From Eledone cirrhosa (taxonomy: Eukaryota): DNA of 64,000 nt. The notes below the pieces were generated by a model. The model was not told the DNA's origin and ran no database searches. It saw nothing but the letters and a program-made list of their open reading frames with translations. Positions within the stretch are counted from its first letter, which is position 1. Every line of letters begins with the position of its first letter. Made by a program: the position numbers and the translations under genes. The stretch is from assembly GCA_964016885.1 (NCBI GenBank), contig OZ024742.1, positions 128,216,001-128,280,000 on the forward strand. The letters run 5' to 3'. Positions 1 through 64,000 of the stretch are shown here, in pieces.

Positions 1-1512
1 AAGACCAAGGTAGCCCAGATTTTCAGTGTACATCTTACATGAAAAAACAATTGATAATTAATGATCATTAACAATGGTTTATCCAGTTGCAATTTTAATT
101 ACATCGATTCCATCAGTAAAATCACCACATGTGTTGAAACTAAAGGTTGGTGTGTTTATTATGATAACTAGCAGAAAAACCACCCTCTTATGTCATCAGT
201 AACGTAATCCATGATACATTAAAACAAATACGATATTATATATAAACTGCATTAGGAGAAAATTAGTGACAGAAATATATGAATTTTTATTTAAGTGATC
301 GCTATTGAAAATTTTAAAGAAGCGAATCTTTAAATAAACAATAAAATATATTTAATCAACAGTTACGAAATTTAGTAGATAAATTATGTAATATTCATTC
401 ATTATTTATTGAAATTAATCCAACTTATTTTACAAACTGGATAACAAATTATATTCTGGATGCAGTCCCGCACTCTTTACTTTATTATAGTTTAGATATG
501 GAATCTTCAACAAAGAAGAAGATTACTTAATGGAGCATGAGCTTTGATGAAATTTCTTCATGATCTCAACATTCATGGACAAATATCGACTGATAGCAAG
601 AAGATTTATACAAATGCCAATTTCCCATTATTTCAGCATTTGCAATGACCGTTAACAATTTGTAAGGCCAGTCTTTTTCTCATTCTGAAGTACACCTATC
701 TTATATTTATCTTTCTTTTCAGGCTACTCCACATGAAACAGTAGAAACTAGATAAAAAATAATTTGTACTTGCTTGTAGAAAATATGTACAATGAAGGAA
801 CTCTATTTGTGAACAAAAAGTTTACTAAAACATAATAAGAAAATAATTACTTTATAAATTGTACATGCAAGTTCTTACCTGTTCTTACTTATGGTATGAT
901 TTTATTTCAGCATGTGCAACGATGTTCAGTTTGTGTACCATTAAATGAAATATTGACCCATAAATTCTTTTTTAAGATTGTTCAATGAAAAGTGTATTAC
1001 AGCATGTAAGTATCTGTGTTTAAAAATAAATGTAGGTTTCTATAGTTTAACTTTATTTTATTATCATTTTCAATACATTTAAGAGAAACATATTTGCCGT
1101 CATTATTGAAGTCATGTGTACACTATCAAACATTTGTCGTGAGTTTGATTCCCTATAGTAAATCGTGTTCTTGTGGGATAGACTTTATTTCATGTTGCTC
1201 CAGTCCACTCAGCTGGAAAAGATGAGTTGTACCTGTCATTCAAGGGGCTAACCTTGTCACACACTGTATCATATTGACTCTCCCTGAGAGACTACATTAA
1301 GGGCACATATGTCTATGGAGTGCTCAGCTATTCATACGTTAACTTCACAAATAGGTTGTTCTATTGGCAGGACCAGATATAGAGAATGGGAGGGCCTGGG
1401 GTTGTTCAGGTTTGGTGGCCCTCTCATATAACAACACACACACATATATATGTCTGTGTGTATGTATATATATATATTTGTGTGTATAAATATATATATA
1501 TATACACACAGT

Positions 1513-1857
1513 GAAGGCACATGGCTTAGTGGTTAGAGCATTGGGCTTGCAATCGAAAAGTTGTGAGTTCAATTCTCGGATCGGGTGATGTGTTGTTTCC
1601 TTGAGCAAGACACTTTATTTCACATTGCTCCAGTTCACTCAGCTGTAGAAATGAGATGATAGGACTGGGGTCCCTATAATTCCACTGCAAAGTGGTCGTG
1701 GAGGTGCCACGGCAAAAAAGCTGTAGAAATCAAGCCAGAATCAGTTCCTGTATGAGCAAGACAAGGTCAGCCGACTGGACACTGCCCACAATAGGACAAC
1801 CCGTCTAACCCATGCTAGCATGGAAGAACTGACGTAAAATGGTGATGGTGATGATGA
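1513..1857 (+). mobile_element. tRNA-derived SINE with RTE-like 3' tail; other copies at 3991-4315 and 32070-32235
   Basis: A box TGGCTTAGTGG and B box GAGTTCAATTC. The 3' end acccatgctagcatggaa...gatgatg matches RTE 3' ends. Confidence 0.85.
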
Positions 1858-3269
1858 CACATAAGTAGGAAAAGAGAGAGAGAAAGAGAGGAGGAGAAGA
1901 AGAAGAAGAAGAAGAAGAAAAAGAAGAAGGGGCCCTGTTTGGAGAGTGAGTGCTCTGTTTGATAAGGGGATTCAGGACATTCACCTCACCCCTCATAAAT
2001 CCAGCCCAGTGAAACAACTGGCACACTGGTCATTGTATCCAATGGAGGTTCAACATACATACCCACTTGAGATTGTAAATACATTCATTCTATTGGTAAG
2101 GTTGCTACACATGTTAAAGTTATAAAAAAAGTCTAAAGTTTGTCTTGAGGCTCATCAGGTTGGTGCTTATACTGGTTTCTGTGGTGTTAAGTAACTAGCA
2201 GTACAAGACTCCCCCATGGACAGGATGCCAGTCCATCGCAAAGTTAAACTCCCAATTATTTCTGGTATTCATTTTCAGCTGAGTATGACTTTCAGAAAAA
2301 TCTTTTCCTGCTCAGAGTTGCTGAAGCATGGAACAAACTACCTGCATCAGCAGTTAGCTGTTGAGACACTGCATTCTTTAAAACTTCCATGCTTCCTGAG
2401 ATTCGCCAACACTACACCTGATATCCCCCCCTCCATACACACACACACATGTATATCATGACTCTTACACTGTTCCCTTTCCTGACATTTGTATATTATT
2501 CTATGTACTATACATGCACCTTTGATGAGTTGTAGTGCACCTGAATGCTGTACATATAATTTTCAATATTATTATTACTGGAGCAACGTGAAATGAAGTG
2601 TTTTGCTCAAGAATACAGCACACAATGCAGTACAGGAATTGAACCCATAACATTGCGACTGTAATTCCAACACTCTTACCAGTAGGCCATGCACCTCCAT
2701 GAAGATAAAAAGTGGTATGTTTATTATGATAATACAAAATATTGACCTGAGAAGAGAATTGCTTAGTGGAGTGTGAGTCTAGATAAAATTTCTTTACAAT
2801 CTCAATATTCATGGATAAATACTGACTAATGGTTAAAAACGGGAGGGAGGGAGGTATTCACCTCAAATTAGATTCAATTTTACAGTGATATCAAATATCT
2901 CTTTACTTTTAACAGATGCCAGTTTCATATTCTAGCATATAAGAAAATGACCATTAAAAACTCCTGTTGGAGTACACCTGCTCCCTTTTCTCTGTCTTTT
3001 CTTACATGTAGCTCTACATGAGGGAGTAGAGACTAAGGTAGTCTTTCAATTTAATATCACTGATACATCCAGCAATTTCTGTAAATATCCACCAGTGTAA
3101 AATAACACAGGAATTTTACTGGTGCCGTAATTGTCAACATGGTACTTCTATGTCATTTTTTTTATTGTAGACATTATCACTCTTATATTTAATTTTGATC
3201 TATTTTCTTCTATACAAAATTTCATTTTAAAACATTTTTGTTTTCATATGTCATTTTCTCTGATAATAA

Positions 3270-3452
3270 TTGTTTCTACTTTTAGGCACAAGGCCAGCAA
3301 TTACCCAGTACATTACTGGTACTTTATTTTATCGACCCCGTAAGGATGAAAGGCAAAGTTAACCTTGGCAGGATTTGAACTCAGAATGGCAAGGGCCGTA
3401 ACTCTATGCGTCAAAGCATGGCGACCGACCCTCTACCGATACTGCCAATCCA
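3270..3452 (-). mobile_element. Second tRNA-derived SINE family; copies near 3460, 7335, 8850, 12205, 13225, 35630, 54200, 54410, 61080, 61510 and 63175
   Basis: On the sense strand: GAGTTCAAATCC B box, gcctttcatccttacggggtcgataaaataaagtaccag core, and a gtagaaacaattatt tail. Confidence 0.85.
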
Positions 3453-4384
3453 CAATAATGGTTTCTGATTTAGGCACAAAATCAACAATTTTTTGGGAGG
3501 AGAAAGTCAATTAAATCGACCCCATTGCATTACTGATACTTTATTTTATCAACACTGTAAGGATGAAAAGCAAAGATAACCTTGGAGGGATTTGAACTTA
3601 GAAGATAGAGGACTGTAACTCTATGCCACAAAGCATGTCCGATGTTCTTTAATAATAATAATTTCCTTTGATAATAATAATTTTCTTTCAATAAAAATTA
3701 TTCTGGCTTTATCATGATACAGATAGATAATTAGGTAATATTCACTGTCTTTTCATCACTTTCATTTCATATATGATTATTGTTAATTGTTTCTACAGGG
3801 ATTGCTGGAAGTGTCTTTGGATCATAAATCAAAGAATACATAAATTAAGAATAATTTGAAATTTCACATAGAAAATACAACAAAGGAAATTTTATCGAGA
3901 ATAACATTTTCAACAAAAACATAGTAAGAAAAGAATTATTAAATTAGACATTAAATATTATTAAATTAGATATTATTAAATTAGACATTAGGAGGCACAT
4001 GGCTTAGTGGTTAGAGCATTGGCCTTGCAATCGAAAGGTTGTGAGTTCAATTCTCAGACCGGGTGATGTGTTGTTTCCTTGAGCAAGACACTTTATTTCA
4101 CATTGCTCCAGTTTGCTCAGCTGTAGAAATGAGATGATAGGGACTGGGGTCCATATCATTCCACTGCAAAGTGGTCGTGGAGGTGCCACGGAAAAAAAAG
4201 CACCCAGCACTCACTGTAAATGAAGGGCATCCAGCTGTAGAAATCAAGCCAGAATCAGTTCCCGTCCCACCCTTGCAAGCAGGGAAAAAGTGGGCGTAAA
4301 ATGAAATGAAATGATATCAATCCTCAGCTTTCACATAGATGTCTGATTGCTTGATCATTTCTATACAATTCTTAATTTTCAATT

Positions 4385-4417
<33 letters not shown>

Positions 4418-4586
4418 GCACATACATACATATACACACACACACACACATATATATATATTATCATCATCGTTTAACGTCCATCTTCCACACTAGAGGA
4501 TAAGCAGGCCTAGCGATCCAAAGCACTACATGTCATTAGTTTATCCCAGGTTGGTGATATTGAGTGACAAAGTATTCATTTATCAA

Positions 4587-4899
4587 ATAATGGTAGTTAA
4601 GACAGGATTAATTCACCATAATTGTTTATTGCATGATATATATTTCTGTTGCATGGTTATTCATGTGACTTCTTCAGATGCTTACGCAATCATAGGTGCA
4701 GTTATGCAATCATTATGATATGCTGATGGCCATGTACGTCCATCCAGTAGTGAAGTGGTTCGGCATATCACAACGATTGCCTAACTGCGCCTATGATTGC
4801 GTAAACATCTGAAGAAGTCACATGAATAACCATAGAACAGAAATATATATCATGCAATAAACAATTATGATGAATTAATCCAATCCTAATTACCATTAT
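4587..4899. repeat. Fold-back (long inverted repeat) element
   Basis: Arms of about 140 bp, each with CTGAAGA...GAAATATATATC. Confidence 0.85.
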
Positions 4900-4924
4900 A
4901 TATATATATATATATATATATATG

Positions 4925-5380
4925 CTCATTAAAAACAACAGAAGGATGGACTGGAAACTTTCTTTAGAATTTTAATCCTGCAAAAACACTATACATATTT
5001 CAATGGCTTGGTTTCATCATCTAATCATGATGCAAGACTTGGACGATTTCATCAGGTGTTGATTGCAGAATTAGTTATATAAGATAACAGGATTATGGCG
5101 AACACATTCAGGAAATAGAAATTGGTCTTGCATCATGATTGGATAATGAAACTAGACTATTGAAATATGTATAGTGTTTTTGTGGAATTAAAACTTTAAA
5201 GAGAATTTCCAGTCTGGCCTTCTGTTTTTTTAAATGAATATTTAACTCTCTTCCTGCATCAGCCACTGGATACCACATCTATGATGGATGATTTGCATAA
5301 CATTGAGTGTTTTAATATATTGGATCATCGCTTACTAACCAGAAGCAGCAGTTCCATCTATTGGTAAACAACATATCATA
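4925..5380. repeat. Fold-back element plus tail (tail also at about 44195-44360)
   Basis: Inverted arms at 4925-5040 and 5125-5240, followed by a shared tail. Confidence 0.75.
4985..5060 (-). ncRNA. Minimal hammerhead motif in a fold-back element
   Basis: Minus strand reads AACAC-CTGATGA-AAT...ATT-GAA-A-TATGTA-T-A-GTGTT. Confidence 0.55.
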
Positions 5381-5513
5381 AATGGTATATATATATATAT
5401 ATACAGGCCATATATATCATCATCATCATTATCATCGTATATATATATATATATATATATGTTGTTATTTCTGTTTACCTTTTACACACACACACACACA
5501 TATATATATACAC

Positions 5514-5550
<37 letters not shown>

Positions 5551-5554
<4 letters not shown>

Positions 5555-5735
5555 AAAAAGTATGACCCCAACGGCAGAGCTCAAGCTGTTTCGACGGCTA
5601 TTTCTGGACTGAAATAGCTGTTGAAACGGCTTGAGCTCTGCCGTCGGGGTCATACGTTTTCCTATTACACACTCTACTACCCTAAGTATTGAGTACTCTG
5701 GTGCGTTATGGTCCATCTGGTTCCTTGCCACAACT
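5551..5735. repeat. Palindromic element; inverted family copy at 11910-12113
   Basis: Arms of about 55 bp (gaccccaacggcagagctcaagc / gcttgagctctgccgtcggggtc) plus a shared tail ctctactaccctaagtat...ggtcca. Confidence 0.8.
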
Positions 5736-6389
5736 CCTTCATTATATATATATATATATATATATAAATATAAATTTTGAGTATGTGTTGGTTATTTACC
5801 GACACCTCAGTATGCAGGTTGGAGCACTCGACGAAGTATGTAGGTTGGTTTGTTTACTCCGGAGTAAATATATATATATATATACACACACGCACACACA
5901 TATATGTCTGTGAAGTGGATGTGTAGGCGCCACGGAAAAAAAAGCACCCACCACTCACTGTAAATGAGGTTGGTGTTAGGAAGGGCATCCGGCTGTAGAA
6001 ATCAAGCCAGAATCAGTTCCCATATGAGCAAGACAAGGTCAACCGACTGGACACTGCTCACAACAGGACAACCCGTCTAACCCATGCTAGCGTGGAAGAA
6101 CGGATGTAAAACGGTGATGATGATGATGATGATATATACTTTATGTGTGTGTATGCGCATGTGAGTCTATCTACATGTATCTTATACACCACAGCCTAAC
6201 ATATTCCTCAAAAGGGTGTCATCTAATTTAATTGCTGAAACAAATACGAAAATATCAAGATTTTATATAATATAATGGCGATGGGCAATAATAACATGTG
6301 GAGTATAAATGATTATCATTGTTAATATTATTATTATTATTAGTTTTATTTTTATTGCCTGTTGCCTGTGTGCCTTGGATATGTGCAGA

Positions 6390-6840
6390 GTTATTTTTGG
6401 TGTTGTTTCTATTGTATTGAGAGTACTCTTCATAATATATGTTCAGTGCTTAGTAGTGCTATTTTCTATATGTTGTCTATACTTGTAAGTCCGCAAGATT
6501 TAGTTATATATCTGTGTATTATTTTGTTATTATTCTCATAACACCTATTATTATAGTGAATGTTTTTGTTTTCATCTTCCACATTTGGGTTATCTCTATT
6601 TCTAGATCTTTATATTTGGATAATTTTTTCATTTCTTTCAGAGATATATTTTCATCTGTGGAGACTGAAATGTTGATTAGATGGCATTTCTTTTCTTGGT
6701 GGTCTTTGACAACAATATCTCGTCAGTTGTCTTCCATCTCCATGTTAATGTGTATTGACATATTCCAGAGTAGAGGTGCTTTGTTAGTTTCTGACACACT
6801 TTCTGGTGTATGCTTATGCTACTTCTTTTCTATTAGCATT
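6390..6840 (-). mobile_element. Old RLE-type LINE fragment
   Basis: PLLWNMSI...DIVVKD..CHLINISVS..KYKDLEIEITQMWKMKT remnants. Confidence 0.65.
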
Positions 6841-7201
6841 TCATTATCATTTCATTATCATTCCTTCAGTACCAGTTATGCACTGAGATAATTGCTGGCC
6901 TTGTGCCAAAAGTAGAAACAATTATTATTCCTTCAGTAGTTTTATGTGAGTTTTTACTGCATCACCTGGAACCCCTCCTAAGGTGTCTGCAGCATTGTGT
7001 TCTAAATGTTTGGAGAAGTACAAACACCTTCTGTTAGTGTACAGTCTTGTTTTGTAATGTGCTTTGACTTGTAGTTTCTTGTGTCATTTCAGTGTCTGCT
7101 CTGTTGTGTTTGGTATTTGTAATGTGAGTTGTGTTATTATATTGGATATTGATCTTGAAGGCTATCATTTCTGTGAGTTGTGTTGTTTTATTTTAAGTGC
7201 T

Positions 7202-7308
<107 letters not shown>

Positions 7309-7444
7309 TTTGTGGCCAATAATGAAATCATTATTATTTGCCTTTCATCCTAACGGGGTCGGTAAAATAAAGTACCAGTAATGCACTGGGTAATTGCTGG
7401 CCTTGTGCCTAAAGTAGAAACAATTATTATTATTATTATTATTT

Positions 7445-7772
7445 TTCTTTGAGTCTCAGTCATTGATGTTATTTAACTGGAAAGTTTGTTGTCAAGCCGC
7501 TACCTGCAGCCTCAGATATTCAGGACGTTTCGGAGGGTTCTTGCTGTTCCCAGCAATCATGCCTTTTGAAGTGTTCCAAAAAGTGGGGCTGGACTAACTT
7601 TCTTTAACCATCCTTGGAAACTCTTTGAGATAGTACCTAGTGCGCCTATGACAATCGGGACGACGCTGACTTCATGGCAGTTCCAAATCCTTTTTACCTC
7701 CCACTTTAAGTCTTGGTATCGGCTAATTTTTTCCCTCTACTTTTCTTGCATTCTCGTGTCAAATGGGCAGGC
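7445..7772 (-). mobile_element. R4/Dong-like 3' end; a shorter copy lies at 8183-8372
   Basis: Reverse-complement match to 62790-63122. Confidence 0.85.
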
Positions 7773-7804
7773 TTTATTATTATTATTGTTATTATTATTA
7801 GCAT

Positions 7805-8127
7805 TTTGTTGAAAGATGGGTGAGAGAAGCAAGAATGGCCCGAGTGAATGGGCCTACTCTGAGTATGTATCTGTAAATTAAAGGTGGAAAACTGGGAGAG
7901 GGCACTTGCCTTGGTGGTCAGGGTCACTGTGGCCTTTTACTGGGCTTTCTCCACAAATGCCCCGCCGAAGTCTCCCCCCTATTGGGGAATTTTTCATTGT
8001 TATTTTTTTGTTACATCCTCCGTTTTTGTTTTTTACACGCAGAAATGCCCATTTGTACCGTCCTGTATTGTCCTGCACTGTCCTTAATGTCTACTTTATG
8101 TAAACCCTTGTGGTTAATAAAGAAATC
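7805..8127 (+). mobile_element. Tx1/L1-like 3' end; shorter copies at about 8390-8520 (+) and 62620-62722 (-)
   Basis: Reverse-complement match to 63340-63660. Confidence 0.8.
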
Positions 8128-8137
8128 ATTATTATTA

Positions 8138-8185
<48 letters not shown>

Positions 8186-8518
8186 TTTGAGTCTCAGTCA
8201 TTGATGTTATTTAACTGGAAAGTTTGTTGAAATGAATATGAAGCCGCTACCTGCAGCCTCAGACATTCAGGATTTATCGGAGGGTTATTGCTGTTCCCAG
8301 CAAGCATGCCTTTTGAAGTGTTCCAAAAAAAGGGACTGGACTAATCTTCTTTAACCATCCTTGGAAACTCTTGGTTATTATTATTATTTTTGATTGTTAT
8401 TTTTTATTACATCCTCTGTTTTTTTTACACGCAGAAATGCCCATTTGTACCATCCTGTATTGTCCTGTACTGTCCTTAATGTCTACTTTATGTAAACCCT
8501 TGTGGTTAATAAAGAAAG

Positions 8519-8562
<44 letters not shown>

Positions 8563-9002
8563 GTTGTGTTGTTGTGTGGTTTGAGTTATGGTACAGGATA
8601 CCAATTGTGTTGTGTGGTTTGTGTTATATAGTATTTGGTGATGATTGCACAGTAAGTGTCTTGTATGTGTTGTATTGAAATGAAAATATATTGCATAGAA
8701 AATGAGTATGGTGCCTATCAGAGGTATTCTTTGAAAATTTTAAGTCTTAGCATGGCTTTTGCCCTATACTTTATGTTCCTTTTAATCATAACTGTAATTG
8801 TAGTTGGGTAGAAAACTCAGAAGTGTTCATTCTAACTCTTCATGTTCTTGGTTCAAATTCTGCCAAGGTGGACTTTGCCGTTCATCTTACAGGGCCTATG
8901 AAATAAAGTACCAGTAACGCACTGGGGTCGATTTATTTGACCCCCCCCCCCAATTGTTGGCCTCGTGCCTAAATTAGAAACCATTACTATAAAGTAGAAA
9001 CA

Positions 9003-9051
<49 letters not shown>

Positions 9052-9076
9052 GTAGTAGTAGTAGTAGTAGTAGCAA

Positions 9077-9120
<44 letters not shown>

Positions 9121-9167
9121 ATAGTAGTAGTAGTGGTGGTGGTGGCGGTGGTGGTGGTGGTAGTAGT
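9003..9167. repeat. Compound (ATT)n(AGT)n(GGT)n microsatellite at a SINE tail
   Basis: Directly visible. Confidence 0.95.
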
Positions 9168-9635
9168 GCAAATTGTAATCTTTAAAAAAAAAAACGTTTT
9201 CAACGTCTTTCAATCAAAACAGTTAAGAAGTCTATAAAAAAATTCAATCAAACTAATTAAATTCCTTTTAAATTCAAACAATTAACTAAACTGCAAAAAT
9301 AAAATGTAATATATGGTGGGGAGAAAAAATAATGTGAAAATTCATTAATAATTTAAACATTGTGAAAGATTGTAATCCACACCGGTAAATATATTTGTTA
9401 CATTCACAACCATTGTTTCATGTGGAACGATTGTGATGTTTAGAATAAATAGAAAAAAAAAAAAAATGATTGAAACGTTTTCTGAAAGTGTTGCAGTAAA
9501 CTGCTTGAATTTCATTAATCCTGGAACTCTCCAGAATTATGAGTTTCTTAACTTCAGAATTACCCTATTGTTAGTTATTTTTGTATTTTGTTTGTTTGTT
9601 TCTTCTTTTTTTTTTACTTTTTATTATGCTGTGTT

Positions 9636-9775
9636 TTAGGCATTTGTGCCTTCAAATGGTACCACTCGGTTAGTTCTGTCTTTCAGATATTTTCCTAATG
9701 CCACACCAACAATAGCAAGTATAATAACACCAATCACACTGCCAACAATTGCTCCAATGAAAGAACTAGCTTGTA
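9636..9775 (-). CDS. Terminal coding exon: single TM helix, 18-aa cytoplasmic tail and stop
   Basis: ttttatttttcag|TACAA..., phase 1. Translates (V)QASSFIGAIVGSVIGVIILAIVGVALGKYLKDRTNRVVPFEGTNA*, with TAA at 9638-9636. Confidence 0.88.
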
Positions 9776-10071
9776 CTGAAAATAAAAAGAGATACATCAG
9801 TTAAAATCAATATATTCAATAGCACTCAAGTATTTTATTCATAATTATATAAATAACATTACAAATCGTTTATAATTCTTACAGAATAAAAATATAATCA
9901 CAAATAATATATACAATACTTAATTACATAAATATTTCACATTAAAATTTAAAATCAAAACAAAAGAAAATATATTATAATCCTGATGTTCCACATAAAA
10001 ATAGTTATCTATGAAAATATTTAAGAGACAGGAAAAAAAAACGATTGAAAAAATATAAAATATTTTTTTAC

Positions 10072-10092
10072 CTCCAGAACTTTTTTCAATAG
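10072..10092 (-). CDS. 21-nt microexon in the stalk between GPS and TM
   Basis: ttcattctttccttcag|CTATTGAAAAAAGTTCTGGAG|gtaaaa. Symmetric phase 1, encodes (S)IEKSSG. Confidence 0.7.
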
Positions 10093-10559
10093 CTGAAGGA
10101 AAGAATGAAAGAATGAAAAAATGGTATAATTAATATTGTTTTTAATTAATTAATGTGTGTGTGCATTTGTGTTTGTGTGTGTGCATTTGTGTTTGTGTGT
10201 GTGCATGTATGTATGTTTGTGTACATGTATGTGTGTGTGTGTGTGTGTGCATGTATGTGTGGGTACATGTTTGTAAGTTTGTGTACATGTGTGTGTGTGT
10301 TTGTGTACGTGTGTATGTTTATGTGTTTGTGTGTTGAGCATGTGTGGGTGTGTACATGTTGCTTGCATATGAACCTCAATGGTAATGTAGAACATAAGTG
10401 TTAGGATTTAGGGCAAGGGGAATTAACTCTGAATAGAGAAGCGATGGTGTGGTATATAGTGATGGTGAGAATAGCTATTATGGGAGCAGGGGTGCAGTAA
10501 TAGTGAGGATAGCTGGTAAGGGATGATAGCAGGGAGCAGATGGATGATAATTGGATGGA

Positions 10560-11105
10560 TCTGGTCATGGCTTAAGGTTGGTAGACGGGTTTTCCCCAGC
10601 ACAGTATATTGCCAGTCCTCATGTTCTTTTGTCATCTTTGTTGTGTGATTTAGCTTCTTAAGGTCATCCCTCACTACCTCATCCCATATCTTCCTGGGTC
10701 AGTCACTTCTGAGTGTTCCATCCACAGAGATTTCTCAGCACTTCTTTATATAGTTGTTATCTTCCATACTCATCACATTTCCATATCATTGCAATCATCT
10801 CTCTAAGGCACTACATCAAATTCTTCTTAATCCAATTTTTTCTTTTAGTTTGCTTATGCTACATCGTTCATGCACATTAACATCACACATCCACTGGAGC
10901 ATGTGCGCTTCATGTCTTGTTAGCTCTCACAAGTCTTCTGCAGTCAGAGCCCATGTTTCACTTCCATGTACCATTGTAGTTCACATGCATATGTCATACA
11001 GTCTACCATTTACTCAAAGAGAGAAGCTCTTTGTTGTCAGTAGAGGTACCAACTCCTTAAACTTCTTCCAGCCTGTTCTTACCCAGGCTGTCATTCTTTC
11101 AACAC
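10560..11105 (-). mobile_element. Degraded RTE 3' fragment
   Basis: Similar to the 48168-49022 copy (WKKFKELVPLLT, HGSETW, GxPRKxW remnants). Confidence 0.75.
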
Positions 11106-12116
11106 ATTGAGCTTCCAATCATCTTGTCTAGTCAAAACTAAGTGGATATCTTTATTTATAAATCTTCGTATGTATATATATATGTATGCAAAAGGAAAAC
11201 AAAAATAACAAAGCAAATGAAGCAGTACAATGAAGAAATATATTACTTTTACGCTTGATATAGTAGGAAAAGAGTCTTCACTAATCGATGTGCTAGCTAG
11301 CAATAAAAGTAAAAAGTAAAAGTGGAAAAGCATAGGAGTATATCTAAAGATTCTTTTTTTTTTTTTCTTTAATCTGGAAGAATAAATATTTTTATAATTG
11401 TTACATTAAATGAATTTAAGTTTTGTCAAGTATTACCAGTTTTGATTGGTGTGCTAATCTTATCAAATATTTAAGAAACTTGTTCTTATATTCTGGGGGC
11501 AGTTTTATAGGAATGCTTTCTCAAAATGTGTATATATTTAGGTGGGGTACCATTGTGTCAAGAGTTCAAGTTTATTTTCAGGATTTGTATATATATATAT
11601 ATGAACAAGAAGGGATTGAGATTCTTGAGCCAAAATCTGGTCAGGACCTGGGAATTGACATGAGCAATGATGCAGTGGAGATGTGCTGACAACTGAGGGC
11701 AAGAGACTGGGAAGCCATGTTGGTCCTAGATTTTGTCTCCCCACAGTGTCAAATTAAGTGGTGCAGAACATGAAGCAATCCAACGAAGCTGCACCAAGAA
11801 AATTGCCTTATTGAAAGAGTTGAGCTACTGGGAGAGGCTGAAAGAACATAAATGTAAAGAAATATATATATATATATAGGCATGATATAAATATATATTA
11901 TATATATAGCAAAGAAAGTATGGTGGACCATAATGCACCAGAGTACTTGATACTTAGGGTAGTAGAGTGGGTAATAGGAAAAGAGTCAAGACCCCGACGG
12001 CTGAGCTCCAGCCTTTTCGACAGCTAGATCCAAACTAAGCCAGCTAGCTTAGTTCAGATCTAGCTGTCGAAACGGCCGGAGCTCAGCTGTCGGGGTCCTG
12101 ACTCTTTTCCTATTAT

Positions 12117-12199
<83 letters not shown>

Positions 12200-13721
12200 T
12201 GCATATAATGGTTTCTGATTTAGGCACAAGGCCAACAACAATTTTGGGGGAGAGGAAAAACGATTAAATCGTCCCCAGTGCATTACTGGTGCTTTATGTT
12301 ATTGACCCTGAAAGGATGAAAGGCAACGCTAACTTTGGCGAGATTTAAACCCAGAAGGTAAAGGGCCATAACTATATGCTGCAAAGCATGTTGTCCGACG
12401 CTCTACCGATACTGCCAATCTACTGCCCATTAGAACATATAATAGACTTACGAGCATTTTGCTGGACTAACCAGGAATGAAATAAAGTTCAACTCACCAG
12501 AGACTAATTAAATTAAAATAATTTCCCTGAAATGTTTTAATATGCTAGTGGAAGAAATGTTCTGACTTAGTAAGTTGTATGGAAGATGGCTTATATTTAG
12601 ATGATACTCTAGATACCTTTAGAGATTTTACTAATTCTGAGCTTGAGCCAGTTAGAAAACACTTATAAAAAACTATAACTTAAGTATATATATATATTTA
12701 TATATATATATATGGACATTACACACACAATGGACTTTACACACACACACAAAACGCACATACACAGTATATACATTGAAACTTACATTTCACACTAACA
12801 AATCCACTACCACATACCATACGGATATACGCATACACACAAGTTTAAACTTAGACATACACTCACACATAATATTGACACTAATACACTCATACTTCAC
12901 TTTGCGTTCTAACTCATTGCCAAAACTACCTAACTGTTTGTCTTATTTACACTCATTATTTACGATTTTTTTCTTTACTTGAACCTCCTTTATTTCTCTT
13001 TCTCCTTTGTGATCCTGTCTTTATTTTGTACTCCTGCAGAAGGGCTTAAGTTCGACAAATTGAACTTTTTTTCCCTTTGTCCATATAAAGTGTGAAACTA
13101 ATAAGACTTTTTGTACCTCTGTTGTCTCCTTGAACTATATATTCATATATATATACATACATACATACATACACACATGCACACACACATATATATATAT
13201 ATATATATAATTACCAATAGATAATTGTTTCTGCTTTTGGCACAAGGTCAGCAATTATCCCAGTGCATTACTAGTACTTTATTTTATCAACCCCGTAAGG
13301 ATGAAAGGCAAAGTTAACTTCGGCGGGATTTGAACTCAGACCGTAAAGGGACGTAACTATGCTGGAAAGCATGGCGTCCGATCTTCTACCGAGATAATGA
13401 CCAATAGATAGTTGCCTTTATATGCTCCTTTTGCTGATACTATAAGGCTGTTTATTCTATTAGTCGCATGTTTTATATCAAAGTGACCTTCTCCTAGAGA
13501 GATGTCTTAATGAAGTATAGGAGTCTCTCATTCCACAACTCCCCTCCCCCCAACATTTTATTGGATGGCTGTTGACTCTCCTGCCTTTTGACGGGTTTTG
13601 TTTTTCATCCTGCAGGATGTCCAGAATCACCCCCTCACCAAACATGCTTGGTGGGGTTGCCAGTTTAGTTGCTGATAACCTGACCATGTACAATTTGTAC
13701 TGGGTTACATGTTACCAGTAA

Positions 13722-13753
<32 letters not shown>

Positions 13754-13969
13754 ACATATATATATATGTATATACCACAGCTTTTCCCCTCTTTTGAAGC
13801 TAAATTAAGCTGGAATCTTTTTCCTTCTTAAACATGAAGTTTATTCAACTATTATCAATTTTGCTTCTATTTATCATTAATTTATCAATAACCAAGACTC
13901 TAGTGGTTTTCCAAAACCCTGTCACTATGTCCCAGCCACATGGTCCTCTTTACTGTAAGGTAACCGAAT

Positions 13970-14330
13970 TAAGTGCTACTACACTTTATGTTGGCATACT
14001 GAAAGGCATAACAAGTGAAATTTTGGAGGTGCTTGAGAGGGTACTTTTCCCACCTGTCAATATATGTTCATTGGGACATTTCACATGTCCAGCTAATGCA
14101 AGCCTCCTATGCCTTATGATATTAGAAAGGTGAGGGTGTGGACCATAGAGCGATTCTTTTGCTACATATGTTTTCCAGGATATGTTCTGGACTTTTCTCA
14201 GCATCTGGGTGAATGTGCCATTAATCCTCTTTGTGAATATTTTTGTTAGTGTCTATAACTCACATCCGTACAAGAGAATGGACTCAACTGTTGCTTTGAA
14301 TAACTTTACTTTTGTTGTTTACATGATTAG
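13970..14330 (-). mobile_element. RTE-like fragment of a second family; related piece at about 14850-15200
   Basis: ATVESILLYGC and MLRKVQNISWK...IRHRRLALAGH motifs. Confidence 0.65.
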
Positions 14331-15370
14331 GGATGTTCCACACCTTGATAGAGAGTTGAGAGGCCCCCCCCCCCCATGCCTTGACTATCCTGGTGTCCAC
14401 ACCGTGTGCTTACTGGAGAAATATATAATAATAATGATAATCAAAATCCTAACCATTTTGGCCGCCTCAACATTTTAGGGTAGCTGTGGGCTCTAAAGAT
14501 TGCAGGGAAAGCAGCACAGCAAGGAGAGCAACATCTCTACAGAAATAGAATTTACAGAATAGACACAAATTTGTATTCTGCAAGAAAGGCAACCCATCTA
14601 GGAAAACAGTCACTCTGAATAAAAACTGATACAGAGTAAAGAGGACTCTTAAGTCCTGACAGGAAACCTCTCTCTAGTGCTGGTGGCATGATAAAATGCA
14701 CCGAGTCCATGCTGTAAAGTGGTTGGTGATAGGATGAAAGGCAAAGTTGATCTCAGTGGGATTTGAATTCAGAGCATAGAAAGCTGATATTAGTACCATG
14801 AAGCATTTATTCTAATGTTCTATACTATCATATCTATTGCCCTTAGGTGAGACAGCAAGCATCACTTCACAGTAACAGTCACTGTTTCCCATCAAGGTTT
14901 GTAGGTCTTCCTTGTCAATTCCAGTGATTCTTGCTCTGGTATCCTGGTATCTGATCTTTCTAATAGAGATCTCCCACAACAAGAGGTCTGAAACCATCTC
15001 ATCTATTGCATGGGAGCAGTGACCAGCAAACTTATACAACATTCAATCAGTTCAATTAGACAAGCACGAACTACAGCACCACTGTTCAAGCCTGTGCAAT
15101 TAAGGATACAAAACAATTTCAGGGTTCTCCAACAGAACTATATGAAAGGTCAACTCTAAACTCAGCTGAGTGAGCTGATCTTGATGGTGAATGCCTGGTG
15201 TCAATATTTAAGCCTAAGTTACATTAAAGATACCACAGTAAGTGATCTCAACATTCTAACAACTCTGCTGTTTTGTTTATTGCTTAGCCATTTGCAGGTT
15301 AATGTGAATGTATAACAAACCATCAAACAATAAAAAACAAAAGTAATATCGCTTTTAATCGTTAACTTAC

Positions 15371-15583
15371 ATGATTCACTTCCAATTTGGTACAATGATA
15401 AATGATTTGTTTCACACTGCACAAAGGAGCCACTTTCATTTACTTTCGCTGCACCTAACACCTTCCATGTAGACTGGTCAAAGTCCCATGTGAAGCATTT
15501 ATATTTTTTACTTGTGGATATTGTATCAAGTTTTATTTCAATCGTTATTGGATTAGCCAGGCTCGAAACTTTCTCCAAGAATC
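15371..15583 (-). CDS. Exon encoding the GPS motif of the GAIN domain
   Basis: gaaaag|GA...TCAT|gtaagt, 213 nt, phase 1 to 1. Translates FLEKVSSLANPITIEIKL...KCFTWDFDQSTWKVLGAAKVNESGSFVQCETNHLSLYQIGSES, with the C-x-x-W...W...C-x-x-x-HLS GPS signature. Confidence 0.92.
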
Positions 15584-15937
15584 CTTTTCATTGAAATAAA
15601 TGAAAAGAAAAGTAAAAAAAAAAAAATGGGAAATAATGTTTACATATGTGAATAATAAAATAGTCTTATAAGAAATAAACATATAACTGATACTAGGACA
15701 GGAAAGAAAAAAAGGTAAATGCCCTAGTCTCTTGATGGTAGAGACATTGTCCTGACACTGTGTGTTGACTATTTTATACCTGGTGGAGCTCATCCTCCTC
15801 TGGGCTGGAGTACAGCTGATTTGTTGAGAGAGACGAGAGAGAGTCCAATCCAAGTAAAAGATTGGTATTTATTTATCAACCTCAAAAGGATCAAGGAACA
15901 TTTACAAGTGCTTACTGTCTTTCTTTTTAAATCATGA

Positions 15938-18900
15938 ACCAGTTTCTATAGTGTTCTATATCTGATAGTAGTGTAGGATATAACAGTTTTTATAGATCTA
16001 TGATAGTGGTGTAGGATATAACAGTTTCTATAGTGTTCTATATCTCATAGTAGTGTAGGATATAACAGTTTCTATGGAGTTCTGATAGTGGTGTAGGATA
16101 TAACAGTTTCTATAGAGTTCTGATAGTGGTGTAGGATATAACAGTTTCTATAGTGTTCTGATAGTAGTGTAGGATACAACAGTTTCTATAGTGTTGTATA
16201 TCTGGTAGTGGTGTAGGATATAACAGTTTCTATAGAGTTCTATATCTGATAGTGGTGTAGGATATAACAGTTTCTGTAGTATTCTGATAGTAGTGTAGGA
16301 TACAACAGTTTCTATAGTGTTGTATATCTGGTAGTGGTGTAGGATATAACAGTTTCTATAGAGTTCTATATCTGATAGTGGTGTAGGATATAACAGTTTC
16401 TGTAGTGTTCTATATCTGATAGTAGTGTAGGGTATAACAGTTTCTGTAGTGTTCTGATAGTAGTGTAGGTTACAACAGTTTCTATAGTGTTGTATATCTG
16501 GTAGTGGTGTAGGATATAACAGTTTCTGTAGTGTTCTATATCTGATAGTGGTGTAGGATATAACAGTTTCTGTAGTGTTCTATATCTGATAGTGGTGTAG
16601 GATATAACAGTTTCTGTAGTGTTCTATATCTGATAGCAGTGTAGGATATAACAGTTTCTATAGTGTTCTATATCTGATAGTGGTGTAGGATATAACAGTT
16701 TCTATAGTGTTCTGATAGTAGTGTAGGATATAACAGTTTCTATAGTGTTCTGATAGTGATGTAGGATATAACAGTTTCTATAGTGTTCTATATCTTATAG
16801 TAGTGTAGGATATAACAGTTTCTATAGAGTTCTAATAGTGGTGTAAGATATAACAGTTTCTACAGTGTTATATATCTCATAGTAGTGTAGGATATAACAG
16901 TTTCTATAGTGTTCTATATCTGAGAGTGGTGTAGGATATAACAGTTTCTGTAGTGTTCTATATCTGATAGAGGTGTAGGATATAACAGTTTCTATAGTGT
17001 TCTATATCTGATAGTAGTGTAGGATATAACAGTTTCTGTAGTGTTCTGATAGTAGTGTAAGCTTAACAGTTTTTATAGTGTTCTATATCAGAAAGTGGTG
17101 TAGGATATAACAGTTTCTATAGTGTTCTATATCTGATACTAGTGTAGGTTATAACAGTTTCTATAGTGTTCTATATCAAATAGTGGTGTAGGATATAACA
17201 GTTTCTATAGTGTTCTATATCAAATAGTGGTGTAGGGTATAACAGTTTCTCTAGTGTTCTATATCTGGTAGCAGTGTCGGATATAACAGTTTCTGTAGTT
17301 TTCTATATCTTATAGTAGTGTAGGAAATAACAGTTTCTATAGTGTTCTGATAGTGGTGTAGGATATAACAGTTTCTATAGTGTTCTGATAGTAGTGTAGG
17401 ATACAACAGTTTCTATAGTGTTGTATATCTGGTAGTGGTGTAGGATATAACAGTTTCTATAGAGTTCTATATCTGATAGTGGTGTAGGATATAACAGTTT
17501 CTGTAGTATTCTGATAGTAGTGTAGGATACAACAGTTTCTATAGTGTTGTATATCTGGTAGTGGTGTAGGATATAACAGTTTCTATAGAGTTCTATATCT
17601 GATAGTGGTGTAGGATATAACAGTTTCTGTAGTGTTCTATATCTGATAGTAGTGTAGGGTATAACAGTTTCTGTAGTGTTCTGATAGTAGTGTAGGTTAC
17701 AACAGTTTCTATAGTGTTGTATATCTGGTAGTGGTGTAGGATATAACAGTTTCTGTAGTGTTCTATATCTGATAGTGGTGTAGGATATAACAGTTTCTGT
17801 AGTGTTCTATATCTGATAGTGGTGTAGGATATAACAGTTTCTGTAGTGTTCTATATCTGATAGCAGTGTAGGATATAACAGTTTCTATAGTGTTCTATAT
17901 CTGATAGTGGTGTAGGATATAACAGTTTCTATAGTGTTCTGATAGTAGTGTAGGATATAACAGTTTCTATAGTGTTCTGATAGTGATGTAGGATATAACA
18001 GTTTCTATAGTGTTCTATATCTTATAGTAGTGTAGGATATAACAGTTTCTATAGAGTTCTAATAGTGGTGTAAGATATAACAGTTTCTACAGTGTTATAT
18101 ATCTCATAGTAGTGTAGGATATAACAGTTTCTATAGTGTTCTATATCTGAGAGTGGTGTAGGATATAACAGTTTCTGTAGTGTTCTATATCTGATAGAGG
18201 TGTAGGATATAACAGTTTCTATAGTGTTCTATATCTGATAGTAGTGTAGGATATAACAGTTTCTGTAGTGTTCTGATAGTAGTGTAAGCTTAACAGTTTT
18301 TATAGTGTTCTATATCAGAAAGTGGTGTAGGATATAACAGTTTCTATAGTGTTCTATATCTGATACTAGTGTAGGTTATAACAGTTTCTATAGTGTTCTA
18401 TATCAAATAGTGGTGTAGGATATAACAGTTTCTATAGTGTTCTATATCAAATAGTGGTGTAGGGTATAACAGTTTCTCTAGTGTTCTATATCTGGTAGCA
18501 GTGTCGGATATAACAGTTTCTGTAGTTTTCTATATCTTATAGTAGTGTAGGAAATAACAGTTTCTATAGTGTTCTGATAGTGGTGTAGGATATAACAGTT
18601 TCTATAGTGTTCTGATAGTAGTGTAGGATATAACAGTTTCTATACTGTTTTGATAGTAGTGTCGGATATAACAGTTGCTATAGTGTTCTATAACTGATAG
18701 TGGTGTAAGATATAACAGTTTCTATAGTGTTCTGATAGTGGTATAAGATATAACAGTTTCTATAGTGTTCTATATCTGATATTAGTGAAGGATATAACAG
18801 TTTCTATAGTGTTCTATATCTGATAGTAGTGTATGATATAACAGTTTCTATAGTCTTCTAATACTGGTGTAAGATATAACAGTTTCTACAGTGTTCTATA

Positions 18901-21900
18901 TCTGATAGTAGTGTAGGGCATAACAGGTTCTAAAGTGTTCTGATAGTGGTGTAGGATATAACAGTTTCTATAGTGTTCTATATCAAATAGTGGTGTAGGG
19001 TATAACAGTTTCTATAGTGTTCTATATCTCATAGTAGTGTAATATATAACAGTTTCTGTAGTATTCTATATCTGATAGTAATGTAGGGTATAACAGTTTC
19101 TATAGTGTTCTATATCTAGATAGTAGTGTAGGATATAACAGTTTCTGTAGTGTTCTGATAGTGGTGTAAGAAATAACAGATTCTATAGCGTTCTATATCT
19201 GATAGTAGTGTAGGATATAACAGTTTTTATAGAGCTATGATAGTGGTGTAGGATATAACAGTTTCTATAGTGTTCTATATCTCATAGTAGTGTAGGATAT
19301 AACAATTTCTATGGAGTTCTGATAGTGGTGTAGGATATAACAGTTTCTATAGAGTTCTGATAGTGGTGAAAGATATAACAGTTTCTATAGTGTTCTATAT
19401 CTGATACTAGTGTAGGTTATAACAGTTTCTATAGTGTTCTATATCAAATAGTGGTGTAGGATATAACAGTTTCTATAGTGTTCTATATCAAATAGTGGTG
19501 TAGGGTATAACAGTTTCTCTAGTGTTCTATATCTGGTAGCCATGTCGGATATAACAGTTTCTGTAGTTTTCTATATCTTATAGTAGTGTAGGAAATAACA
19601 GTTTCTATAGTGTTCTGATAGTGGTGTAGGATATAACAGTTTCTATAGTGTTCTGATAGTAGTGTAGGATATAACAGTTTCTATACTGTTTTGATAGTAG
19701 TGTCGGATATAACAGTTGCTATAGTGTTCTATAACTGATAGTGGTGTAAGATATAACAGTTTCTATAGTGTTCTGATAGTGGTATAAGATATAACAGTTT
19801 CTATAGTGTTCTATATCTGATATTAGTGAAGGATATAACAGTTTCTATAGTGTTCTATATCTGATAGTAGTGTATGATATAACAGTTTCTATAGTCTTCT
19901 AATACTGGTGTAAGATATAACAGTTTCTACAGTGTTCTATATCTGATAGTAGTGTAGGGCATAACAGGTTCTAAAGTGTTCTGATAGTGGTGTAGGATAT
20001 AACAGTTTCTATAGTGTTCTATATCAAATAGTGGTGTAGGGTATAACAGTTTCTATAGTGTTCTATATCTCATAGTAGTGTAATATATAACAGTTTCTGT
20101 AGTATTCTATATCTGATAGTAATGTAGGGTATAACAGTTTCTATAGTGTTCTATATCTAGATAGTAGTGTAGGATATAACAGTTTCTGTAGTGTTCTGAT
20201 AGTGGTGTAAGAAATAACAGATTCTATAGCGTTCTATATCTGATAGTAGTGTAGGATATAACAGTTTTTATAGAGCTATGATAGTGGTGTAGGATATAAC
20301 AGTTTCTATAGTGTTCTATATCTCATAGTAGTGTAGGATATAACAATTTCTATGGAGTTCTGATAGTGGTGTAGGATATAACAGTTTCTATAGAGTTCTG
20401 ATAGTGGTGAAAGATATAACAGTTTCTATAGTGTTCTAATAGTGGTGTAGGATATAACAGTTTCTATAGTGTTCTGATAGTAGTGTAGGATACAACAGTT
20501 TCTATAGTGTTGTATATCTGGTAGTGGTGTAGGATATAACAGTTTCTATAGAGTTCTATATCTTATAGTGGTGAAGGATATAACAGTTTCTGTAGTGTTC
20601 TATATCTGATAGAGATGTAGGATATAACAGTTTCTATAGTGTTCTATATCTGATAGTGGTGTAGGATATAACAGTTTCTATAGTGTTCTATATCATATAG
20701 TGGTGTAGGATATAACAGCTTCTATAGTGTTCTATATCTGATAGTGGTGTAGGATATAACAGTTTTGTAGTGTTCTGATAGTAGTATAGGATATAACAGT
20801 TTCTATAGTGTTCTGATAGTGGTGTAGGATATAACAGTTTCTATAGTGTTCTATATCTAATAGTGGTGTAGGATATACTAGTTTCTGTAGTGTTCTGATA
20901 GTAGTGTAGGATATAACAGTTTCTGTAGTGTTCTGATAGTAGTGAAAGCTTAACAATTTCTATAGTGTTCTATATCTGATAGTGGTGTAGGATATAACAG
21001 TTTCTATAGTGTTCTATATCAAATAGTGGTGTAGTGTATAACAGTTTCTATAGTGTTCTATATCAAATAGTGGTGTAGGGTATGACAGTTTCTGTAGTGT
21101 TCTATATCTGAGAGTGGTGTAGGATATAACAGTTTCTCTAGTGTTCTATATCTGATAGCAGTGTCGGATATAACAGTTTCTATAGTGTTCTATATCTGAG
21201 AGTGGTGTAGGATATAACAGTTTCTATAGTGTTCTATATCAAATAGTGGTGTAGGATATAACAGTTTCTCTAGTGTTCTATATCTGATAGCAGTGTCGGA
21301 TATAACAGTTTCTATAGTGTTCTATATCTGATAGCAGTGTCGGATATAACAGTTTCTCTAGTGTTCTATATCTTATAGTAGTGTAGGAAATAACAGTTTC
21401 TATAGTGTTCTGATAGTGATGTAGGATATAACAGTTTCTATAGTGTTCTATATCTTATAGTAGTGTAGGATATAACAGTTTCTATAGAGTTCTAATAGTG
21501 GTGTAAGATATAACAGTTTCTACAGTGTTATATATCTCATAGTAGTGTAGGATATAACAGTTTCTATAGTGTTCTATATCTGATAGTAGTGTAGGTTACA
21601 ACAGTTTCTATAGTGTTGTATATCTGGTAGTGGTGTAGGATATAACAGTTTCTGTAGTGTTCTATATCTGATAGTGGTGTAGGATATAACAGTTTCTATA
21701 GTGTTCTATATCTGATAGTGGTGTAGGATATAACAGTTTCTATAGTGTTCTGATAGTAGTGTAGGATATAACAGTTTCTATAGTGTTCTGATAGTGATGT
21801 AGGATATAACAGTTTCTATAGTGTTCTATATCTTATAGTAGTGTATGATATAACAGTTTCTATAGTCTTATAATACTGGTGTAAGATATAACAGTTTCTA

Positions 21901-24900
21901 CAGTGTTCTATATCTGATAGTAGTGTAGGGCATAACATGTTCTAAAGTGTTCTGATAGTGGTGTAGGATATAACAGTTTCTATAGTGTTCTATATCAAAT
22001 AGTGGTGTAGGGTATAACAGTTTCTATAGTGTTCTATATCTCATAGTAGTGTAATATATAACAGTTTCTGTAGTATTCTATATCTGATAGTAATGTAGGG
22101 TATAACAGTTTCTATAGTGTTCTATATCTAGATAGTAGTGTAGGATATAACAGTTTCTGTAGTGTTCTGATAGTGGTGTAAGAAATAACAGATTCTATAG
22201 CGTTCTATATCTGATAGTAGTGTAGGATATAACAGTTTTTATAGAGCTATGATAGTGGTGTAGGATATAACAGTTTCTATAGTGTTCTATATCTCATAGT
22301 AGTGTAGGATATAACAATTTCTATGGAGTTCTGATAGTGGTGTAGGATATAACAGTTTCTATAGAGTTCTGATAGCGGTGAAAGATATAACAGTTTCTAT
22401 AGTGTTCTGATAGTAGTGTAGGATATAACAGTTTCTATAGTGTTCTGATAGTGATGTAGGATATAACAGTTTCTATAGTGTTCTATATCTTATAGTAGTG
22501 TAGGATATAACAGTTTCTATAGAGTTCTAATAGTGGTGTAAGATATAACAGTTTCTACAGTGTTATATATCTCATAGTAGTGTAGGATATAACAGTTTCT
22601 ATAGTGTTCTATATCTGAGAGTGGTGTAGGATATAACAGTTTCTGTAGTGTTCTATATCTGATAGAGGTGTAGGATATAACAGTTTCTATAGTGTTCTAT
22701 ATCTGATAGTAGTGTAGGATATAACAGTTTCTGTAGTGTTCTGATAGTAGTGTAAGCTTAACAGTTTTTATAGTGTTCTATATCAGAAAGTGGTGTAGGA
22801 TATAACAGTTTCTATAGTGTTCTATATCTGATACTAGTGTAGGTTATAACAGTTTCTATAGTGTTCTATATCAAATAGTGGTGTAGGATATAACAGTTTC
22901 TATAGTGTTCTATATCAAATAGTGGTGTAGGGTATAACAGTTTCTCTAGTGTTCTATATCTGGTAGCAGTGTCGGATATAACAGTTTCTGTAGTTTTCTA
23001 TATCTTATAGTAGTGTAGGAAATAACAGTTTCTATAGTGTTCTGATAGTGGTGTAGCATATAACAGTTTCTATAGTGTTCTGATAGTAGTGTAGGATATA
23101 ACAGTTTCTATATGTTTTGATAGTAGTGTCGGATATAACAGTTTCTATAGTGTTCTATATCTGATAGTAGTGTAGGTTACAACAGTTTCTATAGTGTTGT
23201 ATATCTGGTAGTGGTGTAGGATATAACAGTTTCTGTAGTGTTCTATATCTGATAGTGGTGTAGGATATAACAGTTTCTATAGTGTTCTATATCTGATAGT
23301 GGTGTAGGATATAACAGTTTCTATAGTGTTCTGATAGTAGTGTAGGATATAACAGTTTCTATAGTGTTCTGATAGTGATGTAGGATATAACAGTTTCTAT
23401 AGTGTTCTATATCTTATAGTAGTGTATGATATAACAGTTTCTATAGTCTTATAATACTGGTGTAAGATATAACAGTTTCTACAGTGTTCTATATCTGATA
23501 GTAGTGTAGGGCATAACATGTTCTAAAGTGTTCTGATAGTGGTGTAGGATATAACAGTTTCTATAGTGTTCTATATCAAATAGTGGTGTAGGGTATAACA
23601 GTTTCTATAGTGTTCTATATCTCATAGTAGTGTAATATATAACAGTTTCTGTAGTATTCTATATCTGATAGTAATGTAGGGTATAACAGTTTCTATAGTG
23701 TTCTATATCTAGATAGTAGTGTAGGATATAACAGTTTCTGTAGTGTTCTGATAGTGGTGTAAGAAATAACAGATTCTATAGCGTTCTATATCTGATAGTA
23801 GTGTAGGATATAACAGTTTTTATAGAGCTATGATAGTGGTGTAGGATATAACAGTTTCTATAGTGTTCTATATCTCATAGTAGTGTAGGATATAACAATT
23901 TCTATGGAGTTCTGATAGTGGTGTAGGATATAACAGTTTCTATAGAGTTCTGATAGCGGTGAAAGATATAACAGTTTCTATAGTGTTCTGATAGTAGTGT
24001 AGGATATAACAGTTTCTATAGTGTTCTGATAGTGATGTAGGATATAACAGTTTCTATAGTGTTCTATATCTTATAGTAGTGTAGGATACAACAGTTTCTA
24101 TAGAGTTCTAATAGTGGTGTAAGATATAACAGTTTCTACAGTGTTATATATCTCATAGTAGTGTAGGATATAACAGTTTCTATAGTGTTCTATATCTGAG
24201 AGTGGTGTAGGATATAACAGTTTCTGTAGTGTTCTATATCTGATAGAGGTGTAGGATATAACAGTTTCTATAGTGTTCTATATCTGATAGTAGTGTAGGA
24301 TATAACAGTTTCTGTAGTGTTCTGATAGTAGTGTAAGCTTAACAGTTTTTATAGTGTTCTATATCTGAGAGTGGTGTAGGATATAACAGTTTCTATAGTG
24401 TTCTATATCTGATAGTAGTGTAGGTTATAACAGTTTCTATAGTGTTCTATATCAAATAGTGGTGTAGGATATAACAGTTTCTATAGTGTTCTATATCAAA
24501 TAGTGGTGTAGGGTATAACAGTTTCTCTAGTGTTCTATATCTGGTAGCAGTGTCGGATATAACAGTTTCTGTAGTTTTCTATATCTTATAGTAGTGTAGG
24601 AAATAACAGTTTCTATAGTGTTCTGATAGTGGTGTAGCATATAACAGTTTCTATAGTGTTCTGATAGTAGTGTAGGATATAACAGTTTCTATATGTTTTG
24701 ATAGTAGTGTCGGATATAACAGTTGCTATAGTGTTCTATAACTGATAGTGGTGTAAGACATAACATTTTCTATAGTGTTCTGATAGTGGTATAAGATATA
24801 ACAGTTTCTATAGTGTTCTATATCTCATAGTAGTGTAGGATATAACAATTTCTATGGAGTTCTGATAGTGGTGTAGGATATAACAGTTTCTATAGAGTTC

Positions 24901-27900
24901 TGATAGCGGTGAAAGATATAACAGTTTCTATAGTGTTCTGATAGTAGTGTAGGATATAACAGTTTCTATAGTGTTCTGATAGTGATGTAGGATATAACAG
25001 TTTCTATAGTGTTCTATATCTTATAGTAGTGTAGGATATAACAGTTTCTATAGAGTTCTAATAGTGGTGTAAGATATAACAGTTTCTACAGTGTTATATA
25101 TCTCATAGTAGTGTAGGATATAACAGTTTCTATAGTGTTCTATATCTGAGAGTGGTGTAGGATATAACAGTTTCTGTAGTGTTCTATATCTGATAGAGGT
25201 GTAGGATATAACAGTTTCTATAGTGTTCTATATCTGATAGTAGTGTAGGATATAACAGTTTCTGTAGTGTTCTGATAGTAGTGTAAGCTTAACAGTTTTT
25301 ATAGTGTTCTATATCAGAAAGTGGTGTAGGATATAACAGTTTCTATAGTGTTCTATATCTGATACTAGTGTAGGTTATAACAGTTTCTATAGTGTTCTAT
25401 ATCAAATAGTGGTGTAGGATATAACAGTTTCTATAGTGTTCTATATCAAATAGTGGTGTAGGGTATAACAGTTTCTCTAGTGTTCTATATCTGGTAGCAG
25501 TGTCGGATATAACAGTTTCTGTAGTTTTCTATATCTTATAGTAGTGTAGGAAATAACAGTTTCTATAGTGTTCTGATAGTGGTGTAGCATATAACAGTTT
25601 CTATAGTGTTCTGATAGTAGTGTAGGATATAACAGTTTCTATATGTTTTGATAGTAGTGTCGGATATAACAGTTTCTATAGTGTTCTATATCTGATAGTA
25701 GTGTAGGTTACAACAGTTTCTATAGTGTTGTATATCTGGTAGTGGTGTAGGATATAACAGTTTCTGTAGTGTTCTATATCTGATAGTGGTGTAGGATATA
25801 ACAGTTTCTATAGTGTTCTATATCTGATAGTGGTGTAGGATATAACAGTTTCTATAGTGTTCTGATAGTAGTGTAGGATATAACAGTTTCTATAGTGTTC
25901 TGATAGTGATGTAGGATATAACAGTTTCTATAGTGTTCTATATCTTATAGTAGTGTATGATATAACAGTTTCTATAGTCTTATAATACTGGTGTAAGATA
26001 TAACAGTTTCTACAGTGTTCTATATCTGATAGTAGTGTAGGGCATAACATGTTCTAAAGTGTTCTGATAGTGGTGTAGGATATAACAGTTTCTATAGTGT
26101 TCTATATCAAATAGTGGTGTAGGGTATAACAGTTTCTATAGTGTTCTATATCTCATAGTAGTGTAATATATAACAGTTTCTGTAGTATTCTATATCTGAT
26201 AGTAATGTAGGGTATAACAGTTTCTATAGTGTTCTATATCTAGATAGTAGTGTAGGATATAACAGTTTCTGTAGTGTTCTGATAGTGGTGTAAGAAATAA
26301 CAGATTCTATAGCGTTCTATATCTGATAGTAGTGTAGGATATAACAGTTTTTATAGAGCTATGATAGTGGTGTAGGATATAACAGTTTCTATAGTGTTCT
26401 ATATCTCATAGTAGTGTAGGATATAACAATTTCTATGGAGTTCTGATAGTGGTGTAGGATATAACAGTTTCTATAGAGTTCTGATAGCGGTGAAAGATAT
26501 AACAGTTTCTATAGTGTTCTGATAGTAGTGTAGGATATAACAGTTTCTATAGTGTTCTGATAGTGATGTAGGATATAACAGTTTCTATAGTGTTCTATAT
26601 CTTATAGTAGTGTAGGATACAACAGTTTCTATAGAGTTCTAATAGTGGTGTAAGATATAACAGTTTCTACAGTGTTATATATCTCATAGTAGTGTAGGAT
26701 ATAACAGTTTCTATAGTGTTCTATATCTGAGAGTGGTGTAGGATATAACAGTTTCTGTAGTGTTCTATATCTGATAGAGGTGTAGGATATAACAGTTTCT
26801 ATAGTGTTCTATATCTGATAGTAGTGTAGGATATAACAGTTTCTGTAGTGTTCTGATAGTAGTGTAAGCTTAACAGTTTTTATAGTGTTCTATATCTGAG
26901 AGTGGTGTAGGATATAACAGTTTCTATAGTGTTCTATATCTGATAGTAGTGTAGGTTATAACAGTTTCTATAGTGTTCTATATCAAATAGTGGTGTAGGA
27001 TATAACAGTTTCTATAGTGTTCTATATCAAATAGTGGTGTAGGGTATAACAGTTTCTCTAGTGTTCTATATCTGGTAGCAGTGTCGGATATAACAGTTTC
27101 TGTAGTTTTCTATATCTTATAGTAGTGTAGGAAATAACAGTTTCTATAGTGTTCTGATAGTGGTGTAGCATATAACAGTTTCTATAGTGTTCTGATAGTA
27201 GTGTAGGATATAACAGTTTCTATATGTTTTGATAGTAGTGTCGGATATAACAGTTGCTATAGTGTTCTATAACTGATAGTGGTGTAAGACATAACATTTT
27301 CTATAGTGTTCTGATAGTGGTATAAGATATAACAGTTTCTATAGTGTTCTATATCTGATATTAGTGAAGGATATAACAGTTTCTATAGTGTTCTATATAT
27401 GATAGTAGTGTATGATATAACAGTTTCTATAGTCTTCTAATACTGGTGTAAGATATAACAGTTTCTACAGTGTTCTATATCTGATAGTAGTGTAGGGCAT
27501 AACATGTTCTAAAGTGTTCTGATAGTGGTGTAGGATATAACAGTTTCTATATTGTTCTATATCAAATAGTGGTGTAGGGTATAACAGTTTCTATAGTGTT
27601 CTAGATCTCATAGTAGTGTAATATATAACAGTTTCTGTAGTATTCTATATCTGATAGTAATGTAGGGTATAACAGTTTCTATAGTGTTCTATATCTAGAT
27701 AGTAGTGTAGGATATAACAGTTTCTGTAGTGTTCTGATAGTGGTGTAAGAAATAACAGATTCTATAGCGTTCTATATCTGATAGTAGTGTAGGATATAAC
27801 AGTTTTTATAGAGCTATAATAGTGGTGTAGGATATAACAGTTTCTATAGTGTTCTATATCTCATAGTAGTGTGGGATATAACAATTTCTATGGAGTTCTG

Positions 27901-30698
27901 ATAGTGGTGTAGGATATAACAGTTTCTATAGAGTTCTGATAGTGGTGAAAGATATAACAGTTTCTATAGTGTTCTAATAGTGGTGTAGGATATAACAGTT
28001 TCTATAGTGTTCTGATAGTAGTGTAGGATACAACAGTTTCTATAGTGTTGTATATCTGGTAGTGGTGTAGGATATAACAGTTTCTATAGAGTTCTATATC
28101 TGATAGTGGTGTAGGATATAACAGTTTCTATAGTGTTCTATATCTGATAGTGGTGTAGGATATAACAGTTTATATAGTGTTCTATATCATATAGTGGTGT
28201 AGGATATAACAGCTTCTATAGTGTTCTATATCTGATAGTGGTGTAGGATATAACAGTTTTGTAGTGTTCTGATAGTAGTGTAGGATATAACAGTTTCTAT
28301 AGTGTTCTGATAGTGGTGTAGGATATAACTGTTTCTATAGTGTTCTATATCTAATAGTGGTGTAGGATATACTAGTTTCTGTAGTGTTCTGATAGTAGTG
28401 TAGGATATAACAGTTTCTGTAGTGTTCTATATCTGAGAGTGGTGTAGGATATAACAGTTTCTCTAGTGTTCTATATCTGATAGCAGTGTCAGATATAACA
28501 ATTTCTATAGTGTTCTATATCTGAGAGTGGTGTAGGATATAACAGTTTCTATAGTGTTCTATATCAAATAGTGGTGTAGGATATAACAGTTTCTCTAGTG
28601 TTCTATATCTGATAGCAGTGTCGGATATAACAGTTTCTATACTGTTCTGATAGTGGTGTAGGATATAACAGTTTCTATTATGTTCTATATCTTATAGTCG
28701 TGTATGATATAACAGTTTCTATAGTGTTCTGATAGTAGTGTAGGATATAACAGTTTCTATACTGTTTTGATAGTAGTGTCGGATATAACAGTTTCTATAG
28801 TGTTCTATAACTGATAGTGGTGAAAGATATAACAGTTTCTATAGTGTTCTACATCTGATAGTAGTGAAGGATATAACTGTTTCTATACTGTTATATATCT
28901 GATAGTAGTGTATGATATAACAGTTTCTATAGTGTTCTGATAGTGGTGTAAGATATAACAGTTTCTACAGTGTTCTATATCTGATAGTAGTGTAGCGTAT
29001 AACATGTTCTAAAGTGTTCTGATAGTGGTGTAGGATATAACAGTTTCTATAGTGTTCTATATCTGATAGTAGTGTAGGATATAACAGTTTCTATAGTGTT
29101 CTGATAGTAGTGTAGGATATAACAGTTTCTGTAGTGTTCTATATCTGATAGTAGTGTAGGATATAACAGTTTCTGTAGTGTTCTGATAGTAGTGTAAGCT
29201 TAACAATTTCTATAGTGTTCTATATCTGATAGTGGTGTAGGATATAACAGTTTCTATAGTGTTCTATATCAAATAGTGGTGTAGTGTATAACAGTTTCTA
29301 TAGTGTTCTATATCAAATAGTGGTGTAGGTATGACAGTTTCTATAGTGTTCTATATCTGATAGTGGTGTAGGATATAACAGTTTCTATAGTGTTCTATAT
29401 CAAATAGTGGTGTAGGGTATGACAGTTTCTGTAGTGTTCTATATCTGAGAGTGGTGTAGGATATAACAGTTTCTCTAGTGTTCTATATCTGATAGCAGTC
29501 TCGGATATAACAGTTTCTATAGTGTTCTATATCTTATAGTAGTGTAGGAAATAACAGTTTCTATAGTGTTCTGATAGTGGTGTAGGATATAACAGTTTCT
29601 ATAGTGTTCTATATCTTATAGTGGTGTATGATATAACAGTTTCTATAGTGTTTTGATAGTAGTGTCGGATATAACAGTTTCTATAGTGTTCTATAACTGA
29701 TAGTGGTGAAAGATATAACAGTTTCTATAGTGTTCTGATAGTGATATAAGATATAACATTTTCTATAGTGTTCTATATCTGATAGTAGTGAAGGATATAA
29801 CTGTTTCTATAGTGTTATATATCTGATAGTAGTGTATGATATAACAGTTTCTATAGTGTTCTGATAGTGGTGTAAGATATAACAGTTTCTACAGTGTTCT
29901 ATATCTGATAGTAGTGTAGCGTATAACAGGTTCTAAAGTGTTCTGATAGTGGTCTAGGATATAACAGTTTCTATAGTGTTCTATAACTGATAGTGGTGTA
30001 AGATATAACAGTTTCTGTAGTGTTCTATATCTCATAGTAGTGTAAGATATAACAGTTTCTGTAGTGTTCTATATCTGAGAGTGGTGTAGGATATAACAGT
30101 TTCTATAGTGTTCTATATCTGATAGTGGTGTAAGATATAACAGTTTCTATAGTGTTCTATATCTGATACTGGTGTAGGATATAACAGTTTCTACAGTGTT
30201 CTATATCTGATAGCAGTGTAGGATATAACAGTTTCTATAGTGTTCTATATCTGATAGTGGTGTAGGATATAACAGTTTCTATAGTGTTCTATATCTGATA
30301 GTGGTGTAAGATATAACAGTTCCTACAGTGTTCTATATCTGATAGTAGTGTAGGATATAACAGTTTCTATAGTGTTATATATCTGATAGTAGTGTAGGAT
30401 ATAACAGTTTCTATAGTGTTTTATATCTAATAGTAGTGTAGGATATAACAGTTTCTACAGTGTTCTATATCTGATAGTAGTGTAGGATATAACAGTTTCT
30501 ATAGTGTTCTATATCTGATAGTGGTGTAAGATATAACAGTTTCTACAGTGTTCTATATCTGGTAGCAGTGTAGGATATAACAGTTTCTATAGTGTTCTGA
30601 TAGTAGTGTAGGATATAACAGTTTCTATAGTGTTCTATATATGATAGTAGTGTAGGATATAACAGTTTCTGTAGTGTTCTATACCTGATAGTGGTGTG
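15938..30698. repeat. Intronic minisatellite/satellite, 44-bp and 38-bp monomers with higher-order repeats
   Basis: Consensus aacagtttctatagtgttct(atatct)gatagtggtgtaggatat; the 6-bp atatct is optional. Diagnostic variants recur at kb-scale periods. Confidence 0.97.
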
Positions 30699-30720
30699 TG
30701 ATATATTTAACAAACTTCAC

Positions 30721-30878
30721 CTGAATATGGATTATAGAACGAAATGTCCACCACATTAGAAGCGGCCTTGGTATTTGTGACGTTCAATGGAAACACATCA
30801 GTTGCCCCTATGAATTCGGATATTTGTACTATAACACCTTGACATTTGCTATTATCTTCACACGGCCAGTCAAAATAG
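30721..30878 (-). CDS. Exon of PKD1/REJ-like gene (GAIN subdomain B)
   Basis: Long polypyrimidine tract then cag|CTAT...TCAG|gtgaag, 158 nt, phase 2 to 1. Translates (S)YFDWPCEDNSKCQGVIVQISEFIGATDVFPLNVTNTKAASNVVDISFYNPYS(G). The SNVVDISF segment resembles the GAIN 'S.V.s.s' strand. Confidence 0.88.
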
Positions 30879-31214
30879 CTGAAAAAAAGGAAAAAAAACA
30901 AACAGGTTTTAATAAACTTGGAGCTGTACATAAGCTGTGCTGTGAGGATCCACCCAACCCATGCAAGCATGGCAAATGGACATAAAATGATGGTGATGAT
31001 TAATGTATATATGTATGTGTGTGTCTGTGTGTCTGTGCTGAAGATGACTCATCCAACACATGGAAGCACAAAAAAAAATGGACATAAAATGATGAGGATG
31101 ATGATGATGACAATGATTGATAAGCTCCTGTTAAGCTGAGGCAGTGAGTTTATAATAATTTTAAGATTGAACTAATTTATCACAACTACAGATGTTAGTG
31201 GGAAACATGAGAAG

Positions 31215-31652
31215 TAGAAGGTTGCATGACAGTGAGACATGGGCGATAAATGCAGATGATATAAGGGGAGTGGATAGAAATGAAGTGAGCATGCTCTGTT
31301 GGATGTGTAATGTTAGCGTGCATGAACAACAAGGCATGAATGAACTGAGAGAAAAGTTGGGTATAAGAGGAATGAGATGTAGTGTGCAAGAGAGATGACT
31401 GATAATATGGATATATGATGCATATGGATAAAGATGGTGAAGAAGTACCAAGAAATCCCAGTGGAAGGAAACTGCAATAGTGGAAGACTAGGGAAATTTG
31501 GAAAGAGGTGTTTAGTGCTAATTTTAATTTACTGAATCTCTCAGAGGAGATGACTCAAGAATGCTATGAATAGAAGGAGGCTGTGCTGAAAATGATGTAT
31601 CCAGCCCATTGTGACATGGAAAATCAGATGTAAAACAATGATGATGATTATG
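31215..31652 (+). mobile_element. Degraded RTE 3' fragment
   Basis: LHDSETWAINADDIRGVDRNEVSMLCWMCNVSV..LREKLGIRG, ending in a (GAT)n tail. Confidence 0.8.
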
Positions 31653-32689
31653 TTTCCCATTCTAGGATCAAATTATTAAGAATAACAATTTTTACTCCAA
31701 TTTAATTTCTGTATAGTTCAAAGTTGAGAGGAAAACATTGTTATCCATTGCTTTCAGTTGATTTATCACAAAGCTGCCACTGAAGGCCATGTCTTTCATT
31801 TAATGAACTTTAAGTAAACCAAGAATTAAAGTTTGGTACTGCCCCTCATTCAACAATATTATAAACTATTCAATATTATAACTATTCTCTCTGTCTGTTT
31901 CTTTCTCTCTCCCTCTGCCAGAATCTCTTCCCTCAATGTTTCAGACTTTCTTCTTCTCCTACCTTGAATAGTTTGTAATAATTTATTACAGTTATCCTGC
32001 AAATGCCATTATTGTTTAGCACTAGGTCTGTCCTAATTGAACAGATTTATATTTTAATTAAGGTATAGTGAAGGCACATGTCTTAATGGTTAGAGCATTG
32101 AGCTTGCAATCAAAAGGTTGTGAGTTCAATTCTCAGACCGGGTGATGAGTTGTTTCCTTGAGCAAGACACTTTATTTCATGTTGCTCCAGTTTACTCAGC
32201 TGTAGAAATGAGATGATAGGACTGGGGTCCCTATAATTAAATCACCCAAGACACTTCCAATGAGATTTTCCTTGGAGGAGGCCAGCTAAACCTGCATAGG
32301 TGTGAGCTGTCACACAAAAAAAAAAGAAGTGTATCCAATCCAGGGTTTTCTCACTCCTGTTGGAGGAACCCTTTCCTGGTTGACCTCCACCACTTTCTAT
32401 TTGGCTTTGATCATTTCAGGGGTGTAGCTGTACTCACCATGCTTGGCCAATTGCCAGTTGGTGAGGCTATATAATCCATAGTTGGGTGGATGGCTGTTGA
32501 CTCTGAGGAGTTCATCCACCCTTTTTACAGCTCTAGTTTTTTTGTGTTACCCTCCTCATCAAACCAGAGACTGGTGGGGGAACTGGACCACTCAACTATG
32601 AAGCAGGTTGTACTGGGTTACATGCTACCCATAGAAGCCATAAGCTTGATCTGACATTTAGTGCATCCAGGCCTCTATTAATAATTATC

Positions 32690-34796
32690 CTAAAAGGATG
32701 TAAAACACAGAATTGGGGATCTTTTACAGACAACTTCAGAGACTGATGAAAGGTACCTCATCATTCTGGCAGGTGGCTTCAATGGCCATGTGGGGCAGTA
32801 CCAGGACAGATTTTGTGAAGTTCACAGTGGCTAAAGTTATGGCTTAAGAAATGAAGAGGGACTGAGACTCCTGGAATTCTGTAATGCAAATGAACTAACC
32901 ATTTGCAACACAAATTTCAGGAAACCAGCCAGCCACCTAATTTCATATCAATCAGGTGAACACATGAGCCAAATTGATTACTTACTTGTAAGACAATGAG
33001 CTAAATGGACTGTAATAAACACTAAGGTTTTCCCTGTGGAAGAATACACCACACCACACAAGTCAGTTATTAGTAATATCAAAATAAACACAAGACAGAA
33101 CAAGATACACAGGAAAATATGATGATGGAGGGATTGGAAGCTGAAGGACCTTTCAGTTAAATATAGGTTTAGAAAGGCCAGTAGAAGGATGGGTGCAGTA
33201 GAAGAGAGGGGTGATGAGCTAGATACATATAATGTAGGACAACTGGAAATTCTTACGCGACAACCTTTTGCAAACTACTGGTGAGACTTGCGGATGGAGT
33301 AAAGTGCCAGCCAGACAGAGAATGACCTGTTGGTGGAACAGCACAGTGGATAGAGCGATAAAATCCAAGAGACAGGCAAGGAAAGACTGGAAAAATGGGG
33401 TTAGCAGAGTCCAGTGTCAGGTAGCTAAGAAAGAAGTTAGGTGACAGGTATACACAGTTCGGAGAGAGGCTGAAGAAAGTAAATTTGCCAACGTCTTAAG
33501 ACTTTAGGACCAAAGACATGAAGTGTTCCACATTGCAAGGTAATGTGTTAGTGTAAATTGAGATGTTGTTGGGAAAAAATGTGTTAGAAATGACGCTGGT
33601 ACACTTAGTATTACCGATGCTCAAAAGAAAGAGGCCTGGAAATGTTACTAGGAGAGAGTGATGAATGTAAAGAATAAATGTGAGGAAGAGAGACTACCCC
33701 CAACTCACCAAACAGAAGGACCAGCTATTGAAGTTGACAGTTATAGGGTTAAAGATGCAATCAATGGGATGAAGAAGGGTAAAAAGAAGTTCCTAGCCAA
33801 GAATAAACCACTATATTTAGCCTTTTTTGATCTAGAAAAGGCCTTTGACAGAGTACCTCGATCTATTATCTGGTGGTCATTAAGTAAATTATGTATAGAA
33901 GAATGGCTTGTGAGAGCAGTGCAAGCCATGTACAGAGGAGCTGTCAATAAAGTGAGAGTAGGAAGTGAGTTCAGTGAATAATTCAAAGTACAAGCAGGAT
34001 TTCATCAAGGTCCGGTTCTCGGCCTTCTGCTGATCCTCATAGTCCTCTAGGCCATACTAGAGGAGTTTAAGACCAGCTCTCCATGGGAACTTCTCTATAC
34101 AGATGATCTGGTCATAACAGGAAAGGAAAACAGGAATAATAAAAGGGAAGAGCGGCAGTGATAAAAACCTATTCAAGTCACAGGAAGGATCTATAGAAGT
34201 GGTTGATAGTTTCTGCTATTTAGCAACAGAGGAGGGTGCTCTGAGAGCATAATAACTAGAATAAAGATATGATGGAAGAATTTTAGAGAGCTATTCCCAC
34301 TGTTGACAACAAAAGGTTTCTCCCTACATACAAAAGGATGGCTGTATGATGCCTAAATGTGATGGTAGTGAAACATGAGCAGTGACCACAGAAGACATGC
34401 ATAGACTGGAGAGAAATGAAGCAACCATGTTTCATTGCATGTGCAATGTAAATATGAGAGAAAGGCAGAGCTTGGATGGACTGAGGGAGAAGCTGGGTTT
34501 AAGAGGAATCCAAGGTGGTGCACAAGAGAGAAGACTGAGCTGGTACGAACATGTAATGTGCATGGATGATGATTAATGGGTGAAGAAGTGCCAGGAAATG
34601 CCAGTGGAAGGAAGTCACAGTAGAGGTTGACTGAGAAAGACTTGGGCAGAGGTAGTGAGAGCTGACCTAATATCGCAGAGACTCAATGAGGAGATGACGA
34701 AGAAATGCAGCAAGTGGAGAAATGCTGTGCTGAGAAGGAGCCGTCCAACCCATGCAAGCATGGAAAAAAGGACATAAAAACAATGATGATGATGTT
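32690..34796 (+). mobile_element. Degraded RTE LINE (APE remnant, RT, 3' end)
   Basis: Remnants of GxFNGHVG, RNEEGLRLLEF, LYLAFFDLEKAFDRVPR, HQGPVL, LLYTDD and RRLSWYEHV, with many stops and a (GAT)n tail. Confidence 0.9.
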
Positions 34797-36125
34797 GCAT
34801 ATCTCCACTTTCCTTAAAATGTTAATGAAGCAAGAAATCAATAATTTCTTTCTCATTTAAATAAAATTCAATTGAATTAGAAATATTGAAATCGAAACAC
34901 AGATTTGCCTCAATGATCATAGCATTAGAAAATCTGATAAAATACCCTTACAGGCAGAAAATATGTGTCAGTAGCCACTACAGAAAATTGAACTCTGTAT
35001 CTCTTGAATTCTGGCCAACTGTGTTAACCTTTACACCAACTGGAAGCTGACAACAGTTTCAGTCCAAATTAGGAACTATATCAGGTCATGATGTAAGACA
35101 TATGACGACATCTTCAGGTGTAATTCACATCACAGATTTAAAGGTTAAGTAATCAATTACTGGATTACAGCAAAATATAAACAAAAGAGGCAGCACTATG
35201 AATGTATGTAAGCTGGTGTGCGTTATATCATGGACCAACCACCTAGCTGTCTTCTGAGTTATCTATTAGGATGCCATGATTTGATTCTCTACCTGGAGTA
35301 CTTGAAATAGATTGAACATAATGCTCAAGAAATTTTCCCCAATTTTTCATATAATGAATTAACTCAGTCACACAAACCTTTTCTTGGATCTTGGGGACTA
35401 GAGAAATGTAAGGTCAGTCGAGCTCATGATTAGGCCACGCCATTGAATTTTTTCTCCATAAACGTAAACTTAATATAAACCCATAAATGTATATGCGAAT
35501 AGGTTTTAACCTATTACTTTTAAATTAATTGTTTACTTTTTAACTGACAACCTACATTATAATTATAACTATTCACTTTTTATAACTCTTTATAAATTTT
35601 TTACTTTTTGTTGATTTATTTACCTGTTATTATTATCTTTCATCCTTACGGGGTTGATACAATAAAGTACCAGTAATGCACTGGGATAATTGCCGGCCTT
35701 GTGCCAAAAGTAGAAATAATTATTATAATTCTAATTATTTACCACTAGTTCCCTCATTTTTATAATGTTTGTAAACTCTATAGTTTTTATAACACTTTAC
35801 ACTACTAATTTTGGTAATATTTAAAAGATTCACCATCACACTATGCTGGTTTTCGGCCAGAGACTAGCACAGCCATCACAGACTACATGGGGCTACCAGA
35901 CCTTGTAAAATGCATAAAACAATTGGTTCTGCATGGCTTTAAACTGGCTGGAATATGTCACGGTCAGCATCGTCCCCTCATGGGTGCCTATGAACCCACA
36001 ATCTATAGCATTGTTAAGTGTGTAGCATATGGAGGCCACATGTCACTGGTTGCACTGACCTATGGATCGCCTCAGTATCAATTCTTTGTTTATATTTTGC
36101 CATAAACCAGTAATTGATTTCTTGA

Positions 36126-39100
36126 CCCTTTAACATTTACATTACTCTATGTATACTATTGCATCTTTATCTTACATAATATCTCACATAATATCTCACA
36201 TAATATCTCACATAATATCTCACATAATGTCTCACATAATGTCTCACATAGTGTCTCACATAATGTCTCACATAGTGTCTCACATAATGTCTCACATAAT
36301 GTCTCACATAATGTCTCACATAATATCTCACATAATATCTCACATAATGTCTCACATAATATCTCACATAATGTCTCACAATATCTCACATAATGCCTCA
36401 CATAATGTCTCACATAATATCTCACATAATGTCTCACATAATGTCTCACATAATGTCTCACATAATGTCTCACATAATGTCTCACATAATATCTCACATA
36501 ATGTCTCACATAATGTCTCACATAATGCCTCACATAATGTCTCACATAATATCTCACATAATGTCTCACATAATGTCTCACATAATGTCTCACATAATGT
36601 CTCACATAATGTCTCACATAATGTCTCACATAATATCTCACATAATGTCTCACATAATGTCTCACATAATGTCTCACATAATGTCTCACATAATGTCTCA
36701 CATAATGTCTCACATAATGTCTCACATAATATCTCACATAATGTCTCACATAATGTCTCACATAATATCTCACATAATGTCTCACATAATGTCTCACATA
36801 ATGTCTCACATAATATCTCACACAATGTCTCACATAATATCTCACATAATGTCTCACATAATGTCTCACATAATGTCTCACATAATATCTCACATAATAT
36901 CTCACATAATGTCTCACATAATGTCTCACATAATATCTCACATAATGTCTCACATAATATCTCACATAATGTCTCACATAATGTCTCACATAATGTTTCA
37001 CATAATGTCTCACATAATGTCTCACATAATGTCTCACATAATGTCTCACATAATGTCTCACATAATATCTCACATAATGTCTCACATAATGTCTCACATA
37101 ATATCTCACATAATGTCTCACATAATATCTCACATAATGTCTCACATAATATCTCACATAATGTCTCACATAATATCTCACATAATGTCTTACATAATGT
37201 CTCACATAATATCTCACATAATGTCTCACATAATGTCTCACATAATATCTCACATAATGTCTCACATAATATCTCCCATAATGTCTCACATAATGTTTCA
37301 CATAATGTCTCACATAATGTCTCACATAATGTCTCACACAATATCTCACATAATATCTCACATAATGTCTCACATAATGTCTCACATAATATCTCACATA
37401 ATGTCTCACATAATGTCTCACATAATGTCTCACATAATATCTCACACAATGTCTCACATAATATCTCACATAATGTCTCACATAATGTCTCACATAATGT
37501 CTCACATAATGTCTCACATAATATCACACATAATGTCTCACATAATGTCTCACATAATGTCTCACATAATGTCTCACATAATATCTCACATAATGTCTCA
37601 CATAATGTCTCACATAATGTTTCACATAATGTCTCACATAATGTCTCACATAATGTCTCACATAATGTCTCACATAATGTCTCACATAATATCTCACATA
37701 ATGTCTCACATAATGTCTCACATAATATCTCACATAATGTCTCACATAATATCTCACATAATGTCTCACATAATATCTCACATAATGTCTCACATAATAT
37801 CTCACATAATGTCTTACATAATGTCTCACATAATATCTCACATAATGTCTCACATAATGTCTCACATAATATCTCACATAATGTCTCACATCATATCTCC
37901 CATAATGTCTCACATAATGTTTCACATAATGTCTCACATAATGTCTCACATAATGTCTCACATAATGTCTCACATAATATCTCACATAATGTCTCACATA
38001 ATATCTCACATAATATCTCACATAATGTCTCACATAATATCTCACATAATGTCTCACATAATGTCTCACATAATGTCTCACATAATGTCTCATATAATAT
38101 CTCACATAATGTTTCACATAATGTCTCACATAATGTCTCACATAATGTCTCACATAATGTCTCACATAATGTCTCACATAATGTCTCACATAATATCTCA
38201 CATAATATCTCACATAATGTCTCACATAATATCTCACATAATGTCTCACATAATGTCTCACATAATGTCTCACATAATGTCTCACATAATGTCTCACATA
38301 ATATCTCACATAATGTCTCACATAATGTCTCACATAGTGTCTCACATAATGTCTCACATAATATCTCACATAATGTCTCACATAATGTCTCACATAATAT
38401 CTCACATAATGTCTCACATAATATCTCACATAATGTCTCACATAATATCTCACATAATATCTCACATAATGTCTCACATAATATCTCACATAATGTCTCA
38501 CATAATATCTCACATAATGTCTCACATAATATCTCACATAATGTCTCACATAATGTCTCACATAATATCTCACACAATGTCTCACATAATATGTCACATA
38601 ATGTCTCACATAATGTCTCACATAATGTCTCACATAATGTCTCACATAATGTCTCACATAATATCTCACATAATGTCTCACATAATGTCTCACATAATGT
38701 CTCACATAATATCTCACATAATGTCTCACATAATGTCTCACATAATGTCTCACATAATGTCTCACATAATGTCTTACATAATATCTCACATAATGTCTCA
38801 CATAATATCTCACATAATGTCTCACATAATATCTCACATAATGTCTCACATAATGTCTCACATAGTGTCTCACATAATGTCTCACATAATATCTCACATA
38901 ATGTCTCACATAATATCTCACATAATGTCTCACATAATATCTCACATAATATCTCACATAATGTCTCACATAATATCTCACATAATATCTCACATAATAT
39001 CTCACATAATATCTCACATAATGTCTCACATAATGTCTCACATAGTGTCTCACATAATGTCTCACATAGTGTCTCACATAATGTCTCACATAATGTCTCA

Positions 39101-42100
39101 CATAATGTCTCACATAATATCTCACATAATATCTCACATAATATCTCACATAATGTCTCACATAATATCTCACATAATGTCTCACAATATCTCACATAAT
39201 GCCTCACATAATGTCTCACATAATATCTCACATAATGTCTCACATAATGTCTCACATAATGTCTCACATAATGTCTCACATAATGTCTCACATAATATCT
39301 CACATAATGTCTCACATAATGTCTCACATAATGCCTCACATAATGTCTCACATAATATCTCACATAATGTCTCACATAATGTCTCACATAATGTCTCACA
39401 TAATGTCTCACATAATGTCTCACATAATGTCTCACATAATATCTCACATAATGTCTCACATAATGTCTCACATAATGTCTCACATAATGTCTCACATAAT
39501 GTCTCACATAATGTCTCACATAATGTCTCACATAATATCTCACATAATGTCTCACATAATGTCTCACATAATATCTCACATAATGTCTCACATAATGTCT
39601 CACATAATGTCTCACATAATATCTCACACAATGTCTCACATAATATCTCACATAATGTCTCACATAATGTCTCACATAATGTCTCACATAATATCTCACA
39701 TAATATCTCACATAATGTCTCACATAATGTCTCACATAATATCTCACATAATGTCTCACATAATATCTCACATAATGTCTCACATAATGTCTCACATAAT
39801 GTTTCACATAATGTCTCACATAATGTCTCACATAATGTCTCACATAATGTCTCACATAATGTCTCACATAATATCTCACATAATGTCTCACATAATATCT
39901 CACATAATGTCTCACATAATATCTCACATAATGTCTCACATAATATCTCACATAATGTCTCACATAATATCTCACATAATGTCTTACATAATGTCTCACA
40001 TAATATCTCACATAATGTCTCACATAATGTCTCACATAATATCTCACATAATGTCTCACATAATATCTCCCATAATGTCTCACATAATGTTTCACATAAT
40101 GTCTCACATAATGTCTCACATAATGTCTCACACAATATCTCACATAATATCTCACATAATGTCTCACATAATGTCTCACATAATATCTCACATAATGTCT
40201 CACATAATGTCTCACATAATGTCTCACATAATATCTCACACAATGTCTCACATAATATCTCACATAATGTCTCACATAATGTCTCACATAATGTCTCACA
40301 TAATGTCTCACATAATATCTCACATAATGTCTCACATAATGTCTCACATAATGTCTCACATAATGTCTCACATAATATCTCACATAATGTCTCACATAAT
40401 GTCTCACATAATGTTTCACATAATGTCTCACATAATGTCTCACATAATGTCTCACATAATGTCTCACATAATGTCTCACATAATATCTCACATAATGTCT
40501 CACATAATGTCTCACATAATATCTCACATAATGTCTCACATAATATCTCACATAATGTCTCACATAATATCTCACATAATGTCTCACATAATATCTCACA
40601 TAATGTCTTACATAATGTCTCACATAATATCTCACATAATGTCTCACATAATGTCTCACATAATATCTCACATAATGTCTCACATCATATCTCCCATAAT
40701 GTCTCACATAATGTTTCACATAATGTCTCACATAATGTCTCACATAATGTCTCACATAATGTCTCACATAATATCTCACATAATGTCTCACATAATATCT
40801 CACATAATGTCTCACATAATGTCTCACATAATATCTCACATAATGTCTCACATAATGTCTCACATAATGTCTCACATAATGTCTCATATAATATCTCACA
40901 TAATGTCTCACATAATGTTTCACATAATGTCTCACATAATGTCTCACATAATGTCTCACATAATGTCTCACATAATGTCTCACATAATATCTCACATAAT
41001 ATCTCACATAATGTCTCACATAATATCTCACATAATGTCTCACATAATGTCTCACATAATGTCTCACATAATGTCTCACATAATGTCTCACATAATATCT
41101 CACATAATGTCTCACATAATGTCTCACATAGTGTCTCACATAATGTCTCACATAATATCTCACATAATGTCTCACATAATGTCTCACATAATATCTCACA
41201 TAATGTCTCACATAATATCTCACATAATGTCTCACATAATATCTCACATAATATCTCACATAATGTCTCACATAATATCTCACATAATGTCTCACATAAT
41301 ATCTCACATAATGTCTCACATAATATCTCACATAATGTCTCACATAATGTCTCACATAATATCTCACACAATGTCTCACATAATATGTCACATAATGTCT
41401 CACATAATGTCTCACATAATGTCTCACATAATGTCTCACATAATGTCTCACATAATATCTCACATAATGTCTCACATAATGTCTCACATAATGTCTCACA
41501 TAATGTCTCACATAATGTCTCACATAATGTCTTACATAATATCTCACATAATGTCTCACATAATATCTCACATAATGTCTCACATAATATCTCACATAAT
41601 GTCTCACATAATGTCTCACATAGTGTCTCACATAATGTCTCACATAATATCTCACATAATGTCTCACATAATATCTCACATAATGTCTCACATAATATCT
41701 CACATAATATCTCACATAATGTCTCACATAATATCTCACATAATATCTCACATAATGTCTCACATAATGTCTCACATAATGTCTCACATAATGTCTCACA
41801 TAATGTCTCACATAATGTCTCACATAATGTCTCACATAATGTCTCACATAATGTCTCACATAATATCTCACATAATGTCTCACATAATGTCTCACATAAT
41901 GTCTCACATAATATCTCACATAATATCTCACATAATGTCTCACATAATGTCTCACATAATGTCTCACATAGTGTCTCACATAATGTCTCACATAATATCT
42001 CACATAATGTCTCACATAATGTCTCACATAGTGTCTCACATAATGTCTCACATAATATCTCACATAATGTCTCACATAATGTCTCACATAATGTCTCACA

Positions 42101-44064
42101 TAATGTCTCACATAATGTCTCACATAATGTCTCACATAATATCTCACATAATGTCTCACATAATGTCTCACATAGTGTCTCACATAATGTCTTACATAAT
42201 ATCTCACATAATGTCTCACATAATATCTCACATAATGTCTCACATAATATCTCACATAATGTCTCACATAGTGTCTCACATAATGTCTTACATAATATCT
42301 CACATAATGTCTCACATAATATCTCACATAATGTCTCACATAATGTCTCACATAATGTCTCACATAATGTCTCACATAATGTCTCACATAATGTCTCACA
42401 TAATGTCTCACATAATGTCTCACATAATGTCTCACATAATGTCTCACATAATGTCTCACATAATGTCTCACATAATGTCTCACATAATGTCTCACATAAT
42501 GTCTCACATAATGTCTCACATAATGTCTCACATAATATCTCACATAATGTCTCACATAATGTCTCACATAGTGTCTCACATAATGTCTCACATAATATCT
42601 CACATAATGTCTCACATAATGTCTCACATAATATCTCACATAATATCTCACATAATGTCTCACATAATATCTCACATAATGTCTCACATAATGTCTCACA
42701 TAATGTCTCACATAATGTCTCACATAATGTTTCACATAATGTCTCACATAATGTCTCACATAATATCTCACATAATGTCTCACATAATATCTCACATAAT
42801 GTCTCACATAATATCTCACATAATGTCTCACATAATGTCTCACATAATGTCTCATAATATCTCACATAATGTCTCACATAATGTCTCACATAATGTCTCA
42901 CATAATGTCTCACATAATATCTCACATAATGTCTCACATAATATCTCACATAATGTCCCACATAATAATCTCACATAATGTCTCACATAATATCTCACAT
43001 AATGTCTCACATAATATCTCACATAATGTCTCACATAATATCTCACATAATGTCTCACATAATGTCTCACATAATGTCTCACATAATATCTCACATAATG
43101 TCTCACATAATGTCTCACACAATATCTCACATAATGTCTCACATAATGTCTCACATAATGTCTCACATAATGTCTCACATAATGTCTCACATAATATCTC
43201 ACATAATGTCTCACATAATATCTCACATAATGTCTCACATAATATCTCACATAATGTCTCACATAATATCTCACATAATGTCTCACATAATATCTCACAT
43301 AATGTCTCACATAATATCTCACATAATATCTCACATAATGTCTCACATAATATCTCACATAATATCTCACATAATGTCTCACATAATGTCTCACATAATA
43401 TCTCACATAGTGTCTCACATAATGTCTCACATAGTGTCTCACATAATGTCTCACATAATATCTCACATAATGTCTCACATAATATCTCACATAATGTCTC
43501 ACATAATATCTCACATAATATCTCACATAATATCTCACAATGTCTCACATAATATCTCACATAATGTCTCACATAATGTCTCACATAATGTCTCACATAA
43601 TGTCTCACATAATATCTCACATAATGTCTCACATAATATCTCACATAATGTCTCACATAATGTCTCACATAATATCTCACATAATGTCTCACATAATGTC
43701 TCACATAATATCTCACATAATGTCTCACATAATGTCTCACATAATGTCTCAAATAATGTCTCACATAATATCTCACATAATGTCTCACATAATATCTCAC
43801 ATAATGTCTCACATAATATCTCACATAATGTCTCACATAATATCTCACATAATGTCTCACATAATATCTCACATAATGTCTCACATAATATCTCACATAA
43901 TGTCTCACATAATATCTCACATAATGTCGAATCTATGAGATTTTGATATTATTTATTTTGAGAACAATATCTTAACATTGGTATGTGTGGCCAGTTATGG
44001 CTGGTTTGAACAGAAAGAGGAGAGAGAATTCTGTCCAGATACAGCCAGTTTAAATGCTAAAGAG
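36126..44064. mobile_element. TTAA-type (piggyBac-like) MITE hosting the 12-bp satellite
   Basis: Left end ttga|ccctttaacattta (36126-36139) and right end taaatgctaaagag|ttaa (44051-44064) are inverted repeats matching at 12/14, with TTGA/TTAA flanks. Confidence 0.65.
36170..43928. repeat. 12-bp satellite (cacataatRtct)n, about 645 units
   Basis: Continuous tandem array with G/A dimorphism at one position. A 2806-bp block duplication is marked by a 10-bp monomer near 36377 and 39183. Confidence 0.98.
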
Positions 44065-44386
44065 TTAACCTTTAAATATTTTATGTGAATTACACCTGAA
44101 GATGTTGCCATATGTGTTGCATCATGATTTGATGACATGGATCTGTCAGCCATAGAAATACATATTGTAATGTTGCAGCATTAAAAGAATATTTAGAATC
44201 TGGCCTTCTTTTTTCATTGAAGTATTTAACTCTGTTCCTGCACCAACCGTGAGATACCACATCTATGTTGGATGATATACATAATGTTGAGTGCTTTTAC
44301 TTATTGCATGAGAATCTGATAATCAGAATGACTAGATCTACCCATTAGTTAAACTATCCAACACACACACATATATATATACATAT

Positions 44387-44422
<36 letters not shown>

Positions 44423-44428
<6 letters not shown>

Positions 44429-45268
44429 CCAATTTTCCACGCAATACTTTTAGTTAGAACCCCGAATGCATAATTGGGAATATAATCACTTATTTCCTAA
44501 TGTTTGTTGAGTGAGTTGGAATTTGGTCGGAGTATCGCTAAAAAGCTTTCTCCGATATTGTATTTATTTATTTACTCTTGGCGCAGCAGATTTGAAATTT
44601 TCCCGGTATAAGGTTAGGATTTCTTTGTTTATTTTTTTTTTTATATATGAATATTGATTGTTCCTTATATCTCATTCTGTTATTTTGCCCGAGAAAATAT
44701 CTGTGTGTGTCATCAAATGTTGTACACACAGATATTTTTTCAATTTCCAATTGAGTTCTTAGCACGTGGCCTGAATTCCTTTTAGAGTTCATTGTCATGC
44801 GCATGTATTGTTTTTTTTGGCGGTAATTTACTTCCTCATTTTTGAATCAGTTTGAGCATTTCTTTAGAACTGCTGGACTGGCAACCTGACAGATACCCCA
44901 GGCACAGATGATGATTATCGCTAAATACTGATGTTGGTTAGATTATCAATATTAGTATTATTGGGGCACCCACTGATGAATTATAGGAGCCCACTTGAAT
45001 ATATATCTATTGATGGTATACAAGCTCCTACATAAATTGGTATAATTTCACCCAAATTGTAGGAATCCTATAATGAAACGAGACGTCCGTCTGGGAAGAG
45101 ATATATTCGATATGTCTCATATGAAATAATACAGCCAATTTTCCATGCAATACTTTTAGTTAGAACCCCGAACGCATAATTGGGAATATAATCACTTATT
45201 TCCTAATGTTTGTTGAGTGAGTTGGAATTTGGCCGGAGTATCGCTAAAAAGCTTTCTCCAATATTGTA

Positions 45269-45336
<68 letters not shown>

Positions 45337-45408
45337 TACAATATTGGAGAAAGCTTTTTAGCGATACTCCGGCCAAATTCCAACTCACTCAACAAACATT
45401 AGGAAATA

Positions 45409-45410
<2 letters not shown>
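44423..45410. mobile_element. Penelope-like element remnant with duplicated and inverted pLTR-like blocks
   Basis: A block of about 150 bp occurs at 44423-44570 and 45130-45280 (direct) and partly inverted at 45325-45410. It contains a hammerhead. The minus strand shows a weak GIY-YIG C-terminus-like remnant (AILRPNSNSLNKH). Confidence 0.6.
44969..45095 (+). ncRNA. Type I hammerhead ribozyme motif
   Basis: CCCA-CTGATGA-ATTATAGGA...TCCTATAAT-GAA-ACG(agacgtc)CGT-C-TGGG. All core nucleotides are present, stem II has 9 bp, and the cleavage triplet GUC ends at 45091. Confidence 0.8.
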
Positions 45411-45462
<52 letters not shown>

Positions 45463-45912
45463 TCACACACACATATATATGTATATATATACATGTATAT
45501 ATCTATATCTATCTATCTATCTATCTATATATAAAAGACCAAGATCTCTGGCGTTACACAGTAATACAGAAGACTCAACTTCCCATGGGCACAGGCTGAA
45601 GCTGAAACATATATACATTATGCACCACCCCACCCTACCCTCCCATATATCTCCCATGAGGACAGGTCGAAGTATACATTTAGTGAGCCCCCAGTCCACA
45701 CTGTAAAGTGGTCATGTAGGTGTCCCGACAAAAAGCACCAGTACTCACTGTAAATGAGGTTGGCATAAGGAAGGGAAAAAAAGTCAAAATCAGTTCTCTA
45801 TATGCAAGACATGGTCACCTGACCTAGGCAGTGCTCACGAAAGGACAATTCATCTAACCCATGCTAGCGTGGAAAAATGGTGATGATGATGATGATGATA
45901 ATGATATATATA

Positions 45913-46799
45913 CAGGGTGTGGACGATATTTGTTCGCAATTTTCAACTGCTAATTTTATGCAAATTATTTTTACTTCCGTTGTCACTCTTGTCTTCATAA
46001 AAACAGTGACTATATTTCCATTATTTATTTTCAGAATAATTGATTATGAATAATTTTGAACCTCCAAATTTGTGGAAGAGACACAGAGTTCTTCTTGGAA
46101 TCCGCGCCGGGAGGACAAATAAGACCAGAAGATCAACTCCCAGAACAACAGGTGGCTTGCTGTCTCATCCAAAGACGTGCCCAGAGTCATGCAGACAAAG
46201 TTTCCAGAGACAACATTTGTCTTAGGTGTCATCAGCAGTCAAGTGACGCCATGCCACCTCACTTCTTCCCTGAGGGCATCAAGCTGAACACCGATGGCTA
46301 CATCCGCGTTCTGAGCGAGGTAGTAAAGCCCTGAATCGACCAGGTAGCTGCAGGTAGGCCATACGTGTGGAAGCAAGACTCAGTGCCCTGCCATACCAGC
46401 CGAAAGACCAGCCTGGCTGTCAGAGAACTTCGTCGACCACACTTCACCTGACATCTGGCCTTCCAGCTCGCCTGACTGCAACCCCCTCGACTCTTTTTGT
46501 GTGGGGCACAGTGGAACGAGACACCAACAGATCTAGCTGCAATATGAAAGACGATCTGAAGGCCAGGATCGCAAGTGCCTTTAGTGGCCTAAGTCGGGGG
46601 ACAGTGACGAAGGCATGTAGCCGGTTCCGAGGCCGCCTTGAGGCCGTCATCAAAGCCAATGGCGGGTTTATCGAGTGAGATCGAAAGAACAAGTCATGAA
46701 GACAAACTGACCCAAGTTTGATAAATATATCTTAAAAAATAAAACTACTGTGTTATTTTTTTCTAGACAGTAATCTTGCGAACAAATATCGTCCGCACC

Positions 46800-46802
<3 letters not shown>
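45913..46802 (+). mobile_element. Internally deleted Tc1/mariner element, DD37D (maT-like) transposase pseudogene
   Basis: TA|cagggtgtggacgatatttgttcgcaa ... ttgcgaacaaatatcgtccgcaccctg|TA gives 27-bp TIRs. Frameshifted MPPHFFPEGIKLNTDGY..QDSVPCHTS..WPSSSPDCNPLD..RLEAVIKANGGFIE. Spacing is about 37 aa between the last two D after repairing one frameshift. Confidence 0.9.
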
Positions 46803-46858
<56 letters not shown>

Positions 46859-46861
<3 letters not shown>

Positions 46862-47185
46862 TCATCATTTTATGTCCGCTTTTCCCTGCTTGCAAGGGTG
46901 CGATGGGTCCTATTCAGCACACCATCTCTCCACTTGTAACGGTCCTTCGTCATCTCCTTCATAAGCTTAAGCGATCTGAAGTCTGCTCTCACCACCTCCG
47001 CCCATGTTTTTCGTGGTCTTTCTCTACTGTGTCTTCCTTCTACTGGGATTTCTTGGCACTTCTTTACCCAGTGGTCATCCTCCATGCACATCACATGTCC
47101 ATACCATCACAGTCTTCTCTCCCGCACACTACAACTTATCCCTCTTATACACAGTTTCTTTCTCAACTCATCTATGCTTGGTCGT
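46859..47185 (-). mobile_element. RTE 3' fragment
   Basis: MMCMEDDHWVKKCQEIPVEGRHSRERPRKTWAEVVR..., same family as the 48168 copy, with GAT tail. Confidence 0.85.
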
Positions 47186-47287
47186 ATATATATATATTTA
47201 AGCAAAGAGTTATTTAATTTGTTGGTTATTCAACAAATTTATTTATAACAGATTCGAAGCACTCTACAGATTTCTTCTAGAGTATAA

Positions 47288-47628
47288 TATCAATAATATT
47301 AATAAATGGAAACTATCTTTATAAAACAATATTTATTCTAATATATATATTTCAAGGGTACCAACATTTTCTGGTACGCTCTAATCAGATAAAATACAAA
47401 AGTTGTTTTACAGATAGTGATATATTCAAGAATAAGAACTTATCGTTTTAAGTTCTGTTTGAATAGAACTTGAAACGATAAGGTCTTATTCTTGAATATA
47501 TCACTATCTGTAAAACAACTTTTGTATTTTATTTGATTAGAGCGTACCAGAAAATTTTGGTACCCTTGAAATATATATATTAGAATAAATATTGTTTTAT
47601 AAAGATAGTTTCCATTTATTAATATTAT

Positions 47629-47633
<5 letters not shown>
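47288..47633. repeat. Near-perfect fold-back element
   Basis: Inverted arms of about 170 bp around a tiny loop near 47460. Confidence 0.9.
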
Positions 47634-47682
<49 letters not shown>

Positions 47683-48016
47683 AATATGGGGAGAAGAATA
47701 CTGCATGGTTGCACATGGATTACATGTTATAAAATGAGTCCCTCATCAGTGATTTGCCAACGATCATTGGTATTTCATCATATAACCAAATGTTAAAATC
47801 TGGCCTTCTTTTTTATGTGTTTATTTATTTCTTCTATATTCTCTCATACTCACCCCCTCTTGATACTTATATCTCGCTCTGCATCCCTCTCTTCATCATA
47901 TTTAGTTTGTCATGTTATTTCTTGTGGTATATAAATATTGAGTTTTGTTGTAATAAATCACTGCCAAGACTGAAATTGAGCCATCAAGACAGTTGAGGTA
48001 TGTCATACATCAATTC

Positions 48017-48087
48017 ATGTATTTTATCTGATGAGGACTAACTGAAAAAACTGCACAGTAACCTCCGAAATATATATAATAAAACAT
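48017..48087 (+). ncRNA. Minimal (Penelope-type) hammerhead motif
   Basis: TTTTAT-CTGATGA-GGA...TCC-GAA-A-TATATA-T-A-ATAAAA, with a palindromic stem III loop. Confidence 0.6.
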
Positions 48088-48128
48088 ATATTTTGCTATT
48101 GTGAACGTCTTCATTTATTAATATTTTG

Positions 48129-48167
<39 letters not shown>

Positions 48168-48170
<3 letters not shown>

Positions 48171-49022
48171 TCATCATCATCATTTTACGTCCACTTTTCC
48201 CTGCTTGCAAGGGTGGGACGGGTCTTATTCAGCACAGCATCTCTCCACTCGTCACGGTCCCTCGTCATCTCCACCGTGAGCTTCAATGATCTGAGGTCTG
48301 TTCTCACTAACTCCGCCCATGTTTTTCGTGGTCTACCTCTACCACGTCTTCCTTCAACTGGCAATTCCTGGCACTTCTTCACCCGTCGGTCATCCTCCAT
48401 GCGCATCACATGTCCATACCACCTCAGTCTCCTCTCCCGTACACTACATTCTATCCCTCTCAGACACAGTTTCTCTCTCAACATATTTATGCTGGGTCGT
48501 TCACGCACATTTACACTGCACATCCAACGGAGCATGCTTGCCTCATTTCTCTCCAGCCGTCGCATATCCTCTGCAGTTGCTGCCCATGTCTCACTACCAT
48601 GCAGCATCGCGCTCCTCACACAGGCATCATACAACCGGCCTTTCGTACGCAGGGAGAAACCTTTCTTCGTCAACAGAGGAAGCAGCTCCCTAAACTTCTT
48701 CCAACCCGTCCTTATTCTAGATACTATGGCCTCGGAACACCCTCCTCCCATGCTAATCTGATCTCCTAGGTACCGGAAGCTATCCACCACTTCTATAGCG
48801 CCCTCTTGCATTTGAAAAATGTGTCTATCAGTGCGACTTCTACTGTCTAATTTCCCTGTACATCGACTCCATACATACTTCTCCCTACCTGTTAGTTTGC
48901 CTGCTATCCCGCTACATCTCTTGTGTACCCAGGATCTGCATTGTGTGCATTTTATAGAATTTATGCCAGTTCCTTTTCTGCATATCGAACATGGCCATTT
49001 CCCTGACTGAATCAGAGTTTTG
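48168..49022 (-). mobile_element. Young 5'-truncated RTE-clade LINE (PHD-like finger, post-RT region, 3' tail)
   Basis: Open frame of about 278 codons: GKWPCSICRKG..CTQCRSWVHKRC..EVVDSFRYLGD..LYDACVRSAMLHGSETW..RLRWYGHVMR..GRGRPRKTW, followed by a (GAT)n tail. Confidence 0.92.
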
Positions 49023-50346
49023 TTTTATGTGTACGCGGCTTGTGTGTGTGTCTGTATGTGATACAAGCCGCCCATCCGTCGTCCGTCTTCCAAGTTATGT
49101 TTTACGTGTACGCGGCTTGTGTGTGAGTCTGTATGTGATACAAGCTACCCATCCGTCGTCCGTCTTCCAAGTTATGTTTTACGTGTACGCGGTTTGTGTG
49201 TGTGTCTGTATGTGATACAAGCCGCCCATCCGTCGTCCGTCTTCCAAGTTATGTTTTACGTGTACGCGGTTTGTGTGTGTGTCTGTATGTGATACAAGCC
49301 GCCCATCCGTCGTCCGTCTTCCAAGTTATGTTTTACGTGTACGCGGTTTGTGTGTGTGTCTGTATGTGATACAAGCCGCCCATCCGTCGTCCGTCTTCCA
49401 AGTTATGTTTTACGTGTACGCGGTTTGTGTGTGTGTCTGTATGTGATACAAGCCGCCCATCCGTCGTCCGTCTTCCAAGTTATGTTTTACGTGTACGCGG
49501 TTTGTGTGTGTGTCTGTATGTGATACAAGCCGCCCATCCGTCGTCCGTCTTCCAAGTTATGTTTTACGTGTACGTGGTTTGTGTGTGTGTCTGTATGTGA
49601 TACAAGCTGCCCATCCGTCGTCCGTCTTCCAAGTTATGTTTTACGTGTACGCGGTTTGTGTGTGTGTCTGTATGTGATACAAGCCGCCCATCCGTCGTCC
49701 GTCTTCCAAGTTATGTTTTACGTGTACGCGGTTTGTGTGTGTGTCTGTATGTGATACAAGCTGCCCATCCGTCGTCCGTCTTCCAAGTTATGTTTTACGT
49801 GTACGTGGTTTGTGTGTGTGTCTGTATGTGATACAAGCTGCCCATCCGTCGTCCGTCTTCCAAGTTATGTTTTACGTGTACGTGGTTTGTGTGTGTGTGT
49901 GTCTGTATGTGATACAAGCTGCCCATCCGTCGTCCGTCTTCCAAGTTATGTTTTACGTGTACGTGGTTTGTGTGTGTGTCTGTATGTGATACAAGCTGCC
50001 CATCCGTCGTCCGTCTTCCAAGTTATGTTTTACGTGTACGCGGTTTGTGTGTGTGTCTGTATGTGATACAAGCCGCCCATCCGTCGTCCGTCTTCCAAGT
50101 TATGTTTTACGTGTACGCGGTTTGTGTGTGTGTCTGTATGTGATACAAGCTGCCCATCCGTCGTCCGTCTTCCAAGTTATGTTTTACGTGTACGCGGTTT
50201 GTGTGTGTGTCTGTATGTGATACAAGCCGCCCATCCGTCGTCCGTCTTCCAAGTCATGTTTTACGTGTACGCGGCTTGTGTGTGTGTCTGTATGTGATAC
50301 AAGCCGCCCATCCGTCGTCCGTCTTCCAAGTTATGTTTTACGTGTA
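49021..50346. repeat. 77-bp CpG-rich VNTR, about 17 copies
   Basis: Unit gttttacgtgtacgcggtttgtgtgtgtgtctgtatgtgatacaagccgcccatccgtcgtccgtcttccaagttat; copies are nearly identical. Confidence 0.95.
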
Positions 50347-50584
50347 GACGGCGGAAAGAAATCCAATCCGCCGGCTAGGCGATTCTGCCGCCGACCCGTA
50401 CTTTTACGAGTAGCTGCCGGGAAAGACAGGCGGCAAGACAGCGTGTATACGCGACGCGAGGCAAAGTAATGCGACGCGACATGACTTACGTAGACCACGG
50501 AGCGTATGCGCATAAACGAACGTGTACCGTGTCGTATTTGTGACAGTATTGTATAAGCTCAATGTACGAGAACAGAGCCATTAT

Positions 50585-50740
50585 ATGTAAAAGAAATCAA
50601 AGAGCGCCTACATACTCATACAATTTTTATTTGCCGACAATGTTTCATCCATACCATGGAGCAGGAACCCTGCCCCATGGTATGGATGAAACATTGTCAG
50701 CAAATAAAAATTATGTATGCGCTCTTTGATTTCTTTTACA
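50585..50740. repeat. Palindromic element
   Basis: tgtaaaagaaatcaaagagcgc...ccatgg / ccatgg...gcgctctttgatttcttttaca; contains GAAAC-ATT-GTC. Confidence 0.8.
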
Positions 50741-50885
50741 CACACACATATATATATAGAGAGAGAGAGAAAGAATTGTCCCTCTCATTTTTTCAATAAT
50801 GCCACTTAAATATATTTTTAGTGCTATTTCCAATCTCATCTTTTCTCTATAACCACTGTTTTGTATAGAACCTTACTTCCTTTTT

Positions 50886-50914
<29 letters not shown>

Positions 50915-50916
<2 letters not shown>

Positions 50917-51320
50917 GTAGGACCTCTGTTGTTTCTGATGATGAGTGTTCAATCAATGGTAGAGCCTGCTCATGATTTTAATATGAAAATCACCAAATAT
51001 TCCTCTGATATGTGTACCCTTAACATAAATCTCAGGGAGATTCAGCTTGACACATTGTGTGACAAGGTTATCCCTTTGAACTACAGGTCTATCTTGTCGT
51101 CGAGTGCAAGTGACTGTGTATTTCACAGACACTCTTAGTGTAGTTCTCAGAGAGATTCTGTGTGACAAGGCCAATCTTTTAAATTACAGGTACAACTTAC
51201 TTTTTCCAGCTGAGTGAACTGGAGCAATATAAGTGTCATGCTCATGGACACAATGTGCCACTGGGAAACCAACTCATAGCCCTACAGTTGTGAGCCAAAT
51301 ACTCAAACCATCAAGCCATG
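50915..51320 (-). mobile_element. Degenerate SINE; related plus-strand copy at about 1130-1430
   Basis: ttgctccagttcactcagctggaaaa..gagttgtacctg core is shared with 1195-1240. Confidence 0.6.
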
Positions 51321-51686
51321 AGGAAAAACAGTGGAGGAAGCAATATGGTATACCTGCCATTTTAATATGGTATATAGTCAATATTTATGTAAATGATGGT
51401 GCCCCAGCATGGCCTTTACCAGTCAGCTGAAGTAGGTAAAAGTATAAAAGTATAGATAGATTTGTAAGGTAGTAGCAGAAAATGTCTGGAACAGCACTCT
51501 AGTAAACAATGTATTTCATAGAAGAATACATTTAGTTTGAGGTACACTGCTGAAAAAAACAACAAAAAACAAAAAAAAAACATTGGAGTTTGACTATGGA
51601 TTTGGTGACTGAGGGTTGACCTGGAGTTTTCAACAACAATAAAAACAACAGTAACAACATTACAAAATTATATATAATGAAGGAAC

Positions 51687-51898
51687 CTTTTTTCCAGAGA
51701 TGTGCTAGGAATGACTTTAACTCCTTGTGTCTGCAAGCCTGTCAATGGCTGGTCTAACATAGATTTCATCATAAGCATGTTGAGGTTTGTACTTTGGATA
51801 CTCCTCGAATTTGCATCTGAACCAACAAAACTGAGAATCATGTTTACAAGTTCCTGAGGTAATCCTAAACTGAAGTTTCGTTTTGATGCTATTAATAC
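51687..51898 (-). CDS. Exon of PKD1/REJ-like gene
   Basis: ttttgcag|GTA...AAAG|gttcct (weak donor), 212 nt, phase 0 to 2. Translates VLIASKRNFSLGLPQELV...GVKVIPSTSLEK. Phase matches the exon at 30878. Confidence 0.8.
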
Positions 51899-52999
51899 CT
51901 GCAAAACATTAAAATTAAATTACTGTGGAGTTAAAAAAAGCATAGATTCATCATGTAATCACCATTGTATTGAATATTGTCATGTTTAGGTTATTTTATT
52001 ACTGGGGCCTTTCATGTGTAAATTTGAATAGGTTAAAGCAAAGGTCCTCAAAGTGCATTGAGAAAGTCCAAGGCAGTGTTGGGGCCTAATGGGGTGGGCA
52101 GTAAAGATGATATAATAGTATATATAATATTTATTTATACATAGTCTATACTATATTATTTATTATATATAATAATTCACGATTTTATTTATTATATATT
52201 ATTTACAATTTGTGTGTAGGCAGGTCTGTCTGGAGATAGGGTTGGGGGTGCTGAGGGTGTTATGTGAGGTGGGTGGTGGCCCCCAAAGTTTGAGAACCTC
52301 TGGGTTAAAGGAACCGGACTCTGACAAGGAATAACTGTTGCAGCCAACACATAATAAACATATCTTCCCATGCATGACTGAAATCTTCACACCTGAAATT
52401 CATGTTTCTGCTTGATAATACAGAAGTGGTGAATATTAAATACTATACTTTTTTTAGTTTAGGTTATCATACACTTGAAACCTGACAATCTCCAATTAAT
52501 AATCATGGAACAAGTGCAATTAAGAAGAAAACACGCATCAACCAGCAATGATGCATCTGTTTGTTATATTTGGTGTCATGACATATCGATCATGCTTGCA
52601 AGTCCTTGAAAAGGTTTATAATGAGTAGCAATAAAAAGAAATTATATTGTTGACTTGGCATTTAATCAATATAACATGAAAGATATCAAATTTCATATTA
52701 AATGGGGTTGTTTAAAAATGAGTGTGAGTAAATATTGGTGATATATCACATTTTCAACCTTAATCAAATATATCTTTGGAAAATTTGAATCAATGTATAA
52801 TTGCTTATACTGTATTTTTGAAGATGTGAGAGCACATCACAAGGAAAAACGTAAAAGGTTATACACTAGAGTTATAACAAAACCTACCAAAATGTAAAGT
52901 TTGTTTTCTGTTTCTAAAATTTATCTCCGAAATTGAAATAAAAATTTTGCAACTAAATATATGGATAAATATAATTATTGTGACAGTGATACGACACAT

Positions 53000-53372
53000 G
53001 ACCTTGACCTCTGGTGTCACGCAGTAATACAGAAGACCCAATTTCCCACGGGTACAAGCCAAAGCTGAAGCATATAGACAATATGCCCCCCCCTCACCCA
53101 CTGCAAAGTGGTCGTGGAGGTGCCATGGCAAAAAAGCACCCAGCCCACACTGTAAAGTGGACGTGTAGCCGCCACGGAAAAAAAGCACCCACCACTCACT
53201 GTAAATGAAGTTGGTGTTAAGAAGGGCACCCAGCTGTAGAAATCAAGCTAGAATCAGTTCCCGTATGAGCAAGACAAGGTCATCCGACCGGACACTGCCC
53301 ACAACAGGACAACCCGTCTAACCCATGCTAGTGTGGAAGAATGGACGTAAAACGGTGATGATGATGATGATA
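53000..53372 (+). mobile_element. Non-autonomous RTE-tailed retroposon; copies at 45535-45903, 5925-6133 and 57300-57750 (-)
   Basis: Shared agtaatacagaagac head, internal aaaagcacccag..actgtaaagtgg repeats, a gaagggcatccagctgtagaa motif and an RTE-like GAT tail. Confidence 0.75.
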
Positions 53373-55464
53373 ATAAATAGATAAATAACATAGAATAAGA
53401 AAACATTACAGGAATACAACGGGAGGAAAATATAGAAACATCACTGATGATGTCACAGCTGTGTGTGATGAAAGAACTCTGTGAAACTATATTTATATTT
53501 ATATTTTTTAACTGTTGGTCAATCAATGATAAATATTGATTGCCAGCTGAATTATTTATAGAAATTAAAAAATATTTTGAAGCGAAAACCAAACCAAACA
53601 GTGTGTTTTACTATATTTTTCTGGCAATATTATAACAACATGACCCTCCCAAAATATAACAATATTTATTGTTTAATTTCTAAATCATTATGATGTATGT
53701 GTTGGTAGTCTTGTTCTTATTAAACTTGTTTTTTTTTGTGTATCAGTAAGCATATTTATAAATTCCCTTCCAACATCTTTATACTCATATAAAGCATGTC
53801 ATTTTATCATTGTAATCGTTAATGGCTTACTGGGGAGGATAGATGGCAATGAGATTGGACGTTGGTGATTCATGTTCAGACCCTGGCACTGGGTTGAATC
53901 TGTACCAAGAAAACCTTTCAATACCAAACCTCCTGAAACGATTTGTAATTTTACAATACAAAACTGCTTGTTTTAATATGTTAATATTTATCTAAACACT
54001 TTTCATCATAATTTTATGTAAGAACATTTGTTATGTTCCAAATGTTAGCTCAATAATGCAAAAGTCAGGTATTTTAACAAATCCCTCTAAATTCTTTTAA
54101 AAGTTAATTGAAAATCAAAATCATAGGCAATGTCTTTCATCAGAAATATGGTAACAAAAGGATTATCCTTGAAATGGTTTTCTTTCATATAGAAGTAAAT
54201 AATTGTTTCTATATTTGACACAAGGCCAGCAATTTGGAGCGAGGGGTAAAGTCAATTAAATCTACCCCAATACATTACTGGTACTTTATTTTATTGACCT
54301 GGTAAGGATAAAAGGCAAAGCTAAAAATCTAAAGGGCTGTAACTATGCCGCAAAGCATGTTGTCTGATGCTCTACCGATACTGCCAATCTACTGCCTTCT
54401 TAGTAGTAAATAATTGTTTATACATTTGGCACAAGATCAGCAATATGAAGGGAAAAGTTGATTAAATCGACCTTGGTACATTACTGGTGCTTTATTCTAT
54501 CAACCCTGTAAGGATGAAAGGTAAAACTAACTTTGAGTGTATTTGAACTCAAAATGTAAAGGGCCATAACTATATGCCACAAAGCATGTTGTCTGATGTT
54601 TTACAGACAACCAGAAGACATAACTCAGTGTCAAATTTAATACTAACTTTAAAATACATAGATAATAATGCTATCATGGTCATTATCCCTTTATTCCTTA
54701 AAAATCTATCATCTATAGCCAAGACCCGATTGAGACCCAAATCACTCATAACATTACAGTATACTCAAATGTCCGTAAACAAATTTTTTTTAATGATAAA
54801 TACATTTAATTTAAATAAAATGGTGACCCCCCTTCCTTGATACTTTAAGTATGTGTTTATTTGGCTTAACGGTTAATCCAGCCCTGAGAATATAGTTGTG
54901 TCTACCAAACTCAAATGTAAATCTGTAAACAACTGGAACTGCGACTGTATTATCACTTCATTTCTGTTAGATCTCTCGTCTATAACATAGAATACAAGAA
55001 TACATAGATATTTCTACCAAAATTGAATGTAAATCTGCAACCAAATAAATCTTCATCTAAAATTAAAGCAGCAAACACTCTTTTGTAAACAACAACAATA
55101 AAAATCATCCAGTCCACCCTGTAAGGCGATAGTGTAGGTGCCATGAAAAATGCTTCCAGTCCACCTTGTATTGTGGTAGTGTTAATGCCACGAAAAAAGG
55201 CTTCCACTACATAATGTAAAGTGGCTGGCATTAGGAAGTGCATCCAGCCATAGAAAACCAAGCCCCAAATGGAGCATATGAGTAATATATGGTCACCTGA
55301 CCTGTCTAGTACCATGATGTGACAACCCATCTAACTCACACAAGTCTGGAAAATCTACGTTAAATGGTAGTAATGATGATGATGATGATGGATAAATTAT
55401 AACATTATGAGAAGAAAAGAGAGATATTTCATTTAGTATCAAGAAATTTTTACTTTATACTTAC

Positions 55465-55674
55465 TTTTTCGACAATTGACATAAAAACATTATTTGGCAT
55501 ACTTTGATTGTTTGACTTGAAGTTATTTACCAACTTCTCGAGATTATTAAGAAACTTTTGAATATAGGGGTCATCATATTGTTTCTTGTTTAATTTGTCG
55601 AGCGCTTGACTGAGAATCATAGTCTCATCTCTGGATAAGGGCTTCAATAAAGTAAGTTCCCAAATATCAATAGC
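55465..55674 (-). CDS. Exon of PKD1/REJ-like gene (helical region preceding the GAIN beta part)
   Basis: ttgacag|GCT...AAA|gtaagt, 210 nt, phase 0 to 0. Translates AIDIWELTLLKPLSRDETMILSQALDKLNKKQYDDPYIQKFLNNLEKLVNNFKSNNQSMPNNVFMSIVEK. Confidence 0.85.
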
Positions 55675-56963
55675 CTGTCAATAAACAGAAAGATGACATG
55701 ATGTGTAATTGATAAAGTGTGAAAGTGTTTAGTATCCTAAAAAAAGCACCCTGTCTACCTTGTAAGGTGGTGGTGCTGATGACATGATAAAGAGTGCCCA
55801 GTCCATCCTGTAAGATTGTCATTATGGTGCCATGATAAAAAGCATCATATGAGCAAGATGTAGTCACCTGACCTGACTTGTTTCATAACATGACAATCCC
55901 TTATCTTCTTTTATCCTTGTTTAACACTCTCATGACTGTATTTTTAATAAATACACTATATTTCAGTTCATTAATAAAGAATTTGTGAAGGTATGAGACT
56001 TAGTGGTTAGAGAATTGGATTCACAATTGTGAGGTTGTGAGCTCAATTCCTAGACTGGACAATGCATTATATCCTTGAGCAAAACATTTTATATCTTCCT
56101 GCAAGGAGTTGTGACCAGTAGATAGTATCAGCAAAGGAAAGACCAATGGAAACATTGTTTCTTTGGTCTCATCTGACAAGTTCCACTCCATTTGACATGC
56201 AAATGAAGTCTGGGAACTTATTGTTCTTCTAAAGAAAAAATAAATAAAATAAATAATAAAGAATTTAGATGGATTTACTAAGATCATTTATTATTAAGAT
56301 GGTGTTGGAAGATTTTGATTTAAGTAGAAAGCCCTGGGTTGTTTTATCCCATAGAACCAGAGGCTGGTTTGGGTAGGTTGCTATCAAAGGGGTTACATAA
56401 CAATGCTATAGAGATTAAATATCGAAATACTTTAAACAAGACAACCAAAAATGGCTCATTTAAATTTTGGTCAAATGATCTGTAAACGGTTCATATCTCA
56501 GAACCAGTGCAGCACTAAGATAACAGAAAAGAAATTTAATGTAAAAGAAAATGTCTAGCTTAATGTATATAGGTAACTGTGCTTCAATAAAGTATACCCA
56601 ACCCACTCTGTAAAATGGTAGTGCTGGTGTCACAATAAAATGCACACATTCCACTCTGTAAAGTGATAGCGCTGGTGCCCCAATAATATGCATTCAATAC
56701 ACTTGAGAAGGTTGTCATTCTGGGGACATGATAAAATGCACCCAGTTCAGTAAGTAAAGTGGTTGGCATTAGGAAGGGCATCCAACCATTGAAGCCATGA
56801 CAAATATGGAGAGTGTGAGCAAGAAATTGTAACCTGACCTGTCTAATCTGAGACCACGACAAACTCATCAAACATGTTAGCATGGAAAAAGGCCTGTAAA
56901 ATGATAATAATTGGATGATTGCTTGATAGAATATATCGTTAATACGAGGACATAGAAACGTAC

Positions 56964-57061
56964 CTGGACTGATATTTCTTCCTGTGCAGATCTCTTTTTG
57001 CGAGCATTGTTTTGGATTTCAAGGATGCCAACCAATGACAACAGGGCATCAAAATAGTTTT
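56964..57061 (-). CDS. Exon of PKD1/REJ-like gene carrying an RKKR motif
   Basis: tttttcag|AAAAC...CCAG|gtacgt, 98 nt, phase 1 to 0. Translates (Q)NYFDALLSLVGILEIQNNARKKRSAQEEISVQ. Confidence 0.85.
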
Positions 57062-57086
57062 CTGAAAAATAAATGTAATAATGTGA

Positions 57087-57131
<45 letters not shown>

Positions 57132-57258
57132 TACATACATACATAAGAAACCGACTCTCTCTCTATTGGGAAAAAATTTGTGAAATTATAAAACCAGAAA
57201 AACATATATATATATGTGTGTGTGTATGTATTTATGTATGTATGTATGTATGTATGTA

Positions 57259-57301
<43 letters not shown>

Positions 57302-57761
57302 TGATGATGATCATCATCATCATCACTAGCATGGGTTAGACGGGAATTGTCCCATTTGAGGCAAGATTGGTCGGGTGACCGTGTCTCGCTCATATAGGAC
57401 TATATGGTAGGTTTTCTATGGCTGGATGCCCTTCTTAACACCAACCACCTTTACAGTGTGGACTGGGAACTTTTTATCGTGTTACCTACACAACCACATT
57501 ATAGTGTGGACTGTGTGTTTTTTGTCGTGACACCTACACAATCTCATTAGTGTAGACTGGATATTCTGTGGTACCAACATAACTTTACAGAGAGAGGATG
57601 GTGTTGGTGGGAGTGGGAGGGTAGAGTCGGGGTAGTGGGTTGGGGTGTATATTTGGTTAAGAGGTGTCTACTGACTGTAGGTTTCGCTTTGTACACAGGC
57701 AAGGCAGGTCTCCTGTATTACTGCGTGGCGCCAAAGATCTCGGTCCAGTGACATTGTCTTA

Positions 57762-58296
57762 GGGGCGACGTCCATACTCAAATTGCCACGCAAAACGTCA
57801 AAATGACGTTTTTTTTTTCTCGAGAAAAGATTGTGACGTTTTGCATATAATCATAAATTAAGAACTTTGACTCACCTCCAACACGCACCTGTCAACAGCC
57901 AACGTATTCTGTCATTTTATTTAGCCTTATGTGCCCCCTTCCCCTGAAATTTGTTTTGCCCCTCTTCCCCTCCTGAAACTTGCTTTAAATTCCATAAAAT
58001 TTGCTTTGCCCCCTATTTCTAAAAATTATTTGAGATAAATTAATTTATAAGCATTGTTCAACTTTATAGAGCTTTTTTTCACCATTGATAACATGTGTGT
58101 ATGTGTGTGTGATAACTTTTTATTGACAAAAGAAGACTGATTAACATCCCTAATTTTTAACCCTAAGTCAATTGAGGGTTTTTATGAGTGTTTTTCATCT
58201 TTGTCACGTTTTACATTTTCGGTACTGGGTTGGTGGGTCACGTCCAAAACGTCATTTTGACGTTTTGCGTGGTGATTTGAGTATGGACGTCTCCCC
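57762..58296. mobile_element. PIF/Harbinger-type MITE
   Basis: TIRs of about 50 bp (ggggcgacgtccatactcaaattgccacgcaaaacgtcaaaatgacgtttt and its reverse complement), flanked by a TTA duplication. Confidence 0.85.
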
Positions 58297-58939
58297 TTAG
58301 AGAGGTGCAAGTGTGTAAGGTCGGAATTTAGTGTGTGTGTATTGCAAAGGCTTGCTGAACACACAACATAAGCCAAAACTACTTGACATTGTTGGGATTA
58401 TCTTTCTTGCACCCCCCCCTCTCTCTCTCTATATATACAGCAGTATGCCCTTGATGCAAATGAAGAGTCCTCTCAAGCCTTTTTTTGGCAAGATTTTTAT
58501 GGCTGGATATTTATCTTATCCCCCCCCCCCCAACACACACATTAGAACGTGTAGTGGGTGCATTAGAGAGATTATCATATCATGACTGAAGGTGTTCTCT
58601 CGAAACACTTTGCTTAGTTTACATGGTTGGAAGTTCTTTCTAACACCAGTCACTATACAGAGTGTACTGGGTGTATTTTATTGTGGCACCAGGATTGGGA
58701 GCGATGCTGGTCATTGACTCAATTGAAGAGCCCACCCTACCCTCTGGGGAAGGATAGGATAGAGGATGCAGGTAGGAATGATGACAAGTGTGATACTATG
58801 GGTAAGGGACAATGGGTGGGGGAGGAAGACAGCCTAATGTTGTGGGTAGGGAGATGATAAGTATAAATTCATGGGTGTGAGACAGGTGTGGGGGGGGGGG
58901 GGTCGAAAAGAGGAAGGAGTGGGGAATGAAGACTCTATG

Positions 58940-59300
58940 AGTACCACTCACTGAGTTTTCTCTGCACCTCTTTATACAGTTGTTATCTTCAATATTCACC
59001 ACATGTTCATACCATGGCAGTCCCCCTTCTTGCACACCACATCATACTCCTACCATACAGAGACCTTCTCTCAGCTTACTCACACCCACTAGAACATACA
59101 TGCTCCACATTCCTCCTGCCCTCACAGGTCCTCTGCAGTCAAGGCCCATGTCTCAGAGTCATGTAGTATTGCCACTCACATGCAGGCATCACTCTGAGAG
59201 AGAAACTCCCCCATTGTCAGCAGAGGAATTAACTCCCTATTCTTACTTTGGCTACCACACTTTTAGAGCAGCCTCCTCCACTGCTGATTAGGTCACCTTG
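58940..59300 (-). mobile_element. Highly degraded RTE fragment
   Basis: WYEHVVNIEDNNCIKRC and a SETW-like remnant. Confidence 0.6.
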
Positions 59301-59981
59301 GCAACAAAAGCTGTCAGTCTCTAGGGAGCCTGCCAGGCAATTGAAGAAAACTAGTGCTCTAAGTGCTTATTTCTCCCAGGCATTTATCACATACAAAGTC
59401 TATCTTCTCTGTCATGAGAAATGCACCCAGGTGGCTGGTGATAGATAGAAGTGGTATTCTACTGTAGAAACTATGTTAAAAAGGTCGAGGGTTGAGAGGA
59501 CTCACCAGTTATGTCAAGGGCATGACATCCTCTTTAGTGTTGGTGATCTACACAACAAAGATACCCAGTACACTCTGTTAAGTGATTGATGATAGGAAGG
59601 TGGGTCTCATTTTGCACCTGCCAGATCCTCAGCATGAAAGGACTGCAATGTGAAGGAGACTGGGGAAGGGAAAGTGGAGAAGAGGCCAGCCGAAATATAC
59701 CTGGCAGCAAACTTTTCTAGAGAACCTAAGACACACAGGAATTAGTTGGACAGGATCAAGTAAAACTGTGGCAGTTTGATCATGATGGTGGATGCTTGTT
59801 GCTTTGTGTGCATCAACATGTGAGAAGACCTAAGATTAATATTAAGATAAGAACTCTGCCAATTCACTACCTTTTGTAGTACTAGCAAAGAAATACAAAC
59901 CATCAACATTCCTGTAGATAATCTTACAAATACAACCTGCTATGATTGTAAATGTTATGAGTTGAAAAACTGTCTACTTAC

Positions 59982-60111
59982 GTGTTTTCAGTAAGTCGTC
60001 AACATTGTTTAATATTTCCTCTTTTCTTTGTATCAATTGGGAAGGGCTGATGTTTTTAACAGTGATATTATTGCTGATAAATGCCCGACACATGCCATAA
60101 TTGTTACACAC
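59982..60111 (-). CDS. First visible exon of a PKD1/REJ-like GAIN(GPS) single-pass membrane protein (probable REJ C-terminal end)
   Basis: Acceptor atgaag|GTG, donor ACAC|gtaagt, 130 nt, phase 0 to 1. Translates VCNNYGMCRAFISNNITVKNISPSQLIQRKEEILNNVDDLLKT and joins the next exon in frame. The acceptor is the only AG downstream of an in-frame TGA. REJ assignment is by eye. Confidence 0.7.
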
Positions 60112-62024
60112 CTTCATGGTAAAGTCAAATACAATATATGAGTAGTATCATGATCAAAAAGTCCTAAGTATGGTCATAATTCACACCACATCGTACTCCT
60201 CCCATACAGAGATCTCTCAGTTCACTCACACACTACATCCACCAGAGCATACTCACTTCATCTCCCTCCAGCCATCAAAAGTCCTCTACAGTCAAGGCCC
60301 ATGTATCTCTGTCATGAATTATTGCCTAAATATGGTCCTAAGGCAACGTCTGTGGAAGACAGTTCTGTAGACTCTTCTGTTTTCTATGTCTCACAAGCAT
60401 ATGTTGACACCACAATTGATGTGTACAGGCAGAGCTTTGTATCTTGTCTAACACACAGTCTACAGAACTGCAGATGTCTTCCATAGACATCAGTTAAAGA
60501 CCATATTTAGGATTTCTTGGTATGATCACATCACAAACAAACAGGACATTGAAAGAGTCTAACTTAGTAATATATGGGAAACATCACTGTATGATAGTGG
60601 AAAATGCTTGGCCATGTGCTATACATATCCACAAAAAGACCAGTGAAGACCTAGCTTTGATAGAAGAGGAGCAGAGGAGGTAAGATAGACTCATCAAGAC
60701 ATGATTAAAGTCTGTTGAGGAAGACCTGGCAGATATGGGTGCAGGCCTGTGCAACTATGCAAAAAATTAAGATTTCTAATTGCCCAATGCTCCATAAGGA
60801 GAAAAAGGAACTAAAGAAGATGAAGATATAATCATAACAAGCATCAACAGTATCCCTATTGTGACAACATTTCTAGTTAAACATTGGAGTGTTGAGTGAG
60901 TTGAAATGTTTAGAGTATGTAGAAAATCTCAAATGAGGGAAAATAGCTGTGAACTCAGCTTAGAAAATTAGGTAATATACACCTTTAGATGGAGAACAAT
61001 GGCCAGTAGTGTTCATAGTTATTTTCCTGCATTCAAGATTTTCTACATTTTTTAAACACTATCACCATTATTCAGTGGATTGGGAGAATTATTGGGGCAT
61101 CAGTCAAAATGCTTTGCAGCATTTGTTCTGGCACTTTACATTCTGAGTTCAAATCCTGCCAAGGTCAGCTTTGATTTTCATCCTTTCAAGGTCAATAAAA
61201 TAGAGTACCAGTCAAGTACTGGGGTTGATTTAATCGACTTTCTCTTTTCCACAAAACTATTGGCTTTATTAAGGTGGTGTATTGAAAGAATTATTAGAAC
61301 ATTGGATAAAATGCTTTGTGGAATTTGTTTTGGCACTTTACATCTATGGAAGACATCTTGAGTTCTGAAGATTCTTCTGTGTTTTTTTTTTCTGTGTCTC
61401 ATAAGCATAAGTCATTGTAGACACCACAATTGATGTACATAAGTAAAATTTTGTGCCTTATCTAACACACAATCTACAGAACTGCAGATGTATTCATTCT
61501 GACGCTCTGCACTCCGAGTTCAAATCCTGCAGAGGTCAACTTTGCCTTTCATCCTTTTGAGGCTGATAAATAAAATACCAGTGGAGTGAGTTCTTCCTCT
61601 ATTTCTCTTTCTCACTTCCTTTGTCTGGATGCAATTGGTTGTGACCAGACCTGGAGAGAGGTGGATTCTGCCAGATTTAAAATGTCCAAAACATGCCCCT
61701 ATGAGGTCATCTGGAGTCACTAGTACATTCCTTTCCTTACCTCAATTACTGCTACTGCTGCTGTTACTGCTACTGCTACTACTGCTGCTATGGCTACTAT
61801 TAATACTACTCTTGCTACATATACTTAGAAAAGTAATGACTGTCAAAGGTCATTGTTCAGATCTGACAGGCAGTAGAGGATCCAGTAATTATCCTATTCA
61901 CTGTGCAACCCATTCACCCATCCACTACACATCCATTCGTCCATAATAATAATAATAATAATAATAAAATAATAACAATAACCCAGGGTTCGCTCAGGTA
62001 CCCCACCAATCCTGAACGACCCGA

Positions 62025-62538
62025 CGCTTCGAGAGCACATTGCCAAATATGCGCACTGGATGCTCTGCCACTTTCATAACATCCAAACCTCTGACAAATG
62101 GTATGAACATCAACCAAAAACAGTCATGGAAAATGGTAATATTTCCATCTTGTGGGATATGCCTGTGATAACTGACCGAGAAATCGCTGCCAACAGACTA
62201 GATATATTAAAAATTATAGATATTTCTGTACCAGCTGACAAGAATACATCTTTAAAAACAATGGAAAAACTGTCAAAGTACAAAGACTTTGAAATAGAGA
62301 TCAACCACATGCAGAGGATGACCACAAATACTATCCCTGTGGTAATAGGAGCATTAGGATTAATACCCGAAATCAGCAAATATAAGCTACAAACGATCGG
62401 GCTACTAGGAACAGCACACATTCTCAGATGAGTTGTCTCTCTACATCTCTACAATGAAAATATTTAGTGCTCTAGGTTCAAGGCCTGAACCCAGAAATAG
62501 AGAAACAGAACTGATCTAAATGAAATCACATAACAGTG

Positions 62539-62540
<2 letters not shown>
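62025..62540 (+). mobile_element. R4/Dong-like non-LTR fragment (restriction-like endonuclease C-terminus)
   Basis: ILWDMPVITDREIAANRLDI..IIDISVP..EKLSKYKD..IPVVIGALG, flanked by (AAT)n. Confidence 0.8.
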
Positions 62541-62591
<51 letters not shown>

Positions 62592-62721
62592 TGTTTCTAC
62601 TTTTGGCACAAAGCCATCAATGCTTTCTTTATTAACCACAAGGGTTTACACAAAGTAGACATTAAGGACAGTACAGGGCAATACAGGACGGTACAAATGG
62701 GCATTTCTGCGTGTAAAAAAA

Positions 62722-63120
62722 ACCCCAATAGGCCTGACCTGGTGGTTTTGGACAAGGAAAAAAGATTGTGCCTGATTGTAGATGTAGCTTGCTCATTTGA
62801 CACGAGAGTGCAAGAAAAGGAGAGGGAGAAAATTAACCGATACCAGGACTTAAAGTGGGAGGTAAAAAGGATTTGGAACTGCCATGAAGTCAAGGTCGTC
62901 CCGATTGTCATAGGTGCACTAGGTACTATCTCAAAGAGTTTCCAAGGATGGTTAAAGAAGATTAGTCCAGCCCCGCTTTTTGGAACACTTCAAAAGGTAT
63001 GCTTACTGGGAACAGCAAGAACCCTCCGATACATCCTGAATATCTGAGGCTGCAGGTAGCAGCTTGATATTCATTTCAACAAACTTTCCAGTTAAATAAC
63101 ATCAATGACTGAGACTCAAA

Positions 63121-63122
<2 letters not shown>
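62722..63122 (+). mobile_element. R4/Dong-like RLE LINE 3' end
   Basis: NRPDLVVLDKEKRLCLIVDVACSFDTRV..KINRYQDLKWEVKRIW..VPIVIGALG..LLGTARTLR*, then 3' UTR and (AAT)n. Confidence 0.88.
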
Positions 63123-63175
<53 letters not shown>

Positions 63176-63339
63176 TGTTTCTACTTTAGGCACAAGGCCA
63201 GCAAATACCCAGTGCATTACTGGTACTTTATTTTATCGACCCCGTAAGGATGAAAGGCAAAGTCAACCTCGGCAGGATTTGAACTCAGATCGTAAAGGGA
63301 CATAACTATGCTGGAAAGCATGGCGTCCGATAATAATAG

Positions 63340-64000
63340 CTTTCTTTATTAACCACAAGGGTTTACATAAAGTAGACATTAAGGACAGTATAGGACAATA
63401 CAGGACGGTACAAATGGGCATTTCTGTGTGTAAAAAACAAAAAAACAGAGGATGTAATAAAAGAACAATGAAAAATTCCCTAATAGGGGGGAGCCTTCCG
63501 AGGGCCATCGTGGAGAAAGCCCATTAAAAAAGCCACGGTGACCCTGACCACCAGGGCAATTGTCCTCTCCCAGTTTTCCACCTTCAATTTACAGGCATAT
63601 ACTCAGAGTAGGTCCATTCACTCGGGCCATTCTTGCCTCTCTCACCCATCTTTCAACAAAAAGCTGGGAAGAGACCACCTCCCTCTCTATTCTGATTTTC
63701 CTTTTCAAATGAAATTGGAAAAAGTTAATCAGGGCATCACCGAAGAGGTAAGTGCTCGTCTTCAGCCCTTTCAGACGCGTCCACCATACTATCTCTTTCG
63801 CCATGGCCACCAGACAGATAAAAATTGCCTGCCCTTCCCGGCTAAAGGAAGAGGGCGGAGCAATCCTCACGATGGACTCAGCTGATAGTCGGATCCGTTC
63901 TACAGGCGACAGCAGGTGTTCGACATAAACCCACAAGTCAGCAATGCTCGGACACTGGACGAGTGCATGCATGACGGTTTCGTCGCCCTGCGCGCATCTC
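63340..64000 (-). mobile_element. Tx1/L1-like LINE 3' end, running off the window
   Basis: ETVMHALVQCPSIADLW is the CCHC knuckle end, followed by ..AKEIVWWTR. 3' UTR ends aataaagaaagc, then (ATT)n. Confidence 0.75.

What the first reader, a model, noticed from the sequence alone, without database searches (positions are those of the whole stretch)
9636..60111. Single-pass REJ/GAIN 'mini-polycystin': GPS, one TM and an 18-aa tail, with no 7TM, PLAT or channel
Seen: eight minus-strand exons join in consistent phases (1182 nt, 393 aa plus stop). The GPS site HL|S is followed about 22 aa later by one TM helix and then a stop. Known: GAIN domains normally precede the 7TM of adhesion GPCRs or the 11-TM polycystin-1 body, and single-TM REJ+GPS architecture is known from sea urchin sperm REJ1. 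Inference: this is a self-cleaving adhesion or sensor protein whose C-terminal fragment is only about 62 aa, so it would have to signal through a partner such as a PKD2/TRPP channel.
Basis: partly seen in the sequence, partly recalled or inferred. Interest (0 to 1): 0.75.

Follow-up and report, generated by a model that had tools for sequence, protein, structure and literature searches.

The report
Octopod single-pass REJ-GAIN surface protein
This is an intact octopod gene, with close relatives in Argonauta and Octopus, for a large cell-surface protein that has the outer part of polycystin-1 but one membrane helix and an 18-residue tail; it likely works as a self-cleaving, releasable tether or co-receptor on cilia or sperm tails, a design already known from sea-urchin REJ proteins.

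Summary
Observation confirmed: eight minus-strand exons, one a 21-nt microexon, give 1182 nt, 393 aa plus stop, with HL|S, one TM helix and an 18-aa tail. Argonauta and Octopus bimaculoides orthologues end the same way. Pfam REJ hits them. A low-confidence orthologue model has GAIN domains as its five best PDB matches. The next gene starts about 17 kb after the stop, with no PLAT match nearby; four 11-TM-type PKD1 loci lie elsewhere. Upstream exons give an inferred 1949-aa protein: signal peptide, mucin stalk, Cys repeats, REJ, GAIN. The design is known: sea-urchin SpREJ1, 8 and 9 have one TM (PMC1934368), and this scan noted it before in Naegleria and chytrids. New details: TM plus tail are 80-85% conserved against 54-56% for the ectodomain, with a glycine zipper and an RVxP ciliary-type motif. 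An RKKR furin-type site sits in the GAIN region. Two Octopus models swap the TM exon for a GPI-signal-like end, not found in this genome. The PKD2-partner idea is untested and not required.

The parts
59982..60111 (-). coding exon, 130 nt: end of REJ region and first helix of GAIN subdomain A. The gene continues upstream beyond base 64000 with 18 more candidate exons (window numbering continued: 72671-123647 beta-sandwich and REJ, orthologue-supported; 125312-150544 Cys-rich repeats and 207429-209685 signal peptide plus mucin stalk, joined by phase only)
   Evidence: (58% to Argonauta); upstream exons (L002-L021)
56964..57061 (-). coding exon, 98 nt
56988..57002 (-). RKKR|S furin-type site, the only R-x-K/R-R in the model; present in 4 of 4 octopod orthologue records; the cuttlefish record starts after it
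   Evidence: processing inferred
55465..55674 (-). coding exon, 210 nt, GAIN A helices
51687..51898 (-). coding exon, 212 nt, GAIN A to B; weak GTTCCT donor
30721..30878 (-). coding exon, 158 nt, GAIN B strands with a conserved Cys pair
15371..15583 (-). coding exon, 213 nt, whole GPS motif (C..W..W..C..HL|S, two Cys only)
15396..15404 (-). H-L|S predicted autoproteolysis site (cut between 15399 and 15398)
10072..10092 (-). 21-nt microexon, linker; in Octopus the TM and GPI-like ends diverge right after it
9636..9775 (-). last coding exon, 140 nt: TM helix, tail, TAA stop
   Evidence: (77% to Argonauta)
9693..9761 (-). single TM helix with GxxxGxxxG zipper at 9755-9729
9657..9668 (-). RVVP, matches the (K/R/Q)VxP ciliary-targeting motif; kept in 3 of 3 TM-tailed sequences
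   Evidence: function inferred
9620..9625 (-). AATAAA just after the stop; further AATAAA at 8937 and beyond

Best explanation
The gene encodes a single-pass REJ-GAIN surface protein that likely works as a releasable tether or accessory co-receptor on cilia, flagella or an apical surface, not as a receptor that signals alone. Shown: exon chain, REJ, GPS motif, one TM, 18-aa tail, orthologues with the same end, no downstream PLAT or channel exons. Predicted: GAIN fold and self-cleavage at HL|S, leaving a 62-aa anchor whose first strand stays bound in the GAIN domain and holds the ectodomain without a covalent link. Inferred: a mucin stalk, Cys repeats and extensible REJ modules reach out to a matrix, mucus, egg coat or neighbouring cell. 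Force or furin-type cutting at RKKR releases the ectodomain. The conserved TM helix (glycine zipper) clusters the protein or docks it to a partner, and RVxP sorts it to the ciliary membrane. Any signal passes through a partner bound by the ectodomain or the TM helix.
For: Gene and orthologues. Fold: the five Foldseek matches with E up to 0.001 are all GAIN structures (BAI3 twice, BAI2, CELSR1, GPR110); ten Atlas structure rows shown are all GPS/7TM clusters, TM 0.49-0.59; profile match to the ADGRF1 GPS, E 7.5e-5. H-L-S/T in 6 of 6. TM plus tail 39/46 identical to O. bimaculoides against 193/347 for the body (p 7e-5), and 36/45 against 188/346 for Argonauta (p 6e-4). RVVP is kept in 3 of 3, with about 2% chance per shuffled tail; the motif is defined in PMC3172256 (passages). 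Two Octopus species have a model with no cytoplasmic tail, which argues that anchoring, not tail signalling, is the core job. GAIN-1TM proteins acting through a partner are known: Cirl-1TM (bioRxiv 10.1101/2023.01.11.521585, abstract).
Against: No expression, localisation or cleavage data. The fold model is of the O. sinensis orthologue and weak (pLDDT 53, pTM 0.35, TM-scores about 0.3), and the wide VIA-align search listed no GAIN among 50 rows. The single-sequence model of the Argonauta protein failed (pLDDT 34). RVxP is four letters, and the three sequences are related, not independent. TM helices are often more conserved than ectodomains anyway. The first ~995 residues of the model have no homologue support. 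Strong tail conservation could equally mean a signalling adaptor binds there.
Confidence: 0.5

Rival explanations
1. Sperm or gamete-recognition receptor like SpREJ1: it sits on the sperm flagellum or acrosome, binds egg-coat or tract glycans and triggers Ca2+ entry through a separate channel.
For: Same REJ-GPS-1TM end as SpREJ1, whose antibodies raise Ca2+ and trigger the acrosome reaction (PMC1934368 Discussion). The ectodomain diverges fast: 269/351 between two Octopus species. RVxP fits a flagellum. This reading overlaps the best explanation.
Against: No C-type lectin or EGF family hit on the three Cys-rich exons scanned. SpREJ8 and 9, also single-TM, peak in embryos. No testis data.
Confidence: 0.2
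2. One reading: an accessory sensor subunit of a PKD2/TRPP channel or of a full-length PKD1-PKD2 complex, whose freed strand or TM helix gates the channel.
For: The genome has PKD_channel matches at five places, three of them next to REJ matches. It shares the ciliary motif type with polycystin-1 and -2. The TM helix is conserved with a glycine zipper.
Against: No coiled coil or channel helices, the parts that join polycystin-1 to -2 (recalled). At least four 11-TM-type PKD1 loci are there to fill that role. Tail-less Octopus models exist.
Confidence: 0.18
3. A shed mucin-type coat protein of skin, sucker, gut or egg case; the anchor serves only for delivery and the ectodomain is released constitutively.
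For: Candidate 690-aa Thr/Pro stalk and 33 N-glycosylation sequons. Conserved RKKR site. GPI-like alternative end in Octopus.
Against: The tail is highly conserved and carries RVxP. The mucin exon's link to the gene is inferred.
Confidence: 0.1
4. The stop at 9636 marks only a short isoform or a broken piece of a longer 11-TM polycystin.
For: No RNA seen. Cirl makes 1TM forms from a 7TM gene.
Against: Orthologue models end at the same place. An S1-domain gene starts about 17 kb downstream on the same strand. None of 14 PLAT and 8 PKD_channel matches lies near the locus. The canonical paralogue on C2 has its GPS split by an intron, this gene does not.
Confidence: 0.02

Closest known systems
Sea-urchin SpREJ1, SpREJ8, SpREJ9 (PKD1/REJ family; PMC1934368, abstract, Results and Discussion read)
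   Same: REJ domain, GPS before a single TM, no PLAT or channel. SpREJ9 also has a low-complexity Ser-rich region near its N-terminus.
   Different: No C-type lectin or EGF hit here. Thr/Pro stalk and DCxG Cys repeats instead (inferred). Orthology not tested: no SpREJ sequence was retrieved.
Argonauta hians GAB1608456.1, Octopus bimaculoides XP_014775389.1 / A0A0L8H652 (LOC106872793), O. sinensis XP_029657927.2, Sepia pharaonis CAE1266900.1
   Same: Orthologues, 58-64% identical for the first two; same RKKR, GPS, TM and tail. All are uncharacterised and lack the N-terminal part modelled here.
   Different: This species' tail is 4 aa shorter. Two Octopus records carry a GPI-signal-like end not found at this locus. 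The Sepia record is 30% identical and stops after the GPS exon.
Polycystin-1 and PKD1-like proteins
   Same: REJ-GAIN cassette, two-Cys GPS with H-L-T/S (polycystin-1 pattern recalled), (K/R/Q)VxP tail motif (PMC3172256 passages).
   Different: No PLAT, no 11 TM, no coiled coil, so no channel subunit and no in-cis target for the freed strand.
Adhesion GPCRs and Drosophila Cirl-1TM isoform (bioRxiv 10.1101/2023.01.11.521585, abstract)
   Same: GAIN fold; a GAIN domain on one helix that works through a partner.
   Different: Cirl-1TM is a splice form of a 7TM gene. This is a dedicated gene with no 7TM exons, and it has REJ.

Membership tests
PKD1/REJ family, broad sense (PMC1934368) | REJ domain | tested here: met
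   Pfam PF02010 E 3.9e-50 on the Argonauta orthologue and 2e-22 on O. bimaculoides; those residues map to exons from 115247 (window numbering continued) down to 59982. The spliced protein of this genome was not itself scanned.
PKD1/REJ family, broad sense (PMC1934368) | GPS motif just before the first TM | tested here: met
   PF01825 E 0.0083 on the window's exon, under the curated cut-off; ADGRF1 GPS E 7.5e-5; H-L-S/T in 6 of 6; TM about 20 aa after the cut.
GAIN-domain proteins | helical subdomain A plus beta-sandwich B ending in the GPS strand | tested here: met
   Orthologue model shows helices then strands; 5 of 5 Foldseek hits at E up to 0.001 are GAIN; Atlas structure rows TM 0.49-0.59. 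Model confidence is low and VIA-align was uninformative.
GAIN-domain proteins | autoproteolysis at H-L|T/S | not testable with these tools
   Consensus residues present; needs expression and blotting.
Canonical polycystin-1 (11 TM) | PLAT domain after TM1 | tested here: not met
   Stop 18 aa after the TM; none of 14 PLAT matches near the locus; next gene about 17 kb away.
Canonical polycystin-1 (11 TM) | 11 TM with channel domain and C-terminal coiled coil | tested here: not met
   One hydropathy peak; none of 8 PKD_channel matches near the locus.
Adhesion GPCR | 7TM domain after GAIN | tested here: not met
   One TM then stop in this gene and in 2 of 2 TM-tailed orthologues.
SpREJ1-type sperm receptor | C-type lectin and EGF domains | tested here: inconclusive
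   No Pfam hit on three Cys-rich exons of 34-66 aa; the 5' model is incomplete and unverified.
SpREJ1-type sperm receptor | testis-specific expression, sperm surface | not testable with these tools
   No RNA run was listed for this DNA.
GPI-anchored proteins (Octopus alternative form only) | small-residue omega site, spacer, terminal hydrophobic stretch, no cytoplasmic tail | tested here: inconclusive
   Pattern seen by eye and by hydropathy in P0003 and P0023; no GPI predictor was available; a matching exon was not found in this genome.

The most novel reading that the evidence does not exclude
Cephalopods keep a dedicated ciliary REJ-GAIN gene that switches between a TM anchor with an RVxP tail and a GPI anchor. 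In the GPI form the cleaved C-terminal piece would be little more than the GAIN strand on a lipid: a natural GAIN domain used purely as a force-release buckle with no signalling part. That would isolate the mechanical job of GAIN from tethered agonism.
Probability: 0.15. Interest if true: 0.65.

Novelty: new member of a known kind. Interest (0 to 1): 0.33.

Why it matters
The single-pass REJ-GAIN design is known, so the architecture alone is no surprise. The gene is still a clean natural case of a GAIN domain without a 7TM or channel, conserved across octopods and not found in the literature searches made. It could test what GAIN cleavage and release do apart from tethered agonism. The TM versus GPI-like switch in Octopus is the most original lead. 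It lies in public models of other species, not in this window.

Tried and rejected
Homologue search with the GPS exon, longer proteins: none of 6 candidates scored. Alignment search for proteins of 1676-4785 aa: none of 7984, so no full-length orthologue and no non-cephalopod mollusc relative was found; weak evidence. Of the 16 phmmer hits, 6 with one matched stretch were followed. The other 10 were multi-stretch matches to short segments and were dropped unread as likely repeat matches. RNA: no RNA holder listed; the contigs laid showed no joints and did not cover the microexon, which says nothing on splicing. Single-sequence fold of the Argonauta protein unusable. VIA-align wide search returned only generic helical matches. 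GPI-like exon in this genome: best score 33 among 773 candidate frames against 28-50 for shuffled queries; read-through of the microexon donor scored 20; sliding search best 44. Not found. Candidate exons 51281-51201, 53607-53257, 47742-47443 and 44180-43998 rejected: no orthologue match. The REJ locus on C2 was checked as a possible single-pass paralogue and is a canonical PLAT/multi-TM gene. No second copy of this gene in the genome (lower bounds). A TM homodimer prediction was not run, so self-association is untested. Literature: 10 searches; none listed a paper on this gene, and LOC106872793 gave 0 papers. Supplements of cephalopod transcriptome papers were not seen and may list it.
Full report
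Observation. The window is G000:C3:128216001-128280000 in a 3.0-Gb genome. A splice-site scan and reading of the sequence gave eight minus-strand exons: 60111-59982, 57061-56964, 55674-55465, 51898-51687, 30878-30721, 15583-15371, 10092-10072 and 9775-9636. Joined in a script they give 1182 nt, 393 residues and one stop, with GT-AG at all 7 introns. HL|S is at residues 330-332 and 62 residues follow the cut: about 20 of linker, a 23-residue helix and an 18-residue tail.

Orthologues. phmmer with the GPS exon against 1.84 billion representatives gave 16 hits at E up to 0.001. I followed the 6 with a single matched stretch and dropped 10 multi-stretch hits unread. Three of the six are named cephalopod proteins: Argonauta hians GAB1608456.1, Octopus sinensis XP_029657927.2 and Sepia pharaonis CAE1266900.1. 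A second search added two O. bimaculoides records. The Argonauta protein hits 7 of the 8 window exons in order, and 11 more beyond the window (one only at E 0.17). It and O. bimaculoides XP_014775389.1 end in the same TM helix and tail. The window's protein is 58.6% identical to the latter end to end. Here a TAA cuts four residues that both orthologues keep; three of them are still encoded behind the stop. Contigs of one sample agree with the exon. The host is thus an octopod, by inference from identity. These are gene models; I saw no transcript.

Domains. Pfam REJ hits the Argonauta protein at E 3.9e-50 and the O. bimaculoides one at 2e-22. GPS scores stay under the curated cut-off (E 0.0083 for the window's exon). 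A profile of five orthologue records matches the GPS of ADGRF1 at E 7.5e-5. H-L-S/T is present in 6 of 6 sequences. An AlphaFold model of the O. sinensis protein on a 12-row alignment is weak (pLDDT 53) but shows helices followed by a beta-sandwich. All five Foldseek matches at E up to 0.001 are GAIN structures, with TM-scores near 0.3. The Atlas's own model of the O. bimaculoides protein matches GPS/7TM clusters at TM 0.49-0.59 in the ten rows shown. VIA-align listed only generic helical proteins, and the single-sequence model failed. The GAIN assignment is good but rests on low-confidence models.

No hidden continuation. On the same strand an S1-domain, zinc-knuckle gene begins about 17 kb after the stop (exons from about -7800 in window numbering; S1 E 1.4e-4). 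The name ZCCHC17 for it, and FKBP15 for the gene beyond, are recalled. None of 14 PLAT and 8 PKD_channel matches lies near the locus. REJ matches lie beside channel matches on C4, C10 and C15. A fourth locus on C2 reads as REJ, GPS, TM, PLAT-like and multi-TM exons, and its GPS is split by an intron, unlike here. So full-length PKD1-like genes exist separately, and this gene does not look like a recent stub of the one examined.

The 5' part. In 200 kb upstream I found 18 more exons in consistent phase (window numbering continued: 72671 to 209685), giving 26 exons and 1949 residues with no internal stop. In order: a signal-peptide-like start, about 690 residues with 52% Thr, Cys-rich DCxG and DxCGxC repeats, beta-rich modules, REJ, GAIN. 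Orthologue records cover only residues 998-1949. The first seven exons are joined by phase alone, the first across 57 kb, and exons may be missing. Pfam names none of three Cys-rich exons scanned.

(1) The TM and tail are far more conserved than the body: 39/46 against 193/347 with O. bimaculoides and 36/45 against 188/346 with Argonauta. (2) The helix has GxxxGxxxG in 3 of 3. (3) The tail has RVVP in 3 of 3, about 2% by shuffling; (K/R/Q)VxP is the ciliary signal of polycystin-1 and -2 (PMC3172256, passages). (4) RKKR|S is the only furin-type site and is kept in 4 of 4 octopod records. (5) O. bimaculoides has two models identical to residue 605. One has the TM exon. The other ends in small residues, a spacer, a hydrophobic stretch and six more residues, like a GPI signal. 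O. sinensis has the same end, 31/34 identical against 269/351 for the body (p 0.03), a modest sign of selection. No such exon was found in this genome. The GPI reading is by pattern only.

Mechanism. Most likely (0.5) the protein is a releasable tether or accessory co-receptor. GAIN cleavage (GAIN is sufficient for it in adhesion GPCRs: PMC3321182, passages) would leave the ectodomain held by one strand on a short anchor. Force or furin-type cutting would free it. The helix would cluster or dock it and RVxP would sort it to cilia or flagella. Rivals: SpREJ1-like sperm receptor (0.2), PKD2 accessory subunit (0.18), shed mucin coat (0.1), fragment of a longer gene (0.02). The PKD2 idea is possible but not forced. 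The parts that join polycystin-1 to -2 are absent (recalled), and tail-less forms are annotated in Octopus.

Known systems and novelty. SpREJ1, 8 and 9 are REJ-GPS proteins with one TM, and SpREJ9 has Ser-rich stretches (PMC1934368, abstract, Results, Discussion). Cirl-1TM shows a GAIN-1TM protein working through a 7TM partner (bioRxiv 10.1101/2023.01.11.521585, abstract and outline; PMC13197933, passages). PMC4890752 (passages) describes a coral multi-pass REJ protein and adds little. Earlier notes of this scan report single-pass REJ-GAIN proteins in Naegleria and chytrids (unchecked), and none on this gene. Ten paper searches found nothing on this gene; supplements were not seen. Verdict: a real gene, a new member of a known kind, interest 0.33. 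The boldest open reading is the TM/GPI switch (probability 0.15, interest 0.65 if true).

Noticed in passing
window 9638-9624 (minus): The TAA stop replaces a Q or R codon of the orthologues and is followed by N-T-A and a second stop that match their ends: a lineage-specific loss of four tail residues that spares RVxP.
   Followed up: partly
window 10071-9923 (minus): Read-through of the microexon donor stays open for 49 codons with a hydrophobic stretch; no similarity to the Octopus alternative end (score 20). Probably just AT-rich intron.
   Followed up: yes
window 15940-30705, 36174-43928, 49016-50346: Intronic satellites: 44/82-bp units over 14.8 kb, a 12-bp unit times 647 that gives spurious open frames of up to 2161 codons, and a 77-bp unit times 17.
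   Followed up: partly
window about 47300-47620 and 44400-45400: Long near-perfect inverted duplications seen by eye (arms of about 170 bases in the first); natural fold-backs or assembly artefacts.
   Followed up: no
L022-L024 (window numbering -7800 to -27740) and L034-L041: Next genes on the same strand: an S1 plus zinc-knuckle gene (ZCCHC17-like, name recalled) and an FKBP15-like gene (name recalled).
   Followed up: partly
L049-L059 (G000:C2:49793286-49895443, plus): A canonical PKD1-like gene with REJ, split GPS, TM, PLAT-like and multi-TM exons; neither the PLAT nor the PKD_channel genome search listed it, so those counts are lower bounds.
   Followed up: partly
window 33238-34600, 48889-49006, 58600-60480, 61982-62428, 63592-63999: Fragments of retrotransposon-type open frames in introns, repeated many times in the flanks.
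   Followed up: no
protein P0010 (unnamed ENA record): A GPS motif followed by several hydrophobic helices; matches this gene only over the GPS region.
   Followed up: no
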